Below, piece by piece: positions 1-64,000 of a stretch of DNA of 64,000 bases. How positions within the stretch are numbered: position 1 is the first letter of the stretch; each line of letters begins with the position of its first letter. The stretch is from a virus. Lineage: Duplodnaviria > Caudoviricetes. A program made the position numbers and the translations under genes. The notes under the pieces are model-generated. The model saw only the letters and a program-made list of their open reading frames with translations. It searched no databases and was not told the DNA's origin. The stretch covers positions 18,103 to 82,102 of the IMG/VR virus record IMGVR_UViG_3300011947_000001. One strand, given 5' to 3'.

Positions 1-159
1 CCCAGCATGGGGACAGCAATGTGATACAAATTGATCCCCTACTCTCATTGCGCCTTTCCCATTCGTAATCACATTCCCTGATGCACTACTACAAGGTGAA
101 GGGGGAAAGCATCCATGCCCCGACTGTTGATCACCTAAGCGTGATGCTGGCTTACCCAT
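1..159 (-). CDS. PAAR-domain baseplate spike tip protein (T4 gp5.4-like), 3' end outside window
   Basis: Not in ORF track. Manual translation from ATG at 159: MGKPASRLGDQQSGHGCFPPSPCSSASGNVITNGKGAMRVGDQFVSHCCPHAG, matching PAAR-type RLGD..GH / V..NG...RVGD...H motifs. Confidence 0.9.
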   Translation of the reverse strand, partial: MGKPASRLGDQQSGHGCFPPSPCSSASGNVITNGKGAMRVGDQFVSHCCPHAG

Positions 160-204
160 ATTATTTCCTTTTATTTGTATTTAACAAAATCTTTATATGG
201 AATT

Positions 205-214
205 TATTTAAATA
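205..214. promoter_or_regulatory. Palindromic TATTTAAATA, candidate bidirectional late promoter between PAAR and gp14
   Basis: Perfect palindrome giving TTTAAATA on both strands between two divergent structural genes; resembles T4 late promoter TATAAATA. Confidence 0.5.
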
Positions 215-235
215 CAAATAAAAAGAAGATTTATT

Positions 236-886
236 ATGGCAACAAACAAATATTTCGATCACTTATATAACGAAAGTGAACAAGATACGTTTGCTGATTT
301 AATGCAAGAATCAATTCAAATTAATGGGGTAGACGTATTATATATTGTTCGTGACATTGAAAAATTTGATGAATTACTTAGAGAAGAAAAATTAAGCGTA
401 TTCAGAACCACATATGTTATTGAAGCATATATGCAAAATAATGGTCAGAATACAACCATGCAAAAGTATATGTCTAAATTCGGATTCCGGTTTGAAGAAA
501 ATACTGAAATTGTAATTTCATCTAAATCATGGGATGAGTTAGGCACTGGTTTTGCACAGCCACGCGAAGGTGACTATATATATATTGGTGATCCGAATGA
601 CCAATATGGATCATTTGTGAATTGTATGTTCCAAATTAATCAAATGTGGGATGGTTATCCTGACACTATGCAGTTTGGTACAGTTTCAACATATCGCCTA
701 TCCCTATCTAGCGTAAATAAATCATATAGCAACATCATGGATACGACATACACCGATATTAACGACTTCTTGAATCCAACCAAAGAAAGCGAAAATCAAA
801 CCACTATTAAAAAAGAAGCAGATAAGTTCACTGATATCAATGTCGTTTCAGGTGGCAATCCATTTACTAAATTTGGGAAAAAATAA
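236..886 (+). CDS. gp14: Neck protein (T4 gp14-like)
   Basis: N-terminal EQDTFADLMQESIQINGVDVLYIVR and P(R)EGDYIY motif typical of gp14; followed by gp15. Confidence 0.88.
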   Translation: MATNKYFDHLYNESEQDTFADLMQESIQINGVDVLYIVRDIEKFDELLREEKLSVFRTTYVIEAYMQNNGQNTTMQKYMSKFGFRFEENTEIVISSKSWDELGTGFAQPREGDYIYIGDPNDQYGSFVNCMFQINQMWDGYPDTMQFGTVSTYRLSLSSVNKSYSNIMDTTYTDINDFLNPTKESENQTTIKKEADKFTDINVVSGGNPFTKFGKK

Positions 887-888
887 CT

Positions 889-1599
889 ATGATTGGTGAA
901 TTTTTTTATCATCGTTCAATTAAAAAAGTAATTGCTACTTTTGGTTCATTATTCAGCGATGTAGTTATTCAAGCTGGGAATAATGAAATTGTTACTGTTC
1001 CTATTCAGTATGCACATAAACAAAAATTTATTGAAGTTTTAAGCAATAACACCGATGTGCGGAATTTATATACTGATATTGGTCTACCAGTAATGGGTTT
1101 TGAAATCACCAGTTTTACATATGCGCCAGAACGTATGACGAACCCTTTGAATATTCAAAATATTAGAAAGAGTGAGAATGAAGTGAATATGATATTCACA
1201 TCCATTCCTTATTCTATTGGCATTGAATTATATATTGCCACAAATACAGTGGATGAAGGATATCAAATTTTAGAACAAATTGTGCCTTTCTTCACACCCC
1301 AATTGAACGTGACGATATCCGATATTGACTTTCATAACATTAAAACAAACTTGACTTTTGATTTAACGTCATTTTCCCAAGATATCCAGAATGAAGGTGC
1401 ATTTGATGAAAAACGAGTATGTTTATTTAACTTTAGTTTTATTTGTCACACTAAATTCCATAGTAATCCACGCTCTCTTGAAAGGATTAAGAAGGTGATC
1501 ATTGAAATGAAGGATGATGATCATAATGATGCGTTTGATAGATTTGTAGGTGAATACAAATACATGGAGAATGATAATAATGAAGGAAATGAACCATGA
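889..1599 (+). CDS. gp15: Tail sheath stabiliser / tail completion protein (T4 gp15-like)
   Basis: FYHRSIKKVIATFGSLFSDV, VPIQYAHKQKF, LPVMGFEI, QILEQIVPFFTP motifs. Confidence 0.92.
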   Translation: MIGEFFYHRSIKKVIATFGSLFSDVVIQAGNNEIVTVPIQYAHKQKFIEVLSNNTDVRNLYTDIGLPVMGFEITSFTYAPERMTNPLNIQNIRKSENEVNMIFTSIPYSIGIELYIATNTVDEGYQILEQIVPFFTPQLNVTISDIDFHNIKTNLTFDLTSFSQDIQNEGAFDEKRVCLFNFSFICHTKFHSNPRSLERIKKVIIEMKDDDHNDAFDRFVGEYKYMENDNNEGNEP

Positions 1600-2162
1600 G
1601 TAAAGTTGATGTATTGGCCGATATATTCAATACCAGCCATAAGAAGAATTACGCCACTGGCAAATTTGAATCAGTAAATGAACATGATGATTCTGTAGTA
1701 GCAGAAAATACATATTCATTAGTTGTTAATAATGAAGGTAATGAAGGAAATGTTGAAATTGATGATAATCAAGAAGATGAATGTGTTGATCCAATAGAAG
1801 AAGTCGTTGAGTACACTGATCCAGATGATGTGGACTATTTGGTGGATGAAGAAGAAGCCAAAAGAAATATCAAAACCATTATTGAAAATGGTATGGACTT
1901 AATGGAAGACCTATGTGAAAACGTTCGAGATTCTGAACAACCAAAATCTTTTGAATATGCTGCTGTCTTTATGAAAACTTTGGTTGAAATGAATGAAAAA
2001 ATGTTAGATATACATGATCGCAAAAAGAAACGTAAAAATATGGCGAAGCCACAAGGCAACACACCTACTAATAATATTTCTCAAGTGAACAATAATATCA
2101 ATATATATGAAAGTTCTCCAACAAATATTTTGAAGCAAATTAAAGGGAAAAAAGAAAAATGA
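1596..2162 (+). CDS. gp16: Terminase small subunit (T4 gp16-like)
   Basis: Acidic N-terminus plus helical core (NIKTIIENG...SEQPKSFEYAAVFMKTLVEMNEKMLDIH) and NNNINI tail; position after gp15. Confidence 0.7.
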   Translation: MSKVDVLADIFNTSHKKNYATGKFESVNEHDDSVVAENTYSLVVNNEGNEGNVEIDDNQEDECVDPIEEVVEYTDPDDVDYLVDEEEAKRNIKTIIENGMDLMEDLCENVRDSEQPKSFEYAAVFMKTLVEMNEKMLDIHDRKKKRKNMAKPQGNTPTNNISQVNNNINIYESSPTNILKQIKGKKEK

Positions 2163-2875
2163 ACGTAAAACAATTACAAGAATGGTTAAATGAAAAAGGT
2201 GCAAATCCAAAATTGGTTTGTGACGGTTTAGGTGGCCCTAAAACACGTAATGCATTAATTCAAGTATTTACCAACAAAAATGCTGCGGCTGTGACACCTT
2301 TACATATTAGTAAATTAGCCAAGCAGTTAGGGGATACATCTGAAAAGCGCATTAATGCAGTTGCAAAAGTTGAATCATCTGGATCAGCTTTCACAAATGA
2401 TGGATTAGTAAAAATTTTATATGAACGCCACTATTTTTACAAATTTGTGAAACGTGTAATTTATTTCCCAAACACTAAAAATCATTTTTTATCTAATTCA
2501 CAATATGGTGGGTATACCACTGATTTCAATAATAATAATATTAATGATTCGTGGGAAAAGCTGGCATATGCTGCATGTATTGATCCAGATGGTGCATTTC
2601 AATCTGTATCGATTGGTAAATTCCAAGTAATGGGTATATATTACGACAAACTTGGTTATTCTCATCCAATCGATATGTTATGGGATGCAAGCCGGAATGA
2701 AGGCAGCCATTATGATATGCTTGTTGGATATATATTAAATGTGGCAAATTTGAAATCTGCATTTCTCAAATTGTCTACAAATGCGGAAACTTGTAGACCA
2801 TTTGCAAAAGGATTTAATGGTTCAAAATACCAATTATATGATTATCACAACAAATTAGCTAAAGCAATGTTGTAA
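2159..2875 (+). CDS. Modular endolysin: PG-binding N-terminus plus N-acetylmuramidase (DUF3380-like)
   Basis: LQEWLN...DGLGGPKT PG-binding motif; AVAKVESSG, ILYERHYF, S.GKFQVMG, FAKGFNG motifs. Confidence 0.88.
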   Translation: MNVKQLQEWLNEKGANPKLVCDGLGGPKTRNALIQVFTNKNAAAVTPLHISKLAKQLGDTSEKRINAVAKVESSGSAFTNDGLVKILYERHYFYKFVKRVIYFPNTKNHFLSNSQYGGYTTDFNNNNINDSWEKLAYAACIDPDGAFQSVSIGKFQVMGIYYDKLGYSHPIDMLWDASRNEGSHYDMLVGYILNVANLKSAFLKLSTNAETCRPFAKGFNGSKYQLYDYHNKLAKAML

Positions 2876-3223
2876 TTATTCCCCATATTCAGAATTCATA
2901 AAAAACTCATGTACTTCAATCACTTCCTGTAAGTGATTGTGGTCAAACCCAATAGCATGAACAAGTTCTAATCTTAACTTATTTGATAACCGATCATATA
3001 AAGCTAAAGCCTGATCTATAGTAAAGTCCTGCAAAAATGAAAAGTAATTTCTAATATGATCATCTTCATGCGATCCAAAAAGAAGATTATATTGTTTGAT
3101 GAGCGAGTTTTTCAAATTAAAATCAAAAATACTTTCGATATAATTTAAACGATCCTCTTTTGTTTTCAACACTAACATCTTCATGGATTCTACATCTGCG
3201 AAGAATAATACCTGTGTCGCCAT
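2876..3223 (-). CDS. Hypothetical protein
   Basis: ORF; start moved to ATG at 3223 behind a GGAGG Shine-Dalgarno. Confidence 0.6.
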   Translation of the reverse strand: MATQVLFFADVESMKMLVLKTKEDRLNYIESIFDFNLKNSLIKQYNLLFGSHEDDHIRNYFSFLQDFTIDQALALYDRLSNKLRLELVHAIGFDHNHLQEVIEVHEFFMNSEYGE

Positions 3224-3274
3224 TCTATACCCTCCATTTTTATCGGTCTTTGTTATTTCTTGTAAGAGTATAAT

Positions 3275-3306
3275 AAAAAAAGGTGTATTTGCATACACCT
3301 TTTTTT
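3275..3306. terminator. Bidirectional intrinsic terminator
   Basis: A7-GGTGTA-TTTGCA-TACACC-T7 hairpin. Confidence 0.7.
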
Positions 3307-3380
3307 GCTTTTTTTCATTTTATTTAGTCAAGCTGTAAAACCCCGTCACCCCAAGTTACAAAATCTAAAAGCAACAGTTA

Positions 3381-3665
3381 TTACATTACTAAACGTTGAC
3401 CTTTATCAGTGTTGACTTTATCTGCTGAATCGATTACATATACACGATTGAATCGGTTAGCACACAAATAGTCATCACGACCTTTTTGTAACATGCGGTA
3501 AACATCTGGTGCACTGATTTCACGTGCATCACTGTCAGTTTGACGTTCCAACCAACGTTTACGGTTAGCAACAGTTTCAAAAGCGAATGCTTGTTCTTTA
3601 CCATTTACAGTTTTAACAGCATAAAAGTTGCGACCACTTGTTTTATTAACACTAACTTTAGACAT
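3381..3665 (-). CDS. Hypothetical protein
   Basis: 94 aa ORF with SD (AGGAGAG) upstream. Confidence 0.7.
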   Translation of the reverse strand: MSKVSVNKTSGRNFYAVKTVNGKEQAFAFETVANRKRWLERQTDSDAREISAPDVYRMLQKGRDDYLCANRFNRVYVIDSADKVNTDKGQRLVM

Positions 3666-3892
3666 ATCTTCTCTCTCCTAAATAAGTCGTACTTACTGTG
3701 TAGTTGAGATAAATATAATCATAAAAATTCAAATATGCAAATACCGAAATGTCAACAAAGTGTTAATAAACCCTTCATCAACATAACATTCTAATATTTA
3801 GTAAATAATTATTCGAATAAAATCAATAGGATAAAAAAATAACAAAGCAGTTACAATTTTTCCATTATTTTATGAATTTCCTAACTGATATA

Positions 3893-3918
3893 GGAAAGCC
3901 GCTGAAAAGCGGCTTTCC
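3893..3918 (-). terminator. Intrinsic terminator after glutaredoxin
   Basis: GGAAAGCCGC-TGAAAA-GCGGCTTTCC hairpin next to the stop codon. Confidence 0.6.
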
Positions 3919-3919
3919 A

Positions 3920-4177
3920 TCAAAATGCAGCACGTAGCGCATTCAAATTTGCAAAAGAATTGCCGTCTTCATCCACAATATATGGTGCTGAACGAACTGA
4001 CGGGTATTTTTGAATAAACTCCATGCGGTCAATTTCTTTTTCTGAATCAACAACTTCGCCTACAATTTTAATAACTTTGTATGGAATATTACGTTCTTCA
4101 AGATATTGAATCGCATTCACACAATTTGGACATGCATCTTTGCTATATACTGTTAACACTTTTATTTTCCTTTTCAA
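3920..4177 (-). CDS. Glutaredoxin / NrdH-like redoxin (true start may be GTG at 4159)
   Basis: VYSKDACPNC CxxC motif and SAPYI; directly downstream of nrdB. Confidence 0.88.
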   Translation of the reverse strand: MKRKIKVLTVYSKDACPNCVNAIQYLEERNIPYKVIKIVGEVVDSEKEIDRMEFIQKYPSVRSAPYIVDEDGNSFANLNALRAAF

Positions 4178-4179
4178 AC

Positions 4180-5319
4180 TTAAATATCAAACACTTCATC
4201 TTCAGAATCATCAATTACTACCCCAACCTTATATGCAGCAACATCTTGTTCTTGTGGTGCTGCTTGAGTAGCATTGATGTTTATCCAATCTTCCAACAAT
4301 GGCATTGGGTTCTTTTTAGGGAACACAAATTCATTAGTTTCAATGCCTAAGAATCTATAAACATCTTTGGCATTGAATAACACCCATTCTTTTAAAAGTT
4401 CTGGTGTCGTTCCAACTAAATTTATACCATCTTCATGAATACCATCAATAAAATCAAATTCGCTTTGAATGATTTCACGACCTAATTCAATCATCCATTC
4501 TTTCAATTCATTAAAGCAACGTAATCCACGTTCACTCTTTAATTCATATCCTAAAACAGCTTTGCCAAATTCAGAATGAACTTCTAATTCATCTTGACAA
4601 ATTTTTTGAACAGCTTTTCCAATTGGTTGAAACAATCCAGTTGAACAGATGGTGAATGTAATTCCAAAAGATGCCATAAACTGGATGCGTTCTAAGAATA
4701 ATGCGCAAATTACAGTTTTAAGTACAACTTCACGATATAATTCATCCGTTAAAGGGATCAAACCAGCCCAATACTGTTTACTTAAATGTAAAGCCTTTTC
4801 AAGAGTATCTGTTAAAACATTCAACCGTTTTTGTGTAGCCTTAAAATCCATGATTTCTTGAATAACTTCATCAGGATTTTCAAAGGATAACTTAACAATT
4901 TCTGAATATGTAAACGCATGTAAATGTTCATTATCTGCAATACGAACCAGCGTAGCCCAATATTCAGTAGATGTTGAAAACGGCATTAGAATTGCAAGGA
5001 ATGAGCGTGATGCTACAGAATCCGCTTCCCATTGCCATCCAATGGTTTTAATCATCTTTTCAGAAATATATTTTGGAGTGGTTTTGAATTCAACCAAACA
5101 ACGGCTATAATCGAATTCATTTTCATCCCAATCCAAGGATTTCATTTCTTTATATAATTTCCAAATGTTGGGATACTGCTTATAAATTGTATCTACTAAA
5201 GCAGGTTCCGTACCCCCAAACATTGGATAATTTTTATATTGATCAATAGTTTTAAGGCTATTAAAAATTTTTGATCTTTTCAAACCTTCTTTCTTTGTGG
5301 TCACTCTATACTCCAACAC
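4180..5319 (-). CDS. nrdB: Class Ia ribonucleotide reductase beta subunit
   Basis: WEADSVAS, NEHLHAFTYS, LERIQFMASF, QDELEVH di-iron motifs; APQE C-terminus. Confidence 0.96.
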   Translation of the reverse strand: MLEYRVTTKKEGLKRSKIFNSLKTIDQYKNYPMFGGTEPALVDTIYKQYPNIWKLYKEMKSLDWDENEFDYSRCLVEFKTTPKYISEKMIKTIGWQWEADSVASRSFLAILMPFSTSTEYWATLVRIADNEHLHAFTYSEIVKLSFENPDEVIQEIMDFKATQKRLNVLTDTLEKALHLSKQYWAGLIPLTDELYREVVLKTVICALFLERIQFMASFGITFTICSTGLFQPIGKAVQKICQDELEVHSEFGKAVLGYELKSERGLRCFNELKEWMIELGREIIQSEFDFIDGIHEDGINLVGTTPELLKEWVLFNAKDVYRFLGIETNEFVFPKKNPMPLLEDWININATQAAPQEQDVAAYKVGVVIDDSEDEVFDI

Positions 5320-5605
5320 ATTATAAACTAATATTTATGTGTTAGAATTTTACCAAATCATATTTGATCATATTCAATTGTACATACACGATATCCTCTT
5401 TTTCGTGTGTACACAAATATAAACAATCTCACAAAAAATCACAATACTACATAACCAAAAAAATTGAGTTTTTATTCTATTTCTTTAAATTACCGATGAA
5501 TGGTTAATTTAGTTCATTAATTAATCAATATAATTAAATCATATTTGTAATTGTATATACAATATGATAATATGAACTTAATATAAACAATGGCGGTTGT
5601 TTAAA

Positions 5606-6196
5606 ATGAATATTAAACTAGAACGGTTAAGTAAATTGTGTGTTCGTTGGAAGAAATTAAATAAGTCAACTCCAAGTTCAGCCGAACTTCCGCGCCTAGT
5701 TGTAGATATTAATAATTTGGTTAATGAACTTATTGAAGAAAAATCATTCGATTCTAAAGATAGCATCAAAATAGCATTGAAAGAATTGGAAAATAAACCA
5801 AAGAAAAATGCACTTGTTAAAGTTTGCAGTCGTTGCGGTGGTTCAGGTGTTTATCTTGATATGGGCGCTTGCTTTGGATGTAATGGGTCTGGTATCCAAC
5901 AAACAGCACATGGTAAACGTCTTCATTGCTGGAAAGAAGATATCGCTTTCTACACTAATCAAAAAGAACAAGGATCAGACTACTATACTAATCAATATGA
6001 ATTGGCAATCGCATCAGCCAAGAAAAATATTGAATCGACTAACCATGCTGGGTTAAAAGCTAAATATCAAAGCGATCTTGAAAAGGTTATAAGTGAATAC
6101 CAAAAACACAAGGATCGTATTGCTAAATTTAATGAAGATTATGCCAAATATGGCGAAAAGGTTCCAAAAGGTTATAAACTACCCCTGATCTTCTAA
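5606..6196 (+). CDS. Hypothetical protein with DnaJ-type CxxCxGxG zinc finger
   Basis: CSRCGGSG...CFGCNGSG. Confidence 0.7.
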   Translation: MNIKLERLSKLCVRWKKLNKSTPSSAELPRLVVDINNLVNELIEEKSFDSKDSIKIALKELENKPKKNALVKVCSRCGGSGVYLDMGACFGCNGSGIQQTAHGKRLHCWKEDIAFYTNQKEQGSDYYTNQYELAIASAKKNIESTNHAGLKAKYQSDLEKVISEYQKHKDRIAKFNEDYAKYGEKVPKGYKLPLIF

Positions 6197-6226
6197 TTAG
6201 AAGATCACCCAACCAAAGAGTAAAAT

Positions 6227-6517
6227 ATGAAAACATTAGCTGAATTAAAACAAACTTATGGTAATAATGAATTCTTTATTGCCTTTTATGATCTAAACAC
6301 ATTGATTCAACCAAAAAAGGTTCTGATCGATGATAATCTAATCGTATGGCATGATGGCAGATGTATCATTAACGGCATGAAAGATAAACTATTCGATCAC
6401 GCATTAGATCAAAAGTCTTTAATGATAAATTTGAAACAACGATTGGCCGATGAATATCAATATAATGGTAAAGATGTGGATGTGATTTTCCAGAAGAAGC
6501 AAGCTAAAAAGCTATAA
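6227..6517 (+). CDS. Hypothetical protein
   Basis: 96 aa ORF followed by a terminator. Confidence 0.65.
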   Translation: MKTLAELKQTYGNNEFFIAFYDLNTLIQPKKVLIDDNLIVWHDGRCIINGMKDKLFDHALDQKSLMINLKQRLADEYQYNGKDVDVIFQKKQAKKL

Positions 6518-6546
6518 AGAAAGGGGATCATATGATCCCCTCTTTT
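6518..6546. terminator. Bidirectional terminator between convergent genes
   Basis: AAAGGGGATCA-TA-TGATCCCCTCTTT hairpin. Confidence 0.7.
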
Positions 6547-6558
6547 AATTCAATGCTA

Positions 6559-6918
6559 TTACAGCATATCGCTTTCTAAAAACTTAGCAAACGTGAATCC
6601 TTCATTCATCTTTTCTTCTGGAACACCAATAGAGAATGAACCGCCTTGTGGCTGTGTAAAAGTCCAACCTTTTTTGCGGAATTCAGTGAAGTCTTTATCG
6701 ATAACTGATGAAACGTTTTTAGCACTTGCACCAACACCATCTTCATGTGGTACAGCACGACCTTTAAGAATAGTCACTTCAACGTAACCATCAGCATCTT
6801 GTTTAAGTGTAACATCACCATCAGCTAATCCAAGATCAGGTTTAGTTGATTTAAGAAGCAATTCTTTAATGCGTTGTGCTTCTTTCATTGATTTATCTTT
6901 ATTGATTGAATTAGCCAT
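6559..6918 (-). CDS. Hypothetical late protein with C-terminal FAKFLES motif (possible head protein)
   Basis: 119 aa ORF, CTAAATA upstream (~6947-6953), ends NEGFTFAKFLESDML. Confidence 0.65.
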   Translation of the reverse strand: MANSINKDKSMKEAQRIKELLLKSTKPDLGLADGDVTLKQDADGYVEVTILKGRAVPHEDGVGASAKNVSSVIDKDFTEFRKKGWTFTQPQGGSFSIGVPEEKMNEGFTFAKFLESDML

Positions 6919-6957
6919 TTTATATAACTCTTTTTATGTATTTGTATTTATTTAGAA

Positions 6958-6983
6958 AAAGAGTGGCTTTTATACCACTCTTT
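6958..6983 (-). terminator. Terminator after nrdA C-terminal fragment
   Basis: AAAGAGTGG...CCACTCTTT hairpin. Confidence 0.6.
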
Positions 6984-6988
6984 CAGAT

Positions 6989-7495
6989 TTAGATACTACA
7001 GCTTTCACATTCTGCTTCAGCTTCAGAAGCGTTCAGATTGATATCTTTTCCGCCTTTAGTGTTCTGGTAGTAGCCTTGCTTCACACCATACTTGTAACGT
7101 GTATTGAAGCCTGTAATCATTTCCTTGGTTCCGACTTTTTCATCCCCTTGGATTTTACGCCAGCGGTCGGCTGAAATGCCTTGATCACACCATTTTTGGA
7201 AGATCGCATAGATCATCGTCATATTATCAGTTGGGATTTCCCATGCTGATTCATATCGATTGCGAAGTTTTGTTGAATCTGGAACTACATAAGAAACTGA
7301 TTGAGTTTCATTAGTTTTGTTCAATACGATGTCACGGATCGGATATAAACCGTTCGTAGTTGCACCAGAAATAGATGAATTGTGAGATATCGTGCCATCA
7401 TCAAGAATATAATGATGTACTTCATCAACATTGATATCCATCGTGATAATACGATCATCTGTAACCTTAATTGATTTGATTTTAACAGCTTTCAT
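6989..7495 (-). CDS. nrdA: Split nrdA, C-terminal fragment: 39 aa C-intein plus C-extein
   Basis: MKAVKIKSIK...DINVDEVHHYILDDGTISHN|SSISGATTNGLYPIR; intein block G HN followed by Ser; ends with GVKQGYY and the C-terminal CESCSI redox pair. Confidence 0.93.
   Translation of the reverse strand: MKAVKIKSIKVTDDRIITMDINVDEVHHYILDDGTISHNSSISGATTNGLYPIRDIVLNKTNETQSVSYVVPDSTKLRNRYESAWEIPTDNMTMIYAIFQKWCDQGISADRWRKIQGDEKVGTKEMITGFNTRYKYGVKQGYYQNTKGGKDINLNASEAEAECESCSI
7379..7495 (-). mobile_element. C-intein half (IntC) of naturally split intein
   Basis: Block F (DINV..VHHY) and block G (SHN) at the start of an independent ORF. Confidence 0.9.
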
Positions 7496-8501
7496 TTACT
7501 TCGATTTCCTTTTTTAACTCATCTAAACTCTTATCACTTCTTGAACCTTTCGATAGGTTTTCAATTCGTGAAATTATTCTTAAATTTAAATAATGTCCAA
7601 TAATGCTTGGATCGACATTATTTACAAAACCATCTTTAACACTATATATGTGATCTAAATGATATTCATATCCGCGCTTTTCAATATCATTAATTAAATT
7701 ACCATATAATTTAATATTAATGTTTGATATTCTATAACACTCTTTTTTATAACATATGAATGATTCAATATCACAAATCGAACCAATAGTATTTCTGTAT
7801 CTATCAATTCTATCATCCCATTTAATCTTCCACATATCACCATATTTTTCTTTGTATTGTTTAATACCAAATGCTTTTTTGGCATCAATAATACTCATGA
7901 ATTCATCAACTTCATCTTTTGAATAACCTTGATTCATCCAATAATAACGATTTGAACCTGAGTTATTTCTATTCCAATCCTTAGCCATATTGATAGAAGT
8001 TAACTCATCATATCCACGCTTCATATAATATTCTTTACACCATTTGGATCGTTCTTTTCGTTCCAATTCAGACATATTATTAACCGTACAACTAACAGAT
8101 GTTTTTTGAAACTGTTCAAACAATTCAGTTCCTTTTTCAACACCATGACGTTTAATAAACCCTTCTAAATTAGTAGCTTTTGATTTCTTTTTCTCATCAA
8201 CGATTTTTTCAGCTTCATGTAACGAAATGTTATATCGGAATGCATTATATTTAATATCATATAGACTCGCTGTATTGATTGAATCAAGCGATCCACAATA
8301 ATCATTGAATGATATATAATTATCTTGCCATCCATCTTTAACTCTAATTGATGATAGATATGTATAATATCGTCTACTATCATCAAATTTATTCGAATTA
8401 AAAAAGTTTATAACATCATCCATTTCATCAACATCGAATAAACCATCAACAAAAACTTTATCAAACCACTTGTTTGAAAACTTCTTCACCGTTTTTCTCA
8501 C
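7482..8501 (-). CDS. Free-standing HNH homing endonuclease between the split-intein halves
   Basis: C-terminal YHLDHIYS...NLRIISRIENLSKGS HNH-type motif; GFIKRHG/KEKYG repeats; GTG start. Confidence 0.8.
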   Translation of the reverse strand: MRKTVKKFSNKWFDKVFVDGLFDVDEMDDVINFFNSNKFDDSRRYYTYLSSIRVKDGWQDNYISFNDYCGSLDSINTASLYDIKYNAFRYNISLHEAEKIVDEKKKSKATNLEGFIKRHGVEKGTELFEQFQKTSVSCTVNNMSELERKERSKWCKEYYMKRGYDELTSINMAKDWNRNNSGSNRYYWMNQGYSKDEVDEFMSIIDAKKAFGIKQYKEKYGDMWKIKWDDRIDRYRNTIGSICDIESFICYKKECYRISNINIKLYGNLINDIEKRGYEYHLDHIYSVKDGFVNNVDPSIIGHYLNLRIISRIENLSKGSRSDKSLDELKKEIEVNESC

Positions 8502-8551
8502 TTTAAATATCAGCTTATATGCCTTTATTTATATATTTGTGAGAAAAACGG
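8489..8551 (-). promoter_or_regulatory. Start-codon-sequestering hairpin with late promoter TATAAATA in its loop
   Basis: Perfect 13-bp inverted repeat 8489-8501 / 8539-8551, one arm being the first 13 nt of the HNH CDS; TATAAATA at 8526-8533 (minus strand). Confidence 0.8.
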
Positions 8552-8563
8552 CATGTGAGTGGA

Positions 8564-10951
8564 TTATTCCATTCGCATGATTTCATCGTCTTCTGTTAAG
8601 TTAATAGCCATTTTCCATTGATACGAATCCCCCGATTTCACAAGGAATTTATGATGGTGTGTACATTTATATACAGCACCATCTTCTAATTCAATCTCAA
8701 TGTAATTAGTTCTACCATTTAACCAAACATCGGTAGCTGGCTTTAACCCATCCATAGTTTCAACCATGATAGGTTCAGGTAATTTAAACCATTTACCGCC
8801 TGTCAATGGAGTAATATCTTCAACTTCTTTTTCTAAATCAGCGCCAGTTAAATTGAAAATATCTTCTAATGACATCAAACCGTTTTCAGTTTTGATAACT
8901 TGTTCTTTTTGAACACACGACTCACTTGGCATATGTGCACAAAGTACACTGTTTAAGATGCCGCCATTGGCCTTGATCTTTTCAGATAAAGTTTTCCAAT
9001 CACGTTTATTTTCAACAGTAACCAGTTTATCCACGTTTCCGCAATATGTATCTAATGGAGTCCAGCCATCAACCCATTTAGTTTTGTACATCCATTTAGC
9101 AACACCATATTCTTTAGATAATTCTAGTGATGCATTAACAAGATGCCAGTAGTGAGTTTCAGCTAATTCATGACAGAAATCACGTCCTTCTTGCGATGAA
9201 TATGACAGACCTTTCTTAGCCATCAGATGCGCTAAACCAACAATACCGATACCAGCATTCATACGTGCTTCAGCGGTTTCTTTAAGGTTCTGGAACACAT
9301 ATGATGAATTCAAGATACCAAAACGAACCATCTTCAGAACACGATAACATGAGTTATAGTATTCTTCATCATTTTTGATATTTGAAACGATGATGCCACC
9401 AATATTACAAAGTGCGATTTCACCTGCTGTAGAACGTTCAACGATTTCATCAACCTTAGTTTCAGAACCATCATCATTAACGATTACATCATCTTCTTGC
9501 AGCTTCAATGCATGCATATCGGTTTTGCGCAAAGTATTTACACGATCAAAGTTGTAAATAATTTGTTCTTTACGTCCAGAACGGATACGGATAAAGTTTT
9601 GGCTTTCATCGTATGATTCATACAGTTCTTTGACTGATTTAAAACCAGATGTCGGCAAATCAATTTCTGAACATAAATTAGATGACCAAATCGTATCAAG
9701 GAATGGCGTATGGATGTTCATCCAGTCTGTCATATGTTCATATGTACGGCCAGTTTCAATAGCTTCAGTCATCGCCATAACAACGATCTTACGTGCTGGA
9801 ACCATTGTACGTGGGAGCTTAGAAGCTAGGAATTTTTCATACAGACGTTCGAAGTAATCGTTATCGCCTGAATAAATCGCGTTATAAAGTTCTGGTGCAT
9901 CTTTATATGAGAATAAAGCAATATCTTCATTCTTAGCACATTTTTGAACAACTAAACGGTTTGAACCAAAGCTATAGTCAGAACCACGAATCTGTTTAGC
10001 CAATGGTGTGATTGGGTTTTTCAGTTTCAGTAATGTTTCAATTTCTGGATCATAAGCATTGAAATAAGCTGTACCAGCACCACCACGGCCATTCTGAAGG
10101 TTAGCAGCTAATGCAGTTGAATAAGAACGCAAGTATGGTAATTTACCTTGGTGTTCAATTAAACCACCACGAACAGAATCGCCAATTGAACGGGTTTTCA
10201 AATGGTATCCGATCCCTGCACTCATAACAGTCATCATATACGCAATATGATCCGCTGTAGCTAATGAAGGTGCTTCATCTTTGGCTTGGAAAATACAGCA
10301 TGACGCATAACCGTCCAGATGTGTGCCTAGATTCACATAGTATGGCGTAGGAACGTTAATACGGTGATTTGCAAATTCTTCATAGTATGCTTTAACTTCA
10401 GCAATACGACGTTCTTTTGGTTCCTTTTCAGCAAGGGCCATAGCCATACGCATATACATGAATTGTGAAGTTTCGTATTCAATATTTTTAACACGGTTCT
10501 TCAATGCATATTTGTTGCGGTTCTGGTGAATAGCATAATGCGGATATTTAAGGTTGTAATTGTGATTGATTACTTTTTCTAGCTGTTCATATTCAGTATC
10601 AGTATAATCAAGACAACGCATCAGGCCATCTTTAACCAGACGTGCTTGCACTTCTTTAATGGTAGGATATTCAGATGATTTATGAACCAAACGAACCAGC
10701 AAAGATGAATACAGGCGACCAGCCATCAAATTGTATTCCCATGTACGCTGCTCAAGGCATTTTTTAATCAACGATTCCTGAAGTTCTTTCGAAGTAACTG
10801 TATTTGGTAATGTTGAAATTGCACTTGTAACGATACTTGCCCAATCGACGTTCCGACCTAGTTTTTCAGCTGCCCAAATTCCCCATCCATTTACTTTATT
10901 TGGGTTAAAATCTTCTTTGCTACCATCTCGTTTGATAATAGTCTTAATCAT
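8564..10951 (-). CDS. nrdA: Split nrdA, N-terminal fragment: class Ia RNR alpha N-extein plus 117 aa N-intein
   Basis: ATP-cone MIKTIIKRDGSKEDF (start moved to 10951); PTPYYVN, YASCC, GRGG, SNLCSE, ALCN, GIGIVG, HMPSES|CVQKEQVIKTENG. Confidence 0.95.
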   Translation of the reverse strand: MIKTIIKRDGSKEDFNPNKVNGWGIWAAEKLGRNVDWASIVTSAISTLPNTVTSKELQESLIKKCLEQRTWEYNLMAGRLYSSLLVRLVHKSSEYPTIKEVQARLVKDGLMRCLDYTDTEYEQLEKVINHNYNLKYPHYAIHQNRNKYALKNRVKNIEYETSQFMYMRMAMALAEKEPKERRIAEVKAYYEEFANHRINVPTPYYVNLGTHLDGYASCCIFQAKDEAPSLATADHIAYMMTVMSAGIGYHLKTRSIGDSVRGGLIEHQGKLPYLRSYSTALAANLQNGRGGAGTAYFNAYDPEIETLLKLKNPITPLAKQIRGSDYSFGSNRLVVQKCAKNEDIALFSYKDAPELYNAIYSGDNDYFERLYEKFLASKLPRTMVPARKIVVMAMTEAIETGRTYEHMTDWMNIHTPFLDTIWSSNLCSEIDLPTSGFKSVKELYESYDESQNFIRIRSGRKEQIIYNFDRVNTLRKTDMHALKLQEDDVIVNDDGSETKVDEIVERSTAGEIALCNIGGIIVSNIKNDEEYYNSCYRVLKMVRFGILNSSYVFQNLKETAEARMNAGIGIVGLAHLMAKKGLSYSSQEGRDFCHELAETHYWHLVNASLELSKEYGVAKWMYKTKWVDGWTPLDTYCGNVDKLVTVENKRDWKTLSEKIKANGGILNSVLCAHMPSESCVQKEQVIKTENGLMSLEDIFNLTGADLEKEVEDITPLTGGKWFKLPEPIMVETMDGLKPATDVWLNGRTNYIEIELEDGAVYKCTHHHKFLVKSGDSYQWKMAINLTEDDEIMRME
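8567..8917 (-). mobile_element. N-intein half (IntN) of naturally split intein
   Basis: Block A C(V)...V.T.NG, block B CTHHHKF (TxxH), ends AINLTEDDEIMRME-stop. Confidence 0.9.
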
Positions 10952-11280
10952 CTTAATATCTCGCTTCTCTAAACAAACTAAAGATTTATTTAATCTCATT
11001 CTTACATATAAGAATGGAAGCGATATTAACATGACAAATATGATTAATTTTGTTTGTACATACATGAAAAAGCCACATTTTCATGTGGCCTATTCATCAT
11101 TCAATTTTTTCTAATTCATCCAGAAACGTATCCAGCCGAATAAGAACCTTCTTCAATAATCGCGCTTCATTTTCTGAAACGTGTCGAAGAATAACGTTTG
11201 CCGCAATCCCGATTTTCTTGTCGATTTCAAAATATAAACTTTCAAATTCAGGGTCAATTTGTTGCTGATCACTCATTTTA

Positions 11281-11496
11281 TCACCATTTACCTAATGGAC
11301 ATACTGATTTGCTAAACTTCACCTTAGCAGCCATCAAACACCCACATTGTGCACATGTGCCAAATGCTGGTTGAAGTTCAGGACATTCATTACAAATGGC
11401 AATGCGTTTCGATGCTGTATCAGATGAAGTAATAGCCACTTTTCCAGTGGTGACAACATCTTTAACAACATCGAATATTGAATATTTACTACTCAT
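11281..11496 (-). CDS. Small Cys-rich putative metal-binding protein (DUF6171-like)
   Basis: RIAICNEC...CAQCGC...CPLGKW. Confidence 0.7.
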   Translation of the reverse strand: MSSKYSIFDVVKDVVTTGKVAITSSDTASKRIAICNECPELQPAFGTCAQCGCLMAAKVKFSKSVCPLGKW

Positions 11497-11540
11497 AATC
11501 ACTTGCACTCAATAATACATATGATTATTTATGCAGATAA

Positions 11541-11714
11541 TTAAATATCTTTTTTCATAAATTCTGGAACATCACCACATTCAATAATATGTTCCAGTAA
11601 CAACCTAAACGCCTTGGAATGGGATAATGATTTCTTCTCAAGAATAGTTCTTGATTGTGCCTTAATATCGCTATCTACACGAACGTTGATGATCTCATTT
11701 TTTTTACTACTCAT
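11541..11714 (-). CDS. RelB/DinJ-like ribbon-helix-helix antitoxin-like protein
   Basis: INVRVDSDIKAQSRTILEKKSLSHSKAFRLLLEHIIECGDVP follows the DinJ/RelB pattern; no toxin adjacent. Confidence 0.72.
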   Translation of the reverse strand: MSSKKNEIINVRVDSDIKAQSRTILEKKSLSHSKAFRLLLEHIIECGDVPEFMKKDI

Positions 11715-11718
11715 TACT

Positions 11719-13020
11719 TTATACTCCCACACCAAACTTTTTATAAAAGCTTACAACTCGATCATCAACAATTACATCCTCATATTCCAACGGTTTAGAT
11801 AAAATCAATTTATCCAATGTTGTCGCACGTGATAAAGCTACATATAACATACCAGTTGCAAACGCTCCCTTACTCATATCAATATATAAGTTCTGAATTG
11901 TTGCGCCCTGTGATTTATGAATTGTCATACTCCAAGATAATTTAATTGGCAATTGCCGATATGATCCAACAATGCCGTTTTCATACTTTGATTCTCCACC
12001 TATAAATGATTTAGAAAGGCCATATTCATCCCATTTAGCATACTCAATTTTAATATCTTTTTGACCATCAAAAAGATCAACAATGATATAATTACTACGA
12101 AGATCAGTTATTTTACCAATACTGCCATTTACGATACTTGGAGTAAGATTTTTACAGACCATGATTTGTGCACCGACTTTAAGTTTTAAAGTCTGATCAA
12201 CAGGGAAGTTATTTGGATTAAATTTCCCCTCCACAGTTCCATAATATGTCATTAATTCAGAATCAAGTTCAGCTAATTTGCGATTATTAGTAACATTACT
12301 AACTTCATTGTAGGGTGTAATCTGAACATAATTATCAGGTGCTACATGTTCATAACGACAAACTTTATTAAGAATGTCAATCGCAATATTGGCTTTGTAA
12401 TCCCGACGGATAGCAGATAGCACTTTAACAAATCGTTCGTCTTTCTGACGCATTACTTTTTTCAACATGATTAGTTCGAATTCATTTTTTTCAATGACTT
12501 CTTGCATTACATGTGAATCAAAAAAATATTCAGAATCATACAACTCCATGTATGCTTCCATTACAACACGATCGTTACCCACAATAGGTGATAACTGACA
12601 AAGATCGCCAACAATTAATACAGGGATGCCACCAAATGGCACATTTTGATTCATTGATAATCGCAATGATGAATCAATTGCATCCATAACATTAGAGGAC
12701 ACCATTGAAATTTCATCGATAATGATCAAATTTGTCATTCGCAAAAATTTACAAACATCAGGTTTCAAACGAACAATATCGTTTTCCGTCAAAAATGAAG
12801 GAGGGAACTTAAAAAATGAATGTATTGTACGACCACCAATATTAACAGCAGCCAAACCCGTTGGTGCTAGTAATAAAGAGTTAGAAACCAGTTTTCGAAT
12901 ATAGTGGATGAATGTCGATTTACCAGAACCAGCTTCACCAGATACAAACGTTACAGCATTCTTAGTGATTGATTGTATGGCTTGTCGGTATTCATCAAAT
13001 ACTACTACTTCTTCTGACAT
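11719..13020 (-). CDS. SF1B DNA helicase (Pif1/RecD-like)
   Basis: GEAGSGKS, LAPTGLAA, IIDEISMV, GDLCQLSP, RQKD, TIHKSQG, YVALSRA motifs. Confidence 0.93.
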   Translation of the reverse strand: MSEEVVVFDEYRQAIQSITKNAVTFVSGEAGSGKSTFIHYIRKLVSNSLLLAPTGLAAVNIGGRTIHSFFKFPPSFLTENDIVRLKPDVCKFLRMTNLIIIDEISMVSSNVMDAIDSSLRLSMNQNVPFGGIPVLIVGDLCQLSPIVGNDRVVMEAYMELYDSEYFFDSHVMQEVIEKNEFELIMLKKVMRQKDERFVKVLSAIRRDYKANIAIDILNKVCRYEHVAPDNYVQITPYNEVSNVTNNRKLAELDSELMTYYGTVEGKFNPNNFPVDQTLKLKVGAQIMVCKNLTPSIVNGSIGKITDLRSNYIIVDLFDGQKDIKIEYAKWDEYGLSKSFIGGESKYENGIVGSYRQLPIKLSWSMTIHKSQGATIQNLYIDMSKGAFATGMLYVALSRATTLDKLILSKPLEYEDVIVDDRVVSFYKKFGVGV

Positions 13021-13694
13021 CAAGCATCTCCCAACATATTCAAATCGATCATGTTGAAATTGATTTCTGCTTCTTCCAGTAAACGTCGAGTCACTGTAAA
13101 AGTGTCAGAATGTACCGACCATGATTTGCTATTTCCGCCTGTAGAATCGCACATTACAATACGTTTCACACCTACTTGGATAAGCGGTTTAACACAGTCA
13201 GAACATGCAGGTAGACCATAAACGTATACTGTTGAATTGATCAAAGACACACCATTTCGACATGCATTCGCAATCATGTTTACTTCGGCATGTGTAACCA
13301 TTGATAACTTAATATGCTTCACATACAAACGCCAATCATCTTTGATATTTCGTGGGAAACCATTATATCCTTGTGAGATTACTTGACGATCGCGCACGGC
13401 CACACAACCAACTTGTTTTTTTGGGTCTTTTGACCATGTAGAATATTCACGTGCAAGGCGCATGAATCTTACATCATAGTCTGGTTTGTTGTCATACATT
13501 GATGAATTAAAATAATCAAATGTGGCTATCAGATCATCATCATTTAAATCATTTAATTGCTTTAATTCACTAACGTCTAAATTAAAGATGTTATCAAAAC
13601 CAGTGTTGGTAATACCATCCATTTTTTGTAATCGCTTATATAAAAGCGATGCTGCATCTTCTTTCGTCTTATTTGACATATTTGTTTTTGCCAT
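13020..13694 (-). CDS. cd: dCMP deaminase with N-terminal extension
   Basis: SKDPKKQVGCV, GYNGFPR, HAEVN, PCxxC-type ACSDC zinc motifs. Confidence 0.92.
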   Translation of the reverse strand: MAKTNMSNKTKEDAASLLYKRLQKMDGITNTGFDNIFNLDVSELKQLNDLNDDDLIATFDYFNSSMYDNKPDYDVRFMRLAREYSTWSKDPKKQVGCVAVRDRQVISQGYNGFPRNIKDDWRLYVKHIKLSMVTHAEVNMIANACRNGVSLINSTVYVYGLPACSDCVKPLIQVGVKRIVMCDSTGGNSKSWSVHSDTFTVTRRLLEEAEINFNMIDLNMLGDA

Positions 13695-13750
13695 TTACTC
13701 TATGTGTGTACATATTAGCACAACTATAAAATATGTATACACTATTCAAC

Positions 13751-13779
13751 AAAAAAAGCCCTTGATTTGGGCTTTTTTT
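13751..13779. terminator. Bidirectional intrinsic terminator
   Basis: A7-GCCC-TTGATTT-GGGC-T7. Confidence 0.7.
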
Positions 13780-13806
13780 CATCAAATGTTTTACCGATTA
13801 GAAAAA

Positions 13807-14232
13807 TTAATTAATATTCAAATGGATACTATAAACATATTTCATATTCATCATATTAAACAAATCAATAAGTAGTTCGCGACTATTAGCTGGTAACTTG
13901 GCAATATTAGAAGCTAATTCCATCATCTTTGTAGAGAATACCAAATAGTTGTCAACGCTATACTTTTCAATCGCAATATTTTTGTCGTATGGAACGTATT
14001 CTTTAATTAAAGTTGACAATAGATCATTTTTCATAAAACTTTGTATAATCAAATTGATAATCAAGTTGGCTGATTCACCATAATAATCATATTTGATTTG
14101 GTAGCATAGATTTGACACATCATCATTAATTATACCCTCATACGTATATGCATCACTCCATGATACGGAACAGAATAACCCGATTGAATAATAATCTTTT
14201 CCAAACATCTCCACCAAATCAGATTTGACCAT
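13807..14232 (-). CDS. Hypothetical protein
   Basis: 141 aa ORF abutting gp52. Confidence 0.65.
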   Translation of the reverse strand: MVKSDLVEMFGKDYYSIGLFCSVSWSDAYTYEGIINDDVSNLCYQIKYDYYGESANLIINLIIQSFMKNDLLSTLIKEYVPYDKNIAIEKYSVDNYLVFSTKMMELASNIAKLPANSRELLIDLFNMMNMKYVYSIHLNIN

Positions 14233-14233
14233 T

Positions 14234-15556
14234 TTAGATTCCCTTCAGTAAATCAATATACAATTCACGTTCATTTGTTGATTGTAATTCACTCAACTTA
14301 GTATTAAGCCCATCAATGATCACCTTCAATTCTTCAACCTGATCTTGAGTCATATTGTATACTGGGATCGATACCAGTCGATTAGCCACTTCATCAGGCA
14401 CATCATATTGGGTTTTAACCAGTTCAACCAATTCGGCTTTACTATGTTTCATAATCGCAATCTTATTTGAGATTACATCAGTAATAAAGTTCAATTTAGC
14501 ATTACACCAGTTCAGGTCTTTTTCAATTCGCTTAATTTCATAATCGATATATTCACGAACCTTCCCAATACGGAATTCAACAAATTTGTTGATGATATCG
14601 ACCTTGTTTTCAAACATCATCAATTTACCTTGTTCATCCAAGGCATTGTAGTTTTCCGTGATTGCTTTTTCCAAGCTGAAGTAATCGATCGGGTCTTTGG
14701 CACACTTCGCATCTTGTACACTATCAGTTTTGATCAAGAAATTGAATCCAGATTCATCACAACGATCTTCAAAATCAGCAATCTTTTTCTTTTCAATAAG
14801 GCTGCTTAGGACTTTGAAATATTTTTCGCGGTCATAACCATATGGAAGTTCTGTGATTTCCCACTTATTACGACCAACACGATTAACCACGCCTTTAGTG
14901 ATTACTCGCTTGTGATTAGTTGGATCATGTTCAATTGTACCCTTGAAATGTGGAATTTTGATGGATAACTTATAATCAGATTTCAGTTTTCCGTTTGCAG
15001 CTTTAATCGTAGCCTTCAGGATATCTTTTGGATCATGTGGTAAATATTTACATGCAAAACCAACAGCAATCCCCTCAATCCCATTCACCAGAATCCACGG
15101 GATTAATGGAAGGTATTGTTGCGGTTCTGGATTATCCACATCAATATTTGGATTACATACTTCATTATGAATAAAGTATTTTTTGAATTCTGGATTTAGA
15201 TCACAAAAGATATAACGTGGTGCTGCTGCTTCCTGAATCAAGCGTGAGCCAAAGTTACCGTATCCCCTGAAGATTGGTATGTTATTACTCCAATCGGCCG
15301 CCAGCGTCACTACAGCACTCATAGCAGAACCTTCCGCATGGTGATAGTTATAGCTTGGTAAAGATGAACCCAGTTCAGCAACTTTAACTTTTTTGCCTTT
15401 GAATTGAGTGACCATTGCATATAATAACTTTCTACCAGAAATCTTCAAACCATCAACATAACTAGGTAAAGCCCGATTTTCAATCGTGTACATAGCAAAA
15501 GCACGGTAATCAGTATCTAATATATCAGACACTTTCTTAACAAGAATATCACTCAT
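14234..15556 (-). CDS. gp52: DNA topoisomerase II medium subunit (T4 gp52-like)
   Basis: RALPSYVDGLK, YHHAEGS, GNFGSR, AAAPRY catalytic Tyr, ILVNG.EGIAVG. Confidence 0.96.
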   Translation of the reverse strand: MSDILVKKVSDILDTDYRAFAMYTIENRALPSYVDGLKISGRKLLYAMVTQFKGKKVKVAELGSSLPSYNYHHAEGSAMSAVVTLAADWSNNIPIFRGYGNFGSRLIQEAAAPRYIFCDLNPEFKKYFIHNEVCNPNIDVDNPEPQQYLPLIPWILVNGIEGIAVGFACKYLPHDPKDILKATIKAANGKLKSDYKLSIKIPHFKGTIEHDPTNHKRVITKGVVNRVGRNKWEITELPYGYDREKYFKVLSSLIEKKKIADFEDRCDESGFNFLIKTDSVQDAKCAKDPIDYFSLEKAITENYNALDEQGKLMMFENKVDIINKFVEFRIGKVREYIDYEIKRIEKDLNWCNAKLNFITDVISNKIAIMKHSKAELVELVKTQYDVPDEVANRLVSIPVYNMTQDQVEELKVIIDGLNTKLSELQSTNERELYIDLLKGI

Positions 15557-15586
15557 CAATTATCCCTTAAATTTATATATGCAACA

Positions 15587-16609
15587 TTATTTACTATATT
15601 TTAATTTACAACATTTTATATGTCTAATCATATTTGATCTTTCCCCTGCTGTTTTAGGAAACCAATTGCAATATTCACAGATAATAGGTACACAATCCCC
15701 AACAATATTATTAATATTATCGATATTTAATTTACAGTTATTTCCATGAAATCGATTGAAAGTACCTTTATTTTTTACTGACATACAACAATATTCGCAC
15801 GTTATAACTGGGTCATTCTGTCTAGCGATTCTGCTCTTATTTCTAATCGTTTCCTTTTCATCATTGGACAATGAATCCCAAACCTTATTTCTCACTATAG
15901 TTTTAAATTCATCTGTTTTAGAAAAACTATCAACGCCATATTTCGAAATACATGTTATCTTCCGCTTATCATCAGTAATCTTCAATTTTCTTGGGTGACA
16001 CCCATACTTCATATCAAAAGTTTTACATATCTTTTTCTTGATATCATCATTAGCAAATACACATGCAACACCGTATTTCATTATATTTGTGCTATAAACC
16101 TTATTTTTTATAACGTCTGATTGCATAGGATATGGTACACCATATTTATCAATATTAGTCATTTTTATTTTATCTTTAATATCAACTCTTTGCCATACAT
16201 GGTATACGCCATATTTCGATTCATGAATTTTATATCTTTCGAGTATAAGTTTTTCCGATTTCATGTTGTGATCAACGCCATATTTTGCAATCATTCTTTT
16301 TTTAAATTCCTTATCGGAATGACATAAATTATAATCATTATTAGATTTATTTAACCAAACATCTGAATTAGCACAATCATGTTCTATCAAGAATTTAGTT
16401 TCCGCTTCATAGGCATCATTATTTGGATGCTCTATAATATCTATGATCTCAAATGAATCATCTCCATATTCTTTTATCAATTCATGTATAGTTTTAGATG
16501 ATGTGAAGTAAGTTTTCCAAAACTCATTTGGATTTGCATTAATAGATGTTCTACATCCATGATACATTTGTTTTGTAGGCTTAAATAATATTGTGTATCG
16601 GTATTGCAT
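15587..16609 (-). CDS. Seg-like (GIY-YIG-related) homing endonuclease with KYGV repeats
   Basis: N-terminal YRY...MYHGCR...YFTSS...YG.DSF..E...N domain; repeated KYGV units; C-terminal CxxC modules; TATAAATA at 16644-16651 upstream. Confidence 0.75.
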   Translation of the reverse strand: MQYRYTILFKPTKQMYHGCRTSINANPNEFWKTYFTSSKTIHELIKEYGDDSFEIIDIIEHPNNDAYEAETKFLIEHDCANSDVWLNKSNNDYNLCHSDKEFKKRMIAKYGVDHNMKSEKLILERYKIHESKYGVYHVWQRVDIKDKIKMTNIDKYGVPYPMQSDVIKNKVYSTNIMKYGVACVFANDDIKKKICKTFDMKYGCHPRKLKITDDKRKITCISKYGVDSFSKTDEFKTIVRNKVWDSLSNDEKETIRNKSRIARQNDPVITCEYCCMSVKNKGTFNRFHGNNCKLNIDNINNIVGDCVPIICEYCNWFPKTAGERSNMIRHIKCCKLKYSK

Positions 16610-16717
16610 TTTATAACCTTTATGATTTTAGACTTCATATAGTTATTTATACAATTACCGATTTTTACCCATCCATTTTAAACGGTGATATCGTCTAAAA
16701 CATATAAAATTAATCTT

Positions 16718-17164
16718 TCAAAAATTTGCATTGAACGCAGCCCCCAGCATTCGAAGCATGTGATGGTTTAGGTTGAAAGATGAAAGCTTATGTTCAATCG
16801 CTTCTTTCCAAACTTTAGATTTAAGATAAATATCGTTAGCAACATATTGATTTAGTTTATTATAATCATTTAGCGGAATAGGTCGCATTAATGCACCAAC
16901 ATTGACAGCTTTATTTTTATGGTATTTCAGTAAAGTTTCAGGGTCTATATTGCTTATCATGCTAGTTTTAAATGATGATGTGTGTGATCCCCATGCACCA
17001 AAGAACATTTGTTGTTCCCATGCAATGGTTTTACGTGCCAATTTTTCAAACATACTGATTTTAACTTCATCATTCATTTTGAATTTAAATAAACGTTTTT
17101 CAATTATGCGATAAACTTCATCACTCATATGAAAGCCATCATCCCAATCCCAATTATTCATCAT
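16718..17164 (-). CDS. Hypothetical protein
   Basis: 148 aa ORF in the topoisomerase operon. Confidence 0.65.
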   Translation of the reverse strand: MMNNWDWDDGFHMSDEVYRIIEKRLFKFKMNDEVKISMFEKLARKTIAWEQQMFFGAWGSHTSSFKTSMISNIDPETLLKYHKNKAVNVGALMRPIPLNDYNKLNQYVANDIYLKSKVWKEAIEHKLSSFNLNHHMLRMLGAAFNANF

Positions 17165-17375
17165 TTTGAATCACCATATCTTCTAGTTGCTCATCACCAA
17201 TCTTAGCTGTGTCTTTAACATCCTGAATATCGCCTGTTTCTGTATAATCCAAAGTATAAAATTTATACCGCGTCGTATAATGAACATATGACGTATCATA
17301 ACGAAAGTATGCGGAAGTTTTATTTGACTTCCGCATTTTTTGTTGATTCTTTTGGAATTGAATCAATTCACCCAT
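17154..17375 (-). CDS. Hypothetical protein
   Basis: 73 aa ORF overlapping both neighbours by a few nt. Confidence 0.6.
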   Translation of the reverse strand: MGELIQFQKNQQKMRKSNKTSAYFRYDTSYVHYTTRYKFYTLDYTETGDIQDVKDTAKIGDEQLEDMVIQNDE

Positions 17376-19209
17376 TTAGAAGCCATTCCTTACGTTTATC
17401 GGCATCATTACCAAATATCATTTTCAGCATATCCAGATCATCCAAATCTACAGCAACCAATTGTGGATTCACGATAACTGTTTCTTTATAATCGGGCTTT
17501 TCTAATGAACCTAGACCTTTAATATATGATGTATCATATCCGGCCAAATTATCTTTATCAAGATCATATTCATCAAATGTGTAAAAATATTTCGTTGGTT
17601 TATTCTTCTTTGTACAAATAAACAATGGTGTATTCACACGAACAATTCGTTGTTCTTCAAATAGTTCAGGCCAATAGCTAAAAAAGTTTAATAATTGACA
17701 AAAAATATCCACTCCATCAGAATCGGCATCTGTAAGAATAGAAATGCGTCCATAATTTAGTATTAAGTTACCATCTTCATCGCGAATAGACTTACTATTA
17801 ATATCTAAACCTATGATACTAATAAGATCGGCTAATTCTTTATTCTTCAAAATGTCAGCAAATGACATATCAGATGAATTTAGAACTTTACCCCGCAAAC
17901 TGTAAAAACCATGATATTTTGGATCACGAACATTGGTTCCCATACCAGATGCCGATAAACCTTCAGTGATATAAAGAGTCTTATTTTCTGCAACCTTATC
18001 ATTGGCTGCAATATGTCCTGAAATCTTCTTCTTTTCAGATTTTTTCAAAGCATTAGTAGCAGCACGTTTTTCAATCGCTTCTTTTTTACGTAATATGGAT
18101 TCAATTGCTGGATCAATGATAGTTTCATTTGCAATAACTTTTTTAGCCAGTTTAATGAAATCAATATTCATAAATGATTTGATTTCTCCATTTGTATTCG
18201 TCACGCGCTCTTTTGACTGGCTATCAAATTTCAAGTTTGGGAAATTTCTAACCCAAAAAGCGATTAATAAATGTTGTTTAATCTGATTAGGCAATACATC
18301 AATTTTCCACTTGCGCTTAATCATAGGAATCAACTCACCACATAAACCATTGATGAAATAGTCGATATGATTACCACCATTCTTAATATTAATACCATTA
18401 AAGTAAGATAAATTACGGAATTCTTCATCATCGCCAGAAGGCGCAATAACGATATTGTAGTTATCTTCTTCAATTGAAATGGCATTATCATCAAATAATT
18501 TACCCAGTTGAGTAGGGTTTTTGATCAAAATGCGCTCATCGTTAAAACGAAATGCAATTTTTGGATAACAGATTGCCATATTAGTCAATCTATCTTTAAT
18601 TACATCAATAACGTCTTGTTCAATTGATTGAACCCCAAATCGATTTAAATCTGGATAAAACTTAACTGATGTGCCTTTTGTTTTACATCTATTATGACTT
18701 GTAGTTATTGTTGAACAATTTTCTTGTGTTTCAACAGTCACACATTCTGTACCATTACCTGATATACCAATAAATGATTTAGAAAAAAAGTTGGTGCATG
18801 CTGAACCCACACCATTACGCCCAATAGTCACTCGACCATCATCATTGAAATTAGAACCTGCCCGCGGTCTAGTCCAACACAATTCGGCTTGATATATACC
18901 GTCATGTAATTCTACTGGAATGCCAGATGCATCATCAGTCACTTCAACTGACCAACCCCAAAGAGATTCATCTTTAATCTTAACAGAAATATTAAGACCT
19001 TCTTTAAAATTACTTCGAATGGTAGCATCTACTGAATTATCAATAATTTCTTCAATAATTTTAACCAATGCTGGAACATAATTTTTCTTTTGATACTTAA
19101 AATTGAATATATTATTAAATTCACTTTTTTGCATTGATCCAATGAAGATTTCCGGTCGGTGTAACATATACTCCCGATCATCCATCACTTTAAAATTATT
19201 GTCAGCCAT
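17368..19209 (-). CDS. gp39: DNA topoisomerase II large subunit (fused gp39+gp60 type)
   Basis: EIIDNSVD, GRNGVG GHKL motifs, TEGLSA and DADSDG TOPRIM, YIKGLGS; start moved to 19209. Confidence 0.96.
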   Translation of the reverse strand: MADNNFKVMDDREYMLHRPEIFIGSMQKSEFNNIFNFKYQKKNYVPALVKIIEEIIDNSVDATIRSNFKEGLNISVKIKDESLWGWSVEVTDDASGIPVELHDGIYQAELCWTRPRAGSNFNDDGRVTIGRNGVGSACTNFFSKSFIGISGNGTECVTVETQENCSTITTSHNRCKTKGTSVKFYPDLNRFGVQSIEQDVIDVIKDRLTNMAICYPKIAFRFNDERILIKNPTQLGKLFDDNAISIEEDNYNIVIAPSGDDEEFRNLSYFNGINIKNGGNHIDYFINGLCGELIPMIKRKWKIDVLPNQIKQHLLIAFWVRNFPNLKFDSQSKERVTNTNGEIKSFMNIDFIKLAKKVIANETIIDPAIESILRKKEAIEKRAATNALKKSEKKKISGHIAANDKVAENKTLYITEGLSASGMGTNVRDPKYHGFYSLRGKVLNSSDMSFADILKNKELADLISIIGLDINSKSIRDEDGNLILNYGRISILTDADSDGVDIFCQLLNFFSYWPELFEEQRIVRVNTPLFICTKKNKPTKYFYTFDEYDLDKDNLAGYDTSYIKGLGSLEKPDYKETVIVNPQLVAVDLDDLDMLKMIFGNDADKRKEWLLNG

Positions 19210-19280
19210 TTCTACTCTCAACCTCAAATTTGAAAAATTATAGTATTTAAATATCGTTTATGTAAACATATTTAACAACG

Positions 19281-19310
19281 AAAAAAGCGATCATATATGA
19301 TCGCTTTTTT
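19281..19310. terminator. Bidirectional intrinsic terminator
   Basis: A6-GCGATCAT-AT-ATGATCGC-T6. Confidence 0.7.
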
Positions 19311-19327
19311 TCAAATTTGATATTTCA

Positions 19328-19642
19328 TTATGATTCAGAATATACATCTAAGTATATACCATTATAAGTATTATTTTCACTAGAATTTAGTAAACTCATA
19401 ATACTTTCAACGTCGGCATACATCACGTCACGCAATTCAAGATGATGAAAAGTATTACCATTATAAATCATATCTTCAATTTCCATATTATGGAATGGTA
19501 TTATTCCAGCCTTTGCAATTGTGTCCTTAATATATTGTAGAATTTCTATTTCCATCTCTTTCGAAAAATCAGAAGATTCAACTTGAATAGTTGTATCATC
19601 CCCTTCCAAGAAATCATCCCAAATATTAATATTACATATCAT
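19328..19642 (-). CDS. Hypothetical acidic protein
   Basis: ORF; ATGA overlap with the upstream gene. Confidence 0.65.
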   Translation of the reverse strand: MICNINIWDDFLEGDDTTIQVESSDFSKEMEIEILQYIKDTIAKAGIIPFHNMEIEDMIYNGNTFHHLELRDVMYADVESIMSLLNSSENNTYNGIYLDVYSES

Positions 19643-19869
19643 CGAATATTTTCCCAAGTAATCAACTCAAATCCATCTTCAACTGGATCACCATCATCAG
19701 TGTAATTATTATAAAGTATACCGTCTATAACTACTATATGGGTTACATCAGAATTATCATCAAATACTAATTCACAATTATTTTCCCAAGTGATTCCAGC
19801 GCGGAAAAACATACGTTGGAATTCCATATATTCCTTCTGTGAATTAACAGCGATACATACGTTGTTCAT
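19639..19869 (-). CDS. Hypothetical protein
   Basis: 76 aa ORF in a tight operon. Confidence 0.65.
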   Translation of the reverse strand: MNNVCIAVNSQKEYMEFQRMFFRAGITWENNCELVFDDNSDVTHIVVIDGILYNNYTDDGDPVEDGFELITWENIR

Positions 19870-19870
19870 T

Positions 19871-20065
19871 TTAACTTCTTCTTCCTAGTAGAATTTCAAT
19901 ATCATCGGCTTCACGAACTTGATCTATGGTTGCGTCTAATTTAGCCGAACTAATTATGTTTTTTAATACTATCATATTTGATGATATTTTGTCAATTGAA
20001 TAGATAAATCTATCTTTTCCACTTTTAAAAACTACAAGATGACCAATATTGAACATTCTATCCAC
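19871..20065 (-). CDS. Hypothetical protein
   Basis: 64 aa ORF in a tight operon. Confidence 0.6.
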   Translation of the reverse strand: MDRMFNIGHLVVFKSGKDRFIYSIDKISSNMIVLKNIISSAKLDATIDQVREADDIEILLGRRS

Positions 20066-20365
20066 TCACTTTTGTTTAGACATTTTCTTTTCAGAAAAAC
20101 ACCCAATATAGCTAATGCCTATATTTAGTGATTCTTCTTTAGACAATTCTAAACCTGTCCCAACTTCAATACGCTTATTATCCATATCTTCAGGTTTAAT
20201 AATGTCTTTACTGGATACATACACGATACATTCTTTATCTTCTACACTAAACATATAGTAATGCATCATAGACTCATCCTTCATATGATGCATTATACCA
20301 TGCCTAATCGTCACCCCAACAAATATGACAAACACAGCGATTAAAATCCAATCAATCACGCTCAT
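20066..20365 (-). CDS. Hypothetical membrane-anchored protein
   Basis: N-terminal hydrophobic helix WILIAVFVIFVGVTI. Confidence 0.65.
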   Translation of the reverse strand: MSVIDWILIAVFVIFVGVTIRHGIMHHMKDESMMHYYMFSVEDKECIVYVSSKDIIKPEDMDNKRIEVGTGLELSKEESLNIGISYIGCFSEKKMSKQK

Positions 20366-20470
20366 TTATATTTCTCCACCTATCCAACAACACATCCCAA
20401 ACCGACCAAAATGTATATATCAAAACTGAAAATAGAAAAACCCCTAACATAATATTAACTATATGATTCA

Positions 20471-21190
20471 TCATTCAATCTCTATCATGGTAAGATTCGC
20501 CCAAGGATAATACGCATTAAAAACACATCCAGTATCAATAAATGCATAATTCATCCGTTCTTCAACTTTCTGATTTACTGTGTGTCCAAAATAAACCTTT
20601 TCAACACCTTCAAATGGTTTCAACTGATAATTAATATTCAAAACATTTTTTATCAATTTTCGCCCCCAAAGAACTGTATTAACATACAATTCTTGATTAG
20701 GTGAATTTAAACCTGACACAAGATCATCAAGATTTCTCCAATGGGAAGGTAAATCACCATGAACCACAAGATATTTTTTATCACCACGATTCAGAATTAA
20801 CGCGATAGGCATATCATTAACGTCATTGGCTATTTTTCGCATTACATCTACTGGTAGTTTATAAAACCATTCACCACCATTAGCCACATGTGAATTCCTT
20901 AATTCAGTTTCAAGATTATTTTGACAGGCTAATAAATAATCAGAACAGAACTGTTCATGATTGCCACGAACAGCCTTAAACCAGCTTTTATAAGTTAAAT
21001 TGAAACAATCTAGTGACTTAGGGCCACGATCTACCAAGTCCCCAACCGATAAACATAAATCTTCATCATAGTTAAAACCAACATCATCGAGTTTTTTAAT
21101 CAAAACATCATAACAACCATGTAGATCACCAATAACAAATACTCGCCCTGTATTGTGTGTAATTTCCTTAACTAGATTATTCATATTCAT
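20471..21190 (-). CDS. Ser/Thr protein phosphatase (NinI/PphA-like metallophosphoesterase)
   Basis: GDLHG, VGDLVDRG, RGNHE, FGHT, IDTG motifs. Confidence 0.93.
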   Translation of the reverse strand: MNMNNLVKEITHNTGRVFVIGDLHGCYDVLIKKLDDVGFNYDEDLCLSVGDLVDRGPKSLDCFNLTYKSWFKAVRGNHEQFCSDYLLACQNNLETELRNSHVANGGEWFYKLPVDVMRKIANDVNDMPIALILNRGDKKYLVVHGDLPSHWRNLDDLVSGLNSPNQELYVNTVLWGRKLIKNVLNINYQLKPFEGVEKVYFGHTVNQKVEERMNYAFIDTGCVFNAYYPWANLTMIEIE

Positions 21191-21209
21191 TCCAATATTT
21201 TTTAAATTA

Positions 21210-21707
21210 TTATTTATCTATAATTTTATAAACATACATTTGCTTCATCCATGTTGATGTATAATTATGAACCAAGGTCTTTACCATTTCATCTATGTTT
21301 TTATATACAAATACTTTACCAACTTCACGGATATGATTTCCATCAGATTCAACTTCATATTTGAATTCATATTTCATTAGTTCAAGGCCACTATTAGAAT
21401 TATACCCAAACAGGAACCCAACCAATTCTTGCTTCAGTATATGATCAGAAATATATTCTCTATTGAAACTTTGAATCAGTCCAGAAATCACGATTTCTAA
21501 CAATCGATGTCCAGAATCAATAATAAATTGTCCTTCATTATTTGGGTTCTGAAACCATTTAATAATACGTTCGATTAGGTATATTTTATAGATATCGTCA
21601 TAAACCCCGATATAAGGAATCCGCCAAGTTTCAGCGGCCTTGACGGATTCAATTTCAGGAAAGTCTATTTCAAGTATGATCTTTTTTGATGACATTTTTC
21701 GTTCCAT
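21210..21707 (-). CDS. Hypothetical protein
   Basis: 165 aa ORF. Confidence 0.6.
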   Translation of the reverse strand: MERKMSSKKIILEIDFPEIESVKAAETWRIPYIGVYDDIYKIYLIERIIKWFQNPNNEGQFIIDSGHRLLEIVISGLIQSFNREYISDHILKQELVGFLFGYNSNSGLELMKYEFKYEVESDGNHIREVGKVFVYKNIDEMVKTLVHNYTSTWMKQMYVYKIIDK

Positions 21708-21734
21708 TAAGAAAGGGGATGTAATCCCCTAATC

Positions 21735-22478
21735 TTACAAGCGATTGTTCAAGAACTCAACAATATCTTTTGATAATTTCAAATCAGCGTTGCCATTTGG
21801 CTTACATTTGATTTCGATACCTTCGACTAAGGTGCGTTCGAAATCTTTATCTCCATATTGGTGATTAATTATGCTTTTCACATCAACAACACTGACATTT
21901 TGGTTCAGGAAGTTACGGGCAACCATTGACACTAATTGGCTTAGGGCATGTTCTGCATAACCACTGATGCGGCTACCATTTACTAGGTTGCGGACAGTGT
22001 TACGTGTTTTGTATTCAGTTTTCGGCTTATTATAATCACCGATGTTGCAGCGAAGGAATTGACGTGCGATGCTTTCATCGTATGAAGTATCTTCAACCAT
22101 GTATTCATTTACGAATGCAGTCAAAGTATCAACGTTTAATTCAACTTCTTCCATGTTGAAGTAACGACCATGACGCGGTTGATATTTCTCAACAATACGA
22201 TCAGCTTTTTGATCGCCAAGGTGTTTATGCAACTCAATTGCTTTGAAGAATTCACGCCAGAAACGTTCAAGGATGCGGCCTTTAAATACATTTTGAAGAT
22301 CAACAAGGCGTTTGTCTTTTACCGCAGACCAGATCGATGCATCTTGTGAAAACAGATTGTAAACGATATCAGCATCAAAATCAGAGTCGATCATGACTTG
22401 TGCCAGATTATTTGTTTTAGCTAGTTCAGCTTCAAATTTAGCAACAGTAGTTTCGATGATAGTAGCAAATTTATTCAT
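21735..22478 (-). CDS. Hypothetical protein (weak resemblance to DUF4942)
   Basis: FWREFF and IKCKPNGNADLKL segments; SD before ATG 22478. Confidence 0.6.
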   Translation of the reverse strand: MNKFATIIETTVAKFEAELAKTNNLAQVMIDSDFDADIVYNLFSQDASIWSAVKDKRLVDLQNVFKGRILERFWREFFKAIELHKHLGDQKADRIVEKYQPRHGRYFNMEEVELNVDTLTAFVNEYMVEDTSYDESIARQFLRCNIGDYNKPKTEYKTRNTVRNLVNGSRISGYAEHALSQLVSMVARNFLNQNVSVVDVKSIINHQYGDKDFERTLVEGIEIKCKPNGNADLKLSKDIVEFLNNRL

Positions 22479-22553
22479 TTTAACATCCTTCAATGTCATG
22501 TTGTTTAACTGATAAGGTATTGTAGCATATTAAATCTAATTTGTGTATACAAA

Positions 22554-22949
22554 TTAGATTTTAATTTCGTATTTGATTAATAAATCTTCAATGGCCTGAA
22601 CTGTGAAATCAGGAATTACCAAACGGCTATTTGAATCATAGTTTTCCCACACTGACTTATAATCATTGAAATTAACTTTTTCAATAAGTTTAATATCATG
22701 GATTAACTTGAGCCAGTATCGTGAACGAATGCGGTATTTCATCACACGATGAATATTCAAAGAATTCGGTGTTTCATCTGGAAGTATATCAAGATCATCA
22801 TCGCGTTCAGTTAAAGAACGATAGATGTTAATAGGTAATTTTGCCAATTCATTAGCTGCAACCTTGGCATGTGCGATCTCGTAATCATACAACATAACCA
22901 TTTCTTGAATTTTACCACCAAAAACCTGTTCTGTAATAATATCTGACAT
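22554..22949 (-). CDS. Hypothetical protein
   Basis: 131 aa ORF with SD. Confidence 0.65.
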   Translation of the reverse strand: MSDIITEQVFGGKIQEMVMLYDYEIAHAKVAANELAKLPINIYRSLTERDDDLDILPDETPNSLNIHRVMKYRIRSRYWLKLIHDIKLIEKVNFNDYKSVWENYDSNSRLVIPDFTVQAIEDLLIKYEIKI

Positions 22950-23019
22950 ACTCGATTCTCCACTAAATCATTTCTTCATTTCGATATCGAGTATATCAAA
23001 TCATATTTGTTTTTGCAAA

Positions 23020-24387
23020 TTACAACTTAATTGCATTATCGTATTGCTTTAATACATCACTAAGATCATCAGCATAATCTTTGTCAATACGATATACATC
23101 CTCGGCTAAACGTGGCAAGAATAGAGAATGTGTGGATTTGCGTTCAGTCGGTAACATGATATCATTTGATACAACTGATACAATTTTACCAATCCATTCA
23201 TCAGGATCAGATTCAATAATATCACGCATCTTTTCATTCTTAATCGTTACATTAACTAGAACTTCACCACACGACGTTTTACAATGTAATGCTGCTGGTC
23301 GGCCTTCAACTTTGGTATCTTTCTTACCTTCAGCAATACCAGTGATTTCTAGATCAACAATGAATTCGACCTTCAATTTGATCTGTTCTTTACTGGTTCC
23401 ATCTTTCCAGAACATATCTCGTTTTTTCACGATCGTACCTTCCAGCCCTCTTTTAATGGCTTCTTTGGCATGCTCAACACATTCTTCTTTTGAATAAAGA
23501 ATTTTGTATTCAGCAATGCGAACATTTTCCTTATCGGATAGAAGTGATTCTAGCAATTCAACACGTTTCCAGTATGGCACTTTATATTCACCTTTAGGAA
23601 CTGCACATTCAATAGGAATGATATCCCATACAGTGTAAACCACTTTCTGGTTTGCTTCTAACTGGCCGTCACCCTTGATCATGCTGGTGATGATACCATT
23701 ACCAATTTGACGTGGTAATGTTTCCCCATCCTGTTCAATGGTAAATTCCCCGTGTGTCTGATAACCATCTATATGTGCTAAATCAGCCGCAATTTCAGGG
23801 AATTTCTCCATTGGGATGTTTGTACCTTGGCGTGTGGTACATTGTGTTGTAAATACGATACAGTTCGCATTATTGAACATACCGTCATATTTGATTTCAG
23901 AAAACACACCTTTTGCATAATCCTCACCTGTGATCTTAGAATCAACAGGTAAAGAACAACGCATATATGGGTATTTCGGGATCAGACCTTTCCAGATTTT
24001 ATTCGCTGTAGATTCAGAGAATCCAGCACGAAAATCTTTACGGATGATACGAATGAATAATTCAACAGATGCATCATTCAATGAATACAGATGTTCAACG
24101 ATGGCATCACGTGCTGCATGGCCTGTAAGATTACGTGTGACCAGATCATCTAGAATCTGGAAAGTTTTATCACTGAAGTCATCTTGACGGCTTTCGTATA
24201 GATCACCTTTCACACCCCATGATGAATTAGGAATGATCCCATACACGAATTGTGGATTCAGTGCGTAGTAAATGACTTTCTTGAACAGATCATCCCCAGC
24301 ATGCGACTGGATAATTGATTGTTTTTCTTTACCTTTGGTCGTAGCGGCTACTTGTTGGATAACCCCAAATATTTCTGAACTATTCAT
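23020..24387 (-). CDS. gp30: ATP-dependent DNA ligase (T4 gp30-like)
   Basis: EIKYDG adenylation motif, HGEF, EGTIVK, LFLPR; uninterrupted. Confidence 0.95.
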   Translation of the reverse strand: MNSSEIFGVIQQVAATTKGKEKQSIIQSHAGDDLFKKVIYYALNPQFVYGIIPNSSWGVKGDLYESRQDDFSDKTFQILDDLVTRNLTGHAARDAIVEHLYSLNDASVELFIRIIRKDFRAGFSESTANKIWKGLIPKYPYMRCSLPVDSKITGEDYAKGVFSEIKYDGMFNNANCIVFTTQCTTRQGTNIPMEKFPEIAADLAHIDGYQTHGEFTIEQDGETLPRQIGNGIITSMIKGDGQLEANQKVVYTVWDIIPIECAVPKGEYKVPYWKRVELLESLLSDKENVRIAEYKILYSKEECVEHAKEAIKRGLEGTIVKKRDMFWKDGTSKEQIKLKVEFIVDLEITGIAEGKKDTKVEGRPAALHCKTSCGEVLVNVTIKNEKMRDIIESDPDEWIGKIVSVVSNDIMLPTERKSTHSLFLPRLAEDVYRIDKDYADDLSDVLKQYDNAIKL

Positions 24388-24486
24388 TATTTCCCTGCAA
24401 TACAAGATTTTGATTGGTTAATATATCATATTTGACAAATATGAAAAGATGATGTGATCTATTTAATCACATCATCCAATATAATT

Positions 24487-25119
24487 TTATAGTGCGATTG
24501 AGTAGGTACTACCACCGTAGTATATTTTAACTAACGTACCATCTTCATTGATACTCAAAGTTGGATCATAAAGCTCAAGGTATCGTTTCAAGAAATCTTC
24601 TGGTTTTAATTCAATATTTTGGAAGTAGTTATTTGCAGCATCATATGCATAATCATCAGTATACTTGCTATCAACCTGAACCTTGGTATATTGCTTGTTT
24701 ACGATGATTTTAACAACATCATCATAACGGATTTTGTTGTGACCTTTGAATGCAAACGGTTTGATGTGTTTAACGCTGAATGGATTATATGCTTCAACAC
24801 GCTTTGTTCTAATAGAATCTGGTTCCCCAATCACTTCCTGAAGAAGTTCATGACTAAGTTCACGACCAGCTTCAATCTCATTAGCCAAGTTATACAACTT
24901 ATTAACGTAACCAGAATTTACCACATAAGTACGTGTTTCACCATTACGATAGAATCTTGATGTATCAGTAACTCGCAACTGGTTCCAACCACGATTAAAG
25001 TGAATAGACCAATTACCATCAGTAGTGACAAGCCAGAAGTCATGCTCAACAGCCAGACGTTTAAGAGATGAAGCTGTTACTTTCTTAACAATAGTCGGTT
25101 TAGTTTGTGCAATTGTCAT
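24487..25119 (-). CDS. Hypothetical protein (early)
   Basis: 210 aa ORF downstream of a sigma70-type promoter. Confidence 0.7.
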   Translation of the reverse strand: MTIAQTKPTIVKKVTASSLKRLAVEHDFWLVTTDGNWSIHFNRGWNQLRVTDTSRFYRNGETRTYVVNSGYVNKLYNLANEIEAGRELSHELLQEVIGEPDSIRTKRVEAYNPFSVKHIKPFAFKGHNKIRYDDVVKIIVNKQYTKVQVDSKYTDDYAYDAANNYFQNIELKPEDFLKRYLELYDPTLSINEDGTLVKIYYGGSTYSIAL

Positions 25120-25154
25120 ATCAAATACTCATCAGTAATTCATTCGATAAAACA

Positions 25155-25183
25155 ATCTTATCAAATGTGTATACAAATGTCAA
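25155..25183 (-). promoter_or_regulatory. Sigma70-type early promoter
   Basis: TTGACA-17 nt-TAAGAT with extended -10 TG and TGTATAC in the spacer. Confidence 0.8.
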
Positions 25184-25194
25184 ATTTGATCTAA

Positions 25195-25791
25195 TTAGAA
25201 TAAACTTCCAATCTTCTTATCACTAATAACCACGCCATTATTCGCCAGAATTGTATCAACCACATATTCAGCGGTGCATCCTCTAAACATAGTAGCCAGA
25301 TTATAAATTCGGATTCCAACAGCTTTTGATAAACGCATTGCCTGTGCAGTACCACCTACCAAAGCACCATTTGGTGTCCAACAAATAATAAATTCACTAC
25401 TTGGTTCTCCAATCATCCCATGTACTTGAAAGAAATTTCGTGTCATCATCTGTTTACTTCTAGGTGATAAATCATATCCTTTTGGATGATATCGAAGACT
25501 TTCATATGCACGGGCATAGTTTGGATCATTTATATCATCTGGTATATAGATATAACAAGACCTTCTAGAATCGTATGAGTGCGCGTTATTGAAGCCTTCA
25601 AATGGAATATATATGTTCATAGCCGAATCATTTTTAACGCCTAATTCGAACGCTAAATCGGCCCCTGTAGCGTGTCCTGAACGCAAGATGTATCCCTTGG
25701 TTTCTAGAATCGCTGCTATTTCAGTCATTAGATTCTGAATTGATTGTTCTGTATCTCTTGAACCTATACCAGCATAATATTTCTTATTCAT
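25195..25791 (-). CDS. SLOG/DprA-like Rossmann-fold protein
   Basis: YAGIGSR...LRSGHATGADLAFELG...ICWT...GGTAQA motifs. Confidence 0.8.
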   Translation of the reverse strand: MNKKYYAGIGSRDTEQSIQNLMTEIAAILETKGYILRSGHATGADLAFELGVKNDSAMNIYIPFEGFNNAHSYDSRRSCYIYIPDDINDPNYARAYESLRYHPKGYDLSPRSKQMMTRNFFQVHGMIGEPSSEFIICWTPNGALVGGTAQAMRLSKAVGIRIYNLATMFRGCTAEYVVDTILANNGVVISDKKIGSLF

Positions 25792-25846
25792 AAAACATCT
25801 CTATTTTCTTTATACAATAATCAATTACTATATAATGATATAATTT

Positions 25847-26284
25847 TCACCAAGCTAACATATTGGCTGATGAATTACGCTTCTCAATCAGTTTAGTCAA
25901 AACTATCATTTGGGTTTTTGAACGATAATTACTGATACGAAAAACTAACTTGTGTTGTTCCAGTAGTTGTTTGCGTAATAAACTCAGATTATCAGTAGAT
26001 GTAATATTTAAGGATTGGTTTAATAGATTTGATAATAAAAGAGCTATAGCGTTTTCATACTGATCCATACAATCAATGTGAGTAATATAATGGTATTTAC
26101 CCTTATAAGATAATCTGACTCGATATCCATCTTTGTACACACGATCACGAATAAAAAATGTAACAAATCCCTGACCAATCAATTGAGAAATTTCATTGCT
26201 GATAAGTGGGGAAGATATATTATTGGCTACTATACCCATTTTACATATAACTCCAAAAATAAAATTGGAGATTATTATCTCCAA
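25847..26284 (-). CDS. Hypothetical protein (start uncertain)
   Basis: 145 aa ORF. Confidence 0.5.
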   Translation of the reverse strand: MEIIISNFIFGVICKMGIVANNISSPLISNEISQLIGQGFVTFFIRDRVYKDGYRVRLSYKGKYHYITHIDCMDQYENAIALLLSNLLNQSLNITSTDNLSLLRKQLLEQHKLVFRISNYRSKTQMIVLTKLIEKRNSSANMLAW

Positions 26285-26296
26285 AACTCAACATAT

Positions 26297-26620
26297 TTAA
26301 TTGGTATTATCTAGAAAATATATAATACTACCAATATCAGTATCATAGTTTGAACGTAGTGATTGTTTAATCACATAATTAAAATCTGTTAAAATATCTA
26401 ATACAATAGGATTCAGCTTTTTAAAGATTTCATTTTTATCCCCAATGAATCCATCATCAGCATTATCACCAAAGTTATAATACACAACAACAATATCTTT
26501 CGCTTCAAGAATAGATCGAATTGAGATTTTGTTTTCTTTAGCAGCAGTCACTATTGCGCTTTCTACTTCTGGCTTAATTGCTTTTGCATTCTTTCCAACT
26601 AGAAAGTCTTTAATTTTCAT
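26297..26620 (-). CDS. Hypothetical late protein with CTS-like N-terminus
   Basis: MKIKDFL start; CTTAAATA upstream at ~26650. Confidence 0.65.
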   Translation of the reverse strand: MKIKDFLVGKNAKAIKPEVESAIVTAAKENKISIRSILEAKDIVVVYYNFGDNADDGFIGDKNEIFKKLNPIVLDILTDFNYVIKQSLRSNYDTDIGSIIYFLDNTN

Positions 26621-26652
26621 GATGAATCCATTTGATGAAATAATATCTTTAT

Positions 26653-26808
26653 TTAAGATTTGAACTCACTACCAAACACACTACAACTATATTCTTGAAT
26701 CATCGAAATCATTTCTTCTTTGTATTGATTCAAAGAGTATTCAATATCAATTTTTCTGATACTATTCACTTCAATCATATCTTCATTAGATAATTGATTT
26801 AATTCCAT
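26653..26808 (-). CDS. Small hypothetical protein (51 aa)
   Basis: Manual translation MELNQLSNEDMIEVNSIRK...; below the ORF-track cutoff; fills the gap after the HAD gene. Confidence 0.5.
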   Translation of the reverse strand: MELNQLSNEDMIEVNSIRKIDIEYSLNQYKEEMISMIQEYSCSVFGSEFKS

Positions 26809-26809
26809 T

Positions 26810-27313
26810 TTACACACCAAATATATTATCAAATTTGTTAATCGCTAACTTATATGCAGTATAGTCGAATCCAGTTATATTATCAACATATATAAAGCGA
26901 TTTGTATGCTGATAACCCCCAGCCCCGAACATATCATCTATAACAATATAATCAACATATATATTTTTATCCAACCATTGTTGAATCTGAAGACCACGCA
27001 AATCATTGTTTTCTATGTTATATGGCAAGTTTTCAGTCGTGGTATAATCAACCAACTGACAAGTAAAACCGATGTATTTGAATAGTTGTTTCATATATGG
27101 CAATTCATAATCTTGTCGCCATGTACTGGAAAATACAACCTTCAGATTATACCGATCACACAACGCATTGATATTTCGTACCAGTTGTGGTTTATAATAA
27201 ATTGTAGGGAATACACATCCGTCGATATTAAGTTGTCTGTTGTCCTTACTCAATAATTTATTCTCTATCGTATTGAATACCCCGTCAGCATCTAGGAACA
27301 GGAAGTTATCCAT
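26810..27313 (-). CDS. HAD-superfamily protein (Swiss-army-knife RNA-repair HAD type)
   Basis: LFLDADGV, VFSSTWR, RGLQIQQWL, YIVIDD. Confidence 0.85.
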   Translation of the reverse strand: MDNFLFLDADGVFNTIENKLLSKDNRQLNIDGCVFPTIYYKPQLVRNINALCDRYNLKVVFSSTWRQDYELPYMKQLFKYIGFTCQLVDYTTTENLPYNIENNDLRGLQIQQWLDKNIYVDYIVIDDMFGAGGYQHTNRFIYVDNITGFDYTAYKLAINKFDNIFGV

Positions 27314-27388
27314 ATTTGTAAAACTCCAATAATTTAAATATAATTAAAACAAACATAATTTATTATATAATGAAAGAGTGTCAAAAAG

Positions 27389-28120
27389 ATGAATTTTCAG
27401 GAATTTTTATTAACTGAATCGATCAATGACAAGGGCCGTTTAAAAGCCCTGATGGTTATTGGTTCTGCTGGTGCGGGGAAATCGTATACGATTTCACAGT
27501 TGAATGGTGTCGTAACGCCTAAGATCGTGAATACGGATCGCTTCCTAGAGTTCTACGCTAAAAAGATTGGTGTCAAAGCTACACCTGATAACTGGCGTTC
27601 CTTGTTCCGTGAAAAGACCAAGGCTACTACAGAGAAAATGACCTACAACTATCTGAATGGTTTACTACCACTATTCATTGACAGTACCAGTAACAACGTA
27701 TCAAACATTATTTCACGTGCTGCTGTGCTTGAATCTATTGGGTATGATGTCGGTTATGTATTCGTCAATGCCAACATCGAAACAGTGTTGAAACGTGTAC
27801 AGGATCGCAATTCTAAGATTGATCGTGAAGTTGATCTGGATTTCGTTAAAAAAGTACATTCTAAAGTGAATGATGATGTTGAATTCCTTCGCAATAAAGG
27901 TAATTTCTTCTTAGAAATTAACAACTCTGAAGGTGAACTTACAAACGATATCATCAATTCTGTATTCAAGAAAGCCCAAAGTTTCTTCAGTGGTGAACTT
28001 AAAAATCCAATCGGGAAACGCATTATTTCAGAAATGGAAGAATCCAAGCAAAAATATCTGGTTCCTGAAGTTTACAGTGAAGAAGATTTGAAAAAGAAAG
28101 TTGAACGCTGGTACAAATAA
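27389..28120 (+). CDS. P-loop kinase (zeta-toxin/AAA_33-like) with capsid-targeting N-terminus
   Basis: MNFQEFLLTES; GSAGAGKS, NTD, IDST, R...R lid; lone plus-strand gene with TTTAAATA upstream. Confidence 0.78.
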   Translation: MNFQEFLLTESINDKGRLKALMVIGSAGAGKSYTISQLNGVVTPKIVNTDRFLEFYAKKIGVKATPDNWRSLFREKTKATTEKMTYNYLNGLLPLFIDSTSNNVSNIISRAAVLESIGYDVGYVFVNANIETVLKRVQDRNSKIDREVDLDFVKKVHSKVNDDVEFLRNKGNFFLEINNSEGELTNDIINSVFKKAQSFFSGELKNPIGKRIISEMEESKQKYLVPEVYSEEDLKKKVERWYK

Positions 28121-28121
28121 T

Positions 28122-28146
28122 AAAAAGGGATCATATGATCCCTTTT
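28122..28146. terminator. Bidirectional terminator
   Basis: AAAAAGGGATCA-TA-TGATCCCTTTT. Confidence 0.7.
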
Positions 28147-28158
28147 CTTTTGGAATAA

Positions 28159-28548
28159 TTATTCCCAAACAGTAACTTGCTTAACAACAGGCTTCACTTC
28201 ATGATAACCTTCATATTCAGAACCATAGTGTGATGCGTACCAACCATGAAATTTGATTGCTACAGATTCATCACCACGTGTGAATTTCCAGATGTAGTAA
28301 TAATCGCGCCCGCAATCTTCACCACCATAATTATCAACATATTCAAACGTGATATCCTTGGCAAGCTTGATGATTTCAAGATCAAGTTCGGTGAAGTCTT
28401 TACTATCTGACTCTAACTGTGCAACAACAAGTTCTTCGAAGCTATTTTCCTTATTAGGATAAGCTGAAAAATCTTCATGGAAAAAAGCATTTTCCATATC
28501 CTCACAATGACCAATAATCTTAGTCAAATCTTCATACAATGTACCCAT
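28159..28548 (-). CDS. Hypothetical protein, paralog family F (KF..G.Y.SY.G..Y)
   Basis: C-terminal YIWKFTRGDESVAIKFHGWYASHYGSEYEGYHEVKPVVKQVTVWE. Confidence 0.75.
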   Translation of the reverse strand: MGTLYEDLTKIIGHCEDMENAFFHEDFSAYPNKENSFEELVVAQLESDSKDFTELDLEIIKLAKDITFEYVDNYGGEDCGRDYYYIWKFTRGDESVAIKFHGWYASHYGSEYEGYHEVKPVVKQVTVWE

Positions 28549-28561
28549 GTCTTCTACTCCA

Positions 28562-28800
28562 TCACTCAAAAGTTAATACCGACTTCACTACAGGATTCGC
28601 ACGATAGAAAACATGAAATGTATTACCATAATGGGAATGATGAATCCCCATCAAATTTGATATGCACTTCTTCATCATTTCGTGTAAATTTGTAAATTTT
28701 GAAGTATGATAACCCATCTTTTTCGTTATTACCACCAAATTCTTAAATTATTTCAAATATGATTTCATTTGATAGATGGGTTACAAATTTGTATGTTGGA
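28562..28800 (-). pseudogene. Degraded paralog of family F
   Basis: Reads THLSNEIIFEII*EFGG...IYKFTRNDEEVHIKFDG, then after a +1 shift IHHSHYGNTFHVFYRANPVVKSVLTFE*; premature TAA at 28743-28745 and an extra G in the GGGG run at 28646-28649. Confidence 0.8.
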
Positions 28801-28939
28801 GTTAGTCACAGCTAAGGCGATGATATAAAAAAGGGTATTACTAGAGTAACACCCGTTAAATAATGATTCAATCACATCAGTACAAGGTTGATAAGAAAAT
28901 CAACTGCTTATATTCATAAAGTGAATGCATCATATATGC

Positions 28940-29257
28940 TTATTCGAAGAAATAAACAACTTTTTCTTTCTGTTCGACCAATTGAATATCATTTCCATAT
29001 GAAAGACCTTCGCAGGAATTTTCATACTTTGTAAATTTCAAGAATACAACTTGATTTTCACGTTCGAATTTCATAATAGTAAATAAGTATTCATGTTGTG
29101 CCACTTCATGACTGATATTCATATTTTTTATAATATCGCGTATGCCGTGATGATTGCCTTCAATGAATTGAGTATATTCATAGCTATCATCAATAGCAGA
29201 AAAGAAGTCAACTAACATTCCGCCAAAAAATTTCTGTAATTCAGTATACATATTCAT
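28940..29257 (-). CDS. Hypothetical protein, paralog family F
   Basis: IMKFERENQVVFLKF...SCEG.SY...LVEQKEKVVYFFE. Confidence 0.7.
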   Translation of the reverse strand: MNMYTELQKFFGGMLVDFFSAIDDSYEYTQFIEGNHHGIRDIIKNMNISHEVAQHEYLFTIMKFERENQVVFLKFTKYENSCEGLSYGNDIQLVEQKEKVVYFFE

Positions 29258-29357
29258 ATGTCCTATTTTAATTCGATGATAATATAAGATTTAGGAGTAA
29301 CCATTGAATAACCATCATTATTCGCCAATTTGAAAGAGCTAGAATGTCAGTCATCAG

Positions 29358-29681
29358 TTATGACTTCTTAGGCATAACGCTTAAATCGATATATGCGTGG
29401 CTACCGAAGTATAAAACCCAAGATAGCCTACCATGCGGTTTTGCTTCTGGTTCAGCGTGAAACTTCTCAAAAGCAACTCCTGCAAACATATTTAAATGTT
29501 CAGCAAGTGTTTGCGCTAATTCAGTTGCTTCAATAGCACTATCAGTCCAAGGGATAGCAACCAAATCAAAATCAAGATTCATTGTTCCATGTACAGCAAG
29601 TGCATATCCATTATCTCTAGCAATATCACACAACCCACAGTACATGGATGCAAAAATAGGTGAAAAGGTTGGTTCTTTCAT
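29358..29681 (-). CDS. Conserved phage hypothetical protein
   Basis: IARDNGYALAVHGTMNLDFDLVAIPWT motif recurrent in phage proteins. Confidence 0.75.
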   Translation of the reverse strand: MKEPTFSPIFASMYCGLCDIARDNGYALAVHGTMNLDFDLVAIPWTDSAIEATELAQTLAEHLNMFAGVAFEKFHAEPEAKPHGRLSWVLYFGSHAYIDLSVMPKKS

Positions 29682-29705
29682 TATGAGTTATTCCACACGA
29701 TATTC

Positions 29706-29894
29706 CTAAATAGAAACATAACACAGATCAATTACACACGTTATTCCGTAGAGCCATTTAAATTTACTTAAAGCAGATTTAATACTTTCGATGATACGTT
29801 CTTTATGCTGAAGACAATCCAACTGAAATATCTTTTCGTTGTGAGTCTTTGCACTATTGTATGCGTCAATCAAATTCTTGTTCGTCATTTGCAT
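29706..29894 (-). CDS. Hypothetical protein (TAG-terminated)
   Basis: Short ORF; in-frame TAA five codons after the TAG. Confidence 0.45.
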   Translation of the reverse strand: MQMTNKNLIDAYNSAKTHNEKIFQLDCLQHKERIIESIKSALSKFKWLYGITCVIDLCYVSI

Positions 29895-30189
29895 ATTTCT
29901 CATTATATTCTTTCCAAAGCTGATCATATGTGATGTAACAATCTAGCGGGAAAAATTTAATATGTTCTTTAGTATATTCACGAATCTGATGACCAAGTTC
30001 ATGAGATAGGTTTTGGAATGATGGATATGGCAATCTACCTTCATCTTCCAGATGACTAGAAGCTTCTAGGAACATCCCAATTTGATATAAAAAATCAAGC
30101 GGAACGGTAACGGTTTTACCGTCCAGCTTTCCTTTTACAACTTCCAGCATTTGTGCTGCATATTCTTCACGCGAAATTTCTTCAGTCAT
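29866..30189 (-). CDS. Hypothetical protein
   Basis: 107 aa ORF. Confidence 0.65.
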   Translation of the reverse strand: MTEEISREEYAAQMLEVVKGKLDGKTVTVPLDFLYQIGMFLEASSHLEDEGRLPYPSFQNLSHELGHQIREYTKEHIKFFPLDCYITYDQLWKEYNEKYANDEQEFD

Positions 30190-30202
30190 ATATCACCAAA
30201 TA

Positions 30203-30859
30203 TTATTCTTCAGTTGAATCCTCAACATCTTCAGTCAAAACTTCAACTTCGATCTGTTCAACTTCTTCCAGTAAGATACCCAATGCTTGTTCACGCAAGA
30301 AACGTGCATTGTTGGTTTGTGGTTCTTGATGACGCAATTCAATTGATACGTCTTCAGTCAAAGAACGGAATTCGAATGAACGGCCGCCAATCTTAGAATA
30401 GAATTGAGTTTTGATATTGCCAAATGTAGCATTACCAACTTTTACCTTTTTGTTGTATTCGATCCAGTCGCATTCTTTAGATGTTCCCCAAAGATACGCA
30501 TTCTGACCACCTTGTGGAATGATCAATACAGAATCTTGCTTGTATTTGTAGCCAAGGCGGAAAATAAATTTATCGAATTCATTATCAGTTAAACCCGTGT
30601 TCTGAACAAAGAAAGAAAGTTCTTTTACAACTGTTTCTTTTCCTTCTGCATCCACTTCGACATAGTTTCCCTGCACTTGTGTATAGGACAAACCTTTTTT
30701 TGAAAGAAGCCCAGCTAATTCAGCATTACGTTTACGTTTTTCTTGCTTGGTTGCGTCCCCACGGAATGCAGTCAAGATTGCGCAACGGGATTCTTCAGTT
30801 TTACGAAGAACTTTTGTTAAAGAAGATTCAGCCAAGTATTGTGTGAATTCATTAGACAT
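30203..30859 (-). CDS. Putative internal head protein (CTS-like start)
   Basis: MSNEFTQYLAESSL; AILTAFRG...KYKQDSVLI conserved phage-protein pattern; ATTAAATA upstream. Confidence 0.72.
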   Translation of the reverse strand: MSNEFTQYLAESSLTKVLRKTEESRCAILTAFRGDATKQEKRKRNAELAGLLSKKGLSYTQVQGNYVEVDAEGKETVVKELSFFVQNTGLTDNEFDKFIFRLGYKYKQDSVLIIPQGGQNAYLWGTSKECDWIEYNKKVKVGNATFGNIKTQFYSKIGGRSFEFRSLTEDVSIELRHQEPQTNNARFLREQALGILLEEVEQIEVEVLTEDVEDSTEE

Positions 30860-30917
30860 TTTAATTAACCTGTTAATAATTTAGTATTCAAATAATAACA
30901 TTATTTAATCAAATTTG

Positions 30918-31148
30918 TCAAATATGATTTTGACTAGCTCTTTCGAATTCAGCAATTACTTCTTCAGGGGTAGAAAGATTAGAATTAATAATATTATTAT
31001 CATTCCAGTAATCATCCCCAACATCAACTGTAGTAGTAGATACGCATCTGATCAATTGTTCACATGATTGTTTAATATCAACCAATATATCTTCAACTTC
31101 AAATGATTCAAAATCAACAACAATTAATTCAATTCGATGTAGTTTCAT
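30918..31148 (-). CDS. Hypothetical protein
   Basis: 76 aa ORF. Confidence 0.6.
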   Translation of the reverse strand: MKLHRIELIVVDFESFEVEDILVDIKQSCEQLIRCVSTTTVDVGDDYWNDNNIINSNLSTPEEVIAEFERASQNHI

Positions 31149-31359
31149 ATTTCAATTCCCTTCCTAGTTCATCATCACATTCGACATTTCGCATCAGTAA
31201 TTCACCGTGGCGTGATTCTAATTCGTTCATGGATACCAATTCACATCCACATTTACAGCGGGTGATCTTGACTGGGTATCCATAACAACCACACATATAA
31301 CCGCTACAACACGTTAATAATTCAAAGCCAGTATCATCACATGTACTACATTCACTCAT
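31129..31359 (-). CDS. Small Cys-rich hypothetical protein
   Basis: CSTC...CCSGYMCGC...CKC; start moved to 31359. Confidence 0.6.
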   Translation of the reverse strand: MSECSTCDDTGFELLTCCSGYMCGCYGYPVKITRCKCGCELVSMNELESRHGELLMRNVECDDELGRELKYETTSN

Positions 31360-31687
31360 ATCGAACCTCATGGGTAAATACCATTCTTGCGCCATCCACC
31401 AGTTCCCCGAAAAACTCAATTATACATGGATATTTTTCTATTGTTGTATCTTCTGGCAACCTATATGCATTCATGATAATTATATTTTCAAATTCATTGT
31501 TTATGCGCCAAATATCACATTCCAGACGTTGAATCATGAATTTTAAATCATTTACATAATTAGCTTCTTCACCGGATGTAGTTTTAACAAACCCATTCAG
31601 AATTTCCAAATCACCAGCATAGAAAAAATCTTTATACGCATTATAAAGAATTCTTCTATGTGCATGTCTTATTTCCTGCTTATTCAT
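31352..31687 (-). CDS. Hypothetical protein
   Basis: 111 aa ORF in a tight operon. Confidence 0.65.
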   Translation of the reverse strand: MNKQEIRHAHRRILYNAYKDFFYAGDLEILNGFVKTTSGEEANYVNDLKFMIQRLECDIWRINNEFENIIIMNAYRLPEDTTIEKYPCIIEFFGELVDGARMVFTHEVRYE

Positions 31688-32009
31688 ATACAGTAATAAC
31701 TTGCTGTTTTGGTTCTACAAATTTCCAACCATGATAATTTTCCCCAATATATGATTGATATGATCCAAAAAAGCGAACATAAAATTCATCAGAACCATAT
31801 GTAAACTTATATACTGAATATTGGGTGCAACCATCACCATTATAGTAAATATCGCCAGCGATCAAGGTTTCAATGCGGAAATATTTAGTGCATTCTTCAT
31901 TTGCATAAAATGTAAGATCGTCTGTATTATAACCATTGAATAGATAATTGATTTCGCGATCATCTATGCTATCCAATTGTTTAGCTAGACAATCTTTTAA
32001 ATCATGCAT
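31680..32009 (-). CDS. Hypothetical protein, paralog family F
   Basis: YSVYKFTYGSDEFYVRFFGSYQSYIGENYHGWKFVEPKQQVITVYE. Confidence 0.78.
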   Translation of the reverse strand: MHDLKDCLAKQLDSIDDREINYLFNGYNTDDLTFYANEECTKYFRIETLIAGDIYYNGDGCTQYSVYKFTYGSDEFYVRFFGSYQSYIGENYHGWKFVEPKQQVITVYE

Positions 32010-32346
32010 CTGTTTCATATATCACCACCGTTTTTTCTTTAGGAGAAACAAATTCCCACCCATCATATTCAGTACCATTATAAGATTCATATGTCCCATA
32101 GAATCGAACAAAATATTCCTCATCTTCATATGAAAACTTATATACAGAAAACCGTTCTAAGCCATCACCTGTATAATGAATTTCAGCCGATTTAACACAT
32201 TCGTCATCAAAGTATCCGACTTCTTTATCGCCATCCAATATTACAAGTATAGGATCATAACTAAAACTACCAAGAACAAGTTTTAGTAAATCACTTTCTT
32301 TAAGCTTATTCAAACCAGCTTCCAACTGACTTTTATACTTATTCAT
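32002..32346 (-). CDS. Hypothetical protein, paralog family F
   Basis: FSVYKFSYEDEEYFVRFYGTYESYNGTEYDGWEFVSPKEKTVVIYE. Confidence 0.78.
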   Translation of the reverse strand: MNKYKSQLEAGLNKLKESDLLKLVLGSFSYDPILVILDGDKEVGYFDDECVKSAEIHYTGDGLERFSVYKFSYEDEEYFVRFYGTYESYNGTEYDGWEFVSPKEKTVVIYETDA

Positions 32347-32668
32347 ATATAATCACCTTTTTTACTTTCGCTTCGACAAATTCATAATTTACATATTCAG
32401 CGCCAATATAAGAATGATAATGACCATTAAATTTCACCAACTGCTTTTCCCCAGTCACCTCATCTGTAAACTCATATACTGTGTAGTATTCCAGACCTTT
32501 GTTTTCCCCGCCTTGTTGGTGAATCTGTTTATACAGAAAACCATACATTTCAATTACATATTTTCTGGTTTCTTCTTCAAGAATAGTTAATAAATCACCA
32601 TTAAACATATACTTACAAATACTTTCATCTTTCAGTAATTCGGTTAACTTATCCTTTAAAGTAGACAT
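32339..32668 (-). CDS. Hypothetical protein, paralog family F
   Basis: YTVYEFTDEVTGEKQLVKFNGHYHSYIGAEYVNYEFVEAKVKKVIIYE. Confidence 0.78.
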   Translation of the reverse strand: MSTLKDKLTELLKDESICKYMFNGDLLTILEEETRKYVIEMYGFLYKQIHQQGGENKGLEYYTVYEFTDEVTGEKQLVKFNGHYHSYIGAEYVNYEFVEAKVKKVIIYE

Positions 32669-33491
32669 GATCCTTTCCCTCTTTCAATTTCAAATAGTCT
32701 TCAATCATCAAAAACCGAACCTTTCTGAACAGTTTATTTACCAATTCTGGATAATTATCAATTGCATAATCACGGAACCAGCCGCTAGTCAATGTGGTAC
32801 AAACCTTATCCAAGGATAAAATAAATGCAGTCTGATAACCAAATTTGTAATCCCTTGGGATCAGGAATCGTTCAAACGCAATAACAGTTGCTTCTTCCAT
32901 GATACATAGAAGCTTTTCCTGATGTGTAAACTGATCCCATTTATCTTTGATACACCAAACAGAATCAACACTGGTATCTTGCATGCGCTTATACATGGGT
33001 ACATCATTATATGCCACTACTTCATGTAGATAATCATGATCGAATTTCTTCACCACGAAATCATCAAAAAACTGATCCTTGGTTTTCTTCAATGATGGAT
33101 GTTTATATGGGTATGCTTGCATAGTTAATTCAGTACGTTCTTTTAATAACGCATGATCATACTCATCATATTCAAACGATCCATCCATGATATGTTTATG
33201 ATACATGGTGATGTGCTTCTGGAACCCTAGATCACGCCACAAATGGCTTCTTTTGACGATAGATAGACCTTTCAGGTTTAGAGGGTATAACTCCACCCCA
33301 TTGTGTATAATAGGCGGTAAAGTGGCGTAGCGTTCCAATTTGAAGCAGTTTAGGTGATCTGGATCATGGACTTCAGCCCAATCTAATTTATCATAGGTGA
33401 TTACATCCCAATCCGTCCATTCACGGATATGAGAATTGTAATCTGGTTTATTAGCTGCTAATGCACGTGATCCAATTAGTATATTCTTCAT
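32649..33491 (-). CDS. Putative nucleotidyltransferase-like phage protein
   Basis: ILIGSRAL...DWDV (GS...DxD) N-terminus; DHDYLHE and EEA.VIA.ER C-terminal motifs. Confidence 0.6.
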   Translation of the reverse strand: MKNILIGSRALAANKPDYNSHIREWTDWDVITYDKLDWAEVHDPDHLNCFKLERYATLPPIIHNGVELYPLNLKGLSIVKRSHLWRDLGFQKHITMYHKHIMDGSFEYDEYDHALLKERTELTMQAYPYKHPSLKKTKDQFFDDFVVKKFDHDYLHEVVAYNDVPMYKRMQDTSVDSVWCIKDKWDQFTHQEKLLCIMEEATVIAFERFLIPRDYKFGYQTAFILSLDKVCTTLTSGWFRDYAIDNYPELVNKLFRKVRFLMIEDYLKLKEGKDHVYFKG

Positions 33492-34093
33492 TGTGATTCC
33501 AACCACTTTGTAACAAGTTCTTCAGATGCAGTCTTTGAATTAAAAACCCAGCAACCGTCCATAAGAATATAGTGATCAGGGAAATCCACGACCGAAACCT
33601 TACATTTACGCATATATTGACCCCATGAATCACGATCTACAAATTGACGCTTATATCCAAGATCATGAACATAATCATATAACTTATCACATTGCGCTTG
33701 AAAATTATCATAGTCCAAAAGGAACCAGCGACCTTCATGTAAATCACCCTTCACCCCAAAAATATTATTATACTCAAAGGTATATAAAGACGATAAATCT
33801 AGGTGCTTCAAATCTTCAGTCGAATAAGCTCGAATATTTGGAGCAACATGTTTTTCATAAAATTTAGTGATATAGTAATTGTCTGTTATATCAATTATAT
33901 AATCATCAATCGATTCAGGTTTAATAATGAATGCTTGTTTACCATTATAATAAAAGTTTGTTGATTGAACATATGGTTCAGTATTATCCAGTGATTCAAT
34001 TATAGAAACTGCCGATAATCCACTCACTTCCTTAAAATGAATTCTTTGAGTTTCAATAGTTCTTTTTTTACTTTCTATTTTTAGCTTATTCAT
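33488..34093 (-). CDS. Hypothetical protein
   Basis: 201 aa ORF. Confidence 0.7.
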   Translation of the reverse strand: MNKLKIESKKRTIETQRIHFKEVSGLSAVSIIESLDNTEPYVQSTNFYYNGKQAFIIKPESIDDYIIDITDNYYITKFYEKHVAPNIRAYSTEDLKHLDLSSLYTFEYNNIFGVKGDLHEGRWFLLDYDNFQAQCDKLYDYVHDLGYKRQFVDRDSWGQYMRKCKVSVVDFPDHYILMDGCWVFNSKTASEELVTKWLESQ

Positions 34094-34174
34094 AGAATGA
34101 ACACATATGGTAACTATATTTGCGAAGTAAACTTATACAGCTATCATCAGCTAAAATTCACTTCCAAATATAAT

Positions 34175-34222
34175 TGATCTCAACATCGTGGTAATTTTAA
34201 CATCATCACGATGTTGAGATCA
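34175..34222. repeat. Perfect 16-bp inverted repeat in an untranslated leader
   Basis: TGATCTCAACATCGTG (34175-34190) / CACGATGTTGAGATCA (34207-34222). Confidence 0.85.
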
Positions 34223-34301
34223 CCGCTTCCAATCACCCAAGGGTTTAGTTAAACGGTTCGCTGTTTACGAATTTGATTATATAATAACAAATATGAGTTT
34301 G

Positions 34302-34619
34302 TCAAACTTTTTTAAGGGTTGTTTTATATAACCAAGCGTTATTATGAATTTGAGGATCACGATATAATTCTACTGATTCAACAGTATAGCCATCAACTTT
34401 ATCCCCAATTACATGTGGGGGAGCTATTTCTAAATACCCTTCTTCTGGATAATCACCCGACCAAATCCACATAGAAGTATCACGCATTTTCTGAATCAGA
34501 TTTTCAGGTATAGGAATATAACCAAAGTCATTTAACCAGTCTTCATCACAACCTGACAACCATTGAATAGATACTAAATCTTTTTCACTAACAAGATCAT
34601 ATTTGTAATTAATCGACAT
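34302..34619 (-). CDS. Hypothetical protein
   Basis: 105 aa ORF. Confidence 0.65.
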   Translation of the reverse strand: MSINYKYDLVSEKDLVSIQWLSGCDEDWLNDFGYIPIPENLIQKMRDTSMWIWSGDYPEEGYLEIAPPHVIGDKVDGYTVESVELYRDPQIHNNAWLYKTTLKKV

Positions 34620-34678
34620 TTCATTTCACCATTTTAATTTAAATAAGAACATAATATATATTTAACAGTGTAGATACA

Positions 34679-35485
34679 ATGAAATACGTTGATTTTTTAA
34701 TCGAAAAGAAAAAATACGATAATACCGATGAAATCGATATAGAAGAATTCAAAAAAATATACGCTAATCTTGATAACAAGAAGCCGTTCTACCGTGGAAT
34801 GAAAAGTGCCCCTAGTGATATCATGATTGTCGATGGTTCCAAACGAGAACGAAAATCATTGGACATCGGGAACCATTACACCGTTCTGTTTGATGAAATG
34901 AATAAAGATTTACCAAACCGAAAAAATGCAGTCTTTTTTTCTGGTAGTAACAACGTTTCATTCTTTGGCACAGTTTATTATGTGTTTCCATTCAACAATA
35001 CCAAGATCGTATGTGTTAATAAAAAGGATATGTGGGGAGTACCAGTTTATACTCCATTGAAATCTAAAAGAAAATCATTTATCGATATGCAAGATGTTAT
35101 CAATATATTTGACACGCTAAATATTCCTGATGATAGTTTATCTAGTATCGTCAGTGGAATCAAAAAGATTGTGAAAAATTTTGTTGATAAATATCCACAA
35201 AAAGTAGATCATGAAATGATTGAATTCATTGATGCAACTCATATCAATAAGTTATTACATGACGATAAATATGACGAAGTATTAGCTATTATGTTTGAAT
35301 ATAATGATGCTACTGTTGAAAGTCAGCTTAAACAAATGTTTAACTATGAAAAATTGAAGTTCAGTGTATATAATTCATCTAAAGATTTACCTGATAGCTA
35401 TCTACCCTATGAATATTGGATTGATGGTAAAGCACTGATTATCGATAAATCATTATTCGATTCCATTAGAAAAGACCTTGAATAA
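34679..35485 (+). CDS. CTS-tagged ART-like protein, paralog 1
   Basis: MKYVDFLIE; FYRGM...RKS...NHYT...P.R...FS...FG.VY.VFP...DMW...EYW.DG. Confidence 0.7.
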   Translation: MKYVDFLIEKKKYDNTDEIDIEEFKKIYANLDNKKPFYRGMKSAPSDIMIVDGSKRERKSLDIGNHYTVLFDEMNKDLPNRKNAVFFSGSNNVSFFGTVYYVFPFNNTKIVCVNKKDMWGVPVYTPLKSKRKSFIDMQDVINIFDTLNIPDDSLSSIVSGIKKIVKNFVDKYPQKVDHEMIEFIDATHINKLLHDDKYDEVLAIMFEYNDATVESQLKQMFNYEKLKFSVYNSSKDLPDSYLPYEYWIDGKALIIDKSLFDSIRKDLE

Positions 35486-35496
35486 GGTCTTTTCTT

Positions 35497-35883
35497 TTAT
35501 AATCCCATTTCTTTAGTAATTGGTATGCATATCGCCATGACCTGCTTACATTGCATTACTGTGAACATACCAATATGACAATCCTTAGCTTCGATTCTCA
35601 TTTTTTCTGACAGCATCTTATATGCTTCAGATCGTGACATTTTTCCAGATTTCCAAAGCTTATCAAATACATTATGCGCCAAAAGCTTATTCTTTCTTAG
35701 TTCCGCATTAGCCAATCGCCCTAATGGATTATCTGTATTTGGATGACAACCCACATACGCACCACATGGATTACAAAGATAGAAGTTTTTTTCATGTAGC
35801 TTTGATAAATGTGGATATATTACATCACCTTTCACCAAAGATGATTTCTGATCACAATAAGGACAGATAGGATGCTTAGACAT
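35497..35883 (-). CDS. Zinc-finger protein (DUF3268-like)
   Basis: CPYC...CNPCGAYVGCH...PLGRLANAELR...AH..FD.LW...CHIGMF; start moved to 35883. Confidence 0.85.
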   Translation of the reverse strand: MSKHPICPYCDQKSSLVKGDVIYPHLSKLHEKNFYLCNPCGAYVGCHPNTDNPLGRLANAELRKNKLLAHNVFDKLWKSGKMSRSEAYKMLSEKMRIEAKDCHIGMFTVMQCKQVMAICIPITKEMGL

Positions 35884-35947
35884 ATGATTTATAAAATATA
35901 AAATGGTATGATCGGAACCATACCATTTTTGTATACACAAAGTCAAA

Positions 35948-36928
35948 TTAGACTTTCTTTTTGATTTCTTCCCATTTGTCATAAGCCACGGCAACACATT
36001 TGTCGCCAAACCAACATTCAATATCTTCATGATCCGTGTGTTGATTCAAACGTTCAGTTTTGATCAATTCAAACCCTAAGTCATACGGATCATATACATC
36101 GCGAATAACTTTTTCTATTTCATCGCGGGAAAGTTCTTCATAACCAAACATTCTAACAAGAATAGCATATTTTGCCATATTACTATCTTCCAATGCATCA
36201 GCAAGGGCATCTGCATCATTAGCCAAATCAAATCCAAAATGTGTTTCTGTATCATTCACAATATCTTTGATTGCATCTTCATCAGCTTCATAATCTTCAT
36301 CATAATCATCATCATCTTCATCATGCGAATCGTGATATATATCTTCAGCATATTGCTTTATTTCCATAAGACCGTCGCGATGATCACGCACCAACACATT
36401 AAGAATATCATAATAATTAGAATCGCTGATATTCATGAATTCGAACACACGGTTCCATTGATTGATTTTTAGATCAAAATCACCAATTTCTATATCTGTA
36501 GTCCAAATATCTTCAGTACCAATATAACCAATATCAACACCTTTGAATGGCAAGATCACATACAATTTTCCGTAGTGTTCAGCCGTCTTTTTAGATGTCG
36601 AACAGATGATTGATTCAGAACGTAACGGGTAATTCTTATAATTAGCCCCAGTTTTGAGAATTTCATCAATGATCACGGTATAATAGTTAGTCGTATTCTT
36701 AGATGTACGTTTTCCCTTGGAACCATCAATGATATAGAAATCACCCTCATCTTCAAACCCACGATATAGATAGTTCTTGACATCACATTTATCTTTGATC
36801 AACTTGACGATTTCATCTTCATTGTCGATCTTCTTGCGATAATTTGTCATGTCCTTGAACATTGGATGCGGGTCTTTATCTTCTTTTTTATCTGATTCAA
36901 TGATCAGTTTGTATTGTTTAAATTTCAT
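35948..36928 (-). CDS. CTS-tagged ART-like protein, paralog 2 (acidic insert)
   Basis: MKFKQYKLIIES; LYRG, PLRSESIICST, HYG, DIW, ECWFG. Confidence 0.72.
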   Translation of the reverse strand: MKFKQYKLIIESDKKEDKDPHPMFKDMTNYRKKIDNEDEIVKLIKDKCDVKNYLYRGFEDEGDFYIIDGSKGKRTSKNTTNYYTVIIDEILKTGANYKNYPLRSESIICSTSKKTAEHYGKLYVILPFKGVDIGYIGTEDIWTTDIEIGDFDLKINQWNRVFEFMNISDSNYYDILNVLVRDHRDGLMEIKQYAEDIYHDSHDEDDDDYDEDYEADEDAIKDIVNDTETHFGFDLANDADALADALEDSNMAKYAILVRMFGYEELSRDEIEKVIRDVYDPYDLGFELIKTERLNQHTDHEDIECWFGDKCVAVAYDKWEEIKKKV

Positions 36929-36937
36929 TAGATAACC

Positions 36938-38065
36938 TTAGTAAAAAATAAAATATTCATAATCTTTATTATATTTGTCATTATGGATTTTAAAACCATC
37001 AATATCTAAATATTCAACAAACTCATCAAAATCAGCGTATTTCAGATATTCGATTATTGTGTCAGTTTCTTCAATATCTTCCAATTTAGAGTCGAGAAGT
37101 TCTTCAAAATCAGCCTTTCCACTTGACTTAACATGCTTTGCGAATAACTTAAAGAAATCTTCGGCCGAAATTTTATCTGCCAATGTTCCACCAATTTCAA
37201 TAATTTTCTTTTCTTTCAGATTGATTAATTCTGGTTCATAATCATCATCTGCATATTCCACATATTCATATGCATACTTATCAACATTGTAATGTTCATC
37301 CTTTTTAAACAAAATAATATGATCTTCATCAAGATTGTGTAATATATAATCTAACTTTTCATATTGTTCCGATTCAATCAGAAGGCACTTACCCCCAATC
37401 CAAACTTCACCCTCACTACCTTTATAGTCTTTACTTTGAATAAACTTGAACCCTAATTTATCTAAATCATACATTTCACGGATTTGTTGTTCAACGTTTT
37501 CTTGAGATTTTAAGTTGCCCCCAAAGTGATCTTTAAATTCGTCTTCAGACATACTTTCGATTTCTTCAGCTATATTACCAATACTACCTGAAGGTATACC
37601 AGCTTTTGAAAAAGTATCATTCATGGAACTCAAACTCTTACTACCAAGAGCTAATTTAACCCTTAAATCCCAAATATCTTCTGATGGTACAACCCCAATC
37701 CATGTATCGTCATATGGAATTACGTTATATACAGTCCCATATTTCTTTGCATAGTTTCTATCTGTTGATGCAATGATAGAAGCTGAACGCAATGGGTAAT
37801 CTTTGTTCTTTTCTGCAATTAATTCATCAAAAATTAAAGTATAATGATTCGATGTATTTTGTGACTTACGCTTGCCTTTCTGACCTTCAATGATATTGTA
37901 TGTTCGATGCTTACTTTTGGTTCCCCGATAAATATCAGCTTTGTTAGCCATACAATGTTTTTTGTATATTTCAACCATTTTAGCAAATGTGATATCTTCA
38001 TAATAAGCAGCATCATTATCAGCAGCTTCATTTAACACTAAAATTTTATAAGTATTGTATTTCAT
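36938..38065 (-). CDS. CTS-tagged ART-like protein, paralog 3 (C-terminal extension)
   Basis: MKYNTYKILVLNEA; IYRG, PLRSASIIAST, KYG, DIW, EVWIGGKC. Confidence 0.72.
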   Translation of the reverse strand: MKYNTYKILVLNEAADNDAAYYEDITFAKMVEIYKKHCMANKADIYRGTKSKHRTYNIIEGQKGKRKSQNTSNHYTLIFDELIAEKNKDYPLRSASIIASTDRNYAKKYGTVYNVIPYDDTWIGVVPSEDIWDLRVKLALGSKSLSSMNDTFSKAGIPSGSIGNIAEEIESMSEDEFKDHFGGNLKSQENVEQQIREMYDLDKLGFKFIQSKDYKGSEGEVWIGGKCLLIESEQYEKLDYILHNLDEDHIILFKKDEHYNVDKYAYEYVEYADDDYEPELINLKEKKIIEIGGTLADKISAEDFFKLFAKHVKSSGKADFEELLDSKLEDIEETDTIIEYLKYADFDEFVEYLDIDGFKIHNDKYNKDYEYFIFY

Positions 38066-38850
38066 TATTCGAATTTCCCATCTTTAAGCATTTTTTTATA
38101 TGTATCTAACTCAATAGCGACACATTTGCCACTAAACCAAACTTCGTGAGCACCACTAAGATCAAGTTCGTCGATTTTTCCAAACTGAAACTTCAAAACC
38201 TTAATAGGATCATATGCCACGGCTAGAACTTTTTCGACGACATCTTTCTTATCAGCCTTACTAAACGGCATTATTTTCAAATCTTGATATTCTTTTTTGA
38301 ATGCCTGATATAAATTCTTTTCTTCATAATCTGTTATATCACCTTCATCCTGTTCAAGAACTTTGGATAAATCCGAAACGATCTGTTTGAATGTTTCTGG
38401 TTCCTTTGAAAATCTATTCAAATATTCATTGAATGATCTTAGACGACCATGTTTATTTCCAAGGACAACGACGGCATCCCAAATATCATCTGATACACAC
38501 CTACCCATCTGAATACCATCATATGGAAAGATTGCATAAGTAGTACCATACATCAAAGCAGTTGCACTCCTAGTAGCACACATTAAAGACTTAGAACGCA
38601 ATGGTGCATTAATTTTCTTTAATTGTTCATCTATAATTAAAGTGTAATGATTAGTTGTATCAATTGATTTTCTTGTACGTTCTTCACCATGTAACGCAAG
38701 AAATTTACCAGATTTCTTGATGCCGCGATAAAGCGGCTTTTTCAAATCAATATTTTTACAATTCTTTTTAATCAGTTCAATTGCTTGTTCTTCGCTAATT
38801 TCCTTTTTGTAATCAGCATAGGCTTCGTTTATAAACTCAATAAACTTCAT
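38065..38850 (-). CDS. CTS-tagged ART-like protein, paralog 4
   Basis: MKFIEFINEA; LYRG, PLRSKSLMCAT, MYG, DIW, EVWFSGKC. Confidence 0.72.
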   Translation of the reverse strand: MKFIEFINEAYADYKKEISEEQAIELIKKNCKNIDLKKPLYRGIKKSGKFLALHGEERTRKSIDTTNHYTLIIDEQLKKINAPLRSKSLMCATRSATALMYGTTYAIFPYDGIQMGRCVSDDIWDAVVVLGNKHGRLRSFNEYLNRFSKEPETFKQIVSDLSKVLEQDEGDITDYEEKNLYQAFKKEYQDLKIMPFSKADKKDVVEKVLAVAYDPIKVLKFQFGKIDELDLSGAHEVWFSGKCVAIELDTYKKMLKDGKFE

Positions 38851-39683
38851 TCGAATTTCCCATTTCTTATCATCATTTTAAATTCTGTAATCTCAATAGC
38901 AACACATTTACCCCCAAACCAGAATTCATGTTCGGTATCAAGTTCATCGATTTCTAATTCCTTATACGTACCAAATTCAAATTCCAATGAATGTTCAGGA
39001 TCATAAGCCTGTTCTAGAACCCCTTCGACAACATCTTTCTTATCGACTTCATCCCATTCTTCATCATCACCCCATTCTTCCCACGTATCCTTGAATGCAG
39101 CATATATTTGACCAGCCCAACCCTTAGCGCCATCATTTGAATCATCATTAAGAAATTTTGTGATTGCATTTACAATATCGCTGTATGACTTTGGATCAGA
39201 CACAACATCATTCAAGTAATTGTTGATGTCATCAATCGTACCTCTTATATCACCCAATGCTATTCTCGTATGCCAAATATCAAAATGTGGACATTTGCCA
39301 ATTTCAGTATCATCGTATGGAAAAATTACGAACGCATCACCATAGTTATATGTATAAGATAAGTCATTGGTACAAATTAAAGATTTTCCACGAAATGGAA
39401 CCCTATTCCCATACTTCGAATTAAGAAAATGATCAATAATCAGGGTATAGTGATTGCTGGTATTTTGAGATTTTCGACTTCCTTTATCAGCCTGTATTGA
39501 ATAAAAATCTTCCCCATATTTGCGTTTCATACCACGGTATAATGGCTTTTTAATGTTTACATTCTTACAATGAGTCTTGATCAGTTTAATCGCTTCTTCT
39601 TCAGAAATAGTGTTTTTATAACTTGGTTCATCCAGAACTGGTTTCTTTCCGCTTGTTTCCAGTAGGAATGTTTTGTATTTCAT
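38847..39683 (-). CDS. CTS-tagged ART-like protein, paralog 5
   Basis: Start moved to MKYKTFLLET (39683); LYRG, PFRGKSLICTN, NYG, DIW, EFWFGGKC. Confidence 0.72.
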   Translation of the reverse strand: MKYKTFLLETSGKKPVLDEPSYKNTISEEEAIKLIKTHCKNVNIKKPLYRGMKRKYGEDFYSIQADKGSRKSQNTSNHYTLIIDHFLNSKYGNRVPFRGKSLICTNDLSYTYNYGDAFVIFPYDDTEIGKCPHFDIWHTRIALGDIRGTIDDINNYLNDVVSDPKSYSDIVNAITKFLNDDSNDGAKGWAGQIYAAFKDTWEEWGDDEEWDEVDKKDVVEGVLEQAYDPEHSLEFEFGTYKELEIDELDTEHEFWFGGKCVAIEITEFKMMIRNGKFE

Positions 39684-39804
39684 TATGTATATCTCAAATG
39701 ATTTGTATCTGATTATATTTAGAATATTTGGCGATTTGACTATTTTAATCATATTTGATACTATTTAATCATCAGATAGATCATTGGATTATCAGGAAAA
39801 CGTC

Positions 39805-40422
39805 ATGAATAAGAAATCACTTTACTTCGCAAATCGCATCTCTCGTCACGCTAATGTTGCAGCTAGAATCACTGAACACAACATGAAAGATTCTTATTGG
39901 GCGAATTACTTCAACGTTGATCCAAATGATCCAGAATTGTTCTATCATGGTAGTCCTGTTCAATCACATTTTGTCGATTTAGTTAGAAAACTTCGCCTTC
40001 ATCATGGCGAAACTTATAGCGTTGAAGTGACAATTGGGAACCCACTTCGCGAAGCAATCAAAAAACATACTGCTGGCGTTGCTGATCCAGATAAAGTGAT
40101 TGATATTACACTTGACCTAATCAACAAAACTCGTTTATTCATGGATGACTGTAACAACACCGCTAAAACTGTGTTTAAAGATATCCTTCATATCTGTGCT
40201 GAAGATTTTGGTGCTGGTAAAGCCCTGAAAATTGTAATTGAAGTTATCGATAATGTTGAAGAAGGTTCTTTAGCGTATGACTTCAAAGCGAAGAAATACA
40301 TCCACAATGCCAATGAAATTGACTATGGTACTTGTGTTCTGACTAAAGACCTTCTGAAATCAATCATCAATATACGTGATCATAATGAGATTATTGAAAA
40401 ATTGTACGGTTTCACATTATAA
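39805..40422 (+). CDS. Hypothetical protein
   Basis: ORF with AGGA SD before ATG 39805. Confidence 0.7.
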   Translation: MNKKSLYFANRISRHANVAARITEHNMKDSYWANYFNVDPNDPELFYHGSPVQSHFVDLVRKLRLHHGETYSVEVTIGNPLREAIKKHTAGVADPDKVIDITLDLINKTRLFMDDCNNTAKTVFKDILHICAEDFGAGKALKIVIEVIDNVEEGSLAYDFKAKKYIHNANEIDYGTCVLTKDLLKSIINIRDHNEIIEKLYGFTL

Positions 40423-40531
40423 ATATACTCCTTTTCCCCAAATATGCTAAATAAACATATAGATTTAGCATATTTGGTCATATCCAATTATAAAAATAAT
40501 ATCATAACAAGAAAATAAAGAGGAAAAGAAC

Positions 40532-41128
40532 ATGTCATTCGCTGACTTTTTAACTGAAGCCAAAGCAGCATTAAAACGTAAATACAAGATTCGCTTCAAC
40601 CTTGGTAAAGGCGAACACTTTATGTTTTGGCAAATCGAAAATCTAGAAACTGGTGAAAAAGTTTACTACGATCCTAAGAAATATTCACTTGCTTTAGAAA
40701 ACGCTAAACTACATAACCAAAAAGGCGGCGCTAACAAGATCAATACTGGGGAAACTACCAAAACTGTTGTTGCATGGACTGAAGCAGAAAAAGTAATCGT
40801 ACTTAAAGCAAAATCACTAAGCCCTGCTTTATATGGCACTCGTTTAGCCTACAATCCACACGTTCTTCCATTCTGGCATCGTACTGCTACTGAAGAAGAA
40901 ACTAAGTCTGGTAAAGCAACCAAGGTTCCAGAAAAAAATACCCGTGGCGATGATATTAAAAATGCTGGTGAAATGGTTGTTGATATCGACAAAACCAAAT
41001 ATACAAATGTTCTAACTGACGGTAGCAGCATGTATGTTCTTAAAGATGCTAAACTTAAAGAACTGGAAGATGATATTGAAAAAGACCAGACTAAACAACT
41101 TTATGAAGCAGTTGAAATCATTGAATAA
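40532..41128 (+). CDS. Putative internal head protein (CTS)
   Basis: MSFADFLTEA; CTAAATA upstream. Confidence 0.72.
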   Translation: MSFADFLTEAKAALKRKYKIRFNLGKGEHFMFWQIENLETGEKVYYDPKKYSLALENAKLHNQKGGANKINTGETTKTVVAWTEAEKVIVLKAKSLSPALYGTRLAYNPHVLPFWHRTATEEETKSGKATKVPEKNTRGDDIKNAGEMVVDIDKTKYTNVLTDGSSMYVLKDAKLKELEDDIEKDQTKQLYEAVEIIE

Positions 41129-41140
41129 TATTCAATAGTT

Positions 41141-41169
41141 AAAAAAGCCGATCATTGATCGGCTTTTTT
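41141..41169. terminator. Bidirectional terminator
   Basis: A6-GCCGATCA-T-TGATCGGC-T6. Confidence 0.7.
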
Positions 41170-41589
41170 AACACCACGGATTTTTATGCCATAGCTTTGA
41201 TCTTCAAATGAATATATAAACCTAAAATCCGACAATACGATATCATTGACATCATTATACATATAAGTTTGAGTCATAAATTGTTGATCATTATAGACGA
41301 ATGTTGGGGAATCTACGATCCCAATGTTCAACTTTTTTAGGTCTAAAAATGAAATGAAGTATTCACGAAATCTACTACGTGTAATGAATTGAATATAGGC
41401 TTTATCAGTTATATTCGGTAAACTTTCCAGATACTTCATAATAGAATCTTTAACACCACAACCCAAATGAGGAATTTTATAATCATCGAATTCAATATAC
41501 GTTTTGTTACTGAAATCATCCGCATTTTTAGTGCGGGTAAATTTGACAGTCAATTCATCAACATTAAGAAAATCTAATACTTCATTCAT
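41152..41589 (-). CDS. Hypothetical protein
   Basis: 145 aa ORF. Confidence 0.6.
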   Translation of the reverse strand: MNEVLDFLNVDELTVKFTRTKNADDFSNKTYIEFDDYKIPHLGCGVKDSIMKYLESLPNITDKAYIQFITRSRFREYFISFLDLKKLNIGIVDSPTFVYNDQQFMTQTYMYNDVNDIVLSDFRFIYSFEDQSYGIKIRGVKKADQ

Positions 41590-41640
41590 GGAACAACACC
41601 TGCATAATATAAAAATCTATTTATGCAGGTGCATTTGGTC

Positions 41641-41958
41641 TTATCCATAAAGTTTATGACAATATGATTCGATGATATTCAATGCTTCAGCATCAGTGAA
41701 TTTTCCCCATTTGAAGAATCCATCAGCACCACCTTCCAACACATCCATATATGCCATTAATGGGATTTCAGATTGAATAACTTCATATATGTTGCGAACA
41801 TGGTCATATAACCAAGCTGTCATCTGCTTACATTCATCTAAGAATAACACATTGTTGAAATCGCCATTATATTTTCTATATACAAGTTTGAATATCGCGT
41901 TTGCAAACGCAGCACGATCATCCAGATAATTCCAGTTAAAATATTCTTCTTCAGCCAT
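41641..41958 (-). CDS. Hypothetical protein
   Basis: 105 aa ORF. Confidence 0.65.
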   Translation of the reverse strand: MAEEEYFNWNYLDDRAAFANAIFKLVYRKYNGDFNNVLFLDECKQMTAWLYDHVRNIYEVIQSEIPLMAYMDVLEGGADGFFKWGKFTDAEALNIIESYCHKLYG

Positions 41959-43342
41959 TATTTTTCGCCTTCATAGTTACTAATACATTTTCATTGGAAT
42001 CCCAATTACCGAATTCATAATTATATTCAACAACAATATCTTCCCCAAGGGCCGATACATCCAGAATAGTATGGGAGCCGATTCCATTTTGATTATCTTT
42101 AAAATCATCATAATCTACTATATGTACCGCCCAAAGATCAGTACACACATAACCCATATTTTCATAATTAGGAAAATCTTCTTCACAAATACAATCTTCA
42201 CAATCACAATGACATTCATCATCACTTCTACCGATAATGACTTCGCCTTTATTGTTCTGTAAAATATCAGGAGATGTATTACCACAATGCATATATAGGA
42301 AATTATGGTTAGCCCAATGATTAATCATCCTCATCATACCAAATTTATAATTGATGGAATTATATCCTACCATCTCATTTTCCTGATAGATTGGTAATGA
42401 ATCTAGGATGTTAGCTATCACAATCTTTCCAGATGGACACTTAAAATCGTATTTGAATATCTTCTGATCATAAATTTCAGTGCAAGGGTTTTCTAATGAA
42501 CCGTACTGACCTGCATTCCTTTCCACATAAGTCTTATGACTTTTATTAAATTCATCATGGATGGAAACATTCACAGTTAGGTTCTTAAAATCAAAATCAT
42601 AATGGGCAGACATAGTATATTGACAACAATCACATTTGATCACGCTATGTGAATCAATACCGTTTTCAATAATATAATTGATGAATTCTTCGCTGTTCAT
42701 CATATCTATACCATATTTGCTAAGATCACCATCACGTTCTTTTAACATTTTAACCAACGATATTGTCAGTCCTGATGATGCTTTTTGGTAAAAATCATTT
42801 CCACCTTCAATAATATTTCTGAAAACGTGTATATCATGATTAGTGATGCGATCATCAATCACATTCACTTTGAACAATGGGTATATTTCATCAATCTTAT
42901 TGTATATCTCAATATTTGGATGGTGTAGAATATATTCAGCCAGTGGGAATAGATCGACATAATGATTCTTACATTCCTTATGTTCATCTTTTATTGCTTC
43001 ATCAAACCATAGACCAATTACACCTTCATTGAAATCCATCGTAAAACGCGCTTTAACGCTCGTTAGACAGCGATCACACTTAACCTGTACATGAGTATCA
43101 ATACCATATTGAATGACGTGATGTGGGCCTTTCTGTTCCATCAAAACATCGAATTTATCATACACCGTGGTTGCTAGGGCATGAGGGTAATACTTCTGAA
43201 TTAAAAAGATGTGATCCCCAACAAAATAATTTGAATTGGCATATTTCATATCCAATTTCATATTTGTGATCAATGCGGTTAACTTCTCCATAGTGGATAA
43301 AGTTTTATCTGTGACAATCGCTTTTAATTCTTCTTTCATCAT
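41951..43342 (-). CDS. Cys-rich hypothetical protein with internal duplication
   Basis: VKCDRC...FTMDF and IKCDCC...YDFDF repeats; CHCDCEDCIC; VCTDLWAV. Confidence 0.75.
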   Translation of the reverse strand: MMKEELKAIVTDKTLSTMEKLTALITNMKLDMKYANSNYFVGDHIFLIQKYYPHALATTVYDKFDVLMEQKGPHHVIQYGIDTHVQVKCDRCLTSVKARFTMDFNEGVIGLWFDEAIKDEHKECKNHYVDLFPLAEYILHHPNIEIYNKIDEIYPLFKVNVIDDRITNHDIHVFRNIIEGGNDFYQKASSGLTISLVKMLKERDGDLSKYGIDMMNSEEFINYIIENGIDSHSVIKCDCCQYTMSAHYDFDFKNLTVNVSIHDEFNKSHKTYVERNAGQYGSLENPCTEIYDQKIFKYDFKCPSGKIVIANILDSLPIYQENEMVGYNSINYKFGMMRMINHWANHNFLYMHCGNTSPDILQNNKGEVIIGRSDDECHCDCEDCICEEDFPNYENMGYVCTDLWAVHIVDYDDFKDNQNGIGSHTILDVSALGEDIVVEYNYEFGNWDSNENVLVTMKAKNNG

Positions 43343-43665
43343 ATATTCTCAATCATATTAATTACACTATCGCCACCGCTGTAATACTGTTGGATATATG
43401 GCTTAATTTCCCCCACAATTTCCAATCCATATTTGGCGGCGCATTCTATAAGGTGTTCTTTCTCTTTAATAATAGCAGCTTCATCATACAGTTTAAACTC
43501 AAAATCCCAACATTCTTTGTAAAAAGAATAGGTATACATGAATTTACCATTGTATGTTAACCCCACTTCATCATAATTAATATCGTTACGCATATTGAAT
43601 TCTTCATGGTCGATTGGTTCTTTTAATTCTACAATCGCACCATATGTTATATATGTTTCCGACAT
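43339..43665 (-). CDS. Hypothetical protein
   Basis: Start moved to 43665 (GGAG SD). Confidence 0.65.
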   Translation of the reverse strand: MSETYITYGAIVELKEPIDHEEFNMRNDINYDEVGLTYNGKFMYTYSFYKECWDFEFKLYDEAAIIKEKEHLIECAAKYGLEIVGEIKPYIQQYYSGGDSVINMIENI

Positions 43666-44034
43666 TATTTCTCTCCATAAAAAAAGTCGGTTATGTCTAG
43701 GGGAAGCATAACCGACTATAAAAAGAATATGTTTGTGTATCTTTAAGTGTCTTACGTTTATCAATACACATTCATGGAGATAGTGACTATATACAATCAG
43801 TCATCAGTACGTTCCAATTTACCGAATACCATTATTTCTAATGATACCTTTACCTAATCAAAGCAGAATTTTGGCAAACTCGTTGTCGCTCTAAGATTAA
43901 TGGTAACAGTTTGATTGTGCTTTTGTTCAATCATTCCTTGAATACAAATATACTAAAACAAATTTGATGTGTCAAATATTTTTATAAATATTTTTAATTA
44001 AATATAGATATAATAAATCTATTGGAAATTAGAC

Positions 44035-44502
44035 ATGAAATTTAAAGACTATCTAGCTGAAGAAGAACTAAAACATAAGTTGTATACGAAAGAAGAAATT
44101 CGTGAACTTCGCGCTAAAAGTAAAGCTGATGCTGATAAACAATCAACTGAAGATAATGATCAAAAGGAAGATACAGAATCTTCAGCAAATAAAAATGCAG
44201 AAGATACCAGTGATAGTATCATTGGAGAAATAAAAGCGGCCTTAAAACAAGTTACTGAAGATGCAGACATAGTTACTGATGCTGATGTTTATATTGCTAA
44301 ACAAGATGCCAAAGAATATCTTGGATATTTTGTTTATAAAAAAGCTATTGGTGATGAACAAGATGATTTCTATGTAGGGAAATTCATATATCGTGTCACT
44401 GAACAAAAACTAGAAAGCTTAATTGATGATATTAAGGAATCATTCAAGAATCTGGCTGAAGCTGAAGAATACATCAAAAGCTATCAAGGCGTAAAAGCAT
44501 AA
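44035..44502 (+). CDS. Putative internal head protein (CTS), acidic
   Basis: MKFKDYLAEE; TATAAATA at 43983-43990. Confidence 0.72.
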   Translation: MKFKDYLAEEELKHKLYTKEEIRELRAKSKADADKQSTEDNDQKEDTESSANKNAEDTSDSIIGEIKAALKQVTEDADIVTDADVYIAKQDAKEYLGYFVYKKAIGDEQDDFYVGKFIYRVTEQKLESLIDDIKESFKNLAEAEEYIKSYQGVKA

Positions 44503-44503
44503 T

Positions 44504-44529
44504 AAAAAAGACCTGTAATCAGGTCTTTT
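44504..44529. terminator. Bidirectional terminator
   Basis: AAAAAAGACCTG-TAAT-CAGGTCTTTT. Confidence 0.7.
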
Positions 44530-44534
44530 CTTTT

Positions 44535-44789
44535 TTAGTTGATTAGAACAATTGGTTCCAATTCATCTTTATAGTCTTCATATTCTTCTGGATCGTTTTC
44601 TTTATCGATCACAGTATCGAAAGAATACCCATCTTCCTCAATCATTTTATAACGCACCGATGGACTGAATACGCTGGTTGAATAACCATTACCTTCATCA
44701 TCTTTGGCATATGCCACTTCAACGTCGCCTAGTTCTGGATTTGCTGCAAGCAATTCCTGTAATTGTTGAATATATTCATTCAATTTCAT
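44535..44789 (-). CDS. Conserved small phage protein
   Basis: MKLNEYIQQL...YAKDDEGNGY pattern. Confidence 0.7.
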   Translation of the reverse strand: MKLNEYIQQLQELLAANPELGDVEVAYAKDDEGNGYSTSVFSPSVRYKMIEEDGYSFDTVIDKENDPEEYEDYKDELEPIVLIN

Positions 44790-45066
44790 TTTGTTCACCA
44801 TCCTTCATTAAATCAGATTTACGGATATGGTGATGACCACCAAACCCAAACAATCCCCAACCAGCATTAGGTTTTTGTGCACCAGTACAGTTATCACATA
44901 GCGGGAAACCACAAACAAATTGTGCTGTATGGTCACATTCGCCAGTAGCTTGTTCCCCACATACGCAACACTTAATATCCTTGTGATCCTTACAACCACA
45001 TTCAGAATCTTCAATTTCGACCTTACAGCGGCCTACCCAAGCTTTATCAAAGTTACACTTCTTCAT
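44776..45066 (-). CDS. Cys-rich hypothetical protein
   Basis: Several CxxC-type motifs (CCVCG, CDH, LCDNC). Confidence 0.65.
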   Translation of the reverse strand: MKKCNFDKAWVGRCKVEIEDSECGCKDHKDIKCCVCGEQATGECDHTAQFVCGFPLCDNCTGAQKPNAGWGLFGFGGHHHIRKSDLMKDGEQNEIE

Positions 45067-45502
45067 AATCATCTTCCTTTTGAACACTTATATTCGGTTC
45101 ATATTTGCCAAACAACACAATATATGTATGTTCAACATCCCCACCTTCTGGATGTGGATCATGCCATAATTTACCATTGTGATAGATTACACAATGCATA
45201 TAATCACGTGGGGATTTTCCGACAACTTGATAATATATATTAGGATTGGCTTTTAAATGTTCCTGAATCACTTCATCATCATATAGATACCAGTATTCAG
45301 CAAGATCATATTTCTTCAGGAAATCAGCGATTCGTTCATTGAATATCCGATTCTTTTCTTCTTGTGGCAAATCACAATCTTCACCTAGACCGTGATTATA
45401 ATAAGGTACTTCATCGATTGATAAACCAAGGAACGTGGCGTGAACTGCTGAAGCACAATTCCCACCTAATCCAAATTTAGTTTGATAAACTTTCTGAAAC
45501 AT
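45053..45502 (-). CDS. Conserved phage hypothetical protein
   Basis: Q...GNCASA...L.IDEVP...GKSPR...HCVI....WHDPHP pattern. Confidence 0.72.
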   Translation of the reverse strand: MFQKVYQTKFGLGGNCASAVHATFLGLSIDEVPYYNHGLGEDCDLPQEEKNRIFNERIADFLKKYDLAEYWYLYDDEVIQEHLKANPNIYYQVVGKSPRDYMHCVIYHNGKLWHDPHPEGGDVEHTYIVLFGKYEPNISVQKEDDYEEV

Positions 45503-45942
45503 TAAATCACCAGTGCATAGTATTGTTTCTTTTCCGATGTATCATTTGCGTCACCAGTAAATGGTAAATGGCCGCCAGCATCCAGAATTAATTTGCAGAA
45601 TTCAAAATCACATGCATTTGGATATATTCGTTTATCTGGAATGAAATCTATATTCTTTTCGATTTCAATTATGTTATATGAATATATGCATGGTTTCCCA
45701 TTCATTTCACCTTTTATATGGTGTTTAAATTCAGATGATTCATTCTCATATGACCAGTCATATACTAGCGTAACAATCTGACCATCCTTGAGATATACAT
45801 GCCATGTATCACGGTTACATGTATATCCATACAATAATGTGCGATCTGTTTTATTAATCAGATCATCCACACTAATGATATGAGGAACACCACGATATGT
45901 TTTTAATATTTCGAATTCTTTCTGGTTCATACACATACCCAA
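45502..45942 (-). CDS. Conserved phage hypothetical protein
   Basis: DRTLLYGYTCNRDTWHVYL...P.KR.YP..CD.EFC pattern. Confidence 0.72.
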   Translation of the reverse strand: MGMCMNQKEFEILKTYRGVPHIISVDDLINKTDRTLLYGYTCNRDTWHVYLKDGQIVTLVYDWSYENESSEFKHHIKGEMNGKPCIYSYNIIEIEKNIDFIPDKRIYPNACDFEFCKLILDAGGHLPFTGDANDTSEKKQYYALVI

Positions 45943-45989
45943 AAGTGCTAATAGATCAACATATTAGCACATAATATATTCAATGGAAA

Positions 45990-46817
45990 TCAAATTTGAT
46001 CTTGTTTATTGTCCTTCTTTGTAATAACCATCTTATGAGGACGCTTATAGAAAGAATGTGTTTCTGACTTAGTTGACTTCTCAAAAGAAGCTGTGAATTC
46101 AACTTCATCACCAGCATCAATTGATACATTGCTTGGTTCAGTACCATAGCAAGTGCTATCGTTATCCAGATGGATCAGAAGCTTGCGAACAAACCCAACA
46201 CCCCCACTGGTATAAAATTCATCTACAGTGGTTTTGATCACTTTACCTTTTACACGTTCACGGCCAACAATTGCTTGACCTGTGTAAAGCTGACGTTCAG
46301 TGTTTTCAACTGCATCTCTGATTGCTGCAATGAAACGATCCAGCATTGATTGGTTGCATGCTTCCATGTAAAGGTAGCAAACCGATACGTCGTTCACACT
46401 CCAAGCTTTACCTTTGGCAAAGTAGATGTAGAAGTTATCTTTCAGTTCAGCAATAATCTGATCTGCAAGTTCTTCATTTACTTTAAGCTTTCCACGTGGA
46501 CGGTAACGTTCCACATTACGTGCATGGCTTACGAAACGACTATAATCTAAATAGTCATCACCAGTTAATGGAATTGGAAGATATTGACCTTTGGCAAAAA
46601 TAGCTTCATCGTAGTTACCAATGTAATCAACAGCATAATTGACAGGTAGTTGATAACCATCACATGGTGCATGAAGACGACCTTGGCGATCCATAGTTGG
46701 AGGAATATTAGAGTTCGCTTCACTCCAAGCATTTTCTAACCGCTTGATATTTGCAGATTGACGCTCTTTAAGTTCTTCAACAACAGTAGCGAAAGCATTC
46801 ATTACAACTTCGATCAT
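45990..46817 (-). CDS. Hypothetical early protein (OB-like C-terminus possible)
   Basis: 275 aa ORF behind a sigma70 promoter; HAPCDGY, G.YLP motifs. Confidence 0.72.
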   Translation of the reverse strand: MIEVVMNAFATVVEELKERQSANIKRLENAWSEANSNIPPTMDRQGRLHAPCDGYQLPVNYAVDYIGNYDEAIFAKGQYLPIPLTGDDYLDYSRFVSHARNVERYRPRGKLKVNEELADQIIAELKDNFYIYFAKGKAWSVNDVSVCYLYMEACNQSMLDRFIAAIRDAVENTERQLYTGQAIVGRERVKGKVIKTTVDEFYTSGGVGFVRKLLIHLDNDSTCYGTEPSNVSIDAGDEVEFTASFEKSTKSETHSFYKRPHKMVITKKDNKQDQI

Positions 46818-46856
46818 GGTGTATCCTCTATATTCATCAATATATCCAATACGGCA

Positions 46857-46886
46857 ATCTTATCAAATTTGTATATACATTGTCAA
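46857..46886 (-). promoter_or_regulatory. Sigma70-type early promoter
   Basis: TTGACA-18 nt-TAAGAT; spacer contains TGTATATACA. Confidence 0.7.
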
Positions 46887-46944
46887 ATATGATAATAGTT
46901 ACCATATTGGTTAAATATCGTGATGATGGTTTATCCAGACTAAG

Positions 46945-46969
46945 AAAAAGGCGTGTAACGCGCCTTTTT
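46945..46969. terminator. Intrinsic terminator
   Basis: AAAAAGGCG-TGTAACG-CGCCTTTTT. Confidence 0.65.
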
Positions 46970-47040
46970 CATTCTTTGTCAATCAATCCATCAGTGATTC
47001 CATGATCTATCACTTCTTCAATAAAATCTTTATATTTCAT
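46969..47040 (-). CDS. 23 aa micro-ORF consisting mostly of a CTS motif
   Basis: MKYKDFIEEVIDHGITDGLIDKE*; start overlaps the stop of paralog 6; followed by a terminator. Confidence 0.45.
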   Translation of the reverse strand: MKYKDFIEEVIDHGITDGLIDKE

Positions 47041-47779
47041 TTTTAAGTTTTTCCATAACGTCTTTTCTGAACTGATCCAATAATTTAAAGTTTATAACCA
47101 GACATTTACCTCCTATCCAAACCTCATTAGTGTGGTTCGTATCATCAGTTTTTGTAGTCACTACATCAAACTTTTTCAAGGTAAATACACCTTCAAGAAA
47201 TTTTCCGATTTCCTCTTTAGATTTATCATTCAATTCATTATAAAAATGGTCATCTTTTTGATAATTGTGTTTATATAATAAATCAACCAATTCTTCGAAT
47301 GAATCAACATGATCAACATCAATGTACATATTAAGTATCGTAGATACAATATCAACACTGTATTTCTTATATGAATTCATTTCCAGAATATCTTCATCAT
47401 CACACCTCATGATGGTAACTCCATCAAATGGAAAAATCGCATAATGATTAGGGCCATACTTCTTCATAATATCAGTCCCTTTAGAACCGATAGCAATGAT
47501 AGACTTACTACGCAATGGATAATTTAACTTTTGGGTTGTAATCTGATGATCGATCACGATATTATGATAGTTATAATTTGAAATAGATTTCCGGTTTCCT
47601 TTTTGACCTTCTAATATAGAAGCATCAAATTTTGCGCGGGCTGCACGACAATAATGATTATTAACGTCCATATCTTTACAATTTTTGATAAATATATCAA
47701 CCGCATCATCATAAGATATGGATGTTCTATAGCTGGATTCTTCAGTGTTTTCGAGTATTAGAAAATCTTGATATTTCAT
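47030..47779 (-). CDS. CTS-tagged ART-like protein, paralog 6
   Basis: MKYQDFLILE; YCRAA (variant), PLRSKSIIAIG, KYG, EVWIGGKC; CTTAAATA upstream. Confidence 0.7.
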   Translation of the reverse strand: MKYQDFLILENTEESSYRTSISYDDAVDIFIKNCKDMDVNNHYCRAARAKFDASILEGQKGNRKSISNYNYHNIVIDHQITTQKLNYPLRSKSIIAIGSKGTDIMKKYGPNHYAIFPFDGVTIMRCDDEDILEMNSYKKYSVDIVSTILNMYIDVDHVDSFEELVDLLYKHNYQKDDHFYNELNDKSKEEIGKFLEGVFTLKKFDVVTTKTDDTNHTNEVWIGGKCLVINFKLLDQFRKDVMEKLKNEI

Positions 47780-47903
47780 TGGCTTTTATTGGTTACTTTT
47801 TTCTATTTAAGAGAAAACCTTACTCTTTAGCCACATCTACAACAACACGATACCGTCTATAAAAACGCCAGATAATCAATAATGAGAATCTGGCGATACT
47901 AAA

Positions 47904-48230
47904 TTACTTCAATTTAATCTTTGCTTCGAAAACAAAACGATAGTTATCATCACATAAGACCTTTGCGCGTTCATATGTCGTCGCCATTCGTAGAACAGCA
48001 CCAGTATATGACACGATAGCGAAGACACAATCTTTTGAGTCTTCCGTGGCAACATCGCCAACTTTAAATCTAAATTTTCTGTACGTAAAACTTTCGTCAT
48101 ATGTACATAAGAATTGCGCCAAGGACTTCGAAAAGGTAAATCGCATGATCTTCCCTTCTTTATTCAAAATCCCGTAAATGCTTCGCTTGGAAGTCTTATC
48201 GATACAATTGCGACAAACCTAATGTTTCAT
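47904..48230 (-). CDS. Hypothetical protein with in-frame TAG at codon 4 (amber read-through candidate)
   Basis: ATG AAA CAT TAG GTT TGT CGC AAT TGT... in frame with ORF 47904..48167; AGGT SD upstream of ATG 48230; TAG at 48219-48221. Confidence 0.6.
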
Positions 48231-48258
48231 TTTATTTTACCTATTATAGTTTAGAATT

Positions 48259-48334
48259 TGGTGGCGACATATCAGATTCGAACTGATCCAACACGATTTT
48301 AGAGATCGCTGCACTACCACTATGCTAATGTCCC
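48259..48334 (-). tRNA. tRNA with CUA anticodon (amber suppressor type)
   Basis: GGGACATTAGCATAGTGGTAGTGCAGCGATCTCTAAAATCGTGTTGGATCAGTTCGAATCTGATATGTCGCCACCA; anticodon loop CT-CTA-AA, TTCGAAT loop, encoded CCA; one bulged G in the acceptor stem. Confidence 0.85.
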
Positions 48335-48509
48335 AAAATGTGAAAGGTTCACCCCTATACCCCAACAAATGCAAGATATCTGAACTCAACGCTATCACAT
48401 AGTGATCGGTGATACCCCTTGAAATATACTACTGATATTAGTCATTTCAACAAATATCACTCTGAACACTATTGATAGTAAACATATTTATCTTATATGT
48501 CAAATAAAA

Positions 48510-49655
48510 TTAATTATTTTTACCATCTATTTTATAAAATGCGTATGTGACATCAATATCACCCACATATTTAATCTTAATACCAGAATAATTGAAATAT
48601 GAACTTAACATTGTATTTCCCATCCTACGTAGAAAATAAGCCACGCTTGCATTAGTAGAATCCATCTTATCGGTAAACGAATCATCAGCAATATATTCTA
48701 GGTATTCTTCAACATCATTTGGCTTAACATATTTCTTCAAAGTTGTGCCAAAGAATTCATCACGATCGACCTTATCATAAATATCCATATTCAAATTTAT
48801 TGTATTTGAAAATTTCTTATTCACAATAACAGCTTCCCCACCATCCATATAATCATCTAATGTGTAATAATCATTATCATTCATCTTATACATTAGTTCA
48901 TAATCACCGCTGATGATTTCATCATAATATTTGACCAATGTATCATGTAAGGATTCTTTAACTACTAGGCACTTCCCAGCAATCCACATTTCGTTGAATG
49001 TATTGGCGCTGAATTTATCTTGTGTAAGGAATTTAAATCCTAGATGATCCAGATCGAACGCTTTTTTGATCCCAGCAAGTATATCGCCATCCTGTTTACC
49101 AAAAACAGATTCGAATCTATTCGCGTACTTAGAAGCGTCAAGCGATTTTAAACTACTGGCTATTTTGGAAATGGATTCATCGCCAATCTTAAATTTATTG
49201 AAATAATCATTCAAATCCTTGAATGTATAATCCCCAATTAGATCGACATACCAGATATCTTTTTCTGGAACTAAACCAATAACCACATCATCAAACGGAA
49301 TGATATTGTATACATCACCATATCGTTTAGCATAATCTTTACTATTCGAACAGATGATCGATTTACTACGTAACGGATATTTTGAGTCAGTTGATTTGAT
49401 CACTTCATCCATGATCACAGTATAATGATTGGTTGTATTTTCTGATTTACGGCCACCTTTCTGACCTTCTACAATACCAAAAACACTTTTATTTTTACCG
49501 CGCATACCACGATATATTGGCTTATTTACATTATATTTTTTGCAGTTCGACTTCAATATATTGATTGCAGTCTTGATATCGATCTTTTGATAATAATTTG
49601 ATTCGCCTGTTTCATCAGTCGCTTCGACCAACATCTTAAAATTTTTGTATTTCAT
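48510..49655 (-). CDS. CTS-tagged ART-like protein, paralog 7 (C-terminal extension)
   Basis: MKYKNFKMLVEA; IYRGM, PLRSKSIICSN, RYG, DIW, EMWIAGKC; CTTAAATA upstream. Confidence 0.72.
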   Translation of the reverse strand: MKYKNFKMLVEATDETGESNYYQKIDIKTAINILKSNCKKYNVNKPIYRGMRGKNKSVFGIVEGQKGGRKSENTTNHYTVIMDEVIKSTDSKYPLRSKSIICSNSKDYAKRYGDVYNIIPFDDVVIGLVPEKDIWYVDLIGDYTFKDLNDYFNKFKIGDESISKIASSLKSLDASKYANRFESVFGKQDGDILAGIKKAFDLDHLGFKFLTQDKFSANTFNEMWIAGKCLVVKESLHDTLVKYYDEIISGDYELMYKMNDNDYYTLDDYMDGGEAVIVNKKFSNTINLNMDIYDKVDRDEFFGTTLKKYVKPNDVEEYLEYIADDSFTDKMDSTNASVAYFLRRMGNTMLSSYFNYSGIKIKYVGDIDVTYAFYKIDGKNN

Positions 49656-49816
49656 TGCTTTATTATACCAATAGTTTACAATTATTTAAGTTTCAACAGG
49701 CGACATATCATTTGTATTTTTTAAATTTTTTACAATATAAACACTCCATACCTTTTGACTGATATGTATTACCAACTCCAAATTCGTGCACGAATTTATG
49801 CTTACAGAATAGTTGT

Positions 49817-50002
49817 CTAATCCACTTCATCATGATTTTGATTTAACCTCATCATGTATCCCTGATACAAACCTTCATAATATCGATCAACAAAAGATGT
49901 AGTATCTCGATGAAATACACCTTCTTCACCAATTATGATACCTTCACCTAAATCAATATCGGCCGAAACACCAATCATTTTCAAGAATTCAACTCTAGTC
50001 AT
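49817..50002 (-). CDS. Hypothetical protein (TAG-terminated)
   Basis: 61 aa ORF. Confidence 0.55.
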   Translation of the reverse strand: MTRVEFLKMIGVSADIDLGEGIIIGEEGVFHRDTTSFVDRYYEGLYQGYMMRLNQNHDEVD

Positions 50003-50005
50003 ATT

Positions 50006-50584
50006 TTAACTTCCATTAAAAATATCGCGGGTTTGGTCGCGTTCATCGGATACAGTAATGTAACCCTTCATAATCATCACACCTTGGATAAATCCCAACC
50101 AGCGATGTTTCTTAGTCAATGACTGATCATCGTTAAACTTGATTTGATATAACATCCACAATAAATGGCGATCACTTGTCTGATCTGCTTCATCAGGCGC
50201 ATAACGAAAGTTTTCATCATCTTCAATTTTATCAAATAAGATCATCTGATAACGCAATATAACGGATAGTAATTTACTCATCTCTATGATTTGGATATCA
50301 TCAATAAAACATTCTAATGGTTGTGATTTTTCTAAATCTTTAGCGTATTGAATATTTTCTTCAGACATACCAAACATTCGCAAATGTTCATCCTTATATT
50401 TTGAAAGGATAGAATCGATCATAGATGGATCACGATATGCACTGGTGATGTCATCCTGTATATTTTTGATTTCATCAATCAGTTTATCTCTATCTTCACC
50501 AGTAGCATCAACCAGCTTAGATGATCTTTTTGTTATGTGGAATCCCAGCGTTTCTTTCAAGTCTTCTAGTTTATCAATGTTCAT
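50006..50584 (-). CDS. Hypothetical protein
   Basis: C-terminal HLLWML...KKHRWLGFIQG...ERDQTR motif common in phage proteins. Confidence 0.72.
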   Translation of the reverse strand: MNIDKLEDLKETLGFHITKRSSKLVDATGEDRDKLIDEIKNIQDDITSAYRDPSMIDSILSKYKDEHLRMFGMSEENIQYAKDLEKSQPLECFIDDIQIIEMSKLLSVILRYQMILFDKIEDDENFRYAPDEADQTSDRHLLWMLYQIKFNDDQSLTKKHRWLGFIQGVMIMKGYITVSDERDQTRDIFNGS

Positions 50585-50642
50585 ATGTTCACCATTTTAT
50601 CCAATAAACCGATCATATAATTACATGATCGGTTTTCTATAA

Positions 50643-50993
50643 TTAACTCTTTAGAACACCACGAACTTTAAATGACACGTACAATTCGTCAATATCAGTA
50701 TCCTTGATACTCACACCTCTAGATAATCCAATTGAATAAACATGCGAAAATCCTTTTAAGAAATCAGCTAAAACTACATTTTTACCATTAGGGCCATATT
50801 GAGAAATGTATTGTTTATCATCCCCATACAAAACTGGTTGTACATCATCGGTATGTAAGGCATGATTTTGTTTTTTACCATTTACAATATATAAGTCATG
50901 CACGATTTCAATGTTATTTTCAATGAAAAACTGAGCGTCTGGAAAATTAGGTACTTCATCACTACGTTCAATTAACATTTGATATGAATTCAT
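50643..50993 (-). CDS. Hypothetical protein
   Basis: 116 aa ORF with AAGGA SD. Confidence 0.68.
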   Translation of the reverse strand: MNSYQMLIERSDEVPNFPDAQFFIENNIEIVHDLYIVNGKKQNHALHTDDVQPVLYGDDKQYISQYGPNGKNVVLADFLKGFSHVYSIGLSRGVSIKDTDIDELYVSFKVRGVLKS

Positions 50994-51092
50994 TTTTCAT
51001 TCCTTTAAGTAAAACAACATTATATATTAATAATCAAATTTGTTATAGTTTTATATAACAAAAACCGATCATCAGATCGGTTTCTTTAAATA

Positions 51093-51170
51093 TGGTGGGC
51101 CTTGTGGGATTCGAACCCACGATCTCAACGGTTATGAGCCGTGTGTTTTTGACCGCTAAACTAAAGGCCC
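51093..51170 (-). tRNA. tRNA-Ile2/Met (CAU)
   Basis: GGGCCTTTAG...CGG-CTCATAA-CCG...GTTCGAATC...GGCCCACCA; overall pattern resembles Ile2. Confidence 0.88.
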
Positions 51171-51186
51171 ATAAATCAACAACTTA

Positions 51187-51261
51187 TGGCACATCCCCAA
51201 GGATTTGAACCCTGACAACCGACTTTGGAGGACGGTGTGCTGCCAATTACACCAAGGATGC
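51187..51261 (-). tRNA. tRNA-Trp (CCA)
   Basis: GCATCCT/GGGATGT acceptor, anticodon loop CT-CCA-AA, TTCAAAT, encoded CCA. Confidence 0.88.
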
Positions 51262-51266
51262 ATTTG

Positions 51267-51343
51267 TGGTGCGCCTAACTGGATTCGAACCAGTGACCAT
51301 CCGCTTAGAAGGCGGATACTCTATCCAACTGAGCTACAGACGC
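51267..51343 (-). tRNA. tRNA-Arg (UCU)
   Basis: GCGTCTGTAGCTCAGTTGGATAGAG...TCCGC-CTTCTAA-GCGGA...GTTCGAATCC...GCGCACCA. Confidence 0.93.
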
Positions 51344-51375
51344 ATTTCAAAATAACTCATTGCTTTACACTGTTC

Positions 51376-51403
51376 ATTATATACATATATGCACCAATGT
51401 CAA
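51376..51403 (-). promoter_or_regulatory. Consensus sigma70 promoter for the tRNA cluster
   Basis: TTGACA-16 nt-TATAAT. Confidence 0.8.
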
Positions 51404-51441
51404 TATATATGATGATCAACAAATAATCAATCAAACATCTT

Positions 51442-51516
51442 ATTAGTAGTTCCTTAAATAAAGAAAGGACGCGCCAACGTCCTTTCACATAAAACATTAA
51501 TACTGGAACTACTAAT
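51442..51516 (+). promoter_or_regulatory. RBS/start-sequestering hairpin with late promoter in its loop
   Basis: 12-bp perfect inverted repeat ATTAGTAGTTCC (51442-51453) / GGAACTACTAAT (51505-51516) covering SD and ATG; TTAAATA at 51454-51460. Confidence 0.75.
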
Positions 51517-52159
51517 GTCTACAGATACTATTTATAGCAACCACACATGTTTGTTTTGTCATAAAAAATGTAAAAACGATAACTCACAGCGAAATCATGA
51601 GCGATTGTGTAAATCAAACCCAAATAGACAGAATACACATTTTCAAGGTGAATATAATAAAATACGCAAGCCGACAAACCAATATATTAAGGCACAACAG
51701 TTAGGATTGGAAAAACCCCAAGTGTCAGATGATACACGCAAAAAACTATCAATAGCTGTCAAAAGTAGAACAAATGAATTTTGCAAAGATGTTGGTAAAA
51801 AATCATCAAAAACCATTTTAGAAAAGGCAAGAAATGGTGAATGGCATGTTTCACTTGCTAAAAATATGCACTACAACTATCAAGGCAATGATCTTCATGG
51901 TACTTGGGAATTACGTCTTGCTATGTATATGGATGATAATGAAATTATATGGTGGAGATGCGATGATACCTTTGATTATGAATTCGAATTCCGAAATCTA
52001 ACATATCAACCAGATTTTTATCTACCTAAATTTGATCTTTATATTGAAGTTAAAGGATATGCCACAGAAAAAGATTTTGCCAAGTGGAAACAATTTCCAA
52101 AAGATAAAAAGCTGATTGTATTAAGAGAATGCGATTTAAAATATTTGGATATAATATGA
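51515..52159 (+). CDS. PD-(D/E)xK-type putative homing endonuclease with zinc ribbon and NUMOD3-like motif
   Basis: CLFC...HERLC, VSDDTRKKLS, WE...A, YQPDFYL...IEVKGY. Confidence 0.8.
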   Translation: MSTDTIYSNHTCLFCHKKCKNDNSQRNHERLCKSNPNRQNTHFQGEYNKIRKPTNQYIKAQQLGLEKPQVSDDTRKKLSIAVKSRTNEFCKDVGKKSSKTILEKARNGEWHVSLAKNMHYNYQGNDLHGTWELRLAMYMDDNEIIWWRCDDTFDYEFEFRNLTYQPDFYLPKFDLYIEVKGYATEKDFAKWKQFPKDKKLIVLRECDLKYLDII

Positions 52160-52287
52160 AAATCCACAATGTTGTGGATTTTATTTTAAACTTTAATCAA
52201 ATAAACCATCTTTTAGTGCTTGTTCATACACATTATAACCCGTCGTTTTCAGTATCCATTCTAGTAATGATACGACCGATTTGAATT

Positions 52288-52620
52288 CTAATCGCAATCC
52301 CCAATCAAAACAAGTTTGATTTGTTCCAAAAAATGCATTTTTGAATTGTAATCGTAAATTTCCCAATCTTCCAAAGAAGACTTAGAATCAATTAGGTCTG
52401 CAATATCAGTACGTAGTACATCAACATCATAATCATACTTTTGCAATGCGATGATGAAATCATCATGTTTTACTGTATGAACTAAGATTTTATCAACGTG
52501 ATCATCATGGCGCGAACCTTTATATACAGTAGTGATACCAGATTTACCATCCGTATCAACAGTAAAGTAAGAACCTGAATCAGTCGAAAACATTGAAATT
52601 TCTGAAGTCATGATAATCAT
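52288..52620 (-). CDS. Hypothetical protein (TAG-terminated)
   Basis: 110 aa ORF behind an early-type promoter. Confidence 0.6.
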   Translation of the reverse strand: MIIMTSEISMFSTDSGSYFTVDTDGKSGITTVYKGSRHDDHVDKILVHTVKHDDFIIALQKYDYDVDVLRTDIADLIDSKSSLEDWEIYDYNSKMHFLEQIKLVLIGDCD

Positions 52621-52669
52621 CCTATATTTGATAATAGAATGATATCATATTTGTATATACAAATGCAAA

Positions 52670-53623
52670 TTAGACTTCTTTTACACTCACAATATCAATT
52701 TTCTTTGGATCGAATATGACATAATTATTAGGCCATGTATATCCACTTTCATCACCGTCTTCGGGAGAAGTAACGATCAATGCATCATGACCTGATTCAA
52801 TTGCAGCTTTGATTGCATTTTCAGTTCCACGGTCATGATCATACCGTTCAAAGAAAGCTGGATTTTTAATATCCAATTTCACTTTATATACATAATCCCC
52901 ATAATCTTCAGCATCATTCGGCTCATCGGTAAACCATATTCCATTACTAACCACTTTCTTTTTATCATCAAATGAATCAAATTTGTGGTCGCTACCATGA
53001 TAATAGAATGGTGATTTCCAATCAGAATGAGATTCGTTAATATTATTTGACGAATTTGAGAATGATCCCTTGTTGTTGATGGATTTAATTTGATTAGGAT
53101 TCCAAATAGCCCAATTCTTTTCTGCAAACCCACTATGTGATGAATAATCTGCAACGGCGAAACCATCAGCACCTTTAGATTCAGCCTTATCTTTTACTTC
53201 AATTTCATCAGTTGATTTAAAGGTTCTACCTTTAGAATATGGCTTTCTGATATTCAGAAATACTTCATATACACCACCACCTTTAGCTCTACCAAAAATT
53301 TCAGCACCTTTCTTATCTTCAGAAAAGAACATCAAATTATTAATATCTGCATTTGGTTTGAATGTATTAAATCCGTACTTATCAGTACCATGATAGCAGA
53401 TTAATGGTTCCCCGTTTTTATCAATAATTTTGGAAGCATTCTTTTTATCATTTTCCCAATCACCAAACCAATTTTTAAATGCTTTAGTTCTAACCATTAA
53501 CCATTGTTTTTCTGGAAGGTTACTTGGTTTACCGTTTGGTGCTTTTAGGTAGTCTGGTGTACCTTTTAGTTCTTTTAACAAATCTGTGATTTCAGATTCC
53601 ATTAAGAATTCTTCGAATTTCAT
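52670..53623 (-). CDS. CTS-tagged protein with two ART-PolyVal-like domains
   Basis: MKFEEFLMES; LKAPNGKPSNL...VRTKAFKNWFGDW; YHGT..F..F...FFS...A..FG...V.L.I.KP and a second YHGS...GIWFT...A.DYG...V.LDI.NP domain. Confidence 0.8.
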   Translation of the reverse strand: MKFEEFLMESEITDLLKELKGTPDYLKAPNGKPSNLPEKQWLMVRTKAFKNWFGDWENDKKNASKIIDKNGEPLICYHGTDKYGFNTFKPNADINNLMFFSEDKKGAEIFGRAKGGGVYEVFLNIRKPYSKGRTFKSTDEIEVKDKAESKGADGFAVADYSSHSGFAEKNWAIWNPNQIKSINNKGSFSNSSNNINESHSDWKSPFYYHGSDHKFDSFDDKKKVVSNGIWFTDEPNDAEDYGDYVYKVKLDIKNPAFFERYDHDRGTENAIKAAIESGHDALIVTSPEDGDESGYTWPNNYVIFDPKKIDIVSVKEV

Positions 53624-54552
53624 TTTAATACCGTCTTGTTTACAATTTCTACTTGATCATTATCAAATACAGTCAACTCCCTGATGGAACCATTTTCCAA
53701 AAGTATGATTGCATCATAACCCCTTTTTTTAACTGATTCAGCATCAATCTTATTAACTGGTAGTTCATTCAACACCAGTGGGTTATCTATCATCAACTTA
53801 ACTTCATATATATAGATATCGCCATTTACACCAGTCTTTTTCATATGCATCTTTGGATAAACTTCGGCACGTTTCTTATTTGGAGTGAAATAAATTCCAT
53901 TACCCAACATTCCACTACCGACTTTAAATTTATCAAATTCTGTAACCGATCCGTGATATGCAATCATATGGTTATATTCAGTATTTTCATGAATATGATT
54001 AGATGTCACTTTAAATGTACCAAGGTTATCAATTGATTTTACCTGATTAGATTTAAAAACCGCCAATGTACCTTTCGCTTCATCACGAATATTGATTGAA
54101 TCAAACCCATCAGCGATTACTTTTTGTTGATACTTCTTACTTTCCGCATCTCCAAAATAGATAGGACGCTTACCTTTGATATTTCGGCAATTCAGGAATA
54201 CCTTATAAAGCTTCGAATCACCTTTCACTGTACCTCTACGTGCACCTTCTTCAGTCTTAGCAAAGAATAACAAACCCCGCCATGATGCTTTAAATTCAGT
54301 AAATTCAGCATCACTCACATGATAACAGATCAATGGTTCACCGTTTTCATCCAAAACCTTTGATGCATTATTTTTGTCATTTTCCCAATCACCAAACCAA
54401 TTCTTAAACGATTTAGTTCTAACCATCAACCACTGTTTTTCTGGAAGGTTAGACTTCTTCCCATTTGGCGCTTTTAGGTAATCCCCCGTATCTTTTAATT
54501 GCTTTAATAAATCGGTAATTTCCGATTCTACTAAGAATTCTTCAAATTTCAT
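53620..54552 (-). CDS. CTS-tagged protein with two ART-PolyVal-like domains (tandem paralog)
   Basis: MKFEEFLVES; near-identical N-terminal ~80 aa; YHVS...FFA and YHGS...GIYFT...NP...GYDAII...E domains. Confidence 0.8.
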   Translation of the reverse strand: MKFEEFLVESEITDLLKQLKDTGDYLKAPNGKKSNLPEKQWLMVRTKSFKNWFGDWENDKNNASKVLDENGEPLICYHVSDAEFTEFKASWRGLLFFAKTEEGARRGTVKGDSKLYKVFLNCRNIKGKRPIYFGDAESKKYQQKVIADGFDSINIRDEAKGTLAVFKSNQVKSIDNLGTFKVTSNHIHENTEYNHMIAYHGSVTEFDKFKVGSGMLGNGIYFTPNKKRAEVYPKMHMKKTGVNGDIYIYEVKLMIDNPLVLNELPVNKIDAESVKKRGYDAIILLENGSIRELTVFDNDQVEIVNKTVLK

Positions 54553-54693
54553 CATTTTACTCCAATATAGAAAAATGAATGTTTATGTTCATTCGAATAC
54601 AGATTTATCGAATTCCTTTTTCCAATTAGATTTATCAAATTCTTTGAACTCACCTTTTTCTTTCTTCTTATAATGATCATTCCAAACTTTTGA

Positions 54694-55071
54694 TCACACC
54701 AGCTTTTCTTCTATATTTAAGGCGATTTCATCCAATTCCATCTCACTTAAAGCATTATGCCAGTTTATAAATGGTATATTCTCAATTTCTTCATGTGACA
54801 TATTTTGAGTATCTATTAGAAATTCCCTTAATTTAATCAAAGCTGCTTTATATGGTGTCATATTAATCCCAATCGCATTTAAACCCATATGATCTTTAAA
54901 CATTATATATTTTGATGATAACCACCATGAATGACAGCCGTAATAGATGTTACCCGATTGATCCTGTAATTTAATAGATAAGCTATTACCACCCATGCCA
55001 AAAATATAAGCCAATTCATTTATAATATCTTTATGTTGTTCTTCAACAATATGCACTATAGATAAATTCAT
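54694..55071 (-). CDS. Tail-fibre-associated hypothetical protein
   Basis: MNLSIV...LSIKL...YYGCHSWW motif; ATGA coupling to the upstream fibre-like gene. Confidence 0.65.
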   Translation of the reverse strand: MNLSIVHIVEEQHKDIINELAYIFGMGGNSLSIKLQDQSGNIYYGCHSWWLSSKYIMFKDHMGLNAIGINMTPYKAALIKLREFLIDTQNMSHEEIENIPFINWHNALSEMELDEIALNIEEKLV

Positions 55072-56213
55072 CACCAAGCCCTCACATCAGTGTTCATTTT
55101 TTCACTTACAGCCAGTATTTCAGCATCCGTTAATTTTTTACCAATAAGAAGCATTTTGTATGTTACCCCAGCCCCCGATACTCCAATGAAATTTGGGTTT
55201 GGTATCCATGCTGTTCCAACATATGTAGCATTTTGAGCTATTGATTTTTGTTTATTGTGTATATTATTCAATAATTCCGAATTAGCATGATATCCACCAA
55301 ATATATTACGCAATGATGTGATACCTCCTTTTCGAGCTAAACTTGAATTTCTGTAACATAAAAGTGTAATCGCGCTAAAGAATGAATCATATGATGTTGA
55401 TACGACTACGCCACGATTGGTTGTTGGTAATGAAGGTGTATCCGATAAATAAAAGTTGAATGTAGAATTTTCTATAGTTAAAAATTTTTGGGAGAATAAA
55501 AATTGTACTGTCGTTGATACTAAAGCTGGTATAGATGCGTACATAAAATCATCAACGCCATCCCATACCAATCCATAAGCACCAGTTAACGCATCTTGAG
55601 TTAATTTAGGTTGTCTACTTACAGTAGGTTGAATCAAATTATTTTTATTTCCAGACTTATCTTTAATTAATCCAATAGTTTGACCAACTGCTGTTACTGG
55701 TATTGTCCCTGATGAGTCCTGAAATAAAGTTGTTAGATCATTTATATCGTAGTAAGCGCCTTCTGTACCAGTTGTAAATAGCTTTGTTATACTATCAACT
55801 GGTATAACTGGAAGTGTTAATTGTTTGGTTGAAGTAGTAGCGTTACCTGCTGCATCAGAAACAACTAATGTATATAAACCTTCCATAGCGGGTGCTGCAA
55901 TACTTGCTAAAAACGAACCATCAGTATTCAATATTACTGGAACTGAAGAATTATCTGGCTTTCTTAAAATTACTATCGCGCCCTTTTCACTTTTTCCAGT
56001 AAAGGTTGCACTTCTATCTGAATTTATTACTAAATCAAAATATTCTACTATTGGTGCTTTTGTATCGACTTCACCATATATAATAGAATTAATTTTAGAA
56101 GGATATTCTGAAAAAGGTGTAGAGTCACTGATGATTACACCTTTATTGGCAATCGCTGTTTTAATTTGGTTTTTAATTGTGATAATCGATCTTAATTTAT
56201 CTTCAATATTCAT
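55071..56213 (-). CDS. Virion structural / tail-fibre-like protein with Ig-like domain
   Basis: DTKAP...FTGKSEKGA...DGSF...Y...DAAGN.T Ig-like motif; DLTTLFQD..GTIPVTAVGQ..GL..DKSGN lectin-like head motif. Confidence 0.72.
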   Translation of the reverse strand: MNIEDKLRSIITIKNQIKTAIANKGVIISDSTPFSEYPSKINSIIYGEVDTKAPIVEYFDLVINSDRSATFTGKSEKGAIVILRKPDNSSVPVILNTDGSFLASIAAPAMEGLYTLVVSDAAGNATTSTKQLTLPVIPVDSITKLFTTGTEGAYYDINDLTTLFQDSSGTIPVTAVGQTIGLIKDKSGNKNNLIQPTVSRQPKLTQDALTGAYGLVWDGVDDFMYASIPALVSTTVQFLFSQKFLTIENSTFNFYLSDTPSLPTTNRGVVVSTSYDSFFSAITLLCYRNSSLARKGGITSLRNIFGGYHANSELLNNIHNKQKSIAQNATYVGTAWIPNPNFIGVSGAGVTYKMLLIGKKLTDAEILAVSEKMNTDVRAW

Positions 56214-56217
56214 TATA

Positions 56218-57111
56218 TCAACCACCCAATATTTGAGATAGTAATAAATCAATGCCAGTTAATTGAGTATTAATACTATCCAATTTAGCATTAATAGGCT
56301 GAAGCGATGTAGTTAATTTATTATCAACTTCACTTTCAGTTATAAACTGATCCAAGTCAGAAGTATTAACCTTGCTTAATAAAGCATCAGTTAAAGCACT
56401 TTCAGTTATAAACTGATTCAAGTCAGAAGTGTTAGCCTTGCTTAATAAAGCATTAGTCAAAACACTTTCAGTTATAAATTGATCCAAGTCAGAAGTGTTA
56501 GCCTTGCTTAATAAAGCATTAGTCAAAACGGATTGTGTTATAAATTGATTCAAATCAGAATTATTAGCTTTGTTTGCTAAAGCATTAGTTAGGACACTTT
56601 CAGTTATAAACTGATTTAAATCTGAAGTATTGGCCTTACTTAACAAAGCATTAGTCAAAACAGTTTCAGTTATAAACTGATTTAAATCAGAATTATTAGC
56701 TTTGTTTGATAAAGCATTAGTTAAAACACTTTCTGTTATAAAGTTTACTAAGTCTTCCTTATTAGCTTTATCCTCAATCGCCGCATTTATCCATTTATCA
56801 ACTGTAGTTTTAATATCTTCTGCATTAATAGATATATTAGGGATTTGTGGTAATGGAATTTTTCCATCTACATCTAAGGTAGCAACGCCATTTGGAACAC
56901 CCTTTTGTTCAATAGGTATCCCTTGAATACCTGTATAAACTGGAATTTCAGTTAAACCATCAATAATAGTAGCTGGTTCTTCTTCAATAATATTAACAGC
57001 CATTGGTTCTTCAATTATAGCTTGAACACTTATAACCTCATCATCAATGGGATTAATTAAAATTTCATCAGATACCACTTCATTAATCTGTAAAATTTCT
57101 TCATTAGACAA
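56218..57111 (-). CDS. Virion fibre-like protein with 22 aa tandem repeats
   Basis: KGVPNGVATLD.DGK.P motif, then repeats. Confidence 0.75.
   Translation of the reverse strand: MSNEEILQINEVVSDEILINPIDDEVISVQAIIEEPMAVNIIEEEPATIIDGLTEIPVYTGIQGIPIEQKGVPNGVATLDVDGKIPLPQIPNISINAEDIKTTVDKWINAAIEDKANKEDLVNFITESVLTNALSNKANNSDLNQFITETVLTNALLSKANTSDLNQFITESVLTNALANKANNSDLNQFITQSVLTNALLSKANTSDLDQFITESVLTNALLSKANTSDLNQFITESALTDALLSKVNTSDLDQFITESEVDNKLTTSLQPINAKLDSINTQLTGIDLLLSQILGG
56332..56754 (-). repeat. Coding tandem repeat, 66 bp x ~6.4
   Basis: Unit DLNQFITESVLTNALLSKANTS, six full copies plus a partial. Confidence 0.92.
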
Positions 57112-57463
57112 CTCTAGTCACTCCTAAATTCAAAGTAATACTCCCTTGAACGATGCGGAAGCGATCGCCATTACTGAATTCTAATTCAATATCATATACA
57201 GCTTTATCAAAATTAAACTTTTCGGTTTCAGCAGCAGAAATTTTAATGGTTATAATTCCAGAAACTTCATTTATTGTAATTTTATTATTAGTAGTAGATG
57301 CATCGCATATAACACTATCTGATTTAACATCAGATCGAATTTGCATATCAACTTTACAATTTGAATCTAATATATAGATGTCATTATTATTCCATTTGAA
57401 ATTAGCAATGAATGTCGAACCCTGATAAATAACAAACTGCTTTATTATTGGCTTTACAACCAT
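57104..57463 (-). CDS. Small beta-sandwich virion protein (baseplate/fibre-attachment type)
   Basis: IYQGSTF...MQIR...AVYDIEL...RIVQG.ITL..GVTR pattern; ATTAAATA upstream. Confidence 0.7.
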   Translation of the reverse strand: MVVKPIIKQFVIYQGSTFIANFKWNNNDIYILDSNCKVDMQIRSDVKSDSVICDASTTNNKITINEVSGIITIKISAAETEKFNFDKAVYDIELEFSNGDRFRIVQGSITLNLGVTRVV

Positions 57464-57657
57464 TATCAATCCCCTATAGTTTTAATTATATTTAATAGGA
57501 TTTGCTTTTTTGCAGACAAAAAAATACCGTGTCTATTGGGGGTAGCACGGTATATAAACTTTAAATCCTACAACACATTTATATTAATAATGTTGTATAT
57601 ACATAGTACATATAATTAGGAGTAGTGTCAAACATTATAAGTATAATTATTAACCAA

Positions 57658-57960
57658 TCAGAATTCAAAAATTTCAACGTTTTCCTTTTCAATTCGGTCG
57701 CAATTATAAAAGTTTGATCCAAATTTTGGGTAACTATCAATCATTTCTTGCCGCATTCTATATTGAGATGCCCCACGTATATCACGCAATGTTTTTTCCA
57801 TTGGGTGTCCACATAAATCATCATCATCACTATGATAGTGACTCAAAATTGAATTCACATTTCCAACCATATCATCCACATTATATTGTTCTGCTAATAC
57901 CATGAAGCATGATGTCATCACATTACCCATGTAACATTTAACTAAAAATACTTTTTTCAT
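57658..57960 (-). CDS. Hypothetical early protein
   Basis: 100 aa ORF behind a strong promoter. Confidence 0.65.
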   Translation of the reverse strand: MKKVFLVKCYMGNVMTSCFMVLAEQYNVDDMVGNVNSILSHYHSDDDDLCGHPMEKTLRDIRGASQYRMRQEMIDSYPKFGSNFYNCDRIEKENVEIFEF

Positions 57961-57967
57961 TTTTTAC

Positions 57968-58081
57968 TTATCCACAAGTCGATTTAGAAATTCTACTATG
58001 TATATACAAATATGTCAAATCTAAAACTTATAAACAGCTTTATCCACATTTATTAACAATTGTGGATATATTTGTGGATAA
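57968..58081. promoter_or_regulatory. DnaA-box cluster (candidate origin or DnaA titration site)
   Basis: Perfect TTATCCACA at 57968-57976 and 58040-58048, TGTGGATAA at 58073-58081; near matches at 58061-58069, 58028-58036, 58050-58058. Confidence 0.7.
57990..58018 (-). promoter_or_regulatory. Sigma70-type early promoter (leftward)
   Basis: TTGACA-17 nt-TAGAAT; spacer contains TGTATATACA. Confidence 0.8.
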
Positions 58082-58259
58082 GTCTGATCATTTAACGAAC
58101 ATTTAAAAATATTAATTATTTTATAAAACAATAAGTTATGTTTGTACACACACGAATCTTACAAAAAACGCCCAAATCGGTTTGAATTTGACTTAAATAA
58201 GTTTTATAACTTCAAATTGCATAGATCATATATGTTTGTACAAATATGTCTATAGCCTT

Positions 58260-58665
58260 AGTCACATTGGGCGCTGAATAATAGGTGTGATGATATTGGT
58301 TGATAACACCAATGCAATCAAAAAACAAAGTGTCCGCACTGTCTGGCCTGACAACGGACGACGTGATGACCTAGAAATAGGTAAACGGTAATCAACCACT
58401 TTGAAGGGAAGGCTTTGTTTTGAATTATTGTCAATGACTTTATTTCATAAATGAAGTACAGCTTTTTTTAATCATGATTGCACAGGGTTAAAATAAAGCC
58501 GCCATACCAACCGTACCTTCAACATACTATTTCAGTATGACTTGGTAATGAGTGATAACAACCGTGGGGTTGTGAACTGTAATTATCATTTGGTGCATAG
58601 CAAGCCGAAATAAGTTGCTATGGGATATACACTCTACGGCAAAGAGTGTTAGCGAAAGCTAAAGA
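58260..58665 (+). ncRNA. Candidate structured non-coding RNA
   Basis: No ORF of 60 aa or more; GC-richer than flanks; serial hairpins including GAAA-capped ones at 58369-58382 and 58649-58662; strand is a guess from GNRA loops. Confidence 0.35.
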
Positions 58666-59001
58666 TTTAAATTTGTAACAAGCGAACTGTATTTCGTGAT
58701 GTAGAATTTGTTGGGTCTAACGTGTATTTGAATGATAGTGACAATACAGTTTAAGTCATTATCAAGTATTCCGATGGTGAGTTGTTTGAGCTACTTATTT
58801 TTATATAGATCCTTCTTTACCATTTGATTTATTTTCTTCTTTATTTGAATATTTAACTTGTTTTATAGTTTTATATTTAATTTTACTTAATGATATAGAT
58901 ATATAATCCCTTATCATTGAGAAGAAAAAGAAGATTATAAATCAAGAATACTAAAATCACGGATATAAAGGCCACAATTCACCTCAAGAAAACCTGCAAA
59001 T

Positions 59002-59030
59002 TTGACAAATCATATTTGTTTTGATAAGAT
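59002..59030 (+). promoter_or_regulatory. Sigma70-type early promoter (rightward)
   Basis: TTGACA-17 nt-TAAGAT with extended -10 TG. Confidence 0.8.
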
Positions 59031-59062
59031 ACTTATATAATGAATATGACAGGTATTTAAAT

Positions 59063-59344
59063 ATGAAAGAATCAGAAGCGTTACGATTAAAAGACTTTGA
59101 AGCAAAATTGGTTGCTGGGGAAGCTGTGCGTTCTGTACGTCGTATTATTGAGTTTCCACACGAAGCTATTCATCGTACACAATATTCAATCTGGAATGGG
59201 AAGAAGTGGTGTCGAATTAAAAACGCCGACTTACCAAAGTGGTCTACTTCATTTGAAGAACATAATAACTATTGTTTTGATTACGATAGAACGATTATTC
59301 GAGTGAAAGGAAAAAGAAACTATAGTGGTTCTAGAATTGGATAA
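59063..59344 (+). CDS. Hypothetical early protein
   Basis: Start moved to ATG 59063, downstream of the promoter and AGGT SD. Confidence 0.65.
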   Translation: MKESEALRLKDFEAKLVAGEAVRSVRRIIEFPHEAIHRTQYSIWNGKKWCRIKNADLPKWSTSFEEHNNYCFDYDRTIIRVKGKRNYSGSRIG

Positions 59345-59359
59345 ATTTATAAAATACTT

Positions 59360-59382
59360 AAAGCGCCTTCTGGCGCTTTTTT
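59360..59382 (+). terminator. Intrinsic terminator
   Basis: AAAGCGCC-TTCT-GGCGCTTTTTT. Confidence 0.75.
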
Positions 59383-59502
59383 CGTCTGGTATGATCCCTA
59401 AAATCAGATAGTTGATTGTATACACACGATAAGTTAAATTTTGATTATCATATATGTTTAAACTTAAATATAATAACAATTTTGAGAAATGGGATGATTT
59501 AA

Positions 59503-59952
59503 ATGTTCAATACTCCACTGGGAAAGAAACTATATGAAAATGTAATGGGGCTTGGTTATCATATCATGACTGGCAAAGCAGCATTATATTCTAACGTTGT
59601 TGCGATGGTTGAAGACTTCATTGAGAAAGATAACGGTAATATATATCTTTCAAAAAGCATGACGATGGCTGACATTGAAAAACTTATTCTCTATATCAAT
59701 GATGGTACTTCTTATCGATTCGATATGAAATCTGCTGCGACAATTAAACGTGGTGAAATCATGAAAGTTATGAATGAAAATAATATAAAATTTGATGTGT
59801 TTGATCCATTTAAACCAAAAGATATCAAATTAAATGAATGTACAAATCAATTTGGTTTTTGGACTGATAACCACTATGACAAGATCACATTTGTAATTAA
59901 TAGCGGAATAAAAGGTAAATCGGTATTACATATTGATGTGATAATTAAATAG
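59503..59952 (+). CDS. Hypothetical protein (TAG-terminated)
   Basis: 149 aa ORF. Confidence 0.65.
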   Translation: MFNTPLGKKLYENVMGLGYHIMTGKAALYSNVVAMVEDFIEKDNGNIYLSKSMTMADIEKLILYINDGTSYRFDMKSAATIKRGEIMKVMNENNIKFDVFDPFKPKDIKLNECTNQFGFWTDNHYDKITFVINSGIKGKSVLHIDVIIK

Positions 59953-59981
59953 TATAAAGAAATATAAAAATAGGTTAATAG

Positions 59982-60731
59982 ATGAATTTTAAACAATTCC
60001 TGAATGAAGCGAAGTCAGATGGAAAATACAAAACTAACATATCATTAAGCGATGCAGTTGAAATATTCAAAAGTAACTGTCGCGATATGGATATTGATTC
60101 ACCATTCTGGCGGGGTATGCGTTCAACTAATAAAGCATTAACTTTAGAAGGTCAGCGTTCAACCCGCGATTCTATTTCATCAATTAAATTTCATAATATA
60201 TTCATCGATGAATTAATTGAAGAATCAGGTAAACACTACCCATTACGGTCGGCTTCTATTATTGCTATTGGTAATGAAGGCGAAAGTGATGCTAGTGGGT
60301 TTGGGGATGAAGTATACGCCATATATCCATTTGATGGGGTAGTTATTGGGAAGTGTGATGATTCAGATATACTTCGCCAAAGACTCAAATATAATCATGG
60401 GGATTCATATATAATTAGTGATTTGAATTATGAACTATCCCAAATGGGGAATGTCGGTCGTCGTACAACACCTGATATGGAAACTGTTGCAGATGCCATA
60501 TATAAACGTTTGAAAAAAGGTGTGATTGATGACGAGTTTGAAAAAGTATTTGGTAAGTTAGATTTGGATGTAGACGGGATTATTGCTGAACTGAAGAAAT
60601 ATTATAGCTTAGATAATTTTGATTTCATCACTTCTAAAAAATCGAATGATCATGGTGATGAAATTTGGATCGGCGGCCAATGTCTGGCAATTCATGTTGA
60701 TCACTTAGATGAATTTAAAGAAATGTTCTAA
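59982..60731 (+). CDS. CTS-tagged ART-like protein, paralog 8
   Basis: MNFKQFLNEA; FWRGM, PLRSASIIAIG, GFG, EIWIGGQC; ATTAAATA upstream. Confidence 0.7.
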   Translation: MNFKQFLNEAKSDGKYKTNISLSDAVEIFKSNCRDMDIDSPFWRGMRSTNKALTLEGQRSTRDSISSIKFHNIFIDELIEESGKHYPLRSASIIAIGNEGESDASGFGDEVYAIYPFDGVVIGKCDDSDILRQRLKYNHGDSYIISDLNYELSQMGNVGRRTTPDMETVADAIYKRLKKGVIDDEFEKVFGKLDLDVDGIIAELKKYYSLDNFDFITSKKSNDHGDEIWIGGQCLAIHVDHLDEFKEMF

Positions 60732-60733
60732 TG

Positions 60734-60758
60734 AAATGATGCGAAAGCATCATTTTTT
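60734..60758 (+). terminator. Intrinsic terminator
   Basis: AAATGATGC-GAAA-GCATCATTTTTT. Confidence 0.75.
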
Positions 60759-60800
60759 AGTTGTTAAATAAGATAACATATTTGATAAGGTATATTTGAG

Positions 60801-61412
60801 ATGGCAAAGTTAATTACAGTTGAAGGTTTAGATTGTGCAGGTAAATCAAGTGTGATTATCCCGTACCTACGTTCTAAATTAGGTGATGAAAATTATCATT
60901 ATGTTGCTGATATGAAAACTGGAAATATTTCTCAAAAAATTCGCGAAATCTTCATGTCGCCAGAATGTGTAACTGAAGATACAGACTGGCGTACAATCGC
61001 TTATTTGGCTTCAGCGGCCCGTTCTGATCTGGTAGTACAACATATCATACCAGCGTTAAAAGCTGGTAAAAACGTGATCTGTGATCGCTATGTGGATACA
61101 TCATTTGTATACAATATGGATAGCCATAAACAGCCAGTAGATACGATCCTGAATCTTTCTGTTCATCTAGTATACCCACATACAATTATCTTTGCATACT
61201 GTTCATATGAAGAAATGTCATTGCGTAAAACGCTACGTGATGGCGGTGATAATGATCAATGGGATTTATCCAGCAAAGAAGCATACGATAGTAAATTGGA
61301 ACGCTACCGCGAACAGTTTGCAAGCCGTTCATGTAATGTGATTGAAATCGACACATCTGGTTCCCTAGATGAAACTTATGCAAAATTAGATTTAGTTATT
61401 AATCAACTATAA
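60801..61412 (+). CDS. tmk: Thymidylate (dTMP) kinase
   Basis: ITVEGLDCAGKSS P-loop, A.R, ICDRY. Confidence 0.9.
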   Translation: MAKLITVEGLDCAGKSSVIIPYLRSKLGDENYHYVADMKTGNISQKIREIFMSPECVTEDTDWRTIAYLASAARSDLVVQHIIPALKAGKNVICDRYVDTSFVYNMDSHKQPVDTILNLSVHLVYPHTIIFAYCSYEEMSLRKTLRDGGDNDQWDLSSKEAYDSKLERYREQFASRSCNVIEIDTSGSLDETYAKLDLVINQL

Positions 61413-61481
61413 TTATTGGTGCGTGATGGTGTCATATCGTCACGCATTCTAAATAATATAATATTGGCTAAATAAAACAAA

Positions 61482-62213
61482 ATGAAATACAAAAATTACC
61501 TCACAGAAATCACTAAGATCGAACGTCAAATTTTCGATTCAGTAAATGATTACCTTGCGGATTATTCCGAAACTAAACTGAAGGATGGTTTATTTCGGGG
61601 ATCATCCAGTTTAAGCACTACTTCAGTAATTGTTAAACAATCTGATAGTGTTAGAACACCAAGGAGGGCATCACTGTTTATAACTGCATTGGTTGATGGT
61701 TGTTTAAAAGAAATCAATCCAAAAGCACCATCTAGACGACGTTGTACCATTTGTTCAAATGATGAAGATTGGGCTAAAGATTTCGGTACTGCATTATATA
61801 GAGTATTTCCAAAAGATGGTACTTTATTGGCATACATCAAGCATTATGATTTTAACGCATCAGCAAGTATCAATGATCTAGATGAAGATGGACAATTGGC
61901 CCTACAATATAAAAAAACTGATGAATTTAAATCATTGGCTGATATTGAAAAATTGATATTGTCTAAATTTGATCGATTTGAAGATTTTTATAAAGAAGCT
62001 TATATATTAAAGGGTTTGCGTGGCGATATTAAAAGTAATGCTGAAAATATATTAAAACGGTTAGATGTTCATTTAGCTAATAATGCTTCAGAATTACCGA
62101 AGACAAATTGTGAAGTATGGTTCGATGGCGACTGCTTAATAACCAACAATAAATATTTTGATGAATTCGAAACTTATGTTGAGTTAACCATTGAAGAAAA
62201 GAAAAAAAGATAA
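61482..62213 (+). CDS. CTS-tagged ART-like protein, paralog 9 (most divergent)
   Basis: MKYKNYLTE; LFRG, PSR...ICSN, DFG, VFP.DG, EVWFDGDC; CTAAATA upstream. Confidence 0.68.
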   Translation: MKYKNYLTEITKIERQIFDSVNDYLADYSETKLKDGLFRGSSSLSTTSVIVKQSDSVRTPRRASLFITALVDGCLKEINPKAPSRRRCTICSNDEDWAKDFGTALYRVFPKDGTLLAYIKHYDFNASASINDLDEDGQLALQYKKTDEFKSLADIEKLILSKFDRFEDFYKEAYILKGLRGDIKSNAENILKRLDVHLANNASELPKTNCEVWFDGDCLITNNKYFDEFETYVELTIEEKKKR

Positions 62214-62273
62214 CAAATACATTTGAAAATATGATATATTTTGAACATATATCATATTTTATTATGGATTCCT

Positions 62274-62708
62274 ATGTCTTCAATTCTATATATTCTTGAA
62301 TCTCAAGAACTAAAATCGAAATTAAAAGATTCATTGAATGTGTTTTTGCGTTCTATGGATGCTATGAAATTTAATGCTGAACATACTATTTCTATTGAAG
62401 GTTGGGATGTACTAACTTTCCTTGATATCAGTCATGAGTATTCATCCGATATTCTTGTAAAACATGCCCCATATAAATTTGTCAAATTGATTAATATGAG
62501 TCACTTGTCAAATGCTGTAGTCCAACTTATTATGCGAGATTACATTGATTATGATATATATGATCTTAATGTAGACATCAATGATTTGAATGATAAATTG
62601 CTTTTAAGTCTGTTAGATGGTACTACACATAATTACACTGATATCTATAAGGGTGAAACGAAACTAATTGATGATGTATTTTTAACACGCAAGGAAATTG
62701 AAAAATAG
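62274..62708 (+). CDS. Hypothetical protein (TAG-terminated)
   Basis: ORF; start moved to ATG 62274. Confidence 0.6.
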   Translation: MSSILYILESQELKSKLKDSLNVFLRSMDAMKFNAEHTISIEGWDVLTFLDISHEYSSDILVKHAPYKFVKLINMSHLSNAVVQLIMRDYIDYDIYDLNVDINDLNDKLLLSLLDGTTHNYTDIYKGETKLIDDVFLTRKEIEK

Positions 62709-62816
62709 TCTGAAATACTAAAAGTATCTACTGTGTGTTCACCATACTTAAATGACGTTGTGTGTTTTTTATTCATATTAAATATCCATATAGTATAAAG
62801 ACAACCAGTGAGGATT

Positions 62817-63095
62817 ATGCTTATGGATATTAAAACCTTTTTATCAAAGTATGAAAATTTAATGTTTTGGTTTATTTCTTACAATCCTCATTACTTTAGA
62901 ATTAAAGCTGTTACTACTGAGTTTGATGAAATCCATGTTATATGTAAGGTAACAGTAAACCATAATGATGAAATTCGATTGAATATGGCATATCCCCTAA
63001 AAAACTTTTCTGTACTGTGTGCAATGATTAAAAAGAATAGTGGTGAAATATGCTTGATTGATAATATTTGGGATGCGCGTAGCTATTTCATATAA
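62817..63095 (+). CDS. Hypothetical protein
   Basis: ORF with GAGG SD. Confidence 0.55.
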   Translation: MLMDIKTFLSKYENLMFWFISYNPHYFRIKAVTTEFDEIHVICKVTVNHNDEIRLNMAYPLKNFSVLCAMIKKNSGEICLIDNIWDARSYFI

Positions 63096-63188
63096 TCAAG
63101 TGTATATACATGATTTAGTGTGATTAAATCAAGAAATTCAAATATAATCCAATATAAATAGTTATATTAGATTTAATGAGATTATATT

Positions 63189-64000
63189 ATGATTCTTGCT
63201 GATATGAGCAACTTAGCAATTACAGCTTTACAAGAAGCTGGTTCTGGTGGTAATCCAATGATTATCACTGAACAAACTATTCGCCATGTTGTTCTTAAAA
63301 AAATATACGATGTATATAAAAAGATTGGAACACATCATGAGTTGGTTTTAGCATGTGATGGAAAAGATTACTTTAGAAAGGATTTGTTTTCATACTATAA
63401 AGCAAATCGTGTAAAAAATAATGATTGTTTTGATTGGGATGACTTTAGATATCATTATCCAATTTTTAAGGCTGAATTGCCATACTACTTCCCATTTAAA
63501 CTTCTGGAAATCGACAAAGTTGAAGGTGATGATATCATCAATTGTATAACAGATTGGGAAATAGCCAATGGTAATAGACATATTATTATTGCTTCATCCG
63601 ACACAGATGATTTGCAAATTTCTGAACGTTATCCAAATTGGGTAGAACAATATTCATTCAAAAAACGTGGATATATCACCTGTGCTGACTATAATTATTC
63701 CCTAAAACAACATATTATAGAAGGGGATAAAGGGGATGGTATTCCAAATATTATGTCTGATGATGATACATATATGAATCCGGCAAAGCGATCAAAAACA
63801 TTGACTAAAAAACGTCGTGACCAATTTGAGATTGAAATACCTGAAGAATTTCAAGCTAATTATGAAAGAAATAAATCATTGGTTGACATGTCACAAATTC
63901 CTGATCATTATCGACAAGCGATTATAGAAGAATATTTGAAACCTATGCCACCAAAAGAAGATTCAATTTATAAATATTGTATTAAGTATAAGCTTGCCCG
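63189..64000 (+). CDS. rnh: T4-type RNase H / 5'-3' exonuclease, runs off the window
   Basis: Not in ORF track. Manual translation MILADMS...LACDGKDYFRK...YKANR...EGDDII...SSDTDDLQI...GDKGDGIPNIMSDDD. Confidence 0.9.
   Translation, partial: MILADMSNLAITALQEAGSGGNPMIITEQTIRHVVLKKIYDVYKKIGTHHELVLACDGKDYFRKDLFSYYKANRVKNNDCFDWDDFRYHYPIFKAELPYYFPFKLLEIDKVEGDDIINCITDWEIANGNRHIIIASSDTDDLQISERYPNWVEQYSFKKRGYITCADYNYSLKQHIIEGDKGDGIPNIMSDDDTYMNPAKRSKTLTKKRRDQFEIEIPEEFQANYERNKSLVDMSQIPDHYRQAIIEEYLKPMPPKEDSIYKYCIKYKLA

What the first reader, a model, noticed from the sequence alone, without database searches (positions are those of the whole stretch)
34679..62213. Nine-member paralog family of capsid-targeted proteins with an ADP-ribosyltransferase-like R-S-E core
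Seen: nine genes (34679, 35948, 36938, 38065, 38847, 47030, 48510, 59982, 61482) share the ordered motifs [YFW]RG ... R.S...N.Y ... P.R..S.I(C/A)(S/T) ... A..[YF]G..Y.I.P.D ... DIW ... E[VIMFCY]W..G.C. All begin with a MK[FY]..[FY][LI].E-type peptide. The segment between DIW and the final E-W strand is hypervariable, and paralogs 3 and 7 add C-terminal extensions. Known: R-S-E clade ARTs (cholera/pertussis toxins, T4 Alt/ModA/ModB) use an aromatic-R first strand, an S-x-S-like second strand and a catalytic Glu on a late strand; T4 Alt is packaged and injected. Inference: this is a diversified set of injected ARTs (some possibly inactive), each aimed at a different host protein or nucleic-acid target for takeover or anti-defence. 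I do not recognise the family as a named one.
Basis: partly seen in the sequence, partly recalled or inferred. Interest (0 to 1): 0.88.

Follow-up and report, generated by a model that had tools for sequence, protein, structure and literature searches.

The report
Virion-packaged ART-fold protein family, huge phage
A fragment of a very large T4-related phage encodes at least eleven copies of an unnamed protein family that is predicted to have the fold of ADP-ribosylating enzymes, carries a T4-style "send me into the capsid" tag, and whose relatives are all found in purified virions of a related phage. It is therefore probably a set of enzymes injected into the host with the DNA, though no activity has been shown.

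Summary
All nine ORFs are paralogs with the stated ordered motifs. Two more copies lie upstream on the same 82-kb contig, where an overlapping window of this scan had already flagged the family.

The family has no Pfam name and is PHROG 12810 (unknown function). It is large: 4,444 clusters at 50% identity. In GenBank it occurs only in five phages of 344-642 kb.

Two independent AlphaFold models (pLDDT 91.5 and 84.7) give structure-search lists dominated by ADP-ribosyltransferase (ART) superfamily chains. The best match is BC2332/DUF2441 (Z 7.3). No sequence or profile method reaches significance.

R44, R62, R89, D129 and E227 are kept in all 24 domains examined, so no copy looks inactive. R-S-E clade membership is not established.

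The leader M-K-[FY]-x-x-[FY]-L-x-E heads 18 of 114 genes (0.07 expected), including two ART-PolyVal proteins and a Zeta-toxin-like kinase. It has the same residue pattern as the T4 capsid-targeting sequence.

All 12 family members of Agrobacterium phage Atu_ph07 were detected in purified virions by published mass spectrometry (P about 1e-9).

NAD+ use, leader cleavage, ejection and targets remain inferred. This is a new ART-clan family within the known theme of head-packaged phage ARTs.

The parts
34679..35485 (+). Paralog 1 (268 aa), leader MKYVDFLIE; the most divergent in the P-x-R-S-x-S block
   Evidence: ORF. Alignment. Family HMM E 5e-75. Key residues.
35948..36928 (-). Paralog 2 (326 aa), leader MKFKQYKLIIE; the longest variable insert (161 aa, acidic). 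Last family gene of a four-gene tandem block.
36938..38065 (-). Paralog 3 (375 aa), leader MKYNTYKILVLNE, with a C-terminal extension of about 125 aa
   Evidence: The extension is similar to that of paralog 7. The two are sisters in the tree (support 0.94).
38065..38850 (-). Paralog 4 (261 aa), leader MKFIEFINE
   Evidence: Relatives at 77% and 43-51% identity exist in metagenomes.
38847..39683 (-). Paralog 5 (278 aa counted from the leader start MKYKTFLLE). The mechanical ORF runs on to 39752.
   Evidence: The 23-aa upstream extension has no counterpart in any other member.
47030..47779 (-). Paralog 6 (249 aa), leader MKYQDFLILE; its first-strand motif reads C-R-A
48510..49655 (-). Paralog 7 (381 aa), leader MKYKNFKMLVE, with a C-terminal extension of about 130 aa. 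This is the protein of the second AF2 model.
   Evidence: Model pLDDT 84.7. ART-dominated fold hits. The extension fold is unresolved.
59982..60731 (+). Paralog 8 (249 aa), leader MNFKQFLNE. This is the protein of the first AF2 model.
   Evidence: Model pLDDT 91.5, pTM 0.87. Fold hits.
61482..62213 (+). Paralog 9 (243 aa), leader MKYKNYLTE; a divergent member near the split between the two subfamilies
52670..54555 (-). Context: two tandem genes (317 and 310-311 aa) with the same leader (MKFEEFL[MV]E). Each carries two ART-PolyVal (PF18760) stretches.
   Evidence: Leader. Pfam E 3e-26 and 3e-23, above the cut-off.
27389..28120 (+). Context: a Zeta_toxin/AAA_33 P-loop kinase-like protein with the same leader (MNFQEFLLTE)
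   Evidence: Leader. Pfam PF06414 E 7.5e-10, above the cut-off. In Atu_ph07 gp53 the family domain is fused to such a kinase domain.
40532..41128 (+). Context: a leader-bearing protein of unknown function (MSFADFLTE)
   Evidence: Only a sub-threshold Pfam hit.
44035..44502 (+). Context: a leader-bearing protein of unknown function (MKFKDYLAE)
   Evidence: No Pfam hit above the cut-off.

Best explanation
These genes encode a previously unnamed family of the ADP-ribosyltransferase (ART) fold superfamily. Its nearest known relative is the uncharacterised BC2332/DUF2441 group. The family has expanded, lineage by lineage, in very large T4-related phages.

Proposed mechanism:
1. Each protein is made with a 9-13 residue N-terminal leader, M-K-[FY]-x-x-[FY]-L-x-E. 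The leader works like the T4 capsid-targeting sequence: it docks the protein onto the prohead core.
2. A T4 gp21-type prohead protease removes the leader by cutting after the Glu.
3. The mature protein of about 27-43 kDa stays in the head with the DNA and is ejected into the host at infection.
4. In the host it uses an active site built from the invariant R44, R62, R89, S92, D129 and E227 (numbering of the 59982 protein). The most likely chemistry is transfer of ADP-ribose from NAD+ to a host protein or nucleic acid.
5. The hypervariable helical insert lies just before the catalytic-Glu strand, where ARTs carry their target-recognition loop. Together with the C-terminal extensions, it gives each paralog its own target.

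Shown here: the paralogy, the motifs, the leader and its spread to unrelated genes, the ART-like predicted fold, and virion location of the homologs in Atu_ph07.

Inferred: leader cleavage, ejection, NAD+ chemistry and targets.

My odds for the separate steps are: ART-superfamily fold about 0.85; packaged in the virion about 0.8; catalytically active enzyme about 0.7; genuine NAD+-dependent ADP-ribosyl transfer about 0.45-0.5. The confidence given for this explanation (0.55) is for the statement as a whole.
For: Fold:
- Model 1 has pLDDT 91.5. Its exhaustive VIA-align search puts 2aua (BC2332) first at Z 6.2; the second look gives Z 7.3, rmsd 3.1 A, 126 residues aligned.
- The next hits are Arr, diphtheria toxin, AvrPphF, TreX, Tpt1/KptA, exotoxin A/cholix, tankyrases and other PARPs, AcrIF11, Scabin, pertussis toxin, DarT, CteC, CopC/OspC3 and SidE.
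- A second paralog, modelled separately, gives the same picture.
- BC2332 is SCOP d.166.1.6 within the ADP-ribosylation superfamily (PMC3000352). DUF2441 belongs to the Pfam ART clan (PMC7955679).
- The ESM Atlas, using its own model, also names DUF2441 as the nearest named cluster.

Active site:
- R44-G45 lie on strand 42-46, in the aromatic-[H/R]-G position of ART strand 1. E227 opens strand 227-230.
- R44, R62, R89, D129 and E227 are kept in all 11 contig copies. The 13 Atu_ph07 domains keep them too, apart from D129, which falls in an alignment gap in two (Atu57, Atu63C); S92 is replaced in two contig copies.
- R62, R89, P116, D129, E227 and W229 are invariant in 122 relatives that share about 25-30% identity.

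Packaging:
- Atu_ph07 gp53-gp63 and gp408 are family members (HMM E 1e-14 to 1e-60).
- All 12 appear in the published virion ESI-MS/MS table with 3-31 unique peptides each (PMC6102473, Table S5). Only 131 of 714 proteins were detected overall, giving a hypergeometric P of about 1e-9.

Leader:
- It heads 18 of 114 genes, against 0.07 expected, including unrelated enzymes (ART-PolyVal twice, a Zeta-like kinase).
- It is conserved at the protein level while codons vary.
- It changes from phage to phage but always ends h-x-E.
- It has low model confidence and is detached from the fold.
- It has the pattern of the T4 IPIII capsid-targeting sequence, whose first 10 residues suffice for packaging and which is cut after Glu (PMC9026906).
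- A Peptidase_S77 (gp21) gene is present in Atu_ph07, RsoM2USA and LR756508.
- A late-promoter-like [CT]TAAATA lies upstream of 10 of 18 leader genes against 17 of 96 others (p 0.0014).
Against: - No sequence-based method links the family to any ART family. Pfam gives no ART-clan hit for any of 122 members, even at E <= 10. The PDB profile search finds nothing. hhalign against ART-PolyVal gives probability 1%, and against a DUF2441 alignment E 0.1-0.2.
- The Z scores (6-7) lie in the range the tool calls common for unrelated models. The case rests on the make-up of the hit list, not on any single score. Foldseek found nothing at E <= 0.001 in the PDB.
- There is no ExE/QxE motif. Three invariant Arg and an invariant Asp are not the classical ART constellation.
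- The ART clan includes members that are not ADP-ribosyltransferases.
- I could not inspect model coordinates, so convergence of R, S and E on one pocket is unverified.
- Virion evidence comes from one relative, not from this phage. The own contig is about 22% of a genome and holds no head genes.
- The published MS does not report N-termini, so cleavage is unproven.
Confidence: 0.55

Rival explanations
1. The proteins are packaged ART-fold enzymes, but their chemistry is not protein ADP-ribosylation. Options include NAD+ hydrolysis or depletion, DarT-like ADP-ribosylation of DNA or RNA, Tpt1-like 2'-phosphotransfer, OspC3-like ADP-riboxanation, or a reaction that does not use NAD+.
For: - Structural neighbours include Tpt1/KptA, DarT, Arr, OspC3/CopC and the functionally unknown BC2332.
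- Three invariant arginines recall phosphate- or nucleic-acid-binding sites such as the Tpt1 Arg-His-Arg-Arg tetrad. That comparison is from my own knowledge and was not tested.
- There is no ExE/QxE motif.
- The Pfam ART clan holds non-ART activities such as RES and RolB_RolC (PMC7955679).
Against: Nothing here discriminates between these chemistries. The aromatic-R-G first strand and a Glu at the start of a late strand are also what a conventional transferase would show.
Confidence: 0.22
2. The proteins are non-catalytic internal head proteins. They would act as DNA-packing, scaffold-like or 'inner body'-like components that happen to keep an ART-derived fold. The paralog expansion would then serve structural or dosage needs of a very large capsid.
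For: - They are abundant virion proteins present in many paralogs. Giant phages such as phiKZ and SPN3US also carry paralogous, protease-processed head-internal proteins (PMC9026906).
- No enzymatic activity has been shown.
Against: - An invariant polar set (three Arg, one Asp, one Glu, plus Ser, Asn and Trp) is maintained at 25-30% overall identity across 122 representatives and in every paralog of two phages. That is the signature of an active site, not of packing material.
- Co-tagged neighbours are recognisable enzymes (ART-PolyVal, Zeta-like kinase), and one member is fused to a kinase domain.
Confidence: 0.12
3. The shared N-terminus is not a capsid-targeting propeptide in this phage. 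It could instead be a conserved translation-initiation or regulatory element, or a recombination scar. The proteins would then act in the cytoplasm late in infection and not be delivered.
For: - There is no virion data for this phage.
- The first codons are similar at the DNA level in several copies (ATGAAATACAAA...).
- In Atu_ph07 the strict leader pattern is confined to family members, so there it could be family heritage.
Against: - Codons for the Leu and Glu positions vary while the residues are kept.
- The leader sits on unrelated folds in this contig.
- It differs between phages but always keeps hydrophobic-x-E.
- All 12 homologs in Atu_ph07 are in virions.
- gp21-type proteases are present in the group.
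Confidence: 0.06

Closest known systems
BC2332-like / DUF2441 (Pfam PF10386, PDB 2aua; ART clan, function unknown)
   Same: - It is the best structural match for both models: Z 7.3 (rmsd 3.1 A, 126 aligned), and Z 6.2-6.3 in the exhaustive searches.
- It is the nearest named cluster in the ESM Atlas.
- An hhalign of the insert-less core, though not significant, lines up several motifs in order: Y-P-x-R-x-x-S-h-h-[AC], then A..[YW], then P-[YK]-[DE], then [DE]-[IY]-W, then E-x-h-I-x-G.
- The Pfam DUF2441 model gives a sub-threshold hit (15.6 bits) on a divergent family member in LR756508, in exactly the P-x-R-S block.
   Different: - DUF2441 has Y-H on the first strand where this family has [YW]-R-G.
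- No HMM or profile comparison is significant.
- This family has an 85-161 aa helical insert, an N-terminal capsid-targeting-type leader, and a huge-phage virion context.
- The DUF2441 copies sampled were single-copy genes in 17 of 401 Bacilli genomes.
Phage T4 Alt (head-packaged, ejected mono-ADP-ribosyltransferase)
   Same: It is an ART-fold protein incorporated into the prohead core, trimmed by gp21 at the N-terminus, kept in the mature head and ejected into the host (PMC9026906). It is the functional model for the present family.
   Different: - No detectable sequence similarity.
- Alt is a single large protein of the R-S-E type. Here there are 9-12 paralogs of 27-43 kDa per phage, with an E-x-W rather than an ExE/QxE motif.
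- Activity has not been demonstrated for this family.
T4 internal proteins IPI/IPII/IPIII and their capsid-targeting sequence (CTS)
   Same: - Both have a leader of about 10 residues whose aromatic and hydrophobic positions direct targeting, and whose h-x-E end directs gp21 cleavage.
- In both, the leader is attached to otherwise unrelated, fast-evolving proteins.
   Different: - The T4 IPs are small basic proteins without enzyme folds.
- The leader here is one residue shorter in register. That comparison rests on my recollection of the T4 sequence, which was not fetched.
- The leader here marks about 16% of the genes on this fragment, far more than in T4.
ART-PolyVal (PF18760) domains of phage polyvalent proteins
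   Same: They are ART-clan domains predicted to be delivered with phage DNA (PMC9503650). Two leader-tagged ART-PolyVal proteins lie in this same window.
   Different: They have a His-type first strand (C-Y-H-G-T). hhalign probability to this family is 1.2%. They are a separate family.
Paralogous, protease-processed ejection or inner-body proteins of giant phages (phiKZ, SPN3US)
   Same: They are multi-paralog sets of head-internal proteins, cleaved after Glu by a gp21-related protease and delivered to the cell (PMC9026906, PMC7411985).
   Different: They belong to different phage lineages. No homology was tested here, and those families are not known as ART-fold enzymes.

Membership tests
ADP-ribosyltransferase fold superfamily (SCOP d.166.1 / Pfam ART clan) | Split beta-sheet ART core fold | tested here: met
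   Two AF2 models (pLDDT 91.5 and 84.7) were searched. About 35 of the top 50 chains in an exhaustive search of 48,161 representatives are ART-superfamily members. The best is 2aua at Z 6.2-7.3. This rests on predicted structures and moderate Z scores.
ADP-ribosyltransferase fold superfamily (SCOP d.166.1 / Pfam ART clan) | Significant sequence or profile match to an established ART family | tested here: not met
   Pfam gives no ART-clan family for 9 or for 122 members at E <= 1 and E <= 10. hhalign against ART-PolyVal gives probability 1.2%, and against DUF2441 E 0.1-0.2. The only signal is one sub-threshold DUF2441 hit on a divergent member.
ADP-ribosyltransferase fold superfamily (SCOP d.166.1 / Pfam ART clan) | Aromatic-[H/R]-G on core strand 1 | tested here: met
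   [YWVF]-R-G occupies model strand 42-46. R44 is present in 121 of 122 relatives and G45 in 119 of 122.
ADP-ribosyltransferase fold superfamily (SCOP d.166.1 / Pfam ART clan) | Catalytic Glu at the start of a late core strand, lining the NAD+ pocket together with the strand-1 and strand-2 residues | tested here: inconclusive
   E227 is invariant (122 of 122) and opens strand 227-230.
ADP-ribosyltransferase fold superfamily (SCOP d.166.1 / Pfam ART clan) | NAD+ binding and ADP-ribose transfer | not testable with these tools
   This needs biochemistry or ligand co-folding.
R-S-E clade ARTs (cholera/pertussis toxins, C3, T4 Alt/ModA/ModB) | Arg on strand 1, S-T-S at the end of strand 2, and ExE/QxE before strand 5 | tested here: inconclusive
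   The Arg is present. A Ser/Thr-rich C-[AST]-[TN] follows strand 93-96, and S92 is present in 108 of 122. However, the late motif is E-x-W with no second acidic or amide residue. R-S-E enzymes (Scabin, pertussis toxin, TreX, CARDS) appear in the hit lists, but below BC2332 and the H-Y-E-type enzymes.
BC2332-like / DUF2441 (PF10386) | Score above the Pfam gathering cut-off (25 bits) | tested here: not met
   There is no hit on the contig or on 122 members. The best score is 15.6 bits, on one divergent member. I therefore do not file the family as DUF2441; DUF2441 is only its nearest neighbour.
T4-type capsid-targeted (CTS) head-internal proteins | Short N-terminal propeptide with hydrophobic/aromatic targeting positions that ends h-x-E | tested here: met
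   The leader is on all 11 copies and on 7-8 unrelated genes, 18 of 114 genes against 0.07 expected. It is conserved in 122 relatives, and phage-specific variants all end in h-x-E.
T4-type capsid-targeted (CTS) head-internal proteins | Presence in purified virions | tested here: met
   Met for homologs only. All 12 Atu_ph07 members are in the published virion proteome. There are no data for this phage.
T4-type capsid-targeted (CTS) head-internal proteins | gp21-type prohead protease encoded by the phage | tested here: inconclusive
   Peptidase_S77 scores above the cut-off in Atu_ph07, RsoM2USA and LR756508. It is not on the own 82-kb fragment, which is about 22% of a genome.
T4-type capsid-targeted (CTS) head-internal proteins | Removal of the propeptide after Glu, and ejection into the host | not testable with these tools
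   The published MS table gives coverage only, not N-termini.

The most novel reading that the evidence does not exclude
This is an unrecognised, very large branch of the ART superfamily (more than 4,000 clusters at 50% identity). It would be a principal ejected enzymatic cargo of the largest T4-related phages. Each phage lineage has independently multiplied it into 5-12 copies, which differ mainly in an insert at the target-recognition position, so the set would be a diversifying arsenal against host targets or defences. The short leader would also be a general, sequence-readable packaging code. With it, the whole injected proteome of such phages (ARTs, kinases, unknowns; about 16% of the genes on this fragment) could be predicted from DNA alone.
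Probability: 0.35. Interest if true: 0.82.

Novelty: new variant of a known kind. Interest (0 to 1): 0.68.

Why it matters
Head-packaged ARTs are known from T4 Alt and have been predicted to be widespread in myoviruses. This family is absent from Pfam, is 'unknown function' in PHROGs, and is annotated 'hypothetical' in every isolate genome that carries it. I found no mention of it in the two broad surveys of phage NAD+/ART systems and of jumbo phages that I checked.

If it is active, it adds a new catalytic constellation (R-R-R-S-D-E) to the ART superfamily. It would also assign a function to a dozen abundant virion proteins of Atu_ph07-like phages. And it would provide a testable system for how huge phages pre-load many effectors.

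The leader gives a simple predictor of packaged proteins. It could also serve as a handle for loading cargo into such capsids, as the CTS does in T4.

Tried and rejected
Searches that found nothing:
- Pfam on the nine proteins (E <= 1) and on 122 relatives (E <= 10): no ART-clan or other credible family.
- Profile search of PDB sequences: only coiled-coil noise in the variable insert.
- Foldseek against the PDB: nothing at E <= 0.001 for either model.
- BFVD: only uncharacterised huge-phage proteins.
- hhalign of the family against an ART-PolyVal alignment.
- hhalign against a DUF2441 alignment that I assembled from 15 Bacilli genomes, tried with the full profile, the N-core, the C-core and the insert-less core, in local and global modes. 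All were non-significant. The motif collinearity is only suggestive.
- Search for fused or longer forms.
- The RsoM2USA virion MS covers only 10 bands and is uninformative.
- The surveys PMC9503650 and PMC7824862 do not mention the family in the text I searched, and no supplements were held.

Ideas rejected or left unresolved:
- The canonical T4 late promoter TATAAATA is absent upstream of the genes. Only the shorter [CT]TAAATA is enriched.
- A SWIB/MDM2-like match to the variable insert (Z 3.9) was not reproduced with the second model, so I dropped it.
- The fold of the C-terminal extension stays unresolved, with only weak EF-hand-like helical matches at Z 3-4.
- The idea that some paralogs are inactive is rejected on the key-residue table.

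Full report
SETTING

The window is bases 18103-82102 of an 82,102-bp IMG/VR virus record with 33% G+C. CheckV rates it about 22% complete, which implies a genome of several hundred kb. It carries T4-type replication and nucleotide-metabolism genes: NrdA/B, the two topoisomerase II subunits, DNA ligase, a Dda-like helicase, RNase H and thymidylate kinase.

Protein-level relatives of the family in GenBank phages are confined to five records of 344-642 kb: Agrobacterium phage Atu_ph07, Ralstonia phage RsoM2USA, Salicola phage SCTP-2, and the uncultured phages LR756508 and LR756502.

THE OBSERVATION

All nine ORFs exist and align end to end with ten invariant residues. A family HMM scores them at E 1e-70 to 1e-93 and finds two further copies just upstream of the window, at contig 2056-2811 and 2808-3521. 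Nothing else on the contig scores.

The family is very large. A profile search of 1.84 billion representatives gave 4,444 clusters at E <= 1e-3 and 354 at E <= 1e-30.

In a 122-sequence alignment (about 20-48% identity to the reference), R62, R89, P116, D129, E227 and W229 are invariant. E9, C33, R44, G45, S64, N69, D76, P87, I94 and G108 are at least 90% conserved. Numbering is that of the 59982 protein.

The segment between D-I-W and E-x-W is the most variable part: 2.96 bits mean entropy, against 2.15 and 1.52 in the cores, with a length of 85-161 aa. Paralogs 3 and 7 have C-terminal extensions that are weakly similar to each other. Forms with this extension recur in other metagenomic members of 369-382 aa.

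One correction: the 38847 gene most likely starts at 39683.

THE FOLD

No sequence method names the family. Pfam finds nothing, PHROGs gives only families of unknown function (12810, 11975), and the PDB sequence search finds nothing.

AlphaFold2 with the 122-sequence alignment gave a confident model (pLDDT 91.5, pTM 0.87). Foldseek found no PDB match at E <= 0.001. Its weak top rows were BC2332 (2aua) and the ART-like effectors OspC3 and CopC.

The exhaustive VIA-align search of 48,161 representative chains gave a list made almost entirely of ART-superfamily structures:
- 2aua, Z 6.2
- Arr, Z 5.9
- diphtheria toxin, Z 5.2
- AvrPphF ORF2, TreX, KptA/Tpt1, exotoxin A/cholix-type toxins, tankyrases and many PARPs
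- the ART anti-CRISPR 6kyf (AcrIF11 from my own knowledge; the entry title says only 'anti-CRISPR protein')
- Scabin, CNFy, TreTu, pertussis toxin, DarT and CARDS toxin

The second look raised 2aua to Z 7.3 (rmsd 3.1 A, 126 residues) and added CteC, DarT1 and SidE.

A second paralog (48510), modelled from a different alignment (pLDDT 84.7), reproduced the list and added DarTG and an NAD-bound Salmonella effector, 7dn9.

BC2332 is classified within the ADP-ribosylation superfamily in SCOP (PMC3000352), and DUF2441 is in the Pfam ART clan (PMC7955679). The ESM Atlas, which uses its own model, independently gave DUF2441 as the nearest named cluster and also listed an ART-PolyVal cluster.

The individual Z values are only middling by the tool's own calibration. 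The evidence is the near-exclusive ART composition of two independent lists. I rate an ART-superfamily fold at about 0.85.

WHERE THE CONSERVED RESIDUES FALL

- [YW]-R-G occupies strand 42-46. This is the aromatic-[H/R]-G position of ART strand 1. The non-significant hhalign to ART-PolyVal also placed it on that family's Y-H-G-T.
- Y-P-L-R-S-K-S-I-I-C-[AST]-[TN] leads into strand 93-96 and the helix carrying A..[YF]G. This is the strand-2/helix element where H-Y-E enzymes have their Tyr and R-S-E enzymes their S-T-S.
- E227 opens strand 227-230, directly after the variable helical insert (145-207 in the model). That is the position of the ARTT/target-recognition loop and catalytic Glu in ARTs.

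However, there is no ExE/QxE, and R62, R89 and D129 are additional invariant residues.

I also assembled 15 DUF2441 proteins from Bacilli genomes. They show Y-H on strand 1, then Y-P-S-R-L-S-C-L-Y-A, L-L-P-K-E, Y-W and E-L-L-I-N-G. hhalign against the family was non-significant in every mode (E 0.1-0.9). With the insert removed, though, the local alignment placed P-x-R-S on P-S-R-L-S, P-Y-D on P-K-E, D-I-W on (E)-Y-W, and E-x-W-I-G-G on E-L-L-I-N-G.

The Pfam DUF2441 model also gives a 15.6-bit, sub-threshold hit on exactly that P-x-R-S block of a divergent family member in LR756508.

I read the family as a new ART-clan family whose nearest neighbour is DUF2441. It is neither a member of DUF2441 nor demonstrably a member of the R-S-E clade.

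ALL COPIES LOOK COMPETENT

In a table of 11 contig copies and 13 Atu_ph07 domains, R44, G45, R62, R89, G108, P116 and E227 are present in every one. D129 is present in all but two Atu_ph07 domains, where the alignment has a gap, and S92 in all but two contig copies. Two old subfamilies differ at secondary positions: S64/N69/P87/W229 against P64/A87/F94/M229.

A FastTree phylogeny groups copies mainly by phage within these subfamilies. The two Atu_ph07 clades have supports of 0.905 and 0.99, and nine window copies group together. This indicates independent lineage-specific expansions. Composition-driven attraction is a caveat.

THE LEADER AND PACKAGING

A regex for M-x(1-2)-[FYW]-x-x-[FYW]-x(0-2)-[LIVM]-x-E finds 19 starts on the contig. 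That corresponds to 18 of 114 greedily called genes, against 0.07 expected from internal positions.

Besides the 11 family copies, the leader heads:
- two tandem proteins, each with two ART-PolyVal stretches (PF18760, E 3e-26 and 3e-23)
- a Zeta_toxin/AAA_33 kinase-like protein
- five proteins without a Pfam match

The residues are kept while the codons vary. The leader has low model confidence and is not part of the fold. Family copies in other phages carry phage-specific versions that all end hydrophobic-x-Glu: M[KR]WxQLxE in Atu_ph07, MTFKAFLQE in RsoM2USA, and MKLKNLLSE in LR756508.

According to the review PMC9026906, the first 10 residues of T4 IPIII suffice to target proteins into the prohead. 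Positions 4 and 7 matter for targeting and positions 8 and 10 for processing, gp21 cuts after Glu, and such leaders sit on diverse proteins in T4 relatives.

Peptidase_S77 (gp21) is encoded by Atu_ph07, RsoM2USA and LR756508 (also Table S3 of PMC6102473).

The decisive external evidence is as follows. Atu_ph07 gp53-gp63 form a tandem array of family members, with gp54 holding two domains and gp53 a family domain followed by a Zeta_toxin kinase domain. gp408 is a twelfth member. All twelve are listed among the 131 of 714 proteins detected by ESI-MS/MS in purified virions, with 3-31 unique peptides and 12-47% coverage. The hypergeometric P is about 1e-9.

A late-promoter-like [CT]TAAATA is enriched upstream of leader genes: 10 of 18 against 17 of 96, p 0.0014. 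The canonical TATAAATA is absent.

INTERPRETATION

The best-supported reading is a family of head-packaged ART-fold enzymes that are loaded through a CTS-like propeptide and delivered with the DNA. They would belong to a larger tagged cargo that includes ART-PolyVal proteins and a Zeta-like kinase.

What is shown, and what is inferred, is set out under Best explanation. The main rivals are other chemistries on the ART scaffold, and a non-catalytic structural role. The strict conservation of a polar constellation argues against the second.

NOVELTY

The concept of packaged phage ARTs is established for T4 Alt and has been predicted broadly for myoviruses (PMC9503650). The family itself is unnamed. 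It is annotated 'hypothetical' in the isolates and did not appear in the text of the two surveys I searched. The same family and the leader cohort were also flagged by first-stage notes on the overlapping window of this same contig. Those notes are unverified and are not independent evidence.

LIMITS

- The own phage has no proteomic data and its head genes are not on the fragment.
- The virion evidence comes from a single relative, purified by PEG precipitation.

Noticed in passing
L006 (contig 1-18102): 2056-2811 (+), 2808-3521 (+), 3523-4200 (+), 4795-5919 (-), 5939-6529 (-): Two more family paralogs lie upstream of the window, followed by three further leader-bearing genes (225, 374 and 196 aa). 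Pfam gives no credible family for those three.
   Followed up: partly
window 52670-54555 (-): Two tandem genes carry the same capsid-targeting-type leader, and each holds two ART-PolyVal (PF18760) stretches. This is a second, recognisable ART family in the tagged cargo.
   Followed up: partly
window 27389-28120 (+); Atu_ph07 gp53 (L002 1485-3821, -): A leader-tagged Zeta_toxin/AAA_33 kinase-like protein is present in the window. In Atu_ph07 the family domain is fused to such a kinase domain in one 778-aa virion protein, which hints that the two act together.
   Followed up: partly
window 48263-48334 (-); 51093-51343 (-): A tRNA with anticodon CUA (amber-reading; ARAGORN calls it tRNA-Pyl) sits between two paralogs. 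A cluster of tRNA-Met, tRNA-Trp and tRNA-Arg(TCT) lies 3 kb away. The family ORFs are intact under table 11.
   Followed up: no
window, upstream regions of leader genes (for example 34640-34660, 39700-39720, 47800-47815, 49680-49700, 59945-59965): A [CT]TAAATA motif lies 25-45 nt upstream of many leader-bearing genes (10 of 18 against 17 of 96 others). It may be a variant late promoter. The T4 consensus TATAAATA is not used.
   Followed up: partly
window 35497-36030 (-): A DUF3268 zinc-finger-domain protein (E 1e-39) is the last gene of the four-paralog tandem block. As mechanically called, it overlaps the end of paralog 2 by about 80 nt.
   Followed up: no
window 32649-33506 (-): A protein with DUF7275 (E 2e-52) and a weak DUF7277 match lies just upstream of the family region. 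Its function is unknown.
   Followed up: no
window 15587-16609 (-): A homing-endonuclease-like ORF (PHROG 3339) sits between the two topoisomerase II subunit genes.
   Followed up: no
L003 3756-4784 (+) (Atu_ph07 gp407): The gene upstream of the twelfth Atu_ph07 family member encodes a 39.7-kDa virion protein (17 peptides). It contains an internal MKLINLLE-type leader-like start, so its annotated start may be too far upstream.
   Followed up: no

Follow-up and report, generated by a model that had tools for sequence, protein, structure and literature searches.

A conserved early in-frame stop codon beside a phage tRNA(CUA) gene suggests a translational gate on one small gene

A small phage gene with an in-frame TAG at codon 4 lies directly behind a tRNA gene with the anticodon CUA, and together the two probably form a translational gate, in which the production of one protein would depend on the phage's own suppressor tRNA. 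The window, the whole stretch of 64,000 nucleotides that was analysed, is part of an 82-kb viral record with a G+C content of 33% and an estimated genome completeness of 22%. The nearest public relatives belong to the Twarogvirinae and are T4-like Acinetobacter phages (Lazarus, Minot, AbTZA1, ZZ1, and Acj9), to which the nucleotide identity is about 75% around the locus of the tRNA and the gated gene. The initial annotation had proposed a local, suppressor-dependent switch. This proposal was supported by the conservation of the gate, of the tRNA, and of their linkage, by the coding character of the stretch behind the TAG, by the match between stop codon and anticodon, and by the lack of recoding elsewhere. 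The coordinates of the features are collected in Table 1.

Table 1. Features of the gated locus in the window, with the gated PTH2-like genes of distant loci in the last four lines.
Feature	Position	Strand	Remarks
Sigma-70-like promoter, TTGACA-17-TACTAT	48475..48503	-	10 of 12 consensus matches; stop of the upstream gene at 48510
tRNA, anticodon CUA (48302-48300)	48259..48334	-	ARAGORN and Rfam; A73, encoded CCA, surplus G in the 3' strand of the acceptor stem
Shine-Dalgarno-like AGGT	48239..48242	-	8 nt before the ATG; stronger GAGGAA or AAGGAG there in relatives
Start and gate, ATG AAA CAT TAG (Met-Lys-His-UAG)	48219..48230	-	TAG at 48221-48219; next base G
Complete gated gene: 108 codons, with the TAG counted as sense, and a TAA stop	47904..48230	-	phrog_29342 models only residues 29-108
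Inner ATG (Met29), preceded by GAAGGGAAG	48144..48146	-	database annotations all begin here (80 aa)
Intrinsic terminator, 8-bp G+C-rich stem CGCCAGAU/AUCUGGCG, then UUUUU	47861..47895	-	directly after the gated gene
PTH2-like gene	L039:3314-3643		gated by an early stop of the neighbour's type
PTH2-like gene	L063:3264-3629		gated by an early stop of the neighbour's type
PTH2-like gene	L054:3693-4004		gated by an early stop of the neighbour's type
PTH2-like gene	L043:2280-2639		gated by an early stop of the neighbour's type

The frame had been described as Met-Lys-His-TAG and open thereafter. This held, as 104 sense codons follow the TAG up to a TAA at 47904-47906, giving 108 codons in total, and the CxxC reported behind the stop is present as C6 and C9. 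Throughout the 82-kb record, this locus is the sole case in which a start preceded by a Shine-Dalgarno (SD) sequence opens a frame that crosses a TAG into a long ORF, which argues that the arrangement goes beyond chance. The gap of 28 nt given between the tRNA and the ATG is correct when the tRNA is counted to its encoded CCA (48259). Promoter, tRNA(CUA), gated gene, and terminator outline one short transcription unit. The promoter is a weak candidate, namely a consensus match, and such sites are fewer in the region than in shuffled sequences. The terminator hairpin has a dG of -15.9 kcal/mol and a z-score of -5.3, and none of 200 shuffles was as stable; a pattern scan had missed it because of its long loop, and it was found by comparing folding energies with those of shuffles. 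The genes on either side of the module (47030-47779 and 48510-49655, minus strand) are paralogues, both of which match the N-terminal part of phrog_12810, a family without known function.

Four tRNAs were called in the window by ARAGORN, and the three others also encode their CCA ends. For the minus-strand interval 48263-48334, the program drew a cloverleaf with the anticodon CTA, in agreement with the complete cloverleaf and CUA anticodon of the initial annotation. The gene matched the Rfam model RF00005 over all 71 model positions with 48.9 bits (cut-off 29; E-value 1.8e-8), and its anticodon loop, CU-CUA-AA, has 7 nt with U33. The bulged G noticed earlier in the acceptor stem is there as well: the 3' strand reads AUGUC-G-CC-A-CCA, one base too many, and this might impair the tRNA of the window. 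The CUA tRNAs of relatives have an encoded CCA, the discriminator A73, and a 7-bp acceptor stem. The extra base may nevertheless be tolerated, because the same position is taken by a surplus U in a ZZ1-like relative. A second assembly of the 3' half of this tRNA, sought as a check on a sequencing error at the extra G, was not found. When 14 phage CUA tRNAs were compared, compensatory changes were seen in 15 of the 16 predicted stem pairs, and the T-CTA-A core of the loop was invariant. Judged by its sequence, the tRNA(CUA) is a real gene that is evidently kept by selection.

The nearest-neighbour comparison of the tRNA with 104 other phage tRNAs placed Met, Lys, Ile, and Gly about equally near; charging with Lys or Gln is a guess from the short variable arm, A73, and U35. 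Pyrrolysine tRNAs are atypical, with a short D-loop that lacks GG and a variable loop of 3 nt. This identity was rejected for the window tRNA, which is an ordinary cloverleaf with GG in its D-loop (AGUGGUA) and a variable loop of 5 nt. The likeness to the pyrrolysine system lies in the CUA anticodon, and the label 'tRNA-Pyl', as given by ARAGORN and in several GenBank records, reflects the anticodon alone.

None of the 14 Acinetobacter phage loci that were read has lost the TAG. In each of them an ATG and one or two variable codons (MKH, MNK, MT) lead to the TAG, [IV]-C-R-x-C comes after it, and a CUA tRNA lies on the same strand, 27-643 nt upstream of the first post-TAG codon. An alignment of five phages showed ATGAAACATTAG to be invariant and a good SD (GAGGAA, AAGGAG) to stand ahead of the ATG. 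Over the 24 codons from the TAG to Met29, the variable sites at codon positions 1, 2, and 3 numbered 10, 4, and 23, compared with 33, 20, and 73 in the 80 codons of the annotated coding sequence. The ratio of synonymous to nonsynonymous differences was 276:135 in the post-TAG stretch and 836:448 in the annotated part. Ahead of the gated ATG, by comparison, each of 30 bases varied. By the pattern of its substitutions, the post-TAG stretch is coding sequence in its mode of evolution. The initial annotation had named, as an argument against its reading, homologues that all start at 48167 or later and lack conservation upstream; the post-TAG codons were found to be under the same purifying selection as the annotated coding sequence.

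This selection bears on an alternative explanation, according to which ATG-AAA-CAT-TAG is a leader mini-ORF that terminates, the protein is the 80-residue form begun at Met29 (48146), and the tRNA serves another purpose. Every one of about 70 phage records in GenBank gives the gene as 80 codons from Met29 or not at all, all database annotations take the inner start, and phrog_29342 is likewise a model of 80 positions. Moreover, the SD-like GAAGGGAAG before the inner ATG is good, and the gated locus L036 has an ATG right after its TAG and no tRNA in its whole record of 180 kb. The AGGT at the gated ATG of the window is weaker than this GAAGGGAAG, so that in the window phage the 80-residue form could be the main product. 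However, with the read-through protein as tblastn query, the matches spanned residues 1-108 in almost every one of 70 phage records, and the stretch before Met29, besides being under the selection described above, belongs to the predicted fold and to the internal repeat. Met29 itself is not conserved, being Ile, Val, or Tyr in many relatives. No ATG, GTG, or TTG is found between the gate and the conserved core in locus L011 and in the Klebsiella-type genes, which makes read-through the sole route to their protein. A leader mini-ORF also leaves unexplained the TGA gates of other phages, which pair with UCA tRNAs. We consider this alternative unlikely.

The structure of the gated protein was predicted by AlphaFold from 27 family members with a mean pLDDT of 92 and a pTM of 0.81. 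The model consists of two beta-beta-alpha-beta repeats (helices 7-13, 35-44, and 86-91; strands 17-22, 28-32, 49-60, 69-74, 79-83, and 98-107), of which helix 7-13 and the first strand, 17-22, are upstream of the annotated start. The internal repeat claimed from the sequence was recovered when the halves of the family were compared by hhalign (probability 96%, E-value 2.4e-9), with SKRSIYGILNKEGKIMRFTFSKSLAQFLCT aligned with SKDCVFAIVSYTGAVLRMATTYERAKVLCD and the first repeat beginning at residue 14, again upstream of the annotated start. BLASTP between the two halves gave no match. The match to phrog_29342 (E-value 1e-48) places residues 29-108 on profile positions 1-80 of 80 and leaves the N-terminal 28 residues outside the profile. 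Invariant in the family are the second Cys, two Arg, one Phe, and one Leu. No match to the window protein was obtained in Pfam (E ≤ 0.1), NCBIfam, or PADLOC, nor in a profile search of PDB sequences. With a best E-value of 0.2 for Foldseek against PDB and a best Z of 3.4 for VIA-align wide, no matching known fold was found, and BFVD returned uncharacterised phage proteins only, one of them from Klebsiella phage RaK2.

Homologues with about 33% identity were found by tblastn in Klebsiella phages of Stephanstirmvirinae and in one Alishewanella phage, and they have the same design. The gene lacks an annotation in the Klebsiella phages, where it reads AGGAGAAATAAA-ATG TCA TAG ACT AAT TGT (M-S-TAG) and a CUA tRNA abuts the gene end. 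The gene of the Alishewanella phage begins with MKRLK-TAG just after a tRNA-like element. This element (phage Slickus01, L017:2341-2411) has a 7-bp acceptor stem, a T-arm, and an encoded ACCA, lacks a D-arm, and carries CUA inside an 8-nt loop; its fold has a z-score of -2.1, and it was called by neither ARAGORN nor Rfam.

When 1.8 billion representative proteins were searched by profile, 50 family members were obtained. At the second position ahead of the first Cys, their N-termini show either 'Q' or one of S, T, L, K, and F. The hit P0065 (1010 aa, 11 'matches') was discarded as a translated tandem repeat. The 'Q' of the database proteins of 107-134 aa (P0002-P0010 and others) is most likely a TAG translated by a code-15 gene caller, since the DNA of L011 reads MT-TAG-ICRNC and the near-identical P0008 reads MTQICRNC. 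Alignment of the homologues, which the initial annotation had put forward as a check, showed that the TAG co-occurs with a CUA tRNA in the Acinetobacter loci and that, where the gate is missing, its column is filled by S, T, L, K, or F. This variety implies that the inserted residue is unimportant and fits a regulatory stop.

To cover the family more widely, loci from IMG/VR and metagenomes, those of uncultured large phages included, were sought by subfamily and clustered at 60% identity. Among the resulting 19 clusters, 14 were gated by TAG, 2 by TGA, and 3 were ungated, and the stop of the gate was at codon 2-11. By default, any in-frame stop would be read as a nonsense mutation that arose by chance in a gene the phage can spare, and the initial annotation had allowed for a simple nonsense mutation. 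With the TAG retained in 14 of 14 Acinetobacter loci and in 14 of the 19 clusters, an early in-frame stop in 16 of the 19, and purifying selection on both sides of the gate, this explanation is refuted, and we assign it a practically negligible probability. From the three ungated clusters it follows that the gate is not obligatory; two of them still have a CUA tRNA.

A CUA tRNA or a CUA-bearing tRNA-like element was present within 4 kb of the gene in nine TAG-gated lineages. The two TGA-gated loci, L043 (M-T-W-S-TGA) and L113 (M-TGA), each had a UCA tRNA within 3 kb. There were no mismatches between the stop of the gate and the anticodon (Fisher p 0.018, with the lineages treated as independent). 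The available DNA of five TAG-gated clusters, that of L036 among them, contained no suppressor tRNA, which counts against the gate. The base after the gate was a purine in 21 of 21 loci (16 A, 5 G), and in E. coli a purine after the stop favours amber suppression. We infer that both the position of the stop at codon 2-11 and the purine behind it favour suppression over release.

Several loci of the family depart from the common layout. In three high-divergence lineages a tRNA called 'Ile(aat)' by ARAGORN directly follows the family gene (L042:4192-4266, L058:4303-4379, and L114:3800-3874); it has a 4-bp anticodon stem with C.A at the bottom. Compared with the family ORF, the sole SD-served short leader in each of these three loci (M-S-x…-stop, then C) reads in the +1 frame, and decoding there may involve a frameshift or some other unusual step. 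In L037:1398-1750 there is no N-terminal gate (SD-ATG-S-C-S-D-G-S-C), and an in-frame TAG stands at about codon 47, in the middle of the fold. Close to family genes there are two tRNAs with 8-nt anticodon loops (L066:527-597, 'tcta' in ARAGORN, and L038:5616-5692, 'ttgt'), of which the 'tcta' tRNA contains CUA and is 1.1 kb upstream of a TAG-gated gene. In one cluster (L055:1170-1175 and L111, about 3495-3500), the gate is codon 2 (ATG TAG), and the full protein then follows in frame.

The initial annotation had also stated that the genome as a whole is not recoded, and this was borne out in the 82-kb fragment, in the two complete genomes scanned for comparison (Lazarus and Klebsiella phage KP13-26), and in the two UCA-tRNA phage records, those of L042, with a TGA gate that is a candidate only, and L043 (G003 and G004, respectively). 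The genes of the 82-kb record end in TAA 70 times, in TGA 38 times, and in TAG 5 times, and no long gene in it is split by a TAG. Its ORF coverage of 0.854 under code 11 rose to 0.868 with TAG read as sense. Across this record, G003, and G004, the code-11 coverage was 0.85-0.95, and reading TAG or TGA as sense added little; TGA is an ordinary stop in both G003 and G004. A scan of Lazarus and KP13-26 for in-frame TAGs across the genome, as had been suggested, made the homologous gene alone stand out, with no other convincing gene with an N-terminal TAG.

As a second option, the initial annotation had considered a nascent reassignment of TAG, that is, an early stage on the way to a genome-wide 'code 15'. 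The rarity of TAG as a stop (5 of 113) and the AT-richness of the phage would agree with it, as rare TAG stops and AT-richness have been suggested as precursors of recoding by Borges et al. (bioRxiv 10.1101/2021.08.26.457843). On the other hand, neither the fragment nor the two complete relatives contained a second convincing gene with an in-frame TAG. A single gate retained at the same place down to 33% protein identity indicates a stable design rather than a transition, and we regard reassignment as very improbable.

A point against the gate is that a functional suppressor should lengthen the products of other phage genes that end in TAG, which number 5 of 113 in the 82-kb record, 12 of 231 in Lazarus, and 28 of 246 in KP13-26. 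It is conceivable that the gate is a side effect and that the main clients of the tRNA are elsewhere, among TAG-ended genes of the phage or the host or in the missing part of the genome. Just 82 kb of a genome with the low completeness given above are at hand, some phage genes do end in TAG, and a gated PTH2-like gene is found in other phages, so more than one client is possible. Against this, no other convincing client was found in the two complete relatives that were scanned, the extensions beyond the TAG stops are short and non-coding, and the linkage between tRNA and gene holds across very distant phages. We judge this explanation quite improbable, slightly more so than that of the leader mini-ORF. 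One stretch in KP13-26 stands apart (L035; KP13-26 54007-55341, minus strand): an ORF of 69 aa with a signal peptide has TAG as its stop, and the same frame then runs on through 374 codons that look coding, of which the initial 435 nt carry no annotation. This stretch could represent a non-canonical start or a second read-through client.

The favoured explanation is thus the gate on a single gene, and its proposed course is as follows. Ribosomes would initiate at the ATG with its SD (48230) and reach the UAG as the fourth codon. If a tRNA that reads UAG is lacking, release factor 1 would terminate translation after Met-Lys-His and the 108-residue protein would not be made. Once cut from the transcript and provided with an amino acid by a host synthetase, the phage tRNA(CUA) would decode the UAG, and the full protein would result, complete with the two Cys near its N-terminus and the strand that opens the two-repeat fold. 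The stop would in this way tie one protein to a working suppressor tRNA, which may serve as a time delay or as a check on tRNA function. Expression and charging of the tRNA and actual read-through are steps that we infer.

The setting of the gated gene points to a role in connection with tRNA or translation, an indication by association only, as the gene is nearly always inside phage tRNA clusters and has a gated PTH2-like neighbour in distant phages. The PTH2-like gene, of about 100 codons, adjoins the family gene in eight distant lineages; the neighbour in L039 matched PF01981 with 24.5 bits, just above the cut-off of 23 bits. The gates of the PTH2-like genes read M-I-TAG, MNKL-TAG, and MIDNQ-TAG, and MKQPLS-TGA in the UCA-tRNA phage L043. 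The PTH2-like gene is absent from the 82-kb record, Lazarus, and KP13-26, and no PTH2 chain was among the Foldseek or VIA matches of the window protein. A bolder version of the gate, which we offer tentatively and hold to be rather doubtful, is a switch that measures itself. The gated protein and the PTH2-like enzyme of other phages might exert feedback on the suppressor tRNA, peptidyl-tRNA, or termination, so that the gate would sense the balance between suppressor and release factor and set the level of read-through. Such a switch would be a tRNA-based counterpart of the autoregulation of prfB.

In several Acinetobacter phages, namely Lazarus, Minot, and ZZ1-type phages (L003:1855-2091 in Lazarus; also the loci L001, L002, and L013), the gated gene is followed by a gene for a 78-aa protein with an RF-1 domain, in which SGARRW stands where the catalytic loop would have GGQ. 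A search with PF00472 found no such RF-domain gene in the 82-kb record, and there was none in the distant loci; in the window, the gene at the downstream position of the relatives is replaced.

The locus gives the unexplained suppressor tRNAs of standard-code phages a concrete candidate client, one small and conserved gene, and a systematic annotation error is corrected, by which this gene is given as 80 codons or missed in about 70 GenBank phage genomes. If the read-through is true, the TAG is a natural one-codon translational switch, and the Acinetobacter and Klebsiella phages grown in laboratories offer a compact natural pair of tRNA and gate for studies of suppression versus termination. 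A literature search found no description of a stop-gated client gene beside a phage suppressor tRNA.

Among known systems, prfB, the gene of RF2, is autoregulated through an in-frame UGA at codon 26, which is bypassed by a +1 frameshift and is read by the gene's own product. As in prfB, an early in-frame stop would make the yield depend on termination versus alternative decoding. Here, however, the reading continues in frame past the TAG, without a +1 frameshift, and the putative decoder is a dedicated tRNA.

In stop-recoded phages, which carry suppressor tRNAs and 'code change modules' (Borges et al., bioRxiv 10.1101/2021.08.26.457843; experimental support in PMC9523058), a phage suppressor tRNA likewise lets in-frame stops be translated in a standard-code host, and control over the timing of the gated genes has been proposed for them. 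Those phages have many recoded late and lysis genes and often also encode a release factor or a synthetase of their own. In contrast, the window phage uses the standard code and has one small gene with one stop, which lies within the first 2-11 codons throughout the gated family, and no release factor gene was seen in the 82-kb record.

T4-type phages share with the window phage a tRNA island that can hold a UAG-reading tRNA. The amber suppressors of the T4 tRNA cluster are, in the passage of PMC8386662 that cites McClain (1970), laboratory mutants of sense tRNAs, whereas the CUA anticodon is here the conserved wild-type state and is accompanied by a conserved client gene. Suppressor tRNAs of standard-code phages have also been described with an unknown purpose, as in the case of the tRNA-Sup of Klebsiella phage phiKp24 (PMC8386662). 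No client gene is named there, whereas in the phages presented here a specific gated gene, its putative client, stands beside the tRNA.
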